From the NCBI RefSeq assembly GCF_030028105.1, contig NC_092390.1:10354001-10418000 (forward strand): a DNA stretch of 64,000 nucleotides, given 5' to 3'. The first letter of the stretch is position 1; every line of letters begins with the position of its first letter. This DNA comes from Mobula birostris. Taxonomy: Eukaryota. Position numbers and translations under genes: made by a program. Shown here piece by piece: positions 1-64,000 of the stretch. The notes under the pieces are model-generated. The model made no database searches. It was given only the letters and a program-made list of their open reading frames with translations, and was not told where the DNA came from.

Positions 1-646
1 TCACCCTAAAAGTACATGAACACAGGATATGTATCCATTAATGGAGCTTGTTTGAATATATTCCTAAACACGCTGTTACAGAACCACTGAAATACAGGTG
101 TGACAGTGGGACCAGCGAACACATTTCAGAGTTTTTAATTACTATTTCAAAGAGGCGGGATATAATTAGTATAAATCTCTAAGAGTTTTGGAAATACACT
201 CGGGATTTCCACTGGAACCCAGTCTCCACTTTTCCGATTAACAACTATTTAAAATGACACAACTCTTTAAGTAAAAGTATATTTTTTTAAAGTAAGACAT
301 CACCTAATTAGTTAAATCTTGCAAGAGTACTATCAATACTCAAGTACGCTCGAAAATATAATTAATATGTTTCTAAACTCCTCGTTCATTATTCAAGGTG
401 TTACATTACAAGCTTAATGTTAACATTATATTTCCGATGGCTTTTTGAAGACCATTAAACCGATAATGGTTAAGTTCGCTTGAGCATCACCACATTTGCA
501 AAATAAACTTTTGGGGGCACGTTTTTAATGCACTTCCATCTCAGTACAGGAGCATTAAACGAGTAAACCAGAGGGTTGTCACATTGTTTCACGTTTCAAT
601 CAAACGCTTTACAAAGGGGGGGGGGGGATCGTTTTCAATTACTTAC
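1..646 (-). other. NKX2-3: NKX2-3 intron 1 (partial)
   Basis: Begins at the GTAAGT donor; AT-rich; no homeobox exon before the window edge. Confidence 0.85.
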
Positions 647-971
647 TCTTGTCCCGGTCCCGCACAGTCACGTCTCCTAGTTTGTTTTCGCACGGACTCC
701 TGAGTGCTCCGTGAACATAAAGCTCGGGAGAAAGGCTCACGTCCCCCTGACTGTCTTGCACGGACAGAGAGTTCAGAAAGGAGATTTTCTCCTCGTCATC
801 CGAGAAGGTGGAAATTTCTCCCGCGGCGTGCATGCAAGAAGACGGCGACTGGAAATGAGACGTTAAATCCTGCCGCAAATGATGCGTTACTTGCTGGTGC
901 GAGTGCTGCTCCAGATTTAGGATGTCTTTCACCGAGAATGGCGTCGACGTGACCGGACTTGGAAGCATCAT
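647..971 (-). CDS. NKX2-3: NK2 homeobox protein NKX2-3, coding exon 1 (TN/tinman domain); the homeodomain exon lies outside the window
   Basis: Translation MMLPSPVTSTPFSVKDILNLEQ...EKISFLNSL...YVHGALRSPC...VRDR matches the vertebrate NKX2-3 N-terminus as recalled (NKX2-5 starts MFPSPALTP). Canonical donor A|GTAAGT at 646-641 on the minus strand gives 108 codons + 1 nt (phase 1); the stop in the ORF track is intronic. Confidence 0.92.
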
Positions 972-1169
972 GCGACGAACTTAGTACTAAATTCGCCAGT
1001 TTAATCACCACTCTTCTTTGAAAAATCCAGCACGCTGTTTTCTCTTTCCTAAATTGCAATCGAAAACAAAAGATCTCAAACTCCCCGTAATTGCAAATCT
1101 TTCCCCCTGTGCCTTGTACAATTTTACACGCAGCCACTGTGGAGGAGGTAGGGATTTTTTTTGCCGCAG

Positions 1170-1400
1170 TTAATGGATTGCACACTGTGCAGATTCGCCG
1201 AGTCCAGTTTTGTTACTGCTCGGCCACCCCGGGAAGCGGGTGACGTCACAATGGAGAGGTGGGCGGGGCCAGAGCCCGGGGACGTCGTTTGTTCCCGATT
1301 GGGAGCGCAGGGAAGCCGGAAAGCGCGCGCCCAGTGGTTATCCGGTCGCCGATTGGCCGGCCGGACCGTTCACGTCTGCCCCCGACGCGATCCCACCCCG
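1170..1400 (-). promoter_or_regulatory. NKX2-3 proximal promoter / CpG island
   Basis: GC- and CpG-rich block 200-430 bp upstream of the ATG: full CRE TGACGTCA 1241-1248, GC box GGGCGGGG 1261-1268, CCAAT boxes (ATTGG) 1298-1302 and 1352-1356, ETS-like GGAAG cores. Confidence 0.75.
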
Positions 1401-3559
1401 CCCCCAGCCAAAAGAAGGTCACGCGCTTAGCGCAGCTCGGCAGCCAGAAAAGGACGGGGCTGCCTCAGCTTGAAGCAATGCAAAACGTGATTGAGAATAG
1501 TAACTGTTCATTATTGCCTTGATATTGTGTAGATATTTACTTTAAAGCACAACACAAAACGAAATACACTTTAATTGATTACGTTTAACTCTTATAATTG
1601 AAATACAAATTACCTGGAAATTTTACATACTATATTTTTTAAAAGCTCTAAACTTTCCATATTTGCAATGAACACATAAGTAGTATTAATTACTTATGAA
1701 ACATAGTTACTGGAAGCGATTAACTAAGCAAAGCACAAAAATCACTGCTAATGGTGATAATTTTACTCAGTGATGAACATTATCTACGTTATTAATTGCA
1801 GTGTCCCGGTAAGTTAGTGTATCTTTTGGGCAGATCAACCAAGCCGGGTTGTGAAGCCTCGGCCGCTGAGTATACTTAAGACAAGCGATCGATATGTAGT
1901 TTAGATGCTACGGAGAGCCAGGGAGACGAGGCAGAAAAGAGGCGCTGAGTTAGATCAGTCAAGATCTTACTGAATGTCAGGGAGGCCGCAAGTGGCCGAA
2001 TTACCGAATCTTGATGCAATTTTTAAAATATGGTTACTATTTTCACATCTAGAACATTACAAAGAATTATCCACGTGCATATATTAATGTATAATATCCA
2101 ATGGTAAAAGTAATTAGGAATAGATAAATTACTACAACTTATCTTGAATAATTAGCTCTCTGTAGCTGCCAGTATACATCACAGTACATAAAGGGCATTA
2201 CCCTTTTCTGCATATTTCAAACACACCGATCACGTACCGAACATGGGCCAATAGTGTCACGTTCTTCGTTTCTTTTTGTGTTTTTTTTTCAGAACCAATA
2301 ATGTGTGCACCCTACCTCTGCCCCTGTTGTTTTTGGCCTCTGGATATCTTGCGGGTTAAACAGTGGAACCGCGCTGAGGGCAGCGGGAAAGCGAGACAAT
2401 GAACGATCCGCGTGGGGCGGGGGATCAACTTCGGGAAACGGGGAGCAATCTTGTAGAAATTTCAAACTAAAAAAAACCACGACATGCCCGCGTGCTGTGG
2501 TAGATAAAAACTGCTTGGAGACCTTCGAAAAATTAGTCGACTTCAACATTTAATTTTCCTCTTATCTGCTTTTCCTCAGCGCGGATACAGAATCTCGCTC
2601 ACTGCTTAAAAGAATTCTGAGTAATGGGAAGATAATTTTTAAACAGCCAGCAAAATTTATAGGATTTTTTTTTAAAAAGCTTATATTATAACGGCCTCAA
2701 AATAACATTAGCTGAGGATGGAAATGATGTTGAACTTCGAGAACGTTGGAGCAACGGATCGTCTTATCCCGGTAACATTCTTTCTCACCAGGATCTTGAG
2801 GGACGATTTAACTGCGAACCGTCGCCCATACTGAGAAAGGCGTTTTTATCGGGATTGGTATATATTTATATATATTGATCAGATGCCATTGTTTCAATGG
2901 AAATGCTGTTATCTGTAATGTTTCCAGAATTCAATAAACATTTTCGTTGTTCAAATACGACAAAGGAAGTGTCATATAATTTGCCACAGTGTAAATTACT
3001 CTGTCCACTTCAATCATAACATCCACCATCCTTGCTCGCATTGAATTGTTTACATTTCTGTAATCTGCTGTTTTTAAAAACTTGAGATTAGTGTTATCTA
3101 ATCAACAATTGCTCTCATCCGTCTCTTTCTTTAAAGCAACACGTTGGCGTGATTGTAAGAAACATTAACTGCGAATAGCCAAATTTTGACTGTGCCTCGA
3201 CGGTAGCTCTCCTTGCGGGAGTATTCTCCCAAAATCGGATAATTTAACAAATAGGTGCATTTCGTCCCGTTTTCATTGTAAAGATATTGCTTGTTTATTA
3301 CATTTAAATGAAAACAGCGGAAGGTTATATATTACACGCTAGTACGTGGAAGGCTTCGTATTCGTGGAAACTTCTGAAATTTTTCTAGCATTAATAAAGT
3401 TGCGAAATAAACCTGCAGACATCTCTATCTCAAACGTATGAAGCAATCAGATGAAGATTACCACTATGATGGATTCACAATTCGAAAAGCATATTTCACG
3501 ACCACTTCTGTTTCCTTTCCGAAATAATATTTAAATAATATTTAAGTGCCGATTAATTC

Positions 3560-3982
3560 GTTCTCTGTTTTGTTTGTTTATTTATTACGTTTTGTGTTTG
3601 CACAACTTGTCAGTCTTTGTGTGTAGTTTTTCATTGATTCTGTTCTACTTCTTTGTTCAACTGTGAATACCTGGAAGAAAATGAATCCCAGGGTAGTATT
3701 TGGAGACTTATACGTACTTTCATAATAAATTTACTTTGAACTTTAATTACTCTGGTATCTGCATTAACTTTATTACACTCATTTCCCCACACTCAACGAT
3801 TCAGGAACAGCTCCCGCCCCCATCAAGTTTCCATTAACCATTGAACTTTCCGTCACGTTCTCCTCCTTTTTTTGAACTATTTATTAATTTTTGTAACTTA
3901 GTCATCCTCCGTCTGCACTGTACTGTTGCCCTAACAAATTTCACGTTAGGCAAGTCAGTGATAACGACTCCGATTCTGACTC
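3560..3982 (+). mobile_element. Two old LINE (Rex1/Babar-like) 3' UTR remnants
   Basis: Tails aataaatttactttgaacttt and gataac...gattctgactct resemble other Rex-type 3' ends in the window. Confidence 0.5.
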
Positions 3983-4995
3983 TGTGGTCGATCGGATCAG
4001 TGCATTTGTCGACTCGAAAACTCTCCAGTGTCGGCTCTGTGGAACTGAACACAGAAGCGTAACTAAGTACGTTGCTGTTAATTAGTGGTAATTTAATTTA
4101 ACATTATTCTATTAATTAGTTCAATTATTTGCAACCCGTTCCTCGCAGGGTCAACTAAAGCAGCAAGAGACTATTCATTAATTCAAGCCTTCAGCTAAAG
4201 CAAGAACTACCATGACACTACTCAGAGCTGTCAGCGAACGCATTAATTCATTAATGCTTTTAAGGATTGGTAAAGAGCCGGTTTCAAACAATTAGAGAGG
4301 CTTCTACGTAGAGACAATGAAATTGGATCCGATTGGAAATTGTACCGCAATAAATAAAGAGACATTGAAATGATAGGCATAAGAAGTTTAAATCATACAT
4401 CATCACAGGTAAACACTAATAATATTGTTTACTGTACTATCTGATCATTTATTCCGGTTTGAGTTTTTGGCCAAATATCTCTACTTAATTTTTAATCATT
4501 TTAATTTAAAATTTCTCCGAATTTACGGAAGCGTCGTTCATGTTTTAATCGTTTGCTTATTTCTCCGTAAGCACGTGTGATTCGCCTATAGATAGATCTG
4601 CTGAGAGCAGAAGTCACTTCAGAAGCCTGCATTATGCCAAACCGCAAACTGTGCCGATAACACGCGTAATGTAACTCCTCTCTCCTACCACCTTCATTTC
4701 TCAGAAATGGAAGCTCCAACTCAAACTTTGGATAAGCTCCCAGAGAAGCAGGCATGGACTTGTGCGGCGTTCTATTTGTATGATTTAAATATAAGAGGAC
4801 ACTTTATAACGGCGCTTACATAATGTTGCCGTGTCGGTATACCCAAGGATAGCACCACCGATGTTCGCCGACATCTGATCGTTCATCCGGATGTACGTTT
4901 TAACGCGAGGAACGTTCGCCACAGGAGAGGGCACAATGTTCTTTAAAACATACCTACGAGGCAGTACAACAGAGCAGAGGCACGGTTTGAAGTCA

Positions 4996-5114
4996 TAAAC
5001 ATTAGGAGACTGCAGATGCTGGAAATCGAGCCCTAATGCAGGTTTTCGGCTGTTTATTCATTTCCATGGACGCTCTCTGGCCTGCCGAGTTCCTCCAGCA
5101 TTTTGTGTGTGTGA
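4996..5114. mobile_element. Penelope-terminus mini-element (degenerate)
   Basis: ctgcagatgctggaaatc...gagttcctccagcattttgtgtgtg; flanked by acggtttgaagtcat / acggtttaaaatgat. Confidence 0.7.
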
Positions 5115-5302
5115 ACGGTTTAAAATGATTTATTTTTCACTTGCTCGGAAATTAAATTGTAGGAATAAACGACCATAAACCACTTTCATCCACTTGGCTC
5201 CTCGTATATTGATGAGCTACGATTTACTTTTGACTAAGTTACAAGGAAGTTGACGGATGTACAGGTCTTGTTTTATCCATTAATCCTTTCAGAACAAATT
5301 AG

Positions 5303-5580
5303 AAACATAGAAAACCTACAGCACAATATAGGCCCTTCGGCCCACAATGCTGTTCCGAACATGTCCTTACTTTAGAAATTACCTAGGGTTACCCAAAATA
5401 CTCTATTTTTCAAAGCTTCATGTACCTACCCAAGAGTCTCTTAAAAGACCCTATCGTATCCGCCTCCACCACCGTCACCGGCAGCCCATTCCACGCACTC
5501 AGCACTCTCTACGTAAAAAACTTACCCCTGACATCTCCTGTGTACCTTCTTCCAAGCACCTTAAAACTGTGCCCTCTCTA
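5303..5580 (-). mobile_element. CR1 LINE 3' end (young subfamily)
   Basis: Reverse complement closely matches 46150-46415 and 33460-33610; ctatgtttct tail. Confidence 0.9.
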
Positions 5581-5821
5581 TACATTCTATGCATACTCTT
5601 TACCTATATAATCTCCGTTTAGGTTAGCGTGTAATAAAATAATCGATGTGATAAGAACTAGTTTAACAACTGTAAAAATATATGAAAGTTGAGAGTTACT
5701 TTCGCAATTCAGTACGTCTCATTTATCGATGCCCGTGAATAACACAACTCTTCTGTACATTAGGACGTTTCTGTGCTCCGATGAAACAATTTCGTTTCAA
5801 GTTGTTTCCAACGTTTCAAAC

Positions 5822-5971
5822 AAAAAGAGATTCTGCAGATGCTGTTAGTCCACAGCAACACACATAAAATGCTGGAGGAACTCAGCAGGTCAATAGTAAG
5901 TGTCTACTGTTTATAGCGCAACATGGATGCTGCCTGACTTCTCGAGTTCCTCCAGCATTTCGCGTGTGTTA
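5822..5971. mobile_element. Fold-back Penelope-terminus mini-element
   Basis: Inverted arms aaatgctggaggaactc / gagttcctccagcattt. Confidence 0.8.
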
Positions 5972-7468
5972 TTTCAGTGTTTTAATTCTCCAGGGCCACA
6001 ACAGGTAGCTTCATTAACTTATAGAGTGCAATTTTTTCCCGTCCTTTTGTCGTGACTAGGCGCAATAAGTGAAGCAAGCTGCAATCTTTACAAGACTAGC
6101 ATTTTTACAAGCATCTCATTAACCGCGCAATTACCTCTATTTTCCGAGCTTCCATTTAAAAAAAGGTAGTGCCGCCGTACTTCGGACCGCGATCACCGGC
6201 CGCACGGCGTTGCGCAGTTTTCAAAACCTGTCAGAGGGAGAAAATTTACTCGTTCATACACCCGCCTCTGTCTAAATACCATTTCTATTTCTGGTGATAT
6301 CTGGACTTTAACAGTCAAAGATTTTAGCTGATTGACCTAATGTGTCGACTCTAAATTATGAATCTCCCCGCATATCCAGATTTCCCAATTTCCCAAGTTT
6401 CCAATATTTAACAATTAATAACTACATTCTTGCTATCCTGTTCATACATACAATTAAATCTACTCTCTGCATTTTTTAACGTTTCCAGTGCGGATTCTCA
6501 ATTCACTTTAGTTGCGGGCAGAAACTACTGCACGAAACAGCCATGAATTCAAACATGTTACATTCCACCCCTTTTTATCTATTTCCCAGGCGCCCTTTGA
6601 AATTGACATTTAATAGGGCCATCACCGTGATGGTTGTCAAGTTATAAACTGTTAAAGCCATTGGAAGTTACTTTATTAATCTAACAATAATTTATAGGTT
6701 GATTCTGCCAACCTAGTTTACTATCCGCGACACGTTAAGTAAATCTTTCCTAATATAAATAGTAGCGCTGCTTTAGATTTCTCCAATCAGTTTCACAACC
6801 CGGGGGAAGTAGTTTAATATCGCACAATCTCTATTGCCCGTGCTTGTCTTTTAAAGCCGATAATCTCTGGTTTATTAATACCGTATGACGTGAAAGGCAC
6901 CCATCTATTTCAATTAAAATTCCTTCGGCTACAGAGTGTTGGCGGTGTCGGCCGATAGGATCTGACACTATCAAGACTGGCTTTCCGTTCTGGAGAACTG
7001 CAGAATGGTCGTAGCTTGGCAGGACCCTCTCTCTGCACGCTGGGGAGAGGTTTTACCAGAGAGTGAGAACGAGAGTTGTTAAGCGACCTTAAAACCTCTC
7101 TTTAAAAAAATGATAGAGCGACTGCAGATAACACAATCGTGAGTTTCGGCAGCCTGCTAAATATACACCGCTTTGAATAGAAAGTTAGTGGTTAAAAAAA
7201 TCTACAAGGGAACCAGAAACTCCGTGTGTTTACCACATCCATTATAATAACGTTTTCGGAGGCCTGCTGTATATCTGTTAAAGCGCCAGTAGTTTATCCA
7301 AACTGCTGAGCTCCCCACAGACTTAATAAGTACCCGCTCACCGTTACAGACTTGCTACTGTGAGGCACACCGGCCACGCAAGAACGAGGTGGCTGGAGGG
7401 TTTGGTTTGCAGCCTTAGCTTTTCAGGCCAGAGATCAGAGATCAGTCACCAAGAAATCCCCGAACATT

Positions 7469-7491
7469 CACACACACACACACACACACAC
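7469..7491. repeat. (CA)n microsatellite
   Basis: Directly visible. Confidence 0.95.
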
Positions 7492-10400
7492 CTTTATACA
7501 CGCAAGAATGTGACATTAAAACCTCATCGAGAAACAATCGCGACATTCAGAGCACCATCGCAAACGGCACACAGTCGCCTACGTTTACACAGTACATTTA
7601 CCATACAGTGTGTCATACCCACGCAGGCGCGCGCGCACACACGGGCACAGACGGACACGCGCGCGCGTTCACACAATCACACGCGCGCGCGCACGATAGA
7701 AACTCCATCCTTAGATTAGGACCAAACCCGCTACCAAAGTTTTAGCATGGTGCTAAGTAATTACATTAAATGTATACTGTGGTTTACAATATATTAACAT
7801 TGACAAGAGGGCGAGGTCAAACCTTAATCAGGAACAGAAGCGTTTCTTTTCTGATGTAAAATCTCTTATGTGCTAGAAGAGGAAGGTTACTTATATCAGC
7901 GCAACACTTCAAATACCAGGCATGTTAAATGGATTGCTCTGTAAGCCCGAAGGAGACTGGCAATCCTTTATCCCTTAAACTCGCCATTCCAAACAAGACG
8001 AGAAAAGATGTTTAAATTCAGGTTGTTTATTCTCCGGATACATGAGCATCCGGGGCCTTTGAAAGATTATTTCCCTCCCTTCCAACAGTATAAACAAGAA
8101 TTCACATTGCCTAGCTATGACCAGATAGCAATAAATCACAGGGTAGCTTTTTTTTGCTGGGAAAATAGCTGTTGGCGAGACTTTACGGCGATTTTATTTT
8201 TGCTGTTGTTGTTGCCTTGCGATTGGGAACTTTTCATTTTCCTCGCCTCATTATTTCCACTATTTCCAAATTCTTGAATATCGAATCAGTTACAGCTGAA
8301 GACGTTTAAGCTCGCGTTGCTCCCTGTAAAGCTTCAAATCTGTAAATATTATGCTGGTAAACGGACCTGCGACTCAAAATATACTTCCTGATCTGTGTGA
8401 AGTATTTTACTGCATGTGTACGCGTAACCATGTTGTTATCTGCATTTATAAGTGGGTTGGTAAATATATATTCCGTCTGTGTGCGTGGGCACCAGTAAGT
8501 AAATTCATATGTGTGAGTTCACAATTTTGTGCTTATGTTGATAAGTAGATCAACAAGGTAGCTGTTTGCGAGTCTCTCTTTGCAGTACGTGTACGTATGG
8601 ATATTTATCTGCATAAATGTGGGGTCGCGGGTGCAGAAAGCAAATCATGGGTGTTCGCTTCATAGTATAAACAGTAGTTAGTTGTATCGTGGATTGACTT
8701 CACGAGAAGAATCGCCACCTTCTTACAAACACTTCGGCAGAGTGGAACCTGATGGTAAAAACGCGAAATCTTTCACAAGTTTCCCTTGTAATGGTTAATT
8801 TGTAACAGGTTTATTGTTGTCATGTGCACTGAATCTTACAGTAAATTAAATAAGCAGGGATAATCTCAAAAAAATTAATTATAGTGTCAGAACTATTAAT
8901 GCACGCGTTCAATTAATCTACCTCATGGAAAATCTATAAAGTACCAAATAAATTATCAGGTTAGCAGAGATGATTTAAGATGCTTTAAACCGTTAACATC
9001 CTGTACCTCACCTTTCAAATACATTGTAAGCATTTCTCCTTTCCAGCACTTCATTCAATTTGATTAGCACACAATGTTCAGCAGCTAAGTAATAAACACA
9101 ATATCTGACCCACCTCCCCCCGCCCAAAAAAAAGCTGGATAATGCAAGTGATACCGTTAGTGGTGTTTCCGCCTGACTTCTCTTCCAACGTTGGGAGATT
9201 GTCGCAAGTCTTGTTTGAATAAAGGAGATTCCTCATATTATCGGAGATCCCTACGGCATTTGCATGTGTGCATGCTTTACCTGGCCCAGCAAGGTGAAAG
9301 AAAAAGAAGAGAGAAAAGCTACACCTGTCACACAACACGGCGCCACTGGCAAATGCTTGGGTGCTACTGAGACTCCAACAGAAGACAGCTTGATAATCCC
9401 CATCCGCTCGCCATCAACAATATCTTGTTTAGATTGAAGCCTCCACTCTCTTCACAGCGCTCCGAGCCCAGACTGTTAGTGCAGACAAACAGCTTTTGTC
9501 TTTAAATGGAGAAACGGAGACACAAGCTATTTTTTTCCATGATGTAATATCTCGCCGACAGACTACAATCCTAAACCACCCTAAACTAAACAAGTACAAG
9601 AAACAATAGGTAGAACTTCTCCCCCTCCCTCTCCCTGCACACAACCTCCCCAAAACGTTTCGCTTTGCAATGGGGTTGTGAGGAAGTGAACGGTGTACCA
9701 TTGTCACACACACGGGCAACACTCATTATTAATAAGACAATGTGAACCCACGGTAATTGCGTTATTTTTTCACCACCAATACAACGATAAGTCAAGTCAC
9801 ACCAGTAGAGTGGCAGCGATGCTGTTGATGTATATTAATGTAACAAAACAGTATTGCAAGATTTACTCTTATATTTTTTAAAATTATGAATAAGGTTTAT
9901 TTTGTTTAAAAATGTGGCGGTGAGACATTAGCGGCTACGGGCGTTTCGTGTTTTTAGTTTCTCCCTATGAATTCTGATGAGCACTGCAATTTCGAATTTG
10001 AGGGAAGAGCACGCTTTAATTTAATGCCGTCTCTTTATTTGTAAATTGTATTTTTCCTGGCGTAGAACGGGGTTATTATTCCATATTTCCCAATATGGCA
10101 TCACATACGACAAACACTGGTTTAAAATAATACACATGCAAGCAGAATTAGGACTGCAGTATACGAGACGAGATGCATAACGTTGAAGGATTTAGAAGAT
10201 TCTACGGCTTGGAAATTACAAAAATAAAAGATTGTGTTGAACTTTCATGAACGCAGTAAATCACGTGGAAAGATGCGCTATCTGTTCATGGGAAGGTTGT
10301 TATGAATAGACTTGAGCCTATTAATCTTTTCTTTTATTCGCTTTGACCAGTGTAAACTTGTGAGAGGTGAAGTTACGAGCTTTGCGTGTATCCAATTTGA

Positions 10401-10647
10401 AGGCAAGATGTGCTACTACAAGGAACATCACAGCTATTGCTGGTGCAGCAGAAATATTAAAACGAGGCGCCTGAAACATGGACAACCATCACTCTTCCAG
10501 GCAAATGAGAATTTTAACAAAGTCACTACGACTGTCCTGATATCAAATGTTAACGAATTCGCCTTCGCCACCTTCCAGACTAACTCGGGACATTAATAAT
10601 CGCCTGAGGATTGACTGTTTTCATACGACTGCACGGGTTTTGTCTCA

Positions 10648-10740
10648 AACAAGAGAAAATCTGCGGGTTCTGGAAATCCAAGCAACACACAAAATGCTGG
10701 AGGAACTCAGCAGACTAGGCAGCATCTATGGAAACGTCGA
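10648..10740. mobile_element. Penelope-terminus mini-element
   Basis: aacaagagaaaatctgc...gctggaggaactcagcag...gaaacgtcga; flanked by acgggttttgtctca / acaggtttagtctta. Confidence 0.8.
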
Positions 10741-11329
10741 CAGGTTTAGTCTTATCAGCTCAGAGCTTCAAGAGAGGCCTTTTCAAAATAAAATTCTGAT
10801 CAGAATTTTGTTCTCATTTGCGATAAAGCCCAGAATCGCCACATGTACAAACTTTTAGATCAAGCGGAACACTTATATTGTGCTCACCAACATTACCGAT
10901 TCACAGTGATATTTCTTTTAAAAATATGAACTTCCTCAGGTTTATCACGCAGCCCGGAACCAGGCCTTCGGCCCATCGTGTCAGAGGCGACCATCTACAC
11001 CAATTCTACAGCAGCATCCCGCCCAGTTGCAAAGAATGTGTTATGCTCCATGGTAAATGTTTCCAAATCTATGTGCAATCTTAGATGTGGCGATTGTGGG
11101 GATCCTGGCGAATGAAAACAAACCTCTTTTTTTTTGTTGGGCATTTGTTTTTTTTCTCTCTTCCATTTTATTCTCACCGCCTCCCCCTCGGTTAATTTAA
11201 TGCAACTTAGCGATGTGGGGGTCCAGCTCTAAGTGAATAACATGGTGTATTGTTGAGTTGTGGACAGGCTTAACTAAACATATCATATGAATGAGCAGAC
11301 TTTGATAACTGCTTATAATGCTCTCCATT

Positions 11330-12018
11330 GCACACCTGTAGAAAACTGCGAGAGGCTTGCTATGTCACCAAAGACTCTTGCAAATTTCTACAGAATTACC
11401 GAGGAGAGAATTCTATGGCAGGGCCAGCGCACAGAATCAGAAAAAGCTGCAAACTCTGCCAGCTGCGTCCACCATTAAGGACCCCCATCACCCAGGACAT
11501 GCCCTCTTCTCATTGCTGGTATCAGGGAGGAGGTACAGGAGCTTGAAGACTCATACTCAACACTTTAGTAACAATTTCTTCCCCCCCCCCACCCCCGCCA
11601 TCAGATTTTTGAATGGACAATGGATCCATGTACACTACCACGCAAAGAGGAGAAAACCTGCAGATGCTGGGAATCCGAGCAACACACACAAAATGCTGGA
11701 GGAACTCAGCAGGCCAGGCAGCATCCACGGAAAACAGTACAGTGGACGTTTCGGGCCGAGACTCTTCATCAATCCAGTACACTTCACCAGAGATGCTGCC
11801 AGGACTGCTGAGTTCCTCCAGCATTTTGTGTGTGTTGCTTACACCACTTGGCTATATTTTCTGTTCTTTTTTATACACTAATTATTTAAATCATTTTAAA
11901 CATATATTTCTTATCGTAACTGATAGTTTAAAAAATTATTACGTAGTGCAATCTACTGCTACCTCGGAACAACAAGATTCACGATATATGCCAATGATAT
12001 TAAAATTGATTCTGATCC
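11330..12018 (+). mobile_element. Rex1/Babar-like LINE 3' fragment, interrupted by a fold-back mini-element
   Basis: Peptide IKDPHHPGHALFSLLVSGRRYRSLKTHTQHFSNNFFP is typical of the Rex1 ORF C-terminus; tail ttgattctgat. Confidence 0.8.
11645..11840. mobile_element. Fold-back Penelope-terminus mini-element with a hammerhead-like core on the minus strand (11739-11772)
   Basis: ~50 bp inverted arms agcaacacacacaaaatgctggaggaactcagcag; minus strand reads tTGATGAagagtctcggcccGAAACGTCcactgt. Confidence 0.85.
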
Positions 12019-12955
12019 CAATATTTACAGTATATTGTACGCTCGAAAGCATTTGAGATACATCGAAGTGAAAATTTATGGCCGATAAAATCGCTGATCT
12101 GAAATTCACCAAGTCGGTTTAACATGGCACACCGCACTGTTTGTATTTTGAGTAATTTAAAATAATATTTTAATTTAGTCGAGCCTGTCTTTTGTTCTGT
12201 TTTTTATTTCACCCGTAGACCCAGCCTTTATTGTATACACGCGCGTCTAAATATTTGGTTGCTCACTGTTTGAAGCTAGAGAGGATGATTAGAAATACCC
12301 CGGCCACCCGTGGAAATCTGATTTCTGAGGAGACGAAACATAAACTCGAAATCTTTTTTTAAAAAAGCTGGGGTTTTAATTTATCTGTCGAATGACCGGT
12401 GACAAATACACTCGCCGTGTTCTAGCCTTGACGTTTCGCGTTTCAACCCTGGTTTCTTTTAAATCTGAGTCCTGAGCCCTGAGTCCGGAGATTCTCACAA
12501 TATCCATTTACAGTGGTCTGATTCAGACCACCAATCGGCCTCGATAAATTAGTAACATCACAGAAAAACGAGTGATTGGAATAAAGCGAGTGTTAATTCC
12601 CATATAATTGAAAAAAAGTGTCCCATGTCAAGTAAATTGCAAACTCGGGGAAAACAGAACTCCCTGAAGGACAAAGTGGCCTTCCACAGAAATTGTAAGC
12701 TACTTATGAACACTTGGAAGTTAGCAATCAGGCATTAATGTTTATATTATTGAGGCGTGTTAGATTTAAGGTTAGAAGCGAAGAAATATTGCGTGGGTGG
12801 AAAATTGACTACCAGCGGGCTTTGGACCCCATGGAAGGCAACCGACCTCTGGTTGTAACCATATCAGAGTAAAGTTTAGGTTCGTTTCAATCTTTGATTT
12901 AAGTCTATGTTCTCCCTAGTAGTAAGAAGTAGTTAGTAAAATTAAGCACGCGTGT

Positions 12956-12964
12956 ATACACACC

Positions 12965-13010
<46 letters not shown>
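12956..13010. repeat. (CA)n microsatellite
   Basis: Directly visible. Confidence 0.95.
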
Positions 13011-13015
<5 letters not shown>

Positions 13016-14184
13016 CCTCTTACAAAGATACAAAGATTTGATCGCCATTACGGGCCATTTTAACTTCCATTTACTGATGTACATGGAAACAAAATACCGT
13101 TTTAACAAAATAAAGGATGTTGTGGTTAATAATGCGATCGAACATCTAGTCTGTTTAAAATGGAGCAGATTACTTGGAAACATGTGACTCAACCTAAAGA
13201 GACCAGCGACTAGAAGAAGTCTCAGTATTACCGTCCCAGTCACGGCTATGGATAGACAGTAGTTGCAACCTTAAATCAACGTATCAAACACCACAAAGTT
13301 CCACAGTTCGCAGAGAATTCAGAATCACTAAAATTCTACCCTTAACTTAGAAGGAAAATATATCCTTGCCACTTGCAAAAACCAGTTCTCCATTATCTGC
13401 TCACGCAGTCCCTCTCTGAGAAGGGTATGTGTACAGTCGTATAATGCGGGCTCTCTGTACAAATAAAAAACTTTTGTTTACTACTTCTAACGAAATCTTC
13501 GAAGATCTCCAGGCAAACAAATACAAATTCGAAACAGACTAATAAGTAACATACAAATTTACAACAAATAATTAGAATACCCAGGTACTTAGCTTTTACG
13601 TACTTGCACGGGTGATGTGTTTAGACTTTACTGTAACCTCGGGTAGGCTAGAGGCACATCACCTCACAGACTAGCTATCCGGTTTCCCTCAGTATCCTCA
13701 TGTCCCATCTCGCGTCTACGGCGACAACAATTTCAACTACCTTTAATGTTCATAACACGCGGACTCCGACTCCACGACCCCGCGTATCCGTGCATGAAAG
13801 GTGAAACAACTCGCCAGGATTTCTAACTCTTCGATTTTTAACAGTTGTTTACACGAACAAAAGAATGCTCCGCTCAGCGAGCTCACCGGATATAACCCTA
13901 CCATGCCCGTGTAATCTTTCCATTCAAACGGAAAGGTAAAGCTCGAAGTCCCCGACCGAAATATATATGATGGTTATTTCGAAATTATTAATTATCTATA
14001 GTTTTTTGAAGCTTAGCAGTTATCCACTGAGTGTAGAGTTCTCGGGGCTTTAGCTGGATAAATCGTTTTATAAATGCTTTCAGCTAGATTATTTTACGCA
14101 AGTAACCGGTTGTAATTTTGAGACAGTGCAGCAAAGCAACGTGAGACATAAATACGCCTGGTCCTGAAAACTAGAAATCGATAA

Positions 14185-14493
14185 AGATTTGAATTAAATT
14201 ATTATCACTAATGTAACGTGATTTATTTTGGGCAGCACTACAGTGCAAAGACATAAAATTACTATTGATTACAAAATAAATAAATAGTGCGTAAAAAGGT
14301 TTATTTTCTCGGCCCGAAACGTCGACTGTTTGTTGCTTTCCATTGAAACTGCCTGATCTGCTGAGATCCTCCAGCATTTTGTGTGTGTTACCAAATGTTT
14401 GCAGACCGTCCAGACATTTTTTTTTAAACAGGGGAAGGAGCTGTTTCTGAATTGTTGAATGTGTCTCTTCAGGCTCCTGTACCTCTTCCTCAC
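14185..14493 (-). mobile_element. Rex-like LINE 3' remnant containing a Penelope-terminus fragment (14308-14390)
   Basis: RKRYRSLKRHIQQFRNSSFP; internal ctcggcccgaaacgtcgactgt...ccagcattttgtgtgtg. Confidence 0.7.
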
Positions 14494-14929
14494 TGGAAGA
14501 GGCTCCCTTTTATAACCTTTAAAGCACCGTAACCGCTCAGACCATCACAGTCTGAGCTAACATCTTTTGCCGAGAAGAGCGCAGATTACACGAAGCCAAC
14601 AACCACGGTTTGGAACAATTTTAGGCAATGAGAATGGAAAATGCTGGAAACACTCAGCGGGCCAGGCAGCATCTGTGCAGAGAGAAACAAAACTGTTAAC
14701 CTTACGTCGGAAATTAAGGGTTTGTGGGGTTAATGGCACGCTGTGTACTTCTGCTGAATCTTAAATTTCCTCCTCATGCTTGAGTTGGCGCTGCTCCGAT
14801 AATGTTGAGAGGGCTGTCGGGAAAAAGAAAAGGAGCAAGAGAAACATTAACATAACTAAAGACTGGAAATAGGTAAGTTAAGAGTGCACTAAATTAAACT
14901 TGACGGGAGACTTGTATGTGTTCAGGGCA

Positions 14930-16215
14930 AAGAAGCTGCAGGCAAAATCATTGCAGACACTACCTACCCAGCAAACAGCCTTTTCCAAAAGCTCCCTTCT
15001 GGAAAGCACTGCAGGACTATTCAAACAAAAACCACGTCATCTTAAAGTTTCTTCTCCCAGGCAGTTAATCTGATCAACCATTCTAGTTAGCCCCCCTGCC
15101 CCCTCTACCTCCTACATTTGTCATTGCACTGTAAACACTCTAAACCACCTTTTATAATGCTGTTTACACCGATAATACACGTGGGTATTTATGTATTTAT
15201 GCACATTTTATTCATATCTATACTTCTAATTATATTTTATACTATTCTTTATTTGGAATAACTATTGAATGTCTTTTTAGTGCATGTGGCGCTAACACAC
15301 CATGGCAATTTCCTAATAGATGTAAATATGTATGGTGAATAAAGGTCAAAGTTCAAAGCTCATAGTAAATTTATTATCAAGTACATATATATCTCACCAT
15401 ATACTACTCAGGATTCATTTTCTTGTGATCACACTCAATAAATTCAATAATCATAACAGAGTCAATGAAAAATCGCACCAACAGAGTGGACAACCGGCAT
15501 GCAAAAACCATCATCAGAGACCCCCACCACCCAGGTCGTGCTCTCTTCTCACTGCTGCCATCAGAAAGAAAGTACAGAAGCCTCAGGACTCACACCACCA
15601 CCTTCAGGAATATTTATTACCCTCAACTATCAAACTCCTGAACCAGAGGGTATACTGTAACTTTACTCAACTTGACTTGCCCATCACAGAACTGTTCCCA
15701 TAACCTAGGGATGCACTTCCAAGGGTTCTTCACTTCATCTTCTTGATATTTATTGCTTACTTCTTTATTATTAATATTATCATTTCTCTCTTTTTGCATT
15801 TGCACATTTTGATGTTTTTTGCATGCTGTGACAATATTCCACATAGATGTGTTCAATGGCGGGGAGGGCTTTACCTGTGATGGACTACGCCACATCCACT
15901 ACTTTTTGGCAGTGGTTCCATACCAATCTGAGATACAGCCAGTCAATATACTCTCCATCACACATCTATAGAAGTTAGTCAAAGTTTAAGATGCCATGCC
16001 GAATCTTTGCAAACTCCTAAGGAAGTACAGGTACTACTATACTTTCTTCATGCTGGGCCCAGGACAGAGCTTCTGAAATGATGATACCAAAGTTACTAAC
16101 TCTCTCCACCTCTGATCCCCCAATGATAGACCTCAAGCTTCTTCCTCCCGAAGTGAGTTTGTTGCTTTGGCATCACTCAGCAAGACTTTCAATCTCCCTC
16201 CTATATGCTGATTAA
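14930..16215. mobile_element. Cluster of degraded Rex1/Babar-like LINE fragments in both orientations
   Basis: Rex-type 3' motifs (HPANSLFQKLPSG-like, ttcaggaa...ccctcaactatca) and a minus-strand RT remnant at about 15840-16210. Confidence 0.65.
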
Positions 16216-16239
16216 AGGTGGAGAAGAGAGTTGATCCTT

Positions 16240-16410
16240 GAAGAGACTGCAAATGCTGAAAATGGAGCAACAAGCAATGTGCTGGACAAACTCAGTAGGT
16301 CAGGCAGCATCTGTGGAGGGAAAGGGACAGTTGGCTGTTTCCTAACTGACTGAGGTCCTCCAGTGTTTTGTGTGTGCAATGCTTCGGACTTCCAGCATCT
16401 TCAGAATTGC
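16240..16410. mobile_element. Older fold-back Penelope-terminus mini-element
   Basis: gactgcaaatgctg...ctcagtaggtcaggcagcatc...gaggtcctccagtgttttgtgtgtg. Confidence 0.65.
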
Positions 16411-16469
16411 TTGTGCTCATGTTCACTTTTCTTTGGAAATGAAATTATGACATTGACCAGAGCTCAATT

Positions 16470-16643
16470 NNNNNNNNNNNNNNNNNNNNNNNNNNNNNNN
16501 NNNNNNNNNNNNNNNNNNNNNNNNNNNNNNNNNNNNNNNNNNNNNNNNNNNNNNNNNNNNNNNNNNNNNNNNNNNNNNNNNNNNNNNNNNNNNNNNNNNN
16601 NNNNNNNNNNNNNNNNNNNNNNNNNNNNNNNNNNNNNNNNNNN
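16470..16643. other. Assembly gap
   Basis: Run of N. Confidence 1.
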
Positions 16644-16889
16644 ATAGAGTATTTGTCCTATATAGCCAAGAGCCAGAATTTGGGATTTTTTTTTCAAATG
16701 TGTGAAGATCAGATGAGATTCCATTGCCTGAGAGTTCGAAGTAAAATGTTAAGAAGCACATGGCATGTTGTAGACAGCCCTGTGATGAGACTGAAAGAGC
16801 TCAGTTAAATCCCCAGACATACATCAAAGGGGCAGCATTCTCACTAAAATACTCAATAGACATTGGAAGATCAGATGCATGGTTTAAAT

Positions 16890-17910
16890 TAGATTAGATT
16901 AGATTCAACTTCATTGTCATTGTGCCGAGTACAGATACAAAGCCAATGAAATGCAATTAGCATCTGACCAGAAATGCAGAGAATAGTGTTATTTACAAAA
17001 CAACTGCAATAAAAAGTAAGTGCTACAGCACACAAATATGAGACAGTACAATATGGGTGCAATACTGCTTAGCGCTGTGATGTGAGGTTCAGCAGGGTCA
17101 CAACCTCAGGGAAGAAGCTCTTCCTGTGCCTGCTGGTGCAGGAGCAGAGGCTCCTGTGGCGCCTACTGGATGGGAGGAGAGTAAAAAGTCCATGGTTAGG
17201 GTGAGATGCATCCTTGATAATGTTTTTCACCCTGCCCAGACAGCATTTATGGTAGATGTTCTCAATGGTGGGCAATTGGGTGCCGATAATCTGCTGGGCA
17301 GTTTTCACCACACGCTGGAGTGCTTTGTGGTCCGGTACTGCCATACCACACTGAGATGCAGTTGGTGAGTATGCTCTCAATGGTACAGCGGTAAAAGTCT
17401 GTCAGTATCCTGGGACAGAGGTGAGCTTTCTTGATGCTCCGCAGGAAATAAAGGCGCTGTTGCACCTTTTTGATCAGGATGGAGAAGTGCAGAGACCAGG
17501 TGATATCCTCAGAAATGTGGACACCAAGGAATTTGAAGCTTGATACATGCTCCACTACAGCTCCGTTGATGTAGATGTAAGCGTGGCTCCTAGCATGCCT
17601 GAAGTCCACAATGATCTCCTTGGTCTTCTGGGTGCTAAGGGCCAGATTGTTGTCGGCACACCACACGGCCAGGTGCTGGACCTCGTCCCTGTAGGCCATC
17701 TCGTCATCCCCTCTGATCAGGCCAACCACCGTGGTGTCATCTGTGAACTTGATTATGGAGTTAGAACCATGTACGGGAATACAGTCATAGGTGAAAAGGG
17801 AGTACAGAAGAGGGCTCAGCACACAGTCTTGAGGCACGCCGGTGTTCAGGGTGAGAGTAGAGGTTGTCTAACTTAACTGATTGGGGTCTGTTAGTCAGAA
17901 AGTCCAAGGC
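16890..17910 (-). mobile_element. Rex1/Babar LINE RT fragment with 3' UTR, frameshifted
   Basis: [18 protein letters not shown]...KFTDDTTVVGLI (RT motifs)...FKFLGVHI...QRLYFLR; (tctaa)n tail at about 16890-16903. Confidence 0.92.
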
Positions 17911-18999
17911 AAATAGGTTAATAGCTGCACAATTCCTTAAACATGCTGAAAATATTAATGTAAAAGAGAGAATGGCTCAATAATAATAATGTGTTTAACT
18001 GATTCCACCCAGTTATAAAGTCATGTAACCTTCACATCCCCTTCAAAGCAAGATAGAGAAGATGAGGAAATGATTTTCTCCATGGAAGGGTGAACACTCA
18101 TAGGAGATAAAGGCATCTATAAAGTGAAACAAATAAATACTTATAAAGGTAAAGTTCTGAATACTGAAAAGCACCAAGAAGTGGGACTGAGGATTCTTTT
18201 AGTGGGCTTCCCCAAGCCCACTGGGCAGAATGGCCTCTGATGCATTATGGATTGCTGCAGTTCTATAGGAATGTTGCTGTAACCGTAAGATTAACCAGTC
18301 ACTTCCCACCTAAAATCACACATGAACCTATTAAGGATTCGTTTGAACTTCCTGACCTAAAATCTTTGGAAATTTTGCAGTACATTGTTATCAAAATGCA
18401 ATCCACATCATGGTTGCCAAGACTGACTATATGTACTGGGTTCATATAATGGTATATGGCAAGTACAGACCCTTTATATCTTGTAGTTAGGTTTTTGAGT
18501 CCAAGTCTACAACTCTGTTGAATATATTTTACAGCACATCGTTCAGATACTAAAGTTTATTTGTTTAGCCTTTTTCAAAGTCAAAGTCGAGTTTATTGTC
18601 ATACATGTAATGGCAGTATCACAAGAACATAATGTTATACAAGAGACACTCAAGGGAAAAAAATCAAACACTAAACTTAATTTAAACACAATGTTTACAA
18701 GAAAGAGCACAATTAGTGATCAAAGTGGTCACAATGTTGCTAAACTGTAGTGATTACAGTTGTGCAGTTTGGTTCAAGAAGTGAACAACTGAAGGCAAGC
18801 AGTTGTTCTTGAACCTGGTGGTGTGGGGCTTCACGTGCCGGTAGCTGTGAGAAGATGGCACTGCCCAGGTGATGGAAAATCTCTGATTTTGAGACAATGC
18901 CTTCTTTAGATATTACTGCTGCTGGGGAGAGATGTGATGGTGATGTCTTGGTAAAGCTCACATGCAGCTTCCTATGTTGCTGTGCATGTATTATTATTA

Positions 19000-20480
19000 T
19001 AACACAGAAGATCCTGAGATGCTGGAAACCCAGAGCAACGCACACAAAATGCAGGAGTAACTTAGCAGATCAGGCAGCTTCTGAAGTGAACAAGCAGTCG
19101 ACGTTTCGCACCAGAACTGGAAAGGAAGGGGGAAGATGCAGAATAAAAAGTGGGGGAAGGGGAAGAGGACAGGAGGGTGGGAAAGATAGAGGGCTGGAGA
19201 GGAGAGTGGACCATAAGAGAAAGGGAAGTAGAAGATGTATCCAGGGGGAGGTAACAGGCAGGTGAGAAGAGGTAAGAGGCCAGAGTGGGTAATAGAAGAA
19301 GAGGGGAGGAGGAGGAATAGTGCTTTCACAGGAGGGAGAAATCGAGTTCACGCCATCAGGTTGGAGGCTACCCAGATGGAATATGAGGTGTTGCTCCTCC
19401 ACCATTGTGCCAAGAGGAGGCCATCGCCCAACATGTCAGAAGGGGAATAGGAATGGGAATTGGAATCAAAATGTTTGGCCACCGGTAAGTTCTGCCTTTG
19501 ACGAATTGACGAAGCGATCTCTCATGGGTCTCACCAATGCTCCAGTGCTGAGGAGGCTGCATTGGGTGCACCAGACACAACAGGCAACCTCAGCGGATTT
19601 ACGGGTGAAGTGCTGGAAGGACTGTTCGGGGCATGAATGGAGATGACGGAGAAGGTGAATGGGCAGATGTAGCACTTTGGCCACTTTCAGGGATAAGTGC
19701 CGGGAGGGAGATTAGTGGAGAGAGACGAATAGACAAGGGAATCACGGAGGAAGCAATCCCTGCGCACAGTAAAGAGAGGGGGTGATCCCTGCGAGATAAA
19801 GATGTGTTTGGTGGTAGGATACACTTGCAGATGGCAGAAGTTGCAGAGGATGATGTGTTGGATGAGGTGACTGATGGGGTGGCAGCTAAGGACAAGAAGA
19901 ACTCCAGCACTGTTAAAGTGTCGGGAAGATGGGGTGAGCACAGATGTTCAGAAGATGGAGGAGATATGGGTGAGGGCAGTACCTATGGCGGAGGATGGGA
20001 AACTGTGTTCTTTGAAGAAGGAGGACATCTCTAATGTCTTGGAAAGGAAAGCTGCCTCATGGGAACAGATATGGCGGCGACGAAGAAACTGAGAGACGGG
20101 AATAGCCTTTTCACAGGAGACAGGTTAGGAAGAGGTATAGTCAATGTAACTGTGGGAACTGGTAGGTTTATAAAAGATGTCGGTTGACAGTTTGTCTCCA
20201 GAGATGGAGACAGTGAGATTGAGAAAGGGGAGGGAGCTGTCAGAAATGGACCAAGTGAATATAAGCAACACACACAAAATGCTGGAGGAACTCAGCAGGC
20301 CAGGCAGCATCTATGGAGAAGAGTAAACAGTTGACATTTTGGCCTGAGACTCTTTATCAGGACTGTGTTGCTTTGATTTCCAGCATCAGTGGATTTTCTG
20401 TTTCAAGTGAATTTAAGGGCAGGGTGAAGTTAGAGGCAAAGTTGATTAAATTGATGAGTTCAGCATGGGTACATGAAGCA
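19000..20480 (-). mobile_element. Penelope-like retroelement, degraded 3' half (RT C-terminus, GIY-YIG, terminus)
   Basis: SLPFLNLTVSISGDKLSTDIFYKPTSSHSYIDYTSS (PLE RT thumb); VEEQHLIFHLGSLQPDGVN (GIY-YIG end); pyrimidine-rich 3' UTR. Confidence 0.88.
20266..20403. mobile_element. Mini-element inserted into the Penelope copy, with target-site-like duplication
   Basis: caagtgaatataag (20252-20265) / caagtgaatttaag (20404-20417); degenerate hammerhead core on the minus strand (gtcCTGATAAagagtctcaggccaaaatgtc). Confidence 0.8.
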
Positions 20481-20917
20481 GAGTTATCTTGAATTTTGTA
20501 CGTTCCGCCATTGATTGGACAAACTGGAAGTCACCACTTACCTCACGGTCCCTGGGATGTGGATACATTAGGACTTGTTCACTGGTCTCAGCTTCTGATG
20601 GCCACTGAACAAGGCAGCATGAAATTCACTGTGCAAGGAAATAGAGTCGGGGAGAAAAATCTTTCCAATTCATTAATAGCACATCCAGTCATTTACCCCC
20701 CAGGTTAAGTAGCAAAGGATGGTGAGGAGAAAGGCCAGCAATATCATGAAGGGTTCCACCCACCCAGCTCATGGACTGTTTGTCCCACTCTCATCAGAGA
20801 AGAGGCTATGTAGCATCCACATCAGGACCAGACTCAAAATCAGTTATGCCCCCCAAGCCATTAGGCTAATCAACAACTCCACACATTAACCCACCTCACC
20901 AGCACTGTATACACATC

Positions 20918-20983
20918 CAGAAGTTCCCAACCTGGTGTCCATGGACCCCTCAGTTAATGGTAGGGGTCCATGGCATAAAAAGC
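20918..20983. mobile_element. hAT (Charlie-like) MITE remnant
   Basis: cagaagttcccaacctg TIR-like start; internal inverted repeat ccatggacccct...aggggtccatgg. Confidence 0.55.
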
Positions 20984-21025
20984 TCCTGAGTAAAGAAGTC
21001 ACTTTGTCAACACACAATCAATCTA

Positions 21026-21648
21026 TCAGGGGTGATTAATAAGTTCGTGGCCTAAGGTAGAAGGAGTCAATTTTAGAAAACCTAGCACATTTATTTTTTC
21101 TACATTTACACACTTAGTCCAGCGGTCGTGGAGTATACGGATCCCTTCTTTGTAGAAGTCGGCATCTTGGACCTCCAGAAAGTGGTCTACAGCAGGGGTG
21201 ATTGATAAGTTCGTGGCCTAAGGTAGAAAGAGATGAGTTATTAACTTCAAACTTTCTGCATTTTCACCCAAAGAGTTGAACTGCATGTGCATGTAACAAG
21301 AGCTGTATAACTCATCTCCTTCTACTTAGGCCACAAACTTATCAATCACCCGTGCTGTGGACCACCTGGAGGTCCAAGACGCTCTTGTTACATGCACGTG
21401 CAGTTCAACCCTTTGAGTGATAATGCAGAAAGATTGAAGTTAATAACTCATCTCCTTCTACCATAGGCCACAAACCCATCAATCACCCCTGCTCTGGACC
21501 ACTTCTACAAAGAAGGGATCCGTATACTCCACAACTGCTGGACTAAGTGTGTAAATGTAGGAGGGTACTATGTTGAAAAATAAATGTGCTAGGTTTTCTA
21601 AAATTGACTCCTTCTACCTTAGGCTACAAATTTATCAATCACCCCTCG
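21026..21648. mobile_element. Palindromic mariner-derived MITE with multiple internal TIR copies
   Basis: TA-flanked TIR aggggtgatt(g/a)ataagttcgtggcctaaggtagaa; the right arm encodes FYKEGIRILHNCWTKCVNVGGYYVEK* (21503-21583), the mariner transposase C-terminus. Confidence 0.9.
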
Positions 21649-21754
21649 TATGTATATAACAGTTACTTGTACATTGTGTTTTATGGGATTGCTTATATAT
21701 ATAGATTGTACATACATACACACATTGTGCATATTGTGTGAGCACAGGTTGGCA

Positions 21755-22150
21755 GGGTGGAAGTATTTCTCTCCCAAAGGAAGTGTAAGGCACTCCTTCT
21801 TTCCACTAACATGCAGACTGCAGATGACCCTTGGGCAAAGTGTAACACCCACTAGGCATTCCTCCCCACCCCCCCCCCCGTCCCCAGCGGAGTCACGTGA
21901 AGCCACAGGAGCAGCTGGTGGATGGTCAGAGGAGCAGCTGGTGCATCTCACAAGTCCTAGTTATGTGACCACTGACAGCAGGCAGATAATCGCTGAAGAG
22001 TATTGATTATGGCTGGGGTCACTCATCTTTTAAAGACAATGCCCAGAAGAAGGCAATGCAAACCACTTCTGTAGAAAAACTTGCCAAGAACAATCGTGGT
22101 CATGGAAAGACCATGATCACCTACGTCATACAACACGGCACATAACGAAT
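21755..22150 (+). mobile_element. RTE-clade-related SINE/non-autonomous element (second copy at about 35250-35510, minus strand)
   Basis: gaagaaggcaatgcaaaccacttctgtagaaaaacttgcc resembles the RTE/Bov-A type motif; homologous copy at 35250-35510. Confidence 0.6.
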
Positions 22151-23009
22151 GGACTATATATAGAATGCTAACAGTCATTTTGTTCTCCTGAACAATTGTG
22201 TACTGAAGAATGATAACAAACTAACTGGAATCTTCAATCTTGAAGGATAAAGCATTGAGCTGAAGCCATAACTTGAAATCATTCTGCAAACCTCTCTCAC
22301 CGAATGCAAGAAGTGTCTACATGCCTTTGGGATTTATAGCTCCTTGTTATTGATATTGGTTCATTTCATGAAATTACGTTCCTCCCTGTGCTTCAAACTG
22401 GCTGCAAGCTACCACGATGCCCCAAGGCTACTCTGTGCTAACTTTTTAGAGAACTTCTTGGAGAACTACTGTATAATGTCTCTACTTGTAGGTAACTAAA
22501 CCACATTACTGAATTCTCACCTTGGAACAACACAGCCTTTAAACAGAATTTCAACTATTCTGAAAAATAAATGGAACAATGCAGAGTCAATAGAAGGAAA
22601 GTGATTAATTTTGTAAAATATTAAATGCATTTTCATCAAAGTGTATTTCAGATTATTATCAGAGTTTGAATCAGTGGATAAACTAATTAAACAAAGACCT
22701 CAAAATCAAATTTATTTTATTGAATTAACCATTTAGGTTTCAACAGTGGACTCATTGGGAAATTAAAACCTCTGGCTTTATTTTTCAGTTGGAATTTTCA
22801 ATGAATCCAGACAATTGTAAAGCTGAATGTTAATTATTTACACACACAAAAGTACTGGAGGAACTCAGCAAGTCAGGCAGCATCTATGTAGAGGAATAGA
22901 ACTTCCCATTCTTAAACATGGATATTCTGCAAATGCAGATATTCAGAGTAACACAGATGTTGCCACAGGACTACTAGCTCCCTCAATGTGGCCCATAATG
23001 GTTCTGTAA

Positions 23010-23745
23010 AACACCCTTAATGGTATAAACATTTCATGGTTCCTGAACTAGTGTCTTTAGCCAAGTTGTTCAAGTATCTATTTGACAATGTGGAAAATAT
23101 TCCAAGATTTTTCTGACCACCAAAAGCAGGAAACTTCAAAGCTGAATAATTCCCATCCAATCAGTCTCCTGTCAATCATCAGCAAATTGAAGGTGGTATT
23201 GAACATGCTATTATGTGGCATAAACTTATGGATAAACTACTTAATGATAATAGTTGGATTTTACAAGACCATTCAACTCCAGACTTCATTTTACCTTCAC
23301 AGATCAAAGAGCTGAATTCCATAGGTGATGTAAGAGTGACTACCCTTGACATCAGTGCAGCACTTGACTGATCTTGCATCAAAGCATCACCTTGGTCAAA
23401 CTGATGGCAATAGGCATCAAGCGGAAAATACTCCAATGGCTGAAGCCATACATCGCTCAAAGGAAGATGGATGGTTGCAGCCGATGGAGGTCAATACCCC
23501 AATCTCCAGGACATTACTGCAGGAGCTCCCAGGACAGTGATCTAAGCCCAACCGTTTCACCTGTAAGGTCAGAAGTGGAGATGTTCAATGACGATCACTT
23601 ACTCCCATTCGAAAGGTGTAGTTGTAGCTCATATGCAGTAGCAGCTAGACAATGTTCAGACATGGGCAGACATGACAAGTAACAGGCATGTAATGAAAGA
23701 CTCAGGCAACGCCAACTCCAACAAGAGAAAATTTCACCATCTATT
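23010..23745 (+). mobile_element. Ancient CR1/L2-like LINE RT remnant
   Basis: NSHPISLLSIISK (NYRPISLL), LDISAALD-like, LVKLMAIGIKRKILQWLKPY, SSQDSDLSP motifs across frames. Confidence 0.7.
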
Positions 23746-23967
23746 GGTATTGGAATTGATTTATTATTGTCACATGTACTGAGATACAGTGAAACGCTTG
23801 TCTTGCATAATGTTCATACAAATCAAATAGTTACACAGAGCATTGAGCTAGGATAAGGTAAAACAATAACGACACAGAATAAAATGTAAAAGCCACAGAG
23901 AAAGGAGTTGGAGTGAACTCCTCTGTCTCAAAGAGGAATGGAAGCAGATATACACCTAATCAAGAAC

Positions 23968-24305
23968 AGAATCAGGTTTATTATCACTGACATATATCAG
24001 GAATTTTGTTGTTTTTTTGGCAGCAGTGCAGTGCAATACATAATAATAAAAATTACTATTAGTCACAATAAGAACTACAAAAAATAAGTAAGTAGTGCAG
24101 AAAGAGAGAGAAAGAGTGAGGTAGTGTTCGTGTGTTCATGGACCATTCAGAAATCTGATGGTAGAGAGGAAGAAGCTGTTGCTAAGATGTTAAGTGATCA
24201 TCTTCAGGCCCCTGTATCTCTTCCTCAGTAGTAGTAAAGAGAAGAGGGCATGTCTTGGATGGTGAGGATCCTTAATGATGAATGCCGTCTTTTTGAGGCA
24301 TCCAA
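23968..24305 (-). mobile_element. Rex-like LINE 3' end (short, high-copy; also at about 29877-30220, 50310-50900, 57006-57290, 59963-60320)
   Basis: Shared tcagaatcaggtttattatcac...ccattcagaaatctgatgg...ttcaggctcctgtac. Confidence 0.8.
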
Positions 24306-24504
24306 TACTTCTGCAGTTTCACTCTCCCACTCGTTTTCTATATCTTTCTCCTACTCCTTTCCGAAAACAGAATTTGGTATTTACTTAATCTCCTCACAGC
24401 ATCATTATTTGTCCTCATTTTGCCATTGAAAATACCAACCCATCAACTTACTCCAATATAGGCTGGTATTAATTGGAAATCCGTTCAATTCTTATGTTGG
24501 CTCT

Positions 24505-24921
24505 GATCCTGTACCCACTTAAGTTTAGAATAATGTGGGGGGGGGGATCTTAATGACACCCTTCAAATACTGAAAGGCCTTTAGAGTGGATGTGGAGAGG
24601 ATAATTCCTATAGTGGGGGAGTCTAGGACCAGAGGACACTGCTTCAGAATAGAAGAATATCCCTTTAGAACAGAGTTGAGGCAGAATTTCTTTAGTCAGA
24701 GGTTACTGAATCTGTGGAATTCATTGCCACAGACGGCTGTGGAGGCCAAGTCATTAAAACAAGGATTGATAGGATCTTGGTTAGTAAAGTTGTCAAATGT
24801 TACAGGAAGAAGGCAAAAGAATCGGGTTGAGAGGGATAATAAATCAGCCATGATAAAGTGGCAGAGCAGACCCAATGGGCCAAATGGCCGAAGTCTGCTC
24901 CTCCATCTATTGGTCTTATGG
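24505..24921 (+). mobile_element. CR1 LINE 3' end
   Basis: ESRTRGHCFRI...FRTELRQNFFSQRLLNLWNSLPQ; tcttatgg tail. Confidence 0.88.
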
Positions 24922-25289
24922 TGTAAATTTTTTACAACATTTCAAATAAAATTGCTTTGCACACAATCTGTTCACTCTACTCATTGAACATGATGTGGTG
25001 GGAGGATTCTTGACGTCCTTCCAATCAGTTTACAAATAGTTGCAATACTCTGTCTCTAAGATGAGGCAGGCTGACAGCAAGCATGTCCATTCAGACTGTT
25101 GAAGTGCTTTCATATTACAGGCCAGTGATTACATTTTGTCAACTGCACCAACGCTGTGGAGTGCCGGGGGGGGGGGTCTATTAATCACTCTGCTACGAAG
25201 GAGATATAGTAGAAAGTACTCCACTGGGAGGTTAGTATGTCCAATATAACTGGCCTTTGCACTTTGCTGGACTTTGCAAAAGTGTTCTT

Positions 25290-25850
25290 TATCTTGTACA
25301 ATCAAGAAAGCTCACCAAGACCTCTGCCTTCTGAGGAGGCTGAAGAGAGCTGGCCTGTGCACATGATACGCATGGCCCTCTCCAGATGTGCAGTGGAGAG
25401 AATCGTAACATGTTGCATCACCGCGTGATTCAGAAAATGCAACGCCTCTACAACAGGTATGCTCCACAACGCATCATCTACACCAGCCTACCCGCGAGCA
25501 AGGACATACATATATAAAGAAATATGCCAGAAAAAGGCTAATAACAGCATGAAGGATCTCAGCCACCCTGCTCATGGATTGATTGTCTCTCTCCCATCAG
25601 GGAGGAGGCTACATAGCACCCATAGCAGGACCACATGACTCAAAAACTGCTACTTTCCCCAAGCAGCTAACCAACACCTCCTCCCACTAACCCACCCCTC
25701 CACACCCCCAACCACCACTACTTTACCATTTCCTGTCAGTCACCTTATGCACAAATGTACAGTAGTACCTTCTGCACAGATCCATAGTAACAATCATTTT
25801 GTTCTCCTTTACACTTGTATACTAGAAATGACATTAAACAGTAAAAAATC
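25290..25850 (+). mobile_element. Degraded Rex-like LINE 3' fragment
   Basis: gaaggatctcagccaccctgctcatgga...ccatcagggaggagg (KDxxHPAH..PSGRR); similar to 20720-20900. Confidence 0.65.
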
Positions 25851-26254
25851 TTTAATCTAATGATGTAGCTATGAATGGGTCCAACACACAATATTCTCTT
25901 TTTCAGAACTTCACTATTTGAATGTTATTCCAACAGGTCTGATTTTAAGGGTACATGTTTATTTTCCCCTTTAAAATAATCTTTTTTTTCCTTGACCTAG
26001 CTAATCCTACATTATTTTTTCAACATAGTATCCACCTCGTCTGCTCTCCTCCAAGCTTAATGGCATCTTTCCTGTAGCAGGATGACCAAAACTGAACAGA
26101 ATATTCCTAACGTTTGCATTTATGTAGTGGTCAGGGTGTCCAAAACAATTTGCAAGCAGTTTTGAGGTACCATAAAGTCAAATGGTTAAAGTCAAAGTTG
26201 AGTTTATTGTCACGTGCATGAGGGCAAGCAGAGGTGTAATGACATACATCATCA

Positions 26255-27660
26255 ATAGCTCAAAGTTCAAAATTAAATTTATTCTCAGAATACATACATG
26301 TCACCACAAACAACCCGGAGATTTGTCTTCTGCGGGCATACTTAGCAAATCTGTAGAATAGTAATTCTAAACTCTAAACGTCAGGAACTGTTAACTGTAA
26401 ACAAACTGTGCAAATATAGATATAAATAAATAGCAATAAATAACAAACATGAAATAGCAATACAGGTATAGCAGAATCCTTAAATGAGTGTCGTTATCCC
26501 CTTTTGTTCAAGAGCCTGATGGTTGAGGGGTAGTAACTGTTCTTGAACCTGCTGGTGCGAATCCTGAGGCTCCTGTACCTTCTACCTGTTGGCAGCAGCA
26601 AGGAAAGAGCGTGGCCTGGGTGGTGAGGATCTTTGGATGCTGTTTTTCTACGGCAATGTTTCATGTAGATGTGCTCAATGGTTGGGAGGGTTTTACCTGT
26701 GATGTACTGGGCTGGATCCACCATCTTTTTCACTTATTGGTGTTTCCATACCAGGCCATAATGCAGCCAGTCAGTACACTTTCCACCGCACATCTATAGA
26801 AGTTTGCCAAGGTTTCAATGACATACCGACCCTCTGCAGACTCCTGAGGAAGTAGAGGCGCTGTCGTGCTTTCTTCACAATAATATTTATATGCTGGGTC
26901 CAGGACAGGTCAACTGAGATAGTGACAGCCAGGAATTTAAAATTACTGACTCACTGCACCTCTGATCCACCAAAGATTACTGGCTCATGGACCTCTGGTT
27001 TCCCTCTCCTGAAGTCTACAATCAGTTCCTTGGTCTTATTGACATTGAGTGAAGTGTTGCTGTTATTCCACCACTCAGCCAAGTTTTCAATCTCCCTCCT
27101 GTAAACTGATTCATCACCCCCTTTGATACAGACCACAACAGTGGTGTCGTCAGCAAACTCGCATATGGTGTTGGAGCTGTGCTCAGCCACACAGTCATCG
27201 GTGTAAAGTGAGCAAAGCAGAGGCTAAGTACACATCCCTGCAGTGCTTTTGTGCTGATGGAGATTGTGGAGGAGATGTTTTTGCCAATCTGAACTGACTG
27301 GGGTCCACAAGTGAGGCAATCCAGCATGCAATTGGAAAAGGCAGTATTGAGGACTAGGTCTTGGAGTTTATTGTTTAGTTTTGAGAGGATGATGGTGTTA
27401 AATGCTGGGCTGTACTTATAAAGAGCATCCTGATGTATGCATCTTTCCCATCCAGATATTCCAGGGTTGTGTGAAGAGCCAACGAGATAGCATCTACTAT
27501 ACACCAGTTGATCTGGTAGGTGAACTGGAGTGGATCCAAGCCACCATTCAGACAGGAGCCGATATGCTTCAACACCAGCCTCTCAAAACACTTCATCACT
27601 GTGGATATAAGTGCCACTGGGTGATAGTCATTTAGACAGGTTACCACGCTCTTCTTGAGT
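26255..27660 (-). mobile_element. Rex1/Babar LINE RT fragment
   Basis: [57 protein letters not shown] motifs. Confidence 0.92.
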
Positions 27661-27870
27661 TCATAGAATTATACAAGCAGTATTTGTTAGAAAAAGATGT
27701 TAACCATAATGAGAAAGAACTCAATTAGAAGAAAATAATGTCTATTTTAGTGCAAAGTGGTCATTGTTTTGTTAAGCTATAGTGATTAGGGTTCTTTACC
27801 TGCTGACTCAAGAACTGAGTGGTTGAAGAGAAGTCACTGTCCTTGAACCTGGTGGTTTAGCTCTATCAAA

Positions 27871-28073
27871 NNNNNNNNNNNNNNNNNNNNNNNNNNNNNN
27901 NNNNNNNNNNNNNNNNNNNNNNNNNNNNNNNNNNNNNNNNNNNNNNNNNNNNNNNNNNNNNNNNNNNNNNNNNNNNNNNNNNNNNNNNNNNNNNNNNNNN
28001 NNNNNNNNNNNNNNNNNNNNNNNNNNNNNNNNNNNNNNNNNNNNNNNNNNNNNNNNNNNNNNNNNNNNNNNNN
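27871..28073. other. Assembly gap
   Basis: Run of N. Confidence 1.
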
Positions 28074-28712
28074 TGCCGAGCACCTGCACTCTGTAAGCCA
28101 GAAGAAGCAGGATCTCTCAGTGGCCACCCATTTTAATTCCACTTCCCATTCCCATTCCGATATGTCAATCCATGGCCTCATCTACTCTCGCGATGAGGCC
28201 ACGGTCAAGTTGGAGGAACAACACCTTGTACTCCGTCTGGGTAGCCAACCTGATGGCATGAACGTCGATTTCTTGAGCTTCCAGTAATATTCCCCCAACC
28301 CACCCCACTTCACCATTCCCCATTCCCTTTTCCCTCTCTCACCTTATCTCCTTTCCCACCCATTGCCTCCATTCGGTGCTCCTCCCCCTCCTTTTCTTTC
28401 TTCCATGGCCTTCTGTCCTCTCCTATCGGACTCCCCCTTCTCCAGCCCTGAATCTCTTCCACCAATCAACGTCCCAGCTCTTTACTTCACCCCTCCCCTC
28501 CTGGCTTCACCTATCACCTTGTTTTTCTCCCTCCCCCCCCCACCTTTTAAATCTACCCCTCATCTTTTTTTCTCCAGTCCTGCTGAAGGGGCTCAGCCCA
28601 AAAACATCAACTGTACTCTTTTCCATAGATGCTGCCTGGCCTGCTGAGTCCCTCCAGCATTTTGTATGTGCTGCTTGGATTGCTAGTATCTGCAGATTTT
28701 CTCTTGTTTGTG
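28074..28712 (+). mobile_element. Penelope-like element 3' end (GIY-YIG C-terminus, UTR, degenerate hammerhead, terminus)
   Basis: AEHLHSV..DLSVATHFNSTSHSHSDMSIHGL..KLEEQHLVLRLGS; cagtcCTGCTGAaggggctcagcccaaaaacatc at about 28575-28608. Confidence 0.88.
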
Positions 28713-28826
28713 GTCCCACTCACACAGTTTGGAATGATGAAGGATACTGGAGTATCCATGGCCCCACTGCTGCCCATAAGGAGTTTGCAAGTCCTCAGCA
28801 TGACAGAGTGGGTTTTCTCTGGGTGC

Positions 28827-28960
28827 AAACAACAGGAATTCTGCAGATGCTGGAAATTCAAGCAACACACATCAAAGCTGCTGGTGAACGCAGTAGGCCA
28901 GGCAGCATCTCTAGGAAGAGGTGCAGTCGATGTTTCAGGCTGAGACCCTTTGTCAGGACA
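28827..28960 (-). mobile_element. Penelope-terminus mini-element inserted into a V-SINE (about 28770-29060)
   Basis: Perfect 8 bp direct repeat ctgggtgc at 28819-28826 and 28961-28968; minus strand gtcCTGACAAagggtctcagcctGAAACATCgac. Confidence 0.85.
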
Positions 28961-30272
28961 CTGGGTGCTCCAGTTTCCCACAGTCCAAAGATATATCAGT
29001 TGGTAGATGAATTGGTCATTGTAAATTGTCCCGTGATTAGCCTAGGATTAGATCAGTGGTTGCTGGGCTGCACAGCTCGAAGCAGTATGTATCTCAGGAA
29101 TACGGAAGAGTACTTGGACCACACAGTCAGTAGTGGAGGTCGGATAGTTAAAGTGCCACTGCTACTTTCTCACCCCTACCTCTAAAGAAATTCCTTCTCA
29201 TTCTACAGACAAACTTGTTTAAAGACAGACGGGAACTTCTGCATTAGGTCTCTCTCCAAAGAACACCATCCTTGACCACACATCACTTGTTGCCTGTGTT
29301 CAGGAGAATGAACTTTGTTAAAGTGTGTGAGATCTCCAGTGGGACTTGGACCCACCCTCAATCTGTACAGAGACTCTGAAGGAATGACCTTCCCTGCTGT
29401 AGTTTATAATACTTGTCTCCTCAATGGCTTATATACGCTGATGTCGGTATAGGCACAGTTTTGCTTCTGTATGCAATACCTCCCAGTGTCCAACCACCCA
29501 GGGAAACAAAGACTGATCACTGTTGTTTAGAGGTACTATAAAAATATTTTTCCATGATCGGAGTTTGTTTGACAGGACCCTTAAACTATGTTTTATTCCT
29601 CCTTCCACTAGTTGTACAGATACAGTAAATATTGATATATGTTTTATTTGGAAGCTTATACGATAGTGTACTACAATAAAAGCTCGGGATAAAGCACCAG
29701 GAGTATTTGACATCCAATAACCGTCTGCAGTTGATTGGGGAAAAATACTTGGACAGCATCTGTGGACAGAAACAGCTAGGGCTTCAAGTTGCTGACATTT
29801 CATCAGTTCTGGTGGCTTTGGATATGTTTAATTTTGGGTTTCCTGCTGTGAATGTATAATTCCAGTTGTCTCTTCAGAATCTGAATAAGGTTTATTATCA
29901 ATTGGCATATGTTGTGCGGCAGCAGTACGGTGCAATAAATTACAATGAGAATTATAATACATATATTTTTTAAAAATAAATAAATAAGTTGTTTAAAAAG
30001 TGAGCAAAAATAGTGAGGCAGTATTCATGGGCTCATTTTCTGTTCAGAAATCTGACGACGAAGTGGAAGAAACTGTCTTTAAATCAGTGAGTGTGGATCT
30101 CCAGTCTCCTGTATCTGCTCCCTGATGGCAGCAATGAGAAGAGGGCATGTCCTAGATAGGGAGAGTCAGTAATGATTATGCTGCCTTTTTGAGGTATCGC
30201 CTTTGTAAGATGTCCTTGATGCCCATCTAAATTAGCTCCACTTGTCTGTGTTTGGCACATAGCTCTCTAAAC

Positions 30273-30331
30273 CAGGGTTTACCAACCTGGACTAATAACA
30301 GTAAGCAAGGGGGCCAGCTTGGGAACCCCTG
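30273..30331. mobile_element. 59 bp hAT-type MITE
   Basis: TIRs cagggtttaccaa / ttgggaacccctg; 8 bp TSD ctctaaac / ctctgaac. Confidence 0.75.
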
Positions 30332-30944
30332 CTCTGAACTTTGACCATCTATAGAAAAAATTAGCAGCATAGACAGTTAAATACAAATCGCCTTATGCGA
30401 TATGATTGGCCGTTCACCCGAGCACTGAACCTTGGAAGCATAAGCCAGAGGAAATAACCGCGTCTATCACTAAGCACCCCCACCACACAAGAAGTACCAC
30501 CTTTTCTGAGGCATCTCCTCTTGAAGATGTCCTCGATGAGTTAGTGTCCATGGTGCAGCTGGTTGAGTTTACAATCCTCTGCAGCTTTTTTCTGAAAACA
30601 GGGGGGAGTTCTTCTCCTCTCTATTTTTTTAAATGACTCCTTTGTGCATACGTTTGTTTAGTGGATTTATTGGTAGCAAACTTTGCACAGTGTGAAATTG
30701 GCTCAGCAAAGAGGAATCCACCCCATGAGACAAGCTGGGCGGGAGCTGTTCGTTCCACACCACAACAAACAGTGGCTCCAGCAACTGAGGCATGGTAATT
30801 ACTGGTAAACAAATAAACAGATTAACAACCTGATACCTCACTCTAATTTATCTCCTGGGGTTTGGGAACAGGATCTGAAATATCTGGGTTGTGTCAGGTC
30901 ACCCTTTCAAAGCAGTAAGATGTCTACTTGTGTGAAGGAAGTGA

Positions 30945-33900
30945 GGGGTTATGCACTTTGGTAGGAAGAATAAAAGTGTAGCTTATGTGGAGAGAATTCA
31001 GAAATCAGAGGTGCAAAAGGTGCCAGGGAGTCCTAGTTCAGGATTCTCTCAAGGTTAAATTGCAGGCTGAGACGGAAGTGAAAACATAAGACCCATAAGA
31101 CATAGGAGCAGAATTGGGCCATTCATTCCATTGAGTTTTCTCTGCCATTTCTCCCCTCAACCCCATCCTCCTGATTTCTCTGTTACCTTTGACACACTTA
31201 CTAATCAAGATCAACCGTGGGAATGAGTTTAAGAGCCAAGAGGTAATGTTACACCTAGGAGCAGATAGGGAGACAGATTCCGGAAAGGTGTAATAATAAC
31301 AGGGTTGTTGTGGTGGGAGATTTTAATTTCCCAAATATTGATTGGCCTTCTCCCTAGAGTGAGGAGTTTAGATGGGGTGGATTTTGTTAGGTGTGTTCAG
31401 GAAGGTTTCTTGACACAATATGTAGATAAGCCTACAAGAGGAGAGGCTGTACTTGATCTGGTATTGGGAAATCAACCTGGTCAGGTGTCAGGTCTCTCAG
31501 TGGGAGAGCATTTTGGAGATAGTGATCACAATTCTAACTCCTTTACCATAGCATTGGAGAGGGATAGGAAGAGACAAGTTACGGAAACATTTAATTGGAG
31601 TAAGGGGAACTATGAGGCCATTAGACAGGAACTTGGAAGTACAAATTGGAAACAGATGTTCTCAAGGGAAACATACCGAAGAAATGTGGCAAATGTTCAG
31701 GGGATATTTGCGTGGGTTTCTGAGTTGGTACGTTACAATGAGACATGGAAAGGATGGTAGGGTACAGGATCCGCAGAGTACAAAGGCTGTTGTAAATCTA
31801 GTCAAGAAGAAAAGAAGAGCTTACGAAAGGTTCAAAAAACTAGGTAATGATATGAATCTAGAAGATTATAAGGCTGGCAGGAAGGAGTTTAAAAATGAAA
31901 TTAGGAGAGCCAGAAGGGGCCATGAGAAGGCCTTGGCGGACAGAATTAAGGAAAACCCCAAGGCATTCTACAAGTATGTGAAGAGCAAGAGGATAAGACA
32001 TGAGAGAATAGGACCAATCAAGTGTGACAATGGAAAAGTGTGTATGGAACCAGAGGAAATAGCGGAGGTGCTTAATGAATACTTTGCTTCAGTATTCACT
32101 ATAGAAAAGGATCTTGGCGATTGTAGGGATGACTTGCAGTGGACTGAAAATCTTGAGAATGTAGCTATTAAGAAAGAGGACGTGCTGAAGCTTTTGGAAA
32201 GCATCAAGTTGGATAAGTCACCGGGACTGGATGGGATGTACCCCAGGCTACTATGGGAAGCAAGGGAGGAGATTGCTGAGCGTCTAGCAATGATCTTTGC
32301 ATCATCAATAAGGACGGGAGAGGTTCCGGAGGATTGGAGGGTTGCGGATGTTGTTCCTTTATTCAAGAAAGGGAGTAGGGATAGCCTAGGAAATTATAGG
32401 TCAGTGAGTCTTACTTCAGTGGTTAGTAAGTTGATAGAGAAGATCCTGAGAGGCAGGATTTATGAACATTTGGAGAGGCATAATATGATTAGGAATACTC
32501 AGCATGGATTTGTCAAAGGCAGGTCATGCCTTACGAGCCTGATTGAATTTTTTGAGGATGAAATAGAGCTGTAGATGTAGCGTATATGGATTTTAGCAAG
32601 GCATTTGATAAGGTACCCCATGCAAGGCTTATTGAGAAAGTAAGGAGGCATGGGATCCAAGGGGACATTGCTTGTGGATCCCGAACTGGCTTGCCCACAG
32701 AGGCAAAGAGTGGCTGTAGATGGGTCATATTCTGCAAGGAGGCCGGTGACCAGTGGTGTGCCTCAGGAATCTGTTCTGGAACCCCTACTCTTTATGATTT
32801 TTATAAATGATCTGGATGAGGAAGTGGAGGGATGGGTTAGTAAATTTGCTGATGATACAAAGGTTGAGTGTGTTGTGGATAGTGTGCAAGGCTGTCAGAG
32901 GTTACAATGGGACATTGATAGGATGCAAAACTGGGCTGAGAAGTGGCAGATGGAGTTCAACCCAGATAAGTGTGAGGTGGTTCATTTTGGTAGGTCAAGT
33001 ATGATGGCAGAATATGGTATTAATGGTAAGACTCTTGGCAGTGTGGAGGATCAGAGGGATCTTGGGATCCGAGTCCATAGGACACTCAAAGCTGCTACGC
33101 AGGTTGACTCTGTGGTTAAGAAGGCATATGGTGCATTGGCCTTCATCAACTGTGGGATTGAGTTTAAGAGCCTAGGGGTAATGTTGCAGCTATATAGGAC
33201 CCTGGTCAGACCCCACTTGGAGTACTGTGCTCAGTTCTGGTCGCCTCACTATAGGAAGGATGTGGAAACCATAGAAAGGGTGCAGAGGAGATTTACAAGG
33301 ATGTTGCCTGGATTGGGGAGCATGCCTTATGAGAATAGGTTGAGTGAGTGAACTTGGTCTTTTCTCCTTGGAGCGACGGAAGATGAGAGGTGACCTGATA
33401 GAGATGTGCAAGATGATGAGAGGCATTGACCGTGTGGATAGTCAGATATTCAGCTCCGATAGGGTCTTTTAAGAGACTCCTGGATAGGTACATGGAGCTT
33501 CGAAAAATAGAGGGCTATAGGTAACCCTAGGTAATTTCTAAAATAAGTATATGTTCAACACAGCATCGTGGGCCGAAGGGCCTGTATTGTGCTGTAGGTT
33601 TTCTATGTATCGTAGTAAATACCAATGCAATCTTGGTATTCATTTTGAGAGGAATAGAATATAAAAGTAAGGATGTAAGATGAGGCTTCATTGGATGTTG
33701 CTCAGATCACATTTGGCATATTGTGGGAAATTTTGGGCCCCGTATCTAAGAAAGGATCTTTTGGTTCTGGAGGTGGTCCAGAGGAGGTTCACAAGAATGA
33801 TCTCAGTAATAAAAGACTTGACATATATGGAACATTTGATGTCTCCATGCATGTACCCAATGGATTTCAGAAGGATGAGGAGGGATCTCATTGAAACCTA

Positions 33901-34235
33901 ATGATACAAAGGACTGGGCAGAGTGCAAGTGCAGAGCATGTTTCTATTAGTAAGAGAGGAACTGAGGATCTGAGAGCACAGCCTCAGAATAAAGGGACAC
34001 CACTTTAAAACTGAGAAGAGGAGGAATTTCTTAATCCAGAAGGTGATGAATTTGTGGAATTCGTTGCCACAGACGGCTGTGGAGGACAAGACACAGGGTG
34101 TATTTAAGGCAGAGATTGATAGGTTTTTGATTGGTAAATTTTACATGGAAAGGGATTGAAAAAAGTCAGCCATGATTAAACAGCAGGAAGACTTGATGGC
34201 CTGAATGGCCCAGTTTTGTTTCTACATATCTTATG
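30945..34235 (+). mobile_element. Older CR1 fragment (30945-31085, continuing 33615-34235) split by younger insertions
   Basis: VMHFGRKN...LGVL..DSLKV-like segment continues as ILRGIEYKSKDV...HLAYCGKFWAPYLRKD after the inserts. Confidence 0.75.
31258..33610 (+). mobile_element. CR1 LINE, 5'-truncated ORF2 (endonuclease end + RT), frameshifted
   Basis: LDLVLGN..HFGDSDHN (APE end), KSPGLDGMYPRLL, NYRSVSLTS, QHGF, DFSKAFDKVPH, SGVPQESVL, FADDTK; ctatgtatc tail. Confidence 0.96.
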
Positions 34236-34447
34236 ATTATTCAAGGTGATGCAATTGAATGTCAGAAAAAAATGTACAATAAAATACAAAATTTTATTGT
34301 ATACGTTTTATCTTAGTTACATAAATTTGGTAAGTGTTTAATTAAGCAGGTATCACTTCCTATAACTGCATTAATTAAAACTCGGTGTCTTTTAGAGCAG
34401 CCGAAGGAATTCATAAATATACAGGTACATCATTGGAAATAAGCAAG

Positions 34448-34545
34448 TAGATAGATAGATAAATAAATAAACAAAGAGACAAACAGATAGATAAATAAAT
34501 CAATCAATAAATAAACAAATAGATAAATAAACAGGTAGACAGATG
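34448..34545. repeat. Degenerate (TAGA/TAAA/CAAA)n simple repeat
   Basis: Directly visible. Confidence 0.85.
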
Positions 34546-34714
34546 AAAAAAATTAAATATTGTCACAATAAAGAAGCCATTTTGATTTTTTAGCTCGCAG
34601 AGAAATCCCATCAGTCCTATTCTCCCACTATCTCCCTGTAAAATATTCCTTTCCACAAGTCCTGTCCACCAACCACCAACATTGGAGGTAATTCATTAAT
34701 TTAATTAACTTATT

Positions 34715-34950
34715 TAGTGATACAGCAGGGTAACAGGTCCTTCTGGACCAATGAGCCTGCGCTACCTAATTAGACCCGTGTGACCAATTAACCTACTGAC
34801 CTGTATGTCTTAGGAATGTGGAAGGAAACTGGAGCACCTGGAGGTAGTAAGCCCGTAATCACAGGGAGAACGTACAAACTCCTCACAGACAGCGATGGGA
34901 ACTGAACCCAGATCATTGGCTTTGTAGTAGCAATACTCTACCCTGCCACA
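34715..34950 (-). mobile_element. tRNA-derived V-SINE (HE1-like); related copies at about 51290-51575, 58560-58775, 62735-62975
   Basis: Minus strand has a B-box-like gggttcagttcc, ggagtttgtacgttctccc and the V-domain gtgctccagtttccttccaca. Confidence 0.75.
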
Positions 34951-35639
34951 CTAGTGGATGGAGCAAAAAAAAAATCAAACTACTGCAAGATCTCAGCAGG
35001 TTAAGCAGCATCAGTGCAGGGAAGTTCACAGTTGACATTTCAGGTTGAGACCCTTGGTTTGGGTGGTGGCATGGTTTTGGGTTGTAGCAGGAGAGTAGGG
35101 TACCGTAGGAAGCCCAGTCACCGGGACAGTGTGCAAGTCCACTCAAGCAGCACCTGAGGTCGTGATTCAGCGTGACTCCCTCAAACTGTGGATGTGCAGT
35201 GATAACCACAGTACCAGCGTAATGTGACCTACTAGGACTGTGCAATGTGATCATCATCATCATCATTACGTGTTGTATCATAGGACATGGGTGATCCTCA
35301 TCCCATGACCATCACAGTTCTTGGCAGATTTTTCTACAGAAGTGGTTTGCCACTGCCTTCTTCTGGGCAGTGTCTTTACAGGACGGGTGACCCCAGCCAT
35401 TGTCAATACTCTTCACAGATTGTCTGCCTGGCGTCAGTGGTCGCATAACCAGGACTCGGGATGTGCACCAGCTATATGTACAACCATCCACCACCTCCTT
35501 TGGTAGCAACGTGACTCCACCCCGCCATCAGGAATGATACTTAAAAATGAAATATCATATTGTACACCATTCAGTAGTGAAAATATTAACAATTATGTTG
35601 AATTGAAGTTTAAAAGGTCATCTTGTCTTGAGTTTAACA

Positions 35640-35745
35640 TACAGGTCCTGATTAAGGGTCTCAGCCCACAATGTTGACTGCTTATTCCCCTCTGTAGATA
35701 CTGCCTAACCTGCTGAGTTCATCCGGCGTTTTGTGTGTGCTGCTG
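35640..35745 (+). mobile_element. Penelope terminus with degenerate hammerhead core
   Basis: gtcCTGATTAagggtctcagcccacaatgttgac...ctgctgagttcatccggcgttttgtgtgtg. Confidence 0.7.
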
Positions 35746-36139
35746 GTCTTAGGTATAACTGTATTCTGAAACCTGGACGATTTTGATAAATTAGTAAATT
35801 GGCTTATTATTGTCGCATGTACCAAAGTTGTAAAGAATTTATCTTGCACATTGTTCATACAGATCAATTCATTATGGAGTACGTTGATTCAGTACAAAGG
35901 AAAACAGTAACAGAATGCAGAATTAAGTGTTGCAGTGACAGAGACAGTGCAGTGCAGGTAAACAATAAGGTGCAATGTTATAATAAGACCATAAGACATA
36001 GGAGCAGAGTTAGGCCATTTGGCCCATTGAATCTGCTTAGCTATTCCATCATGGCTGATTCACCTCCCCTTTCAACCTCATTTTCCTGCCTTCTCCCCAA
36101 AACCTTTGACACCCTTACTAATGAAGAACCCATCAGCCC

Positions 36140-37048
36140 ATGGCAAATGAGGTAAATTGTGAGATCAAGAGTCCAGATTATTATATGAGGGAACCATTTA
36201 ATAGTCTTATAACAGCAGGACGGAAGCTGTCCTTGAGTCTGGTGGTACATGCTTTCAGGCTTCTGTATCTTCTACCCTATGAGAGGGGGAGAAGGGAAAA
36301 TGCCCAGGGTGTGAGGGGTCTTTGGTTATGCTACAGCTTTACTGAGGCAGCAGGAAGTGGGGGACAGAGACTATAGAGAGGAGGCTGCTGTTCATGATGT
36401 GCTAAGCGGTGCCCACAGTTGCTCTGCACATGATCGCAATTTTTCTGCAGTGACGGGCAGAGCAGTCACCAAGCTGTGATGCATCTGGATAGGACGTCTT
36501 CAACGGTGCAACGATAAAATCAGTGAGGGCAAGGGAGACATGCCAAATTTCTTGAGCCTTCTGTGGATGTAAGGGCGTTGTTGAGTTTTCTTTGGCCATG
36601 ACATCAACACGGTTGGACCGGGGCGGGCTATTGGAGATGTTCACTCCCAGGAATTTGAGGCTCTCAATCGTCCCAACCTCAACACTGCTGATCTGGACAG
36701 GAGCATGTGCACCCCTCTCCTCCCTGAAGTCAGTGACCAGCTCTTTCCTTTTGTTGACATGGAGAGAAAGGTCATTGTCATGACACCACGTCACCAGGCT
36801 ATCCACTTCCGGCAACTCATCGTCTCTGAGAGACGGCCCACTATGGTGGGATCATCAGCAAACTTGTAAACAGAGTTGGAGAAGAAGCTGGCCACCCAAT
36901 CATGGGTGTAGAAGGAGTAAAGTAAGGGGTGGAGGACACAGCCTTGAGGGGCATCCATGTTGAGGATGATCATGGCAGAGGTGTAGCTGCCTACTTTTAC
37001 CTTTAGCAGTCTGTTCGCCAGGAAGTCGAGGATCCAGCTGCAAAGCTT
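36140..37048 (-). mobile_element. Rex1/Babar LINE RT fragment
   Basis: LCSWILDFLANR, APQGCVLHPLLYSFYTHD, KFADDPTIVG, KFLGVNI. Confidence 0.88.
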
Positions 37049-37562
37049 TGGTCTTAGGCACATAAATATGGCTAGGATGCCTAAGACATTTGTACAATAC
37101 TTTAGTAATTTTATGTATTGCACTGTACTGCTGACACAAAAAAAACAAATTTCATGACATGTGCGAGTGATGATAAACCTGATTCTGATATGGGTCTCTG
37201 TTGTGGACTGAGAGCATGAAGGGGCAAGGAGAGGGGAATCATGGATGGCAAAAGGGTAAAGGAGAGGGGAGGGAGCAGGAAGCATCAGAGAGACACCAAT
37301 AATCCAATTGTTTTAAGTCAAATGACCTTGCCTGCTGTCTCACGGCTGGGTGTGTCTGCACCCATGCCAACACCACTGCCCTTGGCACTCCTTCTCTGCC
37401 ACCTGTCTCCCACCCCTCTGGTGGCACTCCACTCTCACCATTCCCATTATACTACACTCCTAACAGACCTACAAATTTGCTCTTGCTCCACGTTGACAAA
37501 TACAGTACTATGCAAAAGTCTTAGGCACCCTAACTATATATATGTGCCTAAGACTTTTGTAT
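37049..37562. mobile_element. Pair of tiny Tc1-like hairpin MITEs (37049-37105 and 37501-37562) in inverted orientation
   Basis: TAcagtactatgcaaaagtcttaggcac...gtgcctaagacttttg; the left copy is its reverse complement. Confidence 0.7.
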
Positions 37563-37877
37563 TTAAGATCTGTCATAAATATGTATTGGGATGAGCTAAT
37601 CTTTGACTGAAAAATATGCACATATTTGAAGGAAAAAAAATTAATGATTCTGTTTTGATGCAAGGTGTAAATAAAGGATCGAATTGCTTTTATATGTTTA
37701 AAGTTCGAGATTCATGATTGTGTAATGTAATTTCTGTGCACAAGTGTAAGGACAGTGAAATTATTGTAGCTCTGGATCCAATACAGCACAAAAAAGAACT
37801 CCACAAAAGATAAAGGACACAATAATAATACTAAATAAAACACACAATAAATATAAATACATAAGATAGCTTATATA

Positions 37878-38165
37878 AAGCAACACACACAAAATGCCGG
37901 AGGAACGGGTCAGACAGCATCTACGGAAATGAAAAAACAGTCGACATTTTGGGCTGAGTCTCTCATTCAGGACTGGAAAGGAAGTGGGGAAGATGCCAGA
38001 ATAAAAAGGTGGGGGGGGGGAGGTGAAGAATGATAGCTAGAAGATGATAGGTGAAGTCAGATGGGTGGGAAAGGTAAAGGACTGGAGATGAAGGAATCTG
38101 ATAGGAGAGGAGAGTGGACCATAGGAGAAAGGGAAGGAGGAGGGACACCAGGGGGAGGTGATATA
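37878..38165 (-). mobile_element. Penelope 3' UTR/terminus fragment
   Basis: Homologous to 19020-19260 and 53850-54230. Confidence 0.8.
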
Positions 38166-38189
38166 ATCTAAAGATAAAAGATTAGAGGA

Positions 38190-40345
38190 CCAAAGATTTA
38201 ATTGCTGTAGAAGATTTCTTACTCTTGTGGGATAACGCTTTTCCTGACAAGAGGTAGGGGTCACTCTGCTTGGCAGATGAGATTTATGGCTGTGAAACAA
38301 TCTCGGGTTCTGGGGCCTCCTCTGTGGTGATTGTAGGAGTTGTCTCAGGGACTGCAGGAGATGGTTCTGACAGCTCTGGATAATTTTCTTCTCGAACAAT
38401 TGACTCTTCCCTCCTCAACTGATCGATGTGCCATCTCCAGATGACATCAGACACAATCTCCACAGTGAAGCAGAATGGCCCTTTATCTTTCCAGGTATCC
38501 ACTTTTGATCACTTCACCAGGTCTGCTTGTCCAGGAGTGAAACATCGAAGCTCCTTGTTTGCTGAGCCCTCAATTTGTCTCAGCTCTTTGTCCTGCATAC
38601 TCCTTCAGAGATTGAGTTTGAGGACATCCAAGCATGAATGCAAGGAACAGTCCAGAAACAGCATAGCTGGAGGGTTGTTGGTTATGGAGTGCACTGCATT
38701 GCGATATGCAAGAAGAAAATTGGCAAACTTCTGATTCAGTATCAGTGTAGTATGTTCTGCTGACATTGCTTGTCATGTGTTCTTTAGACTCTAGACAAAA
38801 CTTTCAGCCAAGTCAATTGTAGCTGGGTGGTATGGGGCAGATGTAATATGTCTTATTCCATTCATTTTCAGGAATGACTGAAAATGTTCTTATAAAAAGT
38901 GCAGTCCATTGTCACTGACTAGGCGTTCTGGAACAACAGTCCTTGAGAAGAGGCTTCTCAATATATTAACTGTGTGCAAGGCTGTAGTGGAGGCTATTGG
39001 GAACACTATTGGCCACTTTGTAGCTATATCCACTACCAGCAAGAAATTTGTGCCCATGAATCGTCCAGCAAGATCTACATGAATCCTCTGCCAGGGCAAT
39101 GCAGGCCACTCCCAGTGATGGAGAGGCACTGCTCTTGGCACCTTCTGGATGTGCTGGCATCCCAAACAGTGCATGGCAAGCTACTTGAACTGCTGATCTA
39201 TCCCAGGCCACCAGACAATACTTCAAGCCAATACTTTCATTTTGGCCACGCCTAGATGATCAGCATATAACACCTTCAACTCTCAGCTTGGATGGTAGAA
39301 CAACTCTCAATCCCCACATAAGGCAACCTCTGTCAAGGACAAGCTCATCCCAGTGATGGTAAAAATGGGAGAATTGGAATTTCTGATGCACGTTCCAGCA
39401 TTTTCAGTGGCCACATAGACCTGAGACAGTGTGGGGTCTTTTCCGGTTTCCCTTTGGATCATCTCTGCTGTAATAGAGAGACTTTCTATTTGCATTCGAG
39501 AGAATACGTCAAGAGGAGTGTCCTCTTTTATAAATTTTTCAGGTATTTCCTTTTCCAAGGGTAAATGGGAAAATCCATCAGCATTTCCATGATTAGTCGT
39601 CCTCTTGAATTCAATCTTGTAATTGTGTCCTCCGAGAATGAGAACCTCTTCTGTGGATTAAAGGTGGTCACTAGTGGTTGATGATCAGCAATGAGGATAA
39701 ACTCTCTCCCATACAAGTACTGGCTGAAATATTTTACACCTCAAACCAGACTCAAGGCCTCTCTGTCATTCTGTGTGCAATTTTTCTCTGCAGCAGTAAG
39801 GGGACGTGATGCAAATGATATGGAGCGTTTACCTCCACCACTCATAACATGTGACCTGACTGCACCTATGCCATAAGGTAAGGTGTCACAGACAAGCTTC
39901 ACTAGACAATGTGAGAGTGAAGTGTCTGACATTGCCATTTTTTTTAGCTTTTTGAAAGCCACCTCACACTACTTTGTCCACTGCCATTTCTTCCCGATCT
40001 GTAGTAATGGGGTGGAGCACAGTAGCCGAGTTTGAGGAGCCTGTTATGGTAATTAACAAATCCTGAAAAGGACCACAGCTTTGACATGCCCTTTTGTGTT
40101 GGGGCATACACCACTGCTAGAATTTTCTCAGCATACTTGTGGTCTGCTTATGTATCAATGGTATAACCACAGTAAGTGATGCTTGGTTTAAAGAATTCAC
40201 ACTTTTGCATTGTGCTTCGAGCCCGTAATCTTTTAATCATTTTTACCACTGTCCTGAGATTTTGAAGACGTTCCTTGTCATCCTTACTGCTAACAGTAAT
40301 GTCATCCCAGTAACACTGAATGCCCGGACAGCCTTGCTGCACCTG
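38190..40345 (-). mobile_element. Ty3/Gypsy LTR retrotransposon pol remnant (RT, RNase H, integrase), heavily frameshifted; no LTRs seen
   Basis: QCYWDDITVS (YxDD), KCEFFKPSITYCGY, LVCDTLPYGIGAV, FASRPLTAAEKN..DREAL, YGREFILIADHQPL, PWQRIHVDLAG, PERLVSDNG; RT-RH-IN order. Confidence 0.93.
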
Positions 40346-40359
40346 GTGCCGGAGCAGAT

Positions 40360-41301
40360 CATAAACACAGGAAATTCTGCAGTTGCTGGAAATGTAAAGC
40401 AGGGGATGGAGGGAGGGAGGGGAGGGAACGTCGACTCAGACCATGAGAGGCCTGCATCGGGCATTTTCATGCCTTACAAGGCACAGAATGTAAAGCAACA
40501 CACACAAAATAGTGGAGGATCTCAACAGTTCAGGCAGCATCTATATAAATGAATAAACAGTCAACGTTTCAGGCCAAGACCCTTCTTCAGGACTTCAGGA
40601 AGATGCTAGATTAAAAAGGTGGGGGGGGGGAGGGGAAGGAGCACTAGGCAGAGGGTGATGGGTGAAGCCAGGTTGGTAGGAAATGTTGGAGAGGAAGGAA
40701 TCTGATGGGAGAAGAGAGTGAACCGAAGGAGAAAGGGAATGAGGAGGGGACTAGGGGGTGGTGATAGGTAGGTAAGAAGAGTTAACAGGCTAGAGTGGGG
40801 AATAGAAGAAAAAGGAAGGGAGAAGGATGATTCTTTTACCGGAAGAAAAATCAATATTCATGCCATCAGGTTGGAGGTTACCCATACAGAATATAAGGTG
40901 TTTGCTCCTCCACCCCGAGGGTGGCCTCATTTTGGCACAAGACATGTTGGAGCAGGAATGGGAATGGAGATTAAAATGGGCCACCGGGAAGCCCTGCTTT
41001 TGGTTGATGGAGCAGAGGTTTTTGATGAAGCCGTCCCCCAATTTGCGCATAGTCTCACCATGAGGAGGCCCCATCGGGAGCACCGGATACAATAGACAAT
41101 CCCAGCAGATTCGGAGGTGATGTGTTGCCTCACCTGGAAGGACTATTTGGCCCCTGAATGCAGGTGAATAGTCGGGTCTAGCACTTAGGCCCACTTGCAA
41201 GGATAAATGCTGGGAGGGAGGTTAGTGGGGATGGACGAAAGGGACGAGTGCTACACCTACCCATTCACCTCCTCTCTCACTTCCATTCATGGCCCCAAAC
41301 A
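40360..41301 (-). mobile_element. Penelope-like element 3' part with a short inverted segment at its 5' side
   Basis: RQHITSESAGIVYCIRCSR, KHLIFCMGNLQPDGMNIDF; 41247-41301 is the same region in plus orientation. Confidence 0.82.
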
Positions 41302-41309
41302 TGCCAGCA

Positions 41310-42190
41310 TATGTAATTCTGATATACCCCACTAAACTTAAATGAATGCACAACCCAGAAGAGTGAAGACATTATCACTATTGAAGAAAAAGTTAACCAA
41401 TGGAAGAGCATGACCCTCCATGGAAAACATCCCCATGATCTGAGCAGACTAGACGTCAACAAGGAACCGTCGACTCAAGAGTTGGATATCTCTTCCCAGA
41501 AACAGAGGAGTTCCTTGTGGCAATACAGGACCAATTCAAGACAATAAATGCAGAAAATGCCAAGAGAAACCAGAAACAATCCAACAACATTACAGTATCC
41601 TGCAGCAGTTTAACTCAATCTGATTACTTGCACAGGTACAATGAAGTGTTAAATATTATTCACCAGGTTTTTAAATACAAACTCACAGAAGACAACACAC
41701 CTCACTATAAAGACAAGCCTGATCCAGTTTTAGAGTCAGAGTCCTACAAATTATATTACAACCAATCCGTTATTACAGATAGGGCAATCCATGATAACTG
41801 TCCAGATATAATATTACAGGATAAACAAGCAAGAGCAACTTATTTAATAGATATAGCCATTCCAAACACACATAACATATAGAAATCAATAAGTGAAAAA
41901 AAAAACAAATATGCTGAATTAAAAGAGTAAATTGAAAGACTATGGAACATGAATAGGGTATACATTGTCCTATTAGTAATATCAACAACTGGTATCATCA
42001 CAAAGTCACGACACGACAGCATTAAATAATTAGGCCCATACAGCAATAGTTACAGTATGTACATCTCCAGAAAGCCACAATACTAAACATCACTAGAATA
42101 GTCCAGAAGTTCCTGGCACCTGAGAAATGAATGTGCTGGCTCCAACCTTACCTTAGAATGTACCAACTTGAACTGAGAAAAATAAAAATA
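41310..42190 (+). mobile_element. Restriction-like endonuclease (RLE) non-LTR retrotransposon C-terminal remnant, R4/Dong-like
   Basis: WKSMTLHGKH, AIQDQ, LTQSDYLHRYNEVLNIIHQ (RHN motif), PDIILQDK..YLIDIAIP (PD..D), QKATILNITRIVQKFL; A-rich tail. Confidence 0.8.
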
Positions 42191-42225
42191 AATAATTAAG
42201 TAAAAATACTAATAACTTGACTAAA

Positions 42226-42990
42226 TACTGTAAGCGCAAGTGCTACACCTGTCCCTACACCTCCTCTCTTGCCACCATTCAGGGCCCCAAACAGTACTTC
42301 CAAGTGAGGCAACACTTCACTTGTAAGTCTGTTGGGGTCATCTATTGCATCTGGTGCTCCCAGTGCGGCATCCTCTACATCGGTGAAACCCGACGCAGAT
42401 TAGGGGACTGCTTCGTCGAGCACCTCCACTCTGTCCAACACTACAGACTGGATCTCCCGGTAGCCACCCACTTCAACTCTGCTTCCCACTCCCATTCAGG
42501 TATGGCCATACATGGCTTCCTCTACTGCCATGATGAGGCTAAACTCAGGTTGGAAGAGCAACACCTCATATACCGTCTAGGTAGTCTCTACCCTTGGTAT
42601 GAACATTGAATTCTCCAACTTCTGGTAATTCCCTCCCCCTCCCTTCCCCTATCCCTATGTCACTCTGCCCCCTCCCCCAGCTGCCTATCACCTCCCTCTT
42701 GGTTCCGCCTCCTTCTACTACCCATTGTGTTTTCCTCTATTCTTTTTTCACCAGTCCTGCCTATCCCCTCCCTGCCTCCCCTCCCCCACCCCTTTATCTT
42801 TCCCCTTACTGATTTTTCTCCTGGAACCTACCAGCCTTCTCCTTGCCACCCTCCCCCCACCTTCTTCATAGGGCCTCTGCCCCTTCCCCCTACAGTCCTG
42901 ACGAAGGGTTCCAGCCCGAAACGTCGACCGATCTTTTCCACGGATGCTGCCCGACCTGCTGAGCTCCTCCAGCGTGTTGTGGGTGTTGCT
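42226..42990 (+). mobile_element. Penelope-like element 3' end with a recognisable GIY-YIG endonuclease region
   Basis: CKRKCYTCPY..HFTCKSVGVIYCIWCSQCGILYIGETRRRL..EH..PVATHFN..LEEQHLIYRLGSL. Confidence 0.93.
42893..42930 (+). ncRNA. Minimal type I hammerhead ribozyme (Penelope-associated)
   Basis: cagtc-CUGACGA-a-ggg-uuccag-ccc-GAAA-CGUC/gaccg: helix I cagtc:gaccg (4/5), helix II ggg:ccc, helix III reduced to the palindrome ACGU; predicted cut after 42925. Confidence 0.8.
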
Positions 42991-42999
42991 GATAACTTG

Positions 43000-44275
43000 A
43001 GTTGTAGAATCCTTGAAAGTGAGCTTGTAGGTTGTTGGAATATGTTCATTATTGAGGAGAGTGAAGTTAACAATACTGCTTCAGGAGCCTGATGGTTGAA
43101 AGGTAGTTACTGTTCCTGAACCTGATGGTGTGGGACCTAAGGTTCCTGTACGTCCATCCCAATGGTAGCAGTGAGAAGAGAGCACATCCTGGACAGTGGG
43201 TTCTTGAAGAATGATGCTGCTTTCTTGTGGCAGCGCTCTTTGTAGATGTGGTGGGGAGGACTTCGCATGTGATGAACTGGGTTGTATCCATCACTTTTTT
43301 TAGGCTTTTCTGCTCTTGGGCATTGGTGTTTCCATACCAGGCCATGATGCAACCAGTTAGGATATCCTCAAAATTCAAACTACATTTAATATTGAGGTAT
43401 CTATAATTTATAGAGATTAGTCTGCTTACAGGCAGCCACAGAACAAATAACCCCCCAAAAAAATTTAACCAATACCAACAAAAACCCAGTGTGCAGAGAG
43501 AGAGAAAAAAAAAACACTGTGCAAACAATAAAAGCAAGGAACACATTTGGAAGGAAAGTGAGTCCATAGAGAGGAAGCCTGGAGCAGCTGGAGCAGGCCC
43601 TCAGCCTCAGCGCTACAGAGAGTGGAGCAGACGTCACAGAATAGTGAGCAGAACTGATTCAACCCTCCCCTCCGGTCCTGACACCCTGCCTTTTCAGTCC
43701 ATTTTGCCCAACGTTTAACTTGTCCAAACACTGTCACTCCCTTCACTAGGACCCGGTCCCTGGCACTTCAATATGTTTTGGGCCTGAACCCTCCACTACG
43801 TTTCAGTCCATACCCCACCTTTCCAAACCGGCCTGACACTTGGGTCGATCAGACCTCGCTCTCGGTTTAAGTGGATGGGCTCCAGAACTCCTTTGCTTCG
43901 AACTTTCTCCACTTTGCATGTCCCAATTCCGTCTCATCCAGGTCCCGACCTCACTCCGAAAACTTCTCCTTGAACATGCCTGGACCCTGCTCCGACTTCG
44001 AATCCATCTCACACCCACACACCTTGGCTGTCGGGTCAGCCTTGCCTTCGCTCACCTCTTCATTGTTGACGATGACTGTTTACCACAATTTTCCATAGAA
44101 AACATGCTATCAATAAAGTATTTAGTTGTATTTCTTGCTTTATGAACCACCAGTAGGCTGTCGCCCATCTTCAAAGTGCCATCTTAAACCGTAAGATGTG
44201 CATCTACAGAAGTTTGTCAAAATTTTAGACCACATTCTGAATCTATGCAGACTTCTAAGAAAGTAGAGGCATTAC
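43000..44275 (-). mobile_element. Rex-like LINE remnant interrupted by an apparently internally deleted element (about 43368-44195)
   Basis: ILTGCIMAWYGN..HCPGCALFSLLPLG peptide; RT remnant resumes near 44195; the insert has a (tttgaa) tail and an aagatggc start on the minus strand. Confidence 0.55.
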
Positions 44276-44754
44276 TTTCTTGGGAACTACTTTTTAAAGG
44301 AAACTTTTCGTGAATTTGTTTTGATAAAATGTGTAAAAGATTTATTTTTCTATATTTATCTGATGAAAAGGAACGAAAATGAGAGGCACATCATCATAGT
44401 AAACATGCCTGACTCAGCTGGCAGAGTTGTGAGCCAATGTTCTTAGGAAATTTGGCATGCCTTGGAAGTTTTCAACAGATGGATGCAGGTGGACACCGGG
44501 CGATTGGGAACACAACTACAGTTCATCCGTTGATAAACAGGCAGGACATCCTCTCATTGGAATCATTTTCACAACCAGCTTCAGGTAATTTGGTAAATTG
44601 GTTTATTATTGTTACATGTACTGAAAGACTGACTTACTGCCTTGCATACTGTTCATTACAATAGTGCATTGAGGCAGTACAAGGGAAAACAATAGCAGAA
44701 TGCGGAGCAAAGTGCTACAGTTAGTGCAGTCCTGTTGAAGGTCCCAGCCTGTTT

Positions 44755-45585
44755 ATAACCATATAACCATATAGCCATTACAGCACGGAAACAGTCCATC
44801 TCGGCCCTTCTAGTCCGTGCCGAACTCTTACTCTCACCTAATCCCGCTGACCTGCACTCAGCCCATAACCCTCCATTCCCTTCCTGTCTATATGTCTATA
44901 CAATTTAATTTTAAACGACAACATTGAACCTGCCTCAACCACTTCTGCTGGAAGCTCGTTCCACACAACTACCACTCTCTGAGTAAAGAAGTTCCCCCTC
45001 ATGTTACCCCTAAACTTTTGCCCTTTAACTCTCAACTCATGTCCTCTTGTTTGAATCTCCCCCATTCTCAATGGAAAAAGCCTATCCACGTCAACTCTAT
45101 CAATCCCCCTCATAATTTTAAACACCTCTATCAAGTTCCCCCTCAACCTTCTACGCTCCAAAGAATAAAAGACCCAACTTGTTCAACCTTTCTCTGCAAC
45201 TTAGGAGATGAAACCCAGGCAACATTTTAGTAAATCTCCTCTGTACTCTCTCAATTTTATTGACATCTTTCCTAAAATTCGGTGACCAGAACTGTACACA
45301 ATACTCCAAATTTGGCCTTACCAATGCCTTATACAATTTCAACATTACATCCCAACTCCTATACTCAATGCTCTGATTAATAAAGGCCAGCATACCAAAA
45401 GCTTTCTTCACCACCCTATCCACATGAGATTCCACCTTCAGGGAACTATGCACCATTATTCCTAGATCCCTCTGTTCTACTGCATTCTTCAATGCCCTAC
45501 CATTTACCATGTATGTCCTATTTTGATTAGGCCTCCCAAAATGTAGCACCTCACATTTTTCGGCATTAAACTCCATCTGCCACAG
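44755..45585 (-). mobile_element. CR1 LINE 3' fragment (young)
   Basis: MEFNAEKCEVLHFG..RPNLEYCVQFWSP..NFFTQRVVVVWNELP; (tatatggt)n tail. Confidence 0.95.
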
Positions 45586-45680
45586 ATGCCTCCTGACTTG
45601 CTGAGTTCCTCCAGCATTTTGCAGAGATCAGGATTAAACCTGGGCAGCTAAGAGGCAGCAGTTCTACAAGCTGGCCGTAT

Positions 45681-46725
45681 GTACTCAGTAGCTGCTTTAT
45701 CAGGTACACCTGTACACCTTCTCATTAATTTAGGTTCAAGTTCAAGTTTAATTGTCATTCAACCATACATGAATACCCATGAATACAGCCAAATGAAACA
45801 GCGTTCGTCCAGGGCCAGGGTGCAAAACACAGGAACAAGAGTTGCAGCTATATAGAACCTTGGTCAGACCCCACTTGGAGTACTATGCTGAATTCTGGTT
45901 GCCTGACTACAGGAAGGATGTGGAAACCATAGAAAGGGTGTAGAGGAGATTTACAAGGATATTGCCTGGATTGGGGAGCATGCCTTATGAGAATAGGTTG
46001 AGTGAACTTGGCCTTTTCTCCTTGGAGCGACGGGGGATGAGAGGTGTCCTGATAGAGGTGTACAAGATAATGAGAGGCATTGATCGTGTGGATAGTCAGA
46101 GGCTTTTCCCCAGGGCTGAAATGACTAGCATGGGAGGGTATAGTTTTAAGGTGTTTGGAAGTAGGTACAGAGGAGGTGTCAGGGGTAAGTTTCTTACGCA
46201 GAGAGTGGTGAGTGCGTGGAATGGGCTGCCGGTGGCAGTGGTGTAGGTGGAAACGATAGGGTCTTTTAAGAGACTCCTGGATGGCTACATGGAACTTAGA
46301 AAAATAGAGGGCTATGAGTAAAGCCAAGGTAGTTCTAAGGTAGGGACATGTTCGGCACAGCTTTGTGGGCCAAAGGGCCTGTATTGTGCTGTAGGTTGTC
46401 TATGTTTCTATGTTTATACACAATACACGGCACATAAAAGATAGCGATAAACATACAGCCACACAGAAATACATATATAGCCCAAGTAACTGAGTGACCT
46501 GTCCTGTAAATTGATGGTGATGGGTGTTATCAGTAAGAGCAAGCAGTTCTCTACAGTCCACAGATGAATGGATATGATCCAAGTGACTTTGACCATGGAA
46601 TGATTGTTGGTACCAGACAGGGTAGTTTGGGTATCTGAGAAACTGCTGGGATTTTCACGCACAATAGTCTTCAGCATTTACAGAGAAAGGTGTGATAAAC
46701 AAAAGTGGTCACAAGAATGGTCTGG
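45681..46725 (+). mobile_element. Tc1-like transposon remnant split by later insertions (TIR at about 45681-45730, transposase 5' piece at about 46580-46705)
   Basis: tactcagtagctgctttatcaggtacacctg TIR-like; SDFDHGMIVGTRQG..LLGFSRTIVFSIYRE matches the Tc1 N-terminus and the 52805-53332 copy. Confidence 0.65.
45843..46415 (+). mobile_element. CR1 LINE 3' fragment (same young subfamily as 31258-33610)
   Basis: Near identity to 33183-33610; ctatgtttctatgttt tail. Confidence 0.95.
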
Positions 46726-47392
46726 CAAGAAAGTATTAACATATGTGGAGCTTTCGATGGTCTGGGCATGTACTCAATGGAGATTAGAGGAATGAGGGGG
46801 GATCTCAATGAAACCTATTGAATATAAAAGACTGAGATAGAGTAGACATGGAGAGGATGTTTCCAATAGTGGGGGAATCAAGGATCGGAAGGCAGAGCCT
46901 CGAGATAGAGGGGTGTCCATTTGGAACAGAGATGACTTAGCCAGAGGGTGGTGAATCTAAGGAATCCATTGCCGTAGATGCCTATTGAGGCCAAGTCATT
47001 GGGAATATTTAAAGCGGAGGTTGATAGGTTCTTGATTAGTCAGGTGTCAAAGGTTACAGGGAGAAGGCAGGAGAATGGGGATGTTGTTGTTCCTCCTTTC
47101 CACACCTTGCGGCACCTCGGGCAGCAACATTGCCGTTTCTTCAGCATTATTGTCTGTTTATTATGAGGCTGAGTTTCTAGCTGAACGCTCAACACAGCAC
47201 GGACGGAGAGCGTGCAGGGAGCCGGTCAAATTCGAACCCAGGACCATTCGCCTTGAAGTCCAGTGCGAATGCCAAAACACCACCAGCCGGCTTGGAGGAT
47301 GGGATTGAGAGGGATAATAAATCAGTCAGGATGGAATGGTGGAGCAAACTCGATGGGCCAAATGACCTAATTCTGCTCCTATGTTATGGTCT
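46710..47392 (+). mobile_element. Older CR1 3' fragment
   Basis: gaatgaggggggatctcaatgaaacc...EAKSLGIFKAEVDRFL...tail tgttatggtct. Confidence 0.8.
47082..47291 (-). mobile_element. tRNA-derived SINE inserted into a CR1 tail
   Basis: Minus strand starts gccggctggtggtg (A-box-like), has B-box gggttcgaatt, ends in (aac)n; flanks ggagaatgggg / ggaggatggga. Confidence 0.75.
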
Positions 47393-48367
47393 AACAGTGC
47401 GGGGTGTGGCGGAGACAATGATTGGCTGGAGAGATATGGTTCAAAGCTACAGATGTCTGGCTCAAAGACAAAAGGACAACTAACATAGCAAGGTCACTCT
47501 ACAAAACACATTATTCATTGGACAGGATCAAGCAATGGCAGTAGGTACTCATTTTGGGTCCAGATTAAAATAGGTTAAGTTGAGCTTTTATGCTGTACAT
47601 CAAAACGTACAGTGAAATGTGTCGTTTGCATCAAATTAAATCAGCGAGGTTTTGTGCTGGGCAACCCACAAGTGTTTCCACTCTTACAGCACCAACAGAC
47701 AGTGATGGGAATTGAATCACCTCATCTTACGGCTGGTGATGTTAAGCATTGTGAGTGGGTGTATTTTTCATAATTATGCACCCTCGTATTTTAAATAGAG
47801 GTAATAACAAAACTGCTTAACAGGAAGGATGAACGTTTGCATTGTTTTCCAGACAAGCATTATTGAGCAGAATGGTCTCCTGGCTAGAAACATTAGCTGC
47901 AGTTGTGGAATTTCCTGTGGATTCTCAATACTTTTGTGCTGCTAACATTCAGAGTTGAGTATTTCTTGAGGCTTTTGGTGCACAGTTTATTACTTTGAAG
48001 TACAATAAATTGCAATAGTAATAAAAATCGGATCTGTTGATTAGTATTGATTTGTTGTGATTCTCTCAATCCTCTTTATTAAAACCAGCAAAAAGCTTGT
48101 AAATATTGAATGGCTTGGCCTGCAGGTTTAATGGATTTAGCAATGCCTATTCTCAGAAAAAATAGCAGTAACAAGATTCTCAGAGTTGTATTCTCTGTTA
48201 CATTCCAGTATACAGTAATATAATATGCCTACCTCCATATTACAAACTGCTTCTCCCTGAGAGAAATCAAAATTACCAATTCCTTTCTTGCCTTTCCCAT
48301 TCTACTTCTTGCTGCATTCATTCCCCATAAAAGAGCAATTTTCAGTGTTTTCTCTTGTTTGGGGAGC

Positions 48368-48410
48368 CTTTCAGCTATTGACAAGGTCTTTCAGCTATTG
48401 ACAAGGTCTT
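48368..48410. repeat. Perfect 20 bp tandem duplication
   Basis: ctttcagctattgacaaggt twice plus ctt. Confidence 0.95.
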
Positions 48411-49311
48411 GTGAACCACCTCAAATTTTAACACATTGTGTCAGGAAATCCCTGCGAATGTTCAAAGTAAAATTATTATCAAAACATGTATATGTCACCC
48501 TATACTACCCTAAGACTTTTTTTTTGCAGGCTTTCACAGTAGAACAAAAAAATTACAATACAATCAAAGAAAAACTACACACAAAGACTGACAAACAACC
48601 AATGTGCAAAAGAAGACAAACTGTGCAAATACAAAAAAAACAAAAAAGTGTTTTAACAGTGAAGTTATCCATGCTGGTTCATGAGCCTGATGGTCGAACA
48701 GTAGTAACTGCGTCTGAACCTAGTGGTGTGGGATCAATATTTCCTTTAAGGTGTGTGCGTGTACGCATGCATACAACTTTTGCTGCTAGCACACAAAGGA
48801 ATTTAAACTGCGCCCAGTGGAAAACATCTGTTTATTTACAATAGTAATGATATATGTAAATCAAACAAAAATTATACAATGGATTCCGATGGATCTCCAG
48901 GAAAAAAATCTTCCCTATTTAACCCAACCATAAAAGAGGAAATTCCACTATAAAGAGAACTGTTTAGCTTTTAATCACCCTTCTGTTCAATAGTGTATAC
49001 TATTAAAATCAAGTTGTCTTTTCTTTGGAAGTGCTTTGCCCGCTCTTTGTCAAACACTTCCAGCTATTTTAATTTGCAATCTCTTTGCTACATTTTAATC
49101 TTACTCCTTCCCACATTTAATGCAAAAATCGAATGATTAAAATGTTCAATTTGACTAAATACTAATCATAATCAAAAGCAAATATTGGCAAACCGTTCTG
49201 AAGGTCATGATGAATCATACCTCCTCCCACCACATCACGTTCAGAATGAGAGTGAACAGACTGTGTGTAAAGCAACTTTATTTGAAATGGTGTTGAAAAA
49301 TTAAGCAATGA

Positions 49312-49540
49312 GAGCATAAGACATAGGAGCAGGATTAGGCCATTTGGCCCATCGAGTCTGTTCCACCATTCTATCACAGTTGATTTATTATATCCACCCC
49401 CAACCCATTTTCCTGTCTTCTTCGTGTAACCTTTGACATTCTTATCAAATCAAGAACCTATCAACCTCCACTTTAAATAGACTCAATGACTTAGCTTCCA
49501 CAGCTGTTTGTGGCAATGAATTCCATAGATTCACCACCCT
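49312..49540 (-). mobile_element. CR1 3' end
   Basis: cataagacataggagcaggattaggccatttggccc...ggcaatgaattccatagattcaccaccct. Confidence 0.85.
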
Positions 49541-52500
49541 TAAGAGCAATCACGTTGAGTCAGTTCATTCCAGACATTAGTGTTGAAAACTGAAGTTATT
49601 AATGATAAGAGACAAGAAAACAAGAAAAATAGGTATAACACTCAGTGCAAAAGTAAGTAGTTTTGCAAGCACAGTTTGTTAATTCTAGCAACTTAACTCA
49701 GTAAGCAGATTTATTAATTAGATTTATAGATATAATTTATGTGGTGTTTCAGTAAAGAGACACACAGCCTGGTTGCCTGATAGTATATGTCTTCTCCAGG
49801 CTGCAGACACTCTTATGGATACTATAGAGTTGTTTGTCAGTGAAACAAATGACCCTAATATAAACACCATTATTCTACAAATGCTGTCCTGCCATCCATT
49901 AACAATGAGACATTTCCCTTCCTTTAAAAATAGTAATGAAAAAAAGTCCAAAAAAACCTTTGCTTTATTCTTTTCCTCACAACTAGAGACCTACTTTAAT
50001 TATTTCGATATAATCCAATTTTAAGTGTCGGAGGAGGAATGAAATTTGCCCTACAAGATATCAGCAGGGAACAGCTTTGCAGATTCATATAACTCCCTCG
50101 CTCCATGTTCTGCTGGATTACAAACTCATTATTTCCTCACAAATCGCTGTGAATGAAGGGGACCAATTGGAACTTGCATGGTCTGTGATTGATAAATGTC
50201 CAATGATGCCTTGAAAGGCAGAACAGATTTGATAGGCCAAGTGGCTCTCTCTTTACCTCTGCTCCCATTTTAAGGTATGTTAATTTGCCTTTAAATCAGA
50301 AAATTAGGTTCAGAATCAGGATCCGGTTTATTATCACAGGAGTATGCTGTGAAATCTTTATTTTGCAGCAGCAGTACAGTGCAATAGATAATATATATAT
50401 TATACAATAAATTACAATGAAAATAAATAAATAAATAGGTGGCCCGAATAGTGAGGTAGTGTTCTTGGGTTCATTGTGTGTTCAGAAATGGCAGAGGGAA
50501 AGAAGCTGTTCCTGAAATGTTGAGTGTGTGTTCGGGCTACTGTACCTCCTCTCTGATGGTGGTAATGAGAAGGGGGCACATCATGGGTGGTGGGTGTCCT
50601 TCATGATGGGTGCCATCTTCTTAAGACATCACCTTTTGAAGATGTCCTTGGTGCTGGGGAGGCAAGTGCCCCTGATGGATCTGGCTGAGCTTACAACCCT
50701 CTGCAGCTTTTTTTTTCACAGCCCCTTCACACCAGACAATGATGAGATCAGTTAAAATTTTCTCCACATACATCTGTAGAAATTAGTTGAAGCCTTTGGT
50801 GTTATACCAAATCACCTCAAGCTCAAAATTAGATCTAGCCACTGGCATGCCTTCTCTGTAATTGTATCAGTATGTTGAACCCAGGATAGATCTTCAGAAT
50901 AGAGAAACGTCATTAAAAAGTATCATTTCTAAATTAACAATAATATCTTTCACTCTCGGCTTTGAAAGTACAATATTGATTTAGTTTTTCAACAGGCTTA
51001 ATTAAATCTAAATGATAGAATCTATCATTCTGCAGCTGTGTACTTGTATAGACATAAAACCTTGCTGCTATTGCATAAACATCGGGTCAGGTCAATAGGA
51101 TTTAAATTGCCATCTTAGTTACAGGTAAGAGCACAGGATTTATTGGCTGATGTTCAATTGTGTATTCTGAAAGTTTTGGACAGCCAGTGCAGAGGTTCTG
51201 ATCCCTCTGATAAGAGGATGCTCAGATGTGGAGAGAATGGACTCCAAAATGACCAAGTTACCTTTATGTAAGTTAAAGACAGAGATTAAAGGTGAGTTTT
51301 ATTTGTCACATGTACATTGAAACATACAGTGAAATGCTTTCTTTATGTCAATAACCAACACAGTCAGTGGATGTGCTGGGGGCAGCCTGCAGGAGTCGCC
51401 GTGCTTCTGGCACCAATATAGCATGCCTGCAGCCTACTATCCCTAACCCTCATGCCTTTTGGAATGTGGGATAAAACCAGTGCACCAGCAGGAAACCCAC
51501 GCATTCACGGGGAGAATGTATAAACTCCTTACAGACAGTGCCGGAATTGAACCCAGGTCACTGGCACTGTAAACTGTGAGCCCTTAAAAATCTAATTTTT
51601 AATACGACAATAAACTCAACTCTGACATTGGCTTTGACTAATAGATTAGTATGACAGGCCTGAAACTTATTGTGTTTCCAGATGGCCTTGGAATACTCTA
51701 TGTCAGATGATATAGTTTATTTAAACCTTGCAAGGTTCCTTTAAGACAGCCCTTGAAACCTACCTCCTCTTGGCCTAATGTCTCTCTAAGCTTCAGTTAA
51801 GCAGCTTCAAACACTTTGTAATAGCTTGACATATAGCGGGTGTAAGGAATCAAATATATTATTCTCTGTTTATGCCCACAAAATTTTATTCTAGTTAATG
51901 TGAATTTATGTGAGGGCACTTTAAGTGACTGGAACTATACTGACTTTGATATTCTATATAGCAGTCAAAATCATTCATTTTTTCCATTTTTCATTTTGTT
52001 CAAAAACTTAGTAATTTCCCATATTTTATTCTGTTTAAAAACTTAGAAATTTCAGCATGACACTTGAAATTCTACCCAGGAACTTTTTTTTATATATATA
52101 TATTGTTGACAGCTCAATCTGTACAGAAATGGAATCATTTGGAATCAGATTCAGGTTAAATTATCACCGGCATATGTCGTGAAATTTGTAAACTTTGCAG
52201 CAGTGGTACAATGCAATACATGATAATATCAAAGAAAAATCTACATCTGCAACAGCAAATAACTGAAGCTCACACACCACAGTACATTAAGCACATTCCC
52301 ATGTTAGTTATTCTATGTTCTTGTGAAGAAAGCAGAGTTCAGCTATTAAATTTACATGATTAACAATTCTTGAACCATATTATTTTCCACTAATCCCTCT
52401 CTCGTGCTGCATCATCTAAAGAGAAATCAGTTTGACAGCACTGACACAGTAGGAATTTATCAGCTTTTAATCACATAAACACACGCTTCTTTCCTGCAAA

Positions 52501-52804
52501 ATGGAAGGTGCCCTGCCCTATTTTTTGCTTAGTTTCAAAGATCATTAATAACCTTTCTGCCGCACCCAAGTCCTGGCAGCACTTCCAGGAGAGGAAGGCA
52601 GTGAGAAATTTTATTTTATTCTCATACAAAGGTTGGATACTAAGCCTAGTTATGCCACCACTAGATACCAGGGTGCTGGGTATACACAGTGAGCTCATCT
52701 TCATGCATTTATAAACTTTAGCAGGGTCTGTTATTATTTGCTTGGAAAAATATAAATACTCCACCTTAAATATTTTGATATCGAGCATGTTATCTATGTG
52801 GATA

Positions 52805-53332
52805 TACATTCAGTGGCCACTTTATTTGGTTCATCTAAAGAACCCGGTGTGGTCTTCTACTGCTGTAGCCCATCCACTTCAAGGTTCGATGTGTTGTACG
52901 TTCAGAAATGCACTCCTGCGCACCATGGCTGTAACTCGTGTTTATCTGAGTAACTGTCGCCTTCCTGTTAGCTTGAACCTGTCTGGCCATTCTCTTCTGA
53001 CCTCGTTCATTAACAATGTGTTTCCACTCCCAGAACTGCTGCTCACTGGATCTTTTTTGTTTCATGCTCCATCCTCTGTAAACTCTAGGGACTGTTGTGC
53101 ACGAAAATCTCAGGGGATCAGCAGTTTCTGAGATACTCAAACCACTTCATCTGGCACCAACAATCATCCCACAGTCAAAGTCACTTAGATCACATTTCTT
53201 CTCCATTCTGATGTCTGAATAACTTCAACATGTCTATCTGTTTTTATGCATTGAGTTGTTGTCAAATGATTGACTGACTAGATATTGCATTAACAGGTAG
53301 GTGTACCGAATAAAGTGGTCAATAAGTTTGTA
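52805..53332 (-). mobile_element. Internally deleted Tc1-like transposon
   Basis: TIRs TAcattcagtggccactttatt / aataaagtggtcaataagtttgTA; peptide SISETAD..SRVYR-like..QANRKATVTQI..ISERTTHRTLKWMGYSSRRPHRV. Confidence 0.85.
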
Positions 53333-53546
53333 TCAGAAGGAACCACAAAGGCAGTACCTGGTGAAGCCTTTCAACCTGAAACACCGATTGTCCTTTTCAC
53401 TCCACAGATGCTGCCTGTTGGATTAGGATGTAGAATTGTTGATTTTCTTGTCATTTAGTTCTCCTGTGCTTGCTTGTATTTTTACATGGTTATCTATATG
53501 CATCTGTCGTTCAGTGCATTTCCCAGCCATTGTGGTACACTTACTC

Positions 53547-53779
53547 ACACAAAATGCTGTAGGAACTCAGCAGGCCAGGCAGCATCAATGGAAAGAGTAA
53601 ATGGTCAACATTTCACGCCAAGACCCTTCATCAGGAAGGGTCTGATGGAGGAGCTCGGCCCAAATTGTCAACTGTTTACTCTTTTCAAAAGATGCTGCCT
53701 GGCCTGCTGTGTTCCTCCAACATTTTGTGTGTGTGTTGCTTTGGATTTCCAGCATCTGCAGATTTTCTCTTGTTTGTGA
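53547..53779. mobile_element. Fold-back Penelope-terminus mini-element with two back-to-back hammerhead-like cores
   Basis: ~90 bp inverted arms meeting at ttcatcaggaagggtctgatgg; flanks tggtacacttactc (53533-53546) / tggtacagtcactc (53780-53793). Confidence 0.85.
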
Positions 53780-53849
53780 TGGTACAGTCACTCCTGTACT
53801 TTCCTAAAGGCTTCTTAGTTTCAGTAGCAGTGTCATACTACTTGAACCT

Positions 53850-54242
53850 AAGCAACGCACACAAAATGCTGGAGGAACTCAGCAGGCCAGGCAGCGTCTA
53901 TGGAAAAAGGTGCAGTTAACTTTTTGGGCCAGAACCCTTCGGCAGGACTGGAGAAAAAAAGATGAGAAGATTTAAAAGTTGGGGGGAGGGGAGAGAAACA
54001 CAAGGTGATAGGTGAAACCGGGAGGGGGAGGGATGAAGTAAAGAGCTGGGAAGTTGATTGGTGAAAAAGATACAGGGCTGGAGAAGGGATAGTCCGATAG
54101 GAGTGGACAGAAGACCATGGAAGAAAGAAAAGGGGGGAGGAGCACCAGAGGGAGGCGATGGGCAGTCAAGGAGATAAGGTGGGAGAAGGAAAAAGGGACG
54201 GGGAATGGTGAAGGTGGGGGTTCGAGGAATTGATGTTCATTT
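53850..54242 (-). mobile_element. Penelope 3' UTR/terminus fragment
   Basis: Reverse complement of the 28255-28680 type sequence. Confidence 0.85.
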
Positions 54243-55571
54243 TATTGGTTAATTGTTATCAATGGATTCTGTTGTCTCTAATCTGCTCTTTTCTTTGTTC
54301 TCTCCACACTTCTTCTTCCCTTTTGTAACACTTAATTAAAGGAACGTAAGCAACAAGTTTTATGCCTCATTCTTGGACTTACAAAGAACCATTGGATCAC
54401 AAAGGCAGCAGGAGCCACCATGCCTGATCCACTGGGTTTCTCCAGCGCCTTTGTGTGTTACTCCATATTTCCAGCACCTGCATTCCCTTGTGTCTCCAGT
54501 TTAACTTAATCTGGATGTGCTGTCTTTGGCATTTTGGAGAAAGAGGCATGATCTTTTAGAAACATATAGTATACCAGCATGAGAGAGCTTGGCAGGTTGG
54601 TTGTTGAGTAGTTTTCATTAGCGGAAAAGACTTAAGTGAGAGCACATAGTTATAGGACTCAGAATCAGATTATTTTATTTATCACATGTACATTGAAACA
54701 TATAGTGAAATGCATCATTTGCACTTACAACCAACACAACCCAGGACGTGCGGGGGGAAGCCTGGAAGTGTTGCCACATACCCTGGCACCAACATAGCCA
54801 TGCCCATAATGTTCAGCAGAAGAAGAAAGGCAACAACAATGACATGAGCAAAACACCTTTCCCACCCTTCAATCCTCCTCACCCAGCCATTTACCTATAC
54901 AGACAGGCCTCTCAACACCAGGTCAGGCCACCTCTGGAGTCCTTAGCCCCACATTTTCAGACTTGCAGACACTGGCTCTCCAACCTCCAGTCTCTGGCCC
55001 AGAGTCGGACAATTGCAGGCATCAGGCCTCGAACTTCAGGCGATTCAACATCAGATCAGTGGGTAGTTAAAATGAAGAAATATAGGAACTTCTTCTCACA
55101 GAATATGGTGAATCTCTGGAATTCACCAGCCCAGAGAATGGTGGTCTAGGCCATTGAGGTATTTAAAAGGAGAGAACTATTTGAAAACGCCTTTGGGGAA
55201 TTCTGGGCCATGGGGAACTGGCACAGAGGATGAAATGAGGTCTGGGCCAGAGCAGCCATGATCATATTGAATGGTGGGGTAGGCTTCAGTGGGTGAGTGG
55301 TCCACTTCTGTTCATATTTTCTTATGTTTAATTTGCTTGGTGGGGAACGTATCAGAATAGATGCAAAGACAGGTTTATGGACCATCATATATTGGACATT
55401 CTGCATGTAACAGGTTAAGTTAAATAAAATGTGCCAACATTTTTCTGTCAGGCAAGTCAAGATAAAAATGGCCTTGCGTTTGATTTGATTAAGTGTATTC
55501 CTCCTGTTAACATAATGAAACTTTTCATTTGAAACAATATTTCCTTACTGTTTATTACCTTCAGTGGATAT

Positions 55572-56990
55572 ATCCCGGTGCTGAAGAAGAGCAAGGTGGC
55601 ATGCCTGAATGACTATCAACCTGTGGCTCTGACATCAATTGCTATGAAGTGCTTCGAGCGATTGGTTATGGCACACATCAACCACAGCCTACCGGTCAAC
55701 CTCAACGCTTTGCAATTTGCCTACCGGAGCAACAGGTCAATGGCAGATGCCATCTCTCTGGCCCTACGTTCCTCCTTAGAACACCTGGAGAATAAAGACA
55801 CATACGTAAGGCTCCTTTTCATTGACTACAGCTCTGCCTTTAATACCATCATTCCAAATAAGCTGATTCCTAAGCTCTGGAACCTGGGCCTTAGCATTCA
55901 GATCTGCAGCTGGATCTTCAACTTCCTCACAGACAGGACCCAGGCTGTAAAAATAGGGGACAAGCTCTCCTCTACAATCACTCTGAGCACCGGTGCCCCA
56001 CAAGGCTGTGTACTCAGCCCCTTACTGTACTCACTGTACACCCATAATTGTGTAGCCAAGTTTCCATCGAACTCAATATACAAGTTTGCTGATGACACAA
56101 TTGTAGGTCGTATCTTGGGTAATAATGAGTTTGAGTACAGAGAAGAAATTAAGAACCTGGTGCCATGGTGAGAAGACAATAACCTATCCCTCAACATCAG
56201 CAAGACGAAGGAATTGGTTGTTGACTTCAGAAGGAGAGGCAGACCGCACGACCCAATTTACATGGGTGGTGCGCAAGTGGAACAGATCAAAAGCTTTAAG
56301 TTCCTTGGGGTCAATATCACAAATGACCTGACTTGGTCCAACCAAGCAGAGTCCACTGCCAAGATGGCCCACCAGCGCCTTTACTTCCTGAGAAAGCTAA
56401 AGAAATTTGGCCTGTCCCCTAAAACCCTCACTAATTTTTATAGATGCACTGTAGAAGGCATTCTTCTAAGGTGCATCACAACCTGGTATGGAAGTTGTCC
56501 TGTCCAAGACCGGAAGAAGCTGCAGAAGATCATGAACACGGCGCAGCACATCACATAAACCAATCTTCCGTCCTTGGACTCACTTTACACCACACACTGT
56601 CGGAGCAGTGCTGCCAGATTAATCAAGGACACGACCCACCCAGCCAACACACTTTTCATCCCTCTTCCCTCCGGGAGAAGGCTCAGGAGCTTGAAGACTC
56701 ATACGGCCAGATTTAGGAACAGTTTCTTTCCAACTGTGATAAGACTACTGAACAAATCCTGACCCGGATCTGGGCCGTACCCTCCAAATATCCGGACCTG
56801 CCTCTCGGTTTTTTTGCACTACTTTACTTTCCCTTTTCTATTTTCTATTTATGATTTATAATTTAAATTTTTAATATTTACTATTGATTTGTAATCCAGG
56901 GAGCGGGAAGCACAGAATCAAATATTGCTGTGATGATTGTATGCTCTAGTATCAATTGTTCGGCGACAATAAAGTAATAAAGTAAAGTAT
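55572..56990 (+). mobile_element. Rex1/Babar LINE, 5'-truncated, relatively young
   Basis: [78 protein letters not shown]; tail aataaagtaataaagtaaagta. Confidence 0.96.
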
Positions 56991-57779
56991 ATGAGGTGCC
57001 CGCTCAATCAGAATCAGAAAAAGGTTTATTATCACTAACGTATGTCGTGAAATTTGTGGACTTGCAGCAACAGTGCAGGGAAATATATAAAAAATATTGT
57101 AAGTTACAATAAGAATATATTTAATTTTATTTTAAATTAATAATGTAAAAAAAGTGCAAATTAGTGTTCTTGGGTTCACGGACAGTTCAGAAATCTGATA
57201 GTGGAGGGGAAGATGCTGTTCCTAAAACATTGAGTGTGGGTCTTTGGGCTCCTGTTCCTCTTCCCTAATGGTAGTAATGGGGTAAAAAAGCAAGGTTGTC
57301 GAGTGTTAGGTCTGATGTGTGATGTTAAGGTTCAACTCCACGCCACTTCTCTGCACTGCCTGAATATCCTCCTTGTAACATGGTTACCAGAATCAACATT
57401 ATGTGTGGTCTGCAGTTTAAGTATGGCTTACTTTGGTTTGGACTCTATCCCAAACCAAAAAAAAAATAAGGTTTGCCAACTACATCTTCCTAAGGAGAGT
57501 GAAACTTTTAGGATCTGCTCATTCTTCCACTCCACCATTGTGCTTTTTGAGTGTGGTAAAGGGCTTTCTGCTTGCTGATGACAGAGTAAGGTATCCCCAC
57601 TGATCTGAGTTACGCGGGGGGGGCAATAAGAAATGAAGTTGTTGGCAGTGGGGAGTTGCTTTACATGAATATGGTAACATAACAGCGAAGTTGTCGGACT
57701 CAGAGCCAGAACTCTGGGCCATTAATCGAGAAATACAAGCTGGAATTCTACCCTGACAGCTGGAAAATTTAAATTCCAA

Positions 57780-58400
57780 GTATAAGCGTAAGGAAGTCAT
57801 GTTGTAGCTATGTAAAACTTTAGTCATCAAACATAAAACGTAAAACATAGAACACAGAACATTATAGCGGGGTACAGGCCCTTGGGTCCAGGATGTTGTG
57901 CCGACTTTTTAACCTGCACTAACATCAATCTGACCCTTCCCTCCTACACAGGTGTCCATTTTTCCATCATCCACATGAGTTTCATAAATACACTCAATAT
58001 ATCTGCATCTACCACCACTCATGCAGGGCATTCCACACAACCACCACTCTCTGTGTAAAGAACATATCTTGACATTCTCCCTATACTTTCCCCCAATCAC
58101 CTTAAAATTATGTCCTCTCATATTAGCCACTGGGAAAACATCTCCAGCTGTCCATTTGATATATGCCTTTTCTCATTTTGTACACCTCTATCACATCACC
58201 TTTCATCCTCCTTCGCGACAAAGAGAAAAGTCAGAGCTTGCTCAACCTATAAGACAGAAAGTACATAGAGTATTGTGTGAAGATCTGGTCGCCCCATTAT
58301 AGGAGGGATGTGAGGATTGTGGGGAGGGCGCAGAGGGGATTCACTAGGATTCTGCCTGGATTAGAGGATATGCGCTATAAGAAGTTGGACAGACTAGGAG
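57780..58400. mobile_element. CR1 fragments: a minus-strand 3' end (57840-58250) inside an older plus-strand piece
   Basis: ANMRGHNFKVIGG; catagaacacagaacat tail; flanks resemble the CR1 YKxKEVML / WSPHYR region. Confidence 0.7.
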
Positions 58401-60734
58401 TGCCGGAGTCCGACTGGTTTTTTTAAAATTGAAATTAATTTTGTTCATAATAAAAATCATTAACAAGAATAAACCACGCAATGCCCTTGCATTCTTACGT
58501 ACATTCAAGGGCAATGCATTAAGCAGTGTTCAATAAATGTTTTATATTTTAATTTACAGATACAGCATTGTCATAGGCCCTACAAGCCCACTCTGCCCAA
58601 TTGCACCCATATGACCAATTAACCTACAGAACCTGTACATTTCCGGAAAGTGGGGAGAAATCAGGGTGCCCAGAGGAAACCCACGCAGTCACGGGGAGAA
58701 TGTACAGACTGTGGCGGGAGTTAAACCTGCCTCACTGGTGCTGCAATACTGTTACAGTAACCACTGTGCTAATATGCCATATTTCTTAAAACCAACAGTA
58801 CTGTTGCCACTCATGCGCCCCCCCCCCCCCCCACTCCTGGGATGGTACACCACAGCAATAATTGAGAAGTCTTTTTGTTGGAGTAGAAATGTTAAACACC
58901 ACAGGACATGCATTTAAGGTTAGTGCAGGTGGAAGTTTAAAAGTGAAATAAGGGGCAAGTTCTTTATGCAGAGAGCGATGTATTATTCTATGTGTTGTCA
59001 TATATGAATTACAGTCTATTCCCAGGTTAAGACACCTCTACATGAAAAAAATCCCATATATCATTAAAATTGAAAGGTTGACAGAGACGGTCTGTCTCTC
59101 CCGCTATCTCTATCTCTCTAACTCTCTCATTTATCAGTCTCATGTGCCTTTGAACGTGGAGGTGTAGCTACAGAATTTGTGCATTTCCCAATTTACAGAA
59201 AAAAAGTGATTTATGGATGTCCTTGTTTGTTACCCGAGGACAACCTGGTAACAGTAAATTCTGATAACCCAGCACATTTCAGACTTTGGTGATGCTGCAC
59301 AAGCAGATTTTCTGGATTATTGGATATTACTCCTATTGATATCCACATTTCACATATTTTACAGATTACACAATGGTGTGAATTACAAGCTCACATTCCA
59401 CTGGGGAAGTTGAAACACAGTATCAGCGAATCTGTGAATCTACTGGAGGCTGAAGACTGGGGTTAGAGACTGAGTATGTGGTGGGTGGGAAGGAGGAACG
59501 GGGCTACCTTCGTTGCTTGCTGTGTTCTGTGTTGTTCTCCCAAGCATTGTGGGCATTCCCTGTTAGCACTGGAATAAGTATCGACACTTGCAGGTTGTCC
59601 CTTGGTGTGTTGGTTGTTAATGCAAACAACACATTTTACTGTATGTTTGGTGTTCATGGGATAAATGAAATGGATCTGAATCTGAATTTGAAAAATCTGG
59701 ATCTTTTATGATGGTAGTCCTAATTATTGATGTGTCAGAAGTATCCTTGGGAAACTTTGGGGACTTATTTGCCACTTCATTCCAAGTCGTAGAATTCAGA
59801 CAAATACGCTGCTTCCCTCACTCAATTTCTTTTTCCCTATTCACCTACTCATGTTATCCCCACTTCTCTGCCTCTCACTCAATCTTTCCTTTTCTCTACC
59901 TCCACTACAATCATTCTCTTCTTGCCAAGACATAACTTCCCTCTCCCCCTCCCTCATCCACTCAATCAGAATCAGGTTTATTATCACTGTCATACTAATG
60001 TTGTGAAATTTGTTGTTTTGCAGCAGCAGTACAGTGAAATAAATGAAAACTACTATGTCAGAATAAGAACTACATAAAAAAGTAAATAAGTAGTGCAAAA
60101 AATGTGCATGGACCATTCAGAAATTGGATGGCAGAGTTGAAGAAGCTATTCCTAAAATGTTGAGTAGGTGTCTTTAGGCTCCTGAAGCACCTCGCTGATG
60201 GTAGTAAAGAGAAGAGATCATGTTCTGAGTGATGGGGGTCCTCCATGATAGATGCCACCTTCTTGAGGCATCATCTATTAAAGATGTCCTCGATGGTGGA
60301 GAGGCTATTGCCCATAATGGAGCACCAACCTTCCCTCTCTTCCTCCCTCCTTCCCTCCATCACTCCCCTCTCCCTTCTATACTCATTTGCTATTCAGTCA
60401 TTCATTCTTTAATTTATTCGCTTCCTGGTGATCAAATCACTTGGGGAGAAGTGCGATAGGAAGCCGAAACTCCAATACAAGACTCATTGCAGACCATCAG
60501 TGAAGTCCAAGGGAGAAGGAAAAACCATTAGTTAGATTTGGGTTGTACAGATCTCCTAGATAGTAAGAGACAGCTCGGTCTTATTGAATGGGAGGAATTT
60601 CACCAGATCAAGGTTCTTGTTAAAAACTGGAAAAGATCAGGAAAATGACTCATGGGTTTTATTTTCCACACAATATGAACAGGAAGAAATATAAGACAAG
60701 TTTAAAAACAGTTGATATTTTAAGCCAAAACCCC

Positions 60735-61150
60735 TTACCTCTGTGCCCTCTCACCCTAGCAGCTCTGCTGTCTTCTCTTCATCTGTCCATTACCTCTCTC
60801 TGGTTCCACTTCTCCTTCATTTTCTTCCATGGTCTACAATCCCTTCCTATTAGATTCCTTCTTCTTCAGCCCTTTACTCTTCCACCTATCCTCTCTCAGC
60901 TTCTTATTTCATCTCCCCTCTCCACCCAGCCACCTTCCCACTCACCTGGTCTCACCTATCACCTGCTAGCTTGTACTCTTTCCCCACCAACTGCCTTCAT
61001 ATCCTGGCTTCTGTCCTCTTCTTTTTCACTCACAATGAAGGGTCTCGGTCCAAAATGTTGACTGTTTATTCCTCTCTATAGATGCTTCCTGACCTACAGC
61101 ATTTGGTGTGCGTTCTGGATTTCCAGTATCTGCAGGATCTCTTGCAAGAG
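60735..61150 (+). mobile_element. Penelope 3' UTR/terminus with degenerate hammerhead
   Basis: Pyrimidine-rich UTR then atgaagggtctcggtccaaaatgttgactgt...gatttccagtatctgcag. Confidence 0.75.
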
Positions 61151-61499
61151 AAGGTGTCAACTCTGGCTAGACTGGCATTGCCACTGCTTGAGAAGACTCC
61201 AAAATCCTGCTGTAAGTTGTCTGGCTGGTCCACACCAAAATTTTGTGACTTTTACTTGGGAGCTCCATATTTTGTTTATGGTCGCCCTGCATACTGCGGG
61301 CCATGAAATAGTTAACAAGTTTAGAGTGTCGTGGATGTGGTAACCGAAAGCAGAGCAAAGCAAACTGGGCCTGGGAATGATGGTTTCCAGAAACACACAA
61401 AACCACTTTCCCGAAATGGATTAACCCTTTCAGAACTGTTTACAATTTTGAACTCAGAGCTGCATTGCCATTTGATAGTGTGGTTTAGAGGGCACGTGC

Positions 61500-61935
61500 G
61501 GCTGGATAAACTTGGGTTGTTTACTCTGGAGTGGCGGAGGCTGAGGGGAGATCTGATAGAGGTTTATAAGATTATGAGAGGCAAAGACAGAGTAGACAGG
61601 GAGTATCTGTCTCCCCGGGTTGAAATGTCTAGTAGCAGAGGTCACGCATTGAACGTGAGAGGGACTCAGTTCAAAGGGGATGCGAGAGGTAAGTTTTTTA
61701 CCCAGAGAGAGGTGGATGGCCTGGAATGTGCTGCCTGGCATGGTGGTAGAGGAAATAGATTAGAGGCTTTTAAGAGACGTTTGGATAGACACTTGGATGT
61801 AAGGAGGATGTAGGGAAACGGTCATTGTGTAGGCAGGAGGGATTAGTGTTTGGGTGCTTTTGATTTGATTTTTAACTGATTCGGCACAGATTTCTGGGCC
61901 AAAGGGCCTATTTCTGTGCTGTAAAATTCAGTGTT
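61500..61935 (+). mobile_element. CR1 3' fragment
   Basis: RLDKLGLFTLEWRRLRGDLIEVYKIMRG..SRGHAL..GKFFTQR. Confidence 0.9.
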
Positions 61936-63000
61936 CAGTTTGCTGTGCTTGAACCGTCCTTTTCCAAAACCAAAAAAAAAGAGATTCAATATTAGTTCCA
62001 CCATGCTGCAGAAAGCCATGTCTACTAAAGCCTAGAGCAGGGACAATTAAAAAGTGAAAGCTTTACAAAAAACTACAATTTATTGTTGAAAACTAATGGC
62101 AGTGGGGCAAGAACTGTAAACCAAAGAATTAACTCAGTCATAGTTTTCCCAAAGCCACTCTAAACATCAATGTGAAATTCTTAAACCTTATCAAATATAT
62201 TTAGGAACAACCAAAATTATCTACTGGAGAGATGAGTAAAGAGCTTCCAGACCCACCTTGCAACAAAAAGACTTTGTTTCGTCTTTTGCCCTCCCCTCCA
62301 ACATTACAGCGCCTGAGTGGTTCAGAAACAAGCAACCATTTTCCAGTATTTAAACTTTGCTGGTTGTCAGGGCGGGAAGTGGAAAAGACAGCTCCCATCT
62401 TTTTTTTAAAGAGAAGAGAAAATGATTCGTGTTCATGAAAAGTCTTGTAACCGGTCTCAAGCACTTTATGGCCAATGAAATGCAGTTAATGTTGCATTGT
62501 AAAAAATGTAACAATGAACTAACTGGGAGCAAGTTCGTACTAATAGCGAGGTCAAGTCAAATGTGTAGAGTTGATGCAGATTGAAGGGTAGTAATTGGGA
62601 AGGGTACCGTGACAACATCCTTTCCCTCCCTGGAATTATTGGCCATGGAGACTCAGTCACTGACATTCACAATAGAGATTGATAGATATTTAGAAGATCT
62701 CAAGGGTTATGAGCTAGTTATAGAGTCTTAGAGCACTACGGCATGGTGGTGTAGCAGTTAGATCAGGGTTCAGTTGCTGCTGCTTTCTGTAAGGAATTTG
62801 TACGTTCTCCCAGCGGGGTTTTCTCTGGGTGCTCCAGTTTCCTGCCACATGCTAAAGATGTATGGGTGAGGATTAGTGAGGTGTGGGTGTGCTATGTTGG
62901 CGCCAGAGGCATGGCACCCCCTGCACATCCTTGAACTGTGTTGGTCATTGACACAAACAAAATTTTTCACTCACTCACAGCGATTTCTCCTTTATCTCCT

Positions 63001-63706
63001 CTAGGTGTAGCCATAGCTGCATGGGCCCCAGCTATGCCTGTCTTTTCATTGGCTACTTAGAGCAGCCCACTTTCCAAGCCTTCCCTGGTAATGCTCCCCA
63101 ACTCTTTCTACATTACGTTGACAGCTGCATTGGTACTGTTTCATGCACCATACTACTACTCAATTTCATTAACTTTGTCTCCTACTTCCACTCTGCCCTT
63201 TCTCAATATCTCTGTTTCCATCTCTGGATTTAAACTATCCACCGATACCTTTTATAAATCTGTTGATTCCCATGTCTATCTTGACTATACCATTTCCCAC
63301 CGTGTCTCTTGTAAAAATGTTACTCCCTTTTCTCAGTTTCTCTGTCTCTGCCGCATCTATTCCCAGGATGAGACTTTCCTTTCCAGGACAACAGAATTGT
63401 CTTCTTTTCCTCCACCACTGATGCTGCCTTCACCCGTATCTCCTCCATTTCCCAGACAGCTGTGCTCACCCCATCTTCTCACTGCCTTTACAAGGATAGA
63501 GTTCCTTTTATCCCCTCACCTACCACCCCACGAGCTTCTCCATCCAACACATCATTCAGAGGGTTGGAGCAACACCTCATCTTCCAAAACTTCCACCATC
63601 TTCAACAGGATCCTACCACATCTTTATCTCCTTCCCCGCACTCTCCACGTTCTGCAGGGATCACTCATTCCTTGATTCCCTCGTCCATTCATCCCTTCCC
63701 ACTAAT
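63001..63706 (+). mobile_element. Penelope-like RT fragment
   Basis: MGPSYACLFIGYLEQ..FLHYVDSCIG (RYIDD), LPFLNISVSISG.KLSTDTFYK..DSHVYLDY..PFSQFLCLCRI. Confidence 0.88.
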
Positions 63707-63816
63707 TTCTCTGGGTGCTCCGGTTTCCTGCCACATGCTAAAGATGTATGGGTGAGGATTAGTGAGGTGTGGGCATGCTATGTTGGCACCAGAGGTATGG
63801 CACCCCCTGCACATCC

Positions 63817-64000
63817 AGTGATGTTGTAGGGATGGAACTGGACTCTCTCACGGTGGTGTCTGAAAAGAGGATGCTGTCTAAGTTGCATGCCATCTTGGTC
63901 AATGTCTCCCATCCACTACATAATGTACCGGCTGGGCACAGGAGTACATTCAGCCAGAGACTCATTCCTCCAAGATGCAGCACAGAGCGTCATAGGAAGT
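63817..64000 (+). mobile_element. Rex1 LINE 3' coding fragment
   Basis: VVGMELDSLTVVSEKRMLSKLHAILVNVSHPLH..STFSQRLIPPRCSTERHRK. Confidence 0.8.

What the first reader, a model, noticed from the sequence alone, without database searches (positions are those of the whole stretch)
4982..53793. Candidate family of tiny, independently mobile, hammerhead-bearing fold-back elements derived from Penelope termini
Seen: at least 8 elements of 100-240 bp (about 4996, 5822, 10648, 11645, 16240, 20266, 28827, 53547) consist only of the Penelope terminal sequence, often as two inverted arms, with no coding sequence. Five are flanked by direct repeats: 4982-4996/5115-5129 (12/15), 10633-10647/10740-10754 (12/15), 20252-20265/20404-20417 (13/14), 28819-28826/28961-28968 (8/8), 53533-53546/53780-53793 (12/14). 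Three interrupt other repeats (a Rex LINE, a Penelope copy, a V-SINE). Several arms end at the CUGAYGA of the hammerhead. Established: Penelope-like elements carry minimal hammerheads in their pseudo-LTRs and often form inverted 5' structures. Inference: these are either a non-autonomous ribozyme-delimited retro-MITE mobilised by the GIY-YIG/RT machinery, or a stereotyped abortive Penelope insertion product whose boundary is set by the ribozyme.
Basis: partly seen in the sequence, partly recalled or inferred. Interest (0 to 1): 0.75.

Follow-up and report, generated by a model that had tools for sequence, protein, structure and literature searches.

The report
Stub insertions of a Penelope retrotransposon
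These short repeats are real, old, stub-sized insertions of the end of a Penelope-type jumping gene in a ray-like fish, likely each made separately rather than copied as their own family, and the one extra is that many stop at one spot that may mark where the element's RNA begins.

Summary
All eight elements (92-233 bp) exist and are pure Penelope terminus. The five duplications are real (p 0.000-0.017 each) and three interrupt other repeats. They do not behave as a family: the six two-arm junctions all differ, minis are about as far from each other (0.24) as from long copies (0.25), none has an intact hammerhead, and three tested sit at the same place in relatives 1-5% diverged. Outer ends fall at two fixed sites ~33 nt apart (25 of 29 arms), with the extra tail on one arm only in 5 of 6 two-arm elements. 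This is the published Penelope-like insertion pattern, and fits an enzyme that primes both DNA strands from two internal RNA start sites. One extra: 7 of 14 arms that reach the hammerhead's front edge stop there and none in the next 105 nt. That edge is 30 nt from the cut site and coincides with a predicted intron acceptor and an initiator-like motif, so a template boundary is likelier than ribozyme cutting. No genome was held. The scan reported the same pattern on other pieces of this genome and in other genomes.

The parts
4982..4996 (.). left target-site duplication of element 4996
   Evidence: 12/15 match to 5115-5129, p 0.017
4998..5027 (-). 4996 left arm: almost only the tail (model 271-301)
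5046..5112 (+). 4996 right arm (model 198-264, no tail, no hammerhead core)
5115..5129 (.). right target-site duplication of element 4996
5819..5892 (-). 5822 left arm (model 230-301, with tail)
5902..5970 (+). 5822 right arm (model 197-265, no tail); no significant duplication
10633..10754 (-). single-arm element 10648-10734 (model 213-301, with tail) between 12/15 duplications 10633-10647 and 10740-10754
11645..11771 (-). 11645 left arm (model 173-301, tail, hammerhead with first core C changed)
11778..11841 (+). 11645 right arm (model ~207-270, no tail); element interrupts a dispersed repeat, candidate 7/8 duplication 11631-11638/11840-11847
16241..16341 (-). 16240 left arm (model 192-298), diverged
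16346..16411 (+). 16240 right arm (model 234-295); the one element with a tail on both arms; no significant duplication
20252..20417 (.). element 20266: left arm 20266-20365 (-, model 167 to ~270), right arm 20364-20402 (+, model 260-298), 13/14 duplications; interrupts the RT frame of a long Penelope copy
28819..28968 (-). single-arm element 28828-28959 (model 169-301) between perfect 8-bp duplications, inside a SINE-like repeat
53533..53793 (.). element 53547: left arm 53543-53636 (-, model 170-264), right arm 53642-53774 (+, model 172-301), 12/14 duplications
19003..20485 (-). long 5'-truncated Penelope copy (RT and GIY-YIG remains, pyrimidine tract, terminus with tail)
28075..28709 (+). 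long Penelope copy with tail
37877..38163 (-). Penelope copy with pyrimidine tract, no tail
40491..41250 (-). long Penelope copy, no tail, complete hammerhead core
42220..42992 (+). long Penelope copy: Cys linker and GIY-YIG remains, pyrimidine tract, terminus without tail
42625..42895 (+). predicted intron: donor-like GTAA at the ORF end, pyrimidine tract, acceptor-like CAG at hammerhead stem I (predicted, splicing not shown)
   Evidence: same acceptor position reported for D. virilis Penelope in PMC4209133
42893..42930 (+). minimal type I hammerhead with complete core; predicted cut after 42925
53841..54230 (-). Penelope copy with pyrimidine tract, no tail
60783..61143 (+). Penelope copy with pyrimidine tract and tail
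14307..14392 (+). unlisted short copy (model 183-268)
35645..35744 (+). unlisted short copy (model 169-268), candidate 13/17 duplication (p 0.03)
53352..53417 (+). unlisted diverged short copy (model 167-231)

Best explanation
Each mini-element is a severely 5'-truncated insertion of the terminus of an abundant Penelope-like retrotransposon, likely made independently by the element's own RT/GIY-YIG protein, which would nick both target strands, prime copying from two fixed internal RNA sites ~33 nt apart, stop within ~130 nt, and leave one arm or two head-to-head arms between target duplications. Shown: terminus-only content, duplications, two fixed outer ends, one-sided tail, variable junctions, dead or missing ribozyme, old age of three copies. 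Inferred by analogy with the Anolis enzyme: two-strand priming and internal starts. Inferred with lower odds (about 0.45): the pile-up of inner ends at model 167-173 is run-off from an RNA whose 5' end lies at the front edge of the hammerhead, i.e. the protein started at the 5'-proximal copy of its initiation site. The copies are dead on arrival; the hairpin is a by-product of insertion.
For: Outer ends: 12 of 29 arms at model 262-273 and 13 of 29 at 294-301, in minis and long copies alike. Tail on exactly one arm in 5 of 6 two-arm elements; in 4996 and 20266 the tailed arm is little more than the tail. The short outer end recurs genome-wide: in all 4 relatives' contigs the top loose ends include 11677-11681, several with AT-rich low-agreement flanks, and 42981/42990. 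All 6 junctions are unique in the window. Mean p-distance mini-mini 0.237 (53 pairs), mini-long 0.249 (75), long-long 0.266 (21); arms within an element differ at 7/36, 12/66, 21/59, 22/94 sites. 0 of 8 minis have a complete core, 2 of 7 long copies do. 5822 and 10648 are joined to their flanks in 4 of 4 relatives' runs, 4996 in 3 of 4, at 1-5% divergence (table 8). On the 42541-43020 subfamily, 29 joints were found in four runs and each of the 15 shown rests on one contig. Published: 5' truncation, inverted 5'-truncated copy and one-sided 30-40 bp tail (PMC8557442), with 8-10 bp TSD and solo pLTRs (PMC3846280); both strands nicked and extended, two internal RT starts that bound the tail, product length set by the template 5' end, ribozyme cleavage not needed (PMC11167929). 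Inner-end pile-up: 7 observed against 1.04 expected in 165-175, 0 against 6.3 in 60-164.
Against: No genome was held, so the family question rests on 22 short arms in 64 kb plus truncated contig tables; a family with few copies per 64 kb could be missed. The tree of 17 of 27 arms had 0 of 14 supported branches, so it neither shows nor rejects interleaving. 16240 has a tail on both arms; 5 of 6 is not significant against a coin toss (p about 0.11, my arithmetic). The enzyme studied in vitro is a Poseidon element; these carry a Neptune-type Cys linker. The pile-up is weaker under other nulls: scan p 0.011 with constant hazard, and p 0.16 if ends are taken as uniform within 165-271. No empty orthologous site appeared in the rows shown. 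The depth step at the hammerhead edge is confounded by other subfamilies mapping there.
Confidence: 0.8

Rival explanations
1. A non-autonomous family (retro-MITE or monomeric retrozyme) is transcribed from mini copies and re-mobilised in trans by the Penelope protein.
For: The minis keep the region that holds the RT start sites, and pLTR sequence alone sufficed for mobilisation in trans in a rotifer (PMC3846280). Non-autonomous PLE derivatives exist (MRC1; retrozymes). 7 of 22 short arms share a 5' end within 7 nt.
Against: No shared junction among 6; no distance cohesion; the shared 5' end occurs in different sequence variants (alignment); no tandem hammerhead units in the window; no multi-contig joint.
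Confidence: 0.08
2. For the inner boundary only: RT stalls where the unspliced template enters the intron's 3' splice site and pyrimidine tract (bound splicing factors or hard-to-copy sequence), not at an RNA end.
For: The boundary is exactly a Y-rich tract + CAG motif in the long copies, with a donor-like GTAA at the ORF end in 3 of the 4 copies that reach it; the D. virilis Penelope intron ends at the 5' end of Helix I.
Against: None of 7 copies that pass the edge stops in the next 105 nt, which a difficult tract would not predict. Splicing itself was not seen: no matching joint among the rows shown for the RNA-like run.
Confidence: 0.3
3. For the inner boundary only: hammerhead self-cleavage makes the template 5' end.
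For: 6 ends against 2.4 expected in 196-209 (p 0.034, uncorrected); three single-contig joints link 42924-42928 (around the cut) to 42894-42895 in one relative, kind not shown (table 5c).
Against: Only 2 of 22 ends lie within 3 nt of the cut (197, 198); 10 of 22 arms run through it, and the main cluster is 30 nt upstream. In Anolis no RNA-seq reads began or ended at the cut and cleavage was not needed.
Confidence: 0.12
4. Single-arm copies are solo pLTRs left by recombination between direct pLTRs of once longer insertions.
For: 28827 is one pLTR-sized unit between perfect duplications; solo pLTRs were attributed partly to recombination in PMC3846280.
Against: Cannot make head-to-head arms (6 of 8); no copy with two direct pLTRs is in the window.
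Confidence: 0.1

Closest known systems
Insertion units of endonuclease-positive Penelope-like elements (PMC8557442 Fig. 2 legend and text; PMC3846280; passages read)
   Same: 5' truncation, inverted 5'-truncated copy head to head, 30-40 bp tail at one end, short TSD, solo pLTRs.
   Different: Here both pieces are cut so short that no coding sequence remains; TSDs reach 14-15 bp against 8-10 bp in the rotifer; a pile-up of 5' ends at the hammerhead edge is not described in the passages I read.
Poseidon element PAc of Anolis, in vitro mechanism (PMC11167929, parts 1-2 of 4 read)
   Same: Two internal RT starts bounding the tail; hammerhead in the pLTR; an ATG inside CUGAUGA lies 25 nt before the cut here, 26 nt for the PAc start codon.
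   Different: The ray element has a CX3-4CXXC linker (Neptune/Nematis type); the frame from that ATG is closed in my window profile, so it is not shown to be the start codon.
Minimal hammerheads of metazoan PLEs (PMC4209133; passages and Discussion read)
   Same: Type I core with no stem III loop (palindromic ACGU), an extra base before stem II, mostly dispersed single motifs tied to truncated PLEs, and pairs 100-700 bp apart on opposite strands already noted in Schistosoma.
   Different: None is complete in these minis.
Non-LTR retrozymes (bioRxiv 10.64898/2026.07.22.740005, parts 1-3 of 5 read)
   Same: Non-coding, pLTR-derived, type I hammerhead.
   Different: Retrozymes are head-to-tail tandem units each with a complete ribozyme; these are single or head-to-head, with none.
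L1 twin-priming inversions (recalled, not read)
   Same: Two primers from the two target strands give an inverted piece joined to a direct piece, inside one TSD.
   Different: In PLEs both start sites are fixed and internal; in 3 of 5 one-tailed elements the tailed arm runs past the second start site, which needs strand displacement or two RNAs.

Membership tests
EN+ Penelope-like element (source of the minis) | RT followed by C-terminal GIY-YIG endonuclease upstream of the terminus | tested here: met
   tblastn of ray proteins maps RT-to-GIY-YIG remains directly upstream of the terminus in 4 long copies; Pfam GIY-YIG only weak, E 0.083
EN+ Penelope-like element (source of the minis) | minimal hammerhead in the pLTR | tested here: met
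   complete core in 2 of 7 long copies; Rfam found none
EN+ Penelope-like element (source of the minis) | optional 30-40 bp tail, often at one end only | tested here: met
   25 of 29 outer ends at two sites ~33 nt apart; one-sided in 5 of 6
EN+ Penelope-like element (source of the minis) | inverted 5'-truncated copy and TSD | tested here: met
Neptune/Nematis clade | CX2-5CXXC linker between RT and EN | tested here: met
   CKRKCYTC in the window ORF 42196-42609 and in P0001, CKRNKCYTC in P0003
Neptune/Nematis clade | RT phylogeny | not tested
Independent non-autonomous family (retro-MITE) | copies share one structure and junction | tested here: not met
   6 of 6 junctions differ
Independent non-autonomous family (retro-MITE) | copies closer to each other than to the autonomous element | tested here: inconclusive
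   distances 0.237 vs 0.249; tree has no supported branch
Independent non-autonomous family (retro-MITE) | genome-wide amplification of one junction | tested here: inconclusive
   none in one subfamily; tables cut short; no genome
Non-LTR retrozyme | head-to-tail tandem units | tested here: not met
   no such array among 9 TRF rows
Non-LTR retrozyme | complete hammerhead in each unit | tested here: not met
   0 of 8
Non-LTR retrozyme | circular RNA | not testable with these tools
   only contigs of runs guessed to be RNA were offered

The most novel reading that the evidence does not exclude
The stubs are 'strong-stop' integration products: the Penelope protein initiates at the copy of its internal start site near the 5' end of its own RNA and runs off at a fixed RNA end (an initiator or intron acceptor at hammerhead stem I), on both target strands. 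The many thousands of such fossils in ray genomes would then map the transcript 5' end, both RT starts and rare ribozyme cuts in vivo, and explain how pLTRs and inverted pLTRs form.
Probability: 0.35. Interest if true: 0.5.

Novelty: new member of a known kind. Interest (0 to 1): 0.24.

Why it matters
As a new mobile family it fails, so the headline claim is ordinary. The residual value is mechanistic: steps after priming in Penelope transposition are unvalidated (PMC11167929), the role of the hammerhead is open (PMC8557442), and these stubs record start sites, strand use and a preferred stop in vivo. The coincidence of that stop with a predicted splice acceptor gives a cheap test. It also warns that such hairpins can be mis-annotated as MITEs or microRNA precursors.

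Tried and rejected
Whole-genome survey: no genome held. Exact 24-nt motif in viral and metagenome contigs: 0 hits each. Rfam: no hammerhead; 4 weak hits below gathering score, including a miRNA model on the inverted pair 53697-53892, taken as chance on a hairpin. Tree of the 17 longest of 27 arms: unresolved; 10 shorter arms were left out, and the two tail-only arms (4996 left, 20266 right) were not in the alignment. Empty orthologous sites: none among the rows shown for four relatives; the tables were cut. RNA: no holder on record as RNA; the run guessed to be RNA is about 5-fold richer, relative to DNA, from the hammerhead edge onward than in the tract (0.052-0.085, one bin 0.034, vs about 0.01), but contig depth is not an expression measure and subfamilies cross-map, so I do not count it. 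Spliced retrocopies: no exon-1-like sequence upstream of the 7 edge-ending arms (by eye), rejected. One contig skips 42618 to 42894, near the predicted intron but not at its exact borders: inconclusive. Consensus fold of the downstream terminus: an 8-bp stem closed by the tail, with 0 of 14 pairs showing two-sided change, so structure is not supported by covariation. Selected fold-back function: rejected, arms are 64-86% complementary and as diverged as unrelated copies. Virtual empty sites for 4996, 5822, 10648, 16240, 53547 had no spanning copy in the window.
Full report
Setting. The window is repeat-rich, 42% G+C. Its GIY-YIG fragment at 42220-42606 is 79-81% identical to predicted proteins of Hypanus sabinus and Mobula hypostoma, so the host is likely a ray or close relative. 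No genome was held, so counts come from the window and from contigs of coded public runs.

Anatomy of the terminus. I aligned 13 window copies, built a 301-nt profile and found 28 hits; one further tail-only arm at 4998-5027 came from local alignment. In profile coordinates the stem I 5' arm is 167-171, CUGAUGA 172-178, GAAAC 192-196 and the predicted cut 199/200. Stem III has no loop (palindromic ACGU), as in the minimal dimer-type hammerheads of PMC4209133. Seven hits are long copies with a pyrimidine tract upstream (0.73-0.90 pyrimidine in the last 30 nt), four with RT or GIY-YIG remains. The Cys linker CKRKCYTC is the Neptune/Nematis feature named in PMC8557442; an earlier scan note prompted this check.

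Observation check. All 8 elements exist. The five duplications match as stated and exceed swapped-flank and random nulls (p 0.000-0.017); jointly p 8e-8. Two of the 8 unlisted copies also reach p 0.03. Three interruptions hold: 28827 and 11645 by virtual empty sites, 20266 by protein collinearity. The title overstates two things: none of the 8 has a complete hammerhead core and 4 lack the CUGANGA part; only 4 have extended complementary arms.

Outer ends. 12 of 29 arms end at 262-273 and 13 at 294-301; the other four end at 231, 256, 257, 279. Long copies use the same two ends. In 5 of 6 two-arm elements one arm has the tail and the other has not. This is the published pattern: an inverted 5'-truncated copy and a 30-40 bp tail at one end (PMC8557442), with a TSD (PMC3846280). 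For the Anolis Poseidon protein, both strands are cleaved and extended, RT starts at two internal sites that bound the tail, and 5' truncation of the template shortens the product (PMC11167929). Loose ends in four relatives' contigs pile up at the short end (11677-11681), so it is a genome-wide feature.

Family test. The six junctions differ and none recurs in the window. Mean p-distances are 0.237 mini-mini, 0.249 mini-long and 0.266 long-long; the two arms of one element differ by 18-36%. The tree of 17 arms had no supported branch, so it is inconclusive. Elements 5822 and 10648 are joined to their flanks in 4 of 4 relatives' runs and 4996 in 3 of 4; these runs differ from the window by about 1-5% (table 8), so the insertions are old. 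11645 was resolved in one run only. On a single-orientation copy (42541-43020), 10,000-29,000 contigs per DNA run gave 29 joints in all; the 15 shown rest on one contig each. That speaks against an amplified junction in that one subfamily, with limited sensitivity. No tandem hammerhead array exists in the window.

Inner ends. They lie at 167, 167, 169, 169, 170, 172, 173, 178, 183, 192, 197, 198, 203, 204, 207, 208, 213, 226, 230, 234, 260, 271 (alignment error of a few bases is likely). Seven fall in 165-175 against 1.04 expected at constant hazard, none in 60-164 against 6.3, six in 196-209 against 2.4. A scan statistic gives p 0.011; treating ends as uniform within 165-271 gives p 0.16. The window was chosen after seeing the data, so these are generous. 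The arms do not continue as pyrimidine tract (0.33-0.60 in the 30 nt upstream). So the boundary is probably real, and it is not the cut site.

What the boundary is. In the long copies the tract ends in a Y-rich stretch plus CAG, then TCCTGA, and starts with a donor-like GTAA at the ORF end in 3 of the 4 copies that reach it. PMC4209133 reports that the D. virilis Penelope intron ends at the 5' end of Helix I, and PMC2377424 places that intron 46 bp after the start site within an internal promoter. The same bases fit an initiator consensus (recalled). No exon-1-like sequence precedes the edge-ending arms, so they are not spliced retrocopies. A sharp stop with no stops beyond it fits run-off from an RNA 5' end best (about 0.45), then stalling at the splice site (0.3), then cleavage or other causes. 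Three single-contig joints between the cut and the front edge in one relative (table 5c) may record cleaved templates, but their kind was not shown.

Model. Shown: terminus-only inserts, TSDs, two outer ends, one-sided tail, private junctions, dead ribozymes, age. Inferred: a dimeric protein nicks both strands about 8-15 nt apart; each 3' end primes at one of two internal RNA sites; synthesis ends early or at the template end; the two cDNAs are joined, in some cases through 2-7 nt overlaps or short fillers visible at the junctions. In 4996 and 20266 the tailed arm stops near the second start site, as twin priming on one RNA would give (L1 analogy, recalled).

Literature coverage. Seven searches. 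Read: PMC11167929 parts 1-2 of 4; bioRxiv 10.64898/2026.07.22.740005 parts 1-3 of 5; passages of PMC8557442, PMC3846280, PMC2377424, PMC8969392; passages and Discussion of PMC4209133. I found no description of a 5'-end pile-up at the hammerhead edge in these, but subscription papers, Repbase and supplements were not seen and may hold it. Earlier notes of this scan reach the same verdict on other DNA; none combined it with the intron acceptor under my word search. They are not independent evidence.

Verdict. Real and well observed, but a known kind of Penelope insertion product, not a new mobile family. Interest 0.24; the template-boundary reading (probability 0.35) would deserve about 0.5.

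Noticed in passing
window 42625-42895 (+), also 28284-28578 and 40595-40839: The pyrimidine-rich 3' tract of long copies is bounded by a donor-like GTAA at the ORF end and an acceptor-like CAG at hammerhead stem I: a predicted ~270-nt retained intron.
   Followed up: partly
window 42894-42928 (table 5c): Three single-contig joints in run X5 link the region of the predicted cut (42924, 42925, 42928) to the hammerhead front edge (42894, 42895) with 1-2 extra letters; two share one depth and may be one contig; kind not shown.
   Followed up: no
window 5300 and 11677 (table 5): An opposite-strand joint between the start of the high-copy repeat at 5300-5576 and the Penelope short end recurs in 5-14 contigs in each of four relatives; possibly a preferred target or a composite repeat.
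   Followed up: no
window 53697-53892: The right arm of 53547 and the next long copy form a tail-to-tail inverted pair 70 bp apart that scores weakly against a microRNA model (E 0.039, far below gathering).
   Followed up: partly
proteins P0001, P0002, P0008: Ray gene models named mucin-2, divergent protein kinase domain 1C and ABHD14A contain Penelope coding sequence, suggesting mis-annotation or exonisation.
   Followed up: no
window 35622-35759 and 45560-45639: Two unlisted short copies have candidate duplications (13/17 and 10/12, p about 0.03).
   Followed up: partly
window 17262-17867, 55533-56171, 31552-33351: LINE RT remains (Pfam RVT_1); the first also matches ALKBH8_N. Ordinary.
   Followed up: partly
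window 16470-16643 and 27871-28073: Assembly gaps; the second cuts the 5' side of the long Penelope copy at 28075.
   Followed up: no
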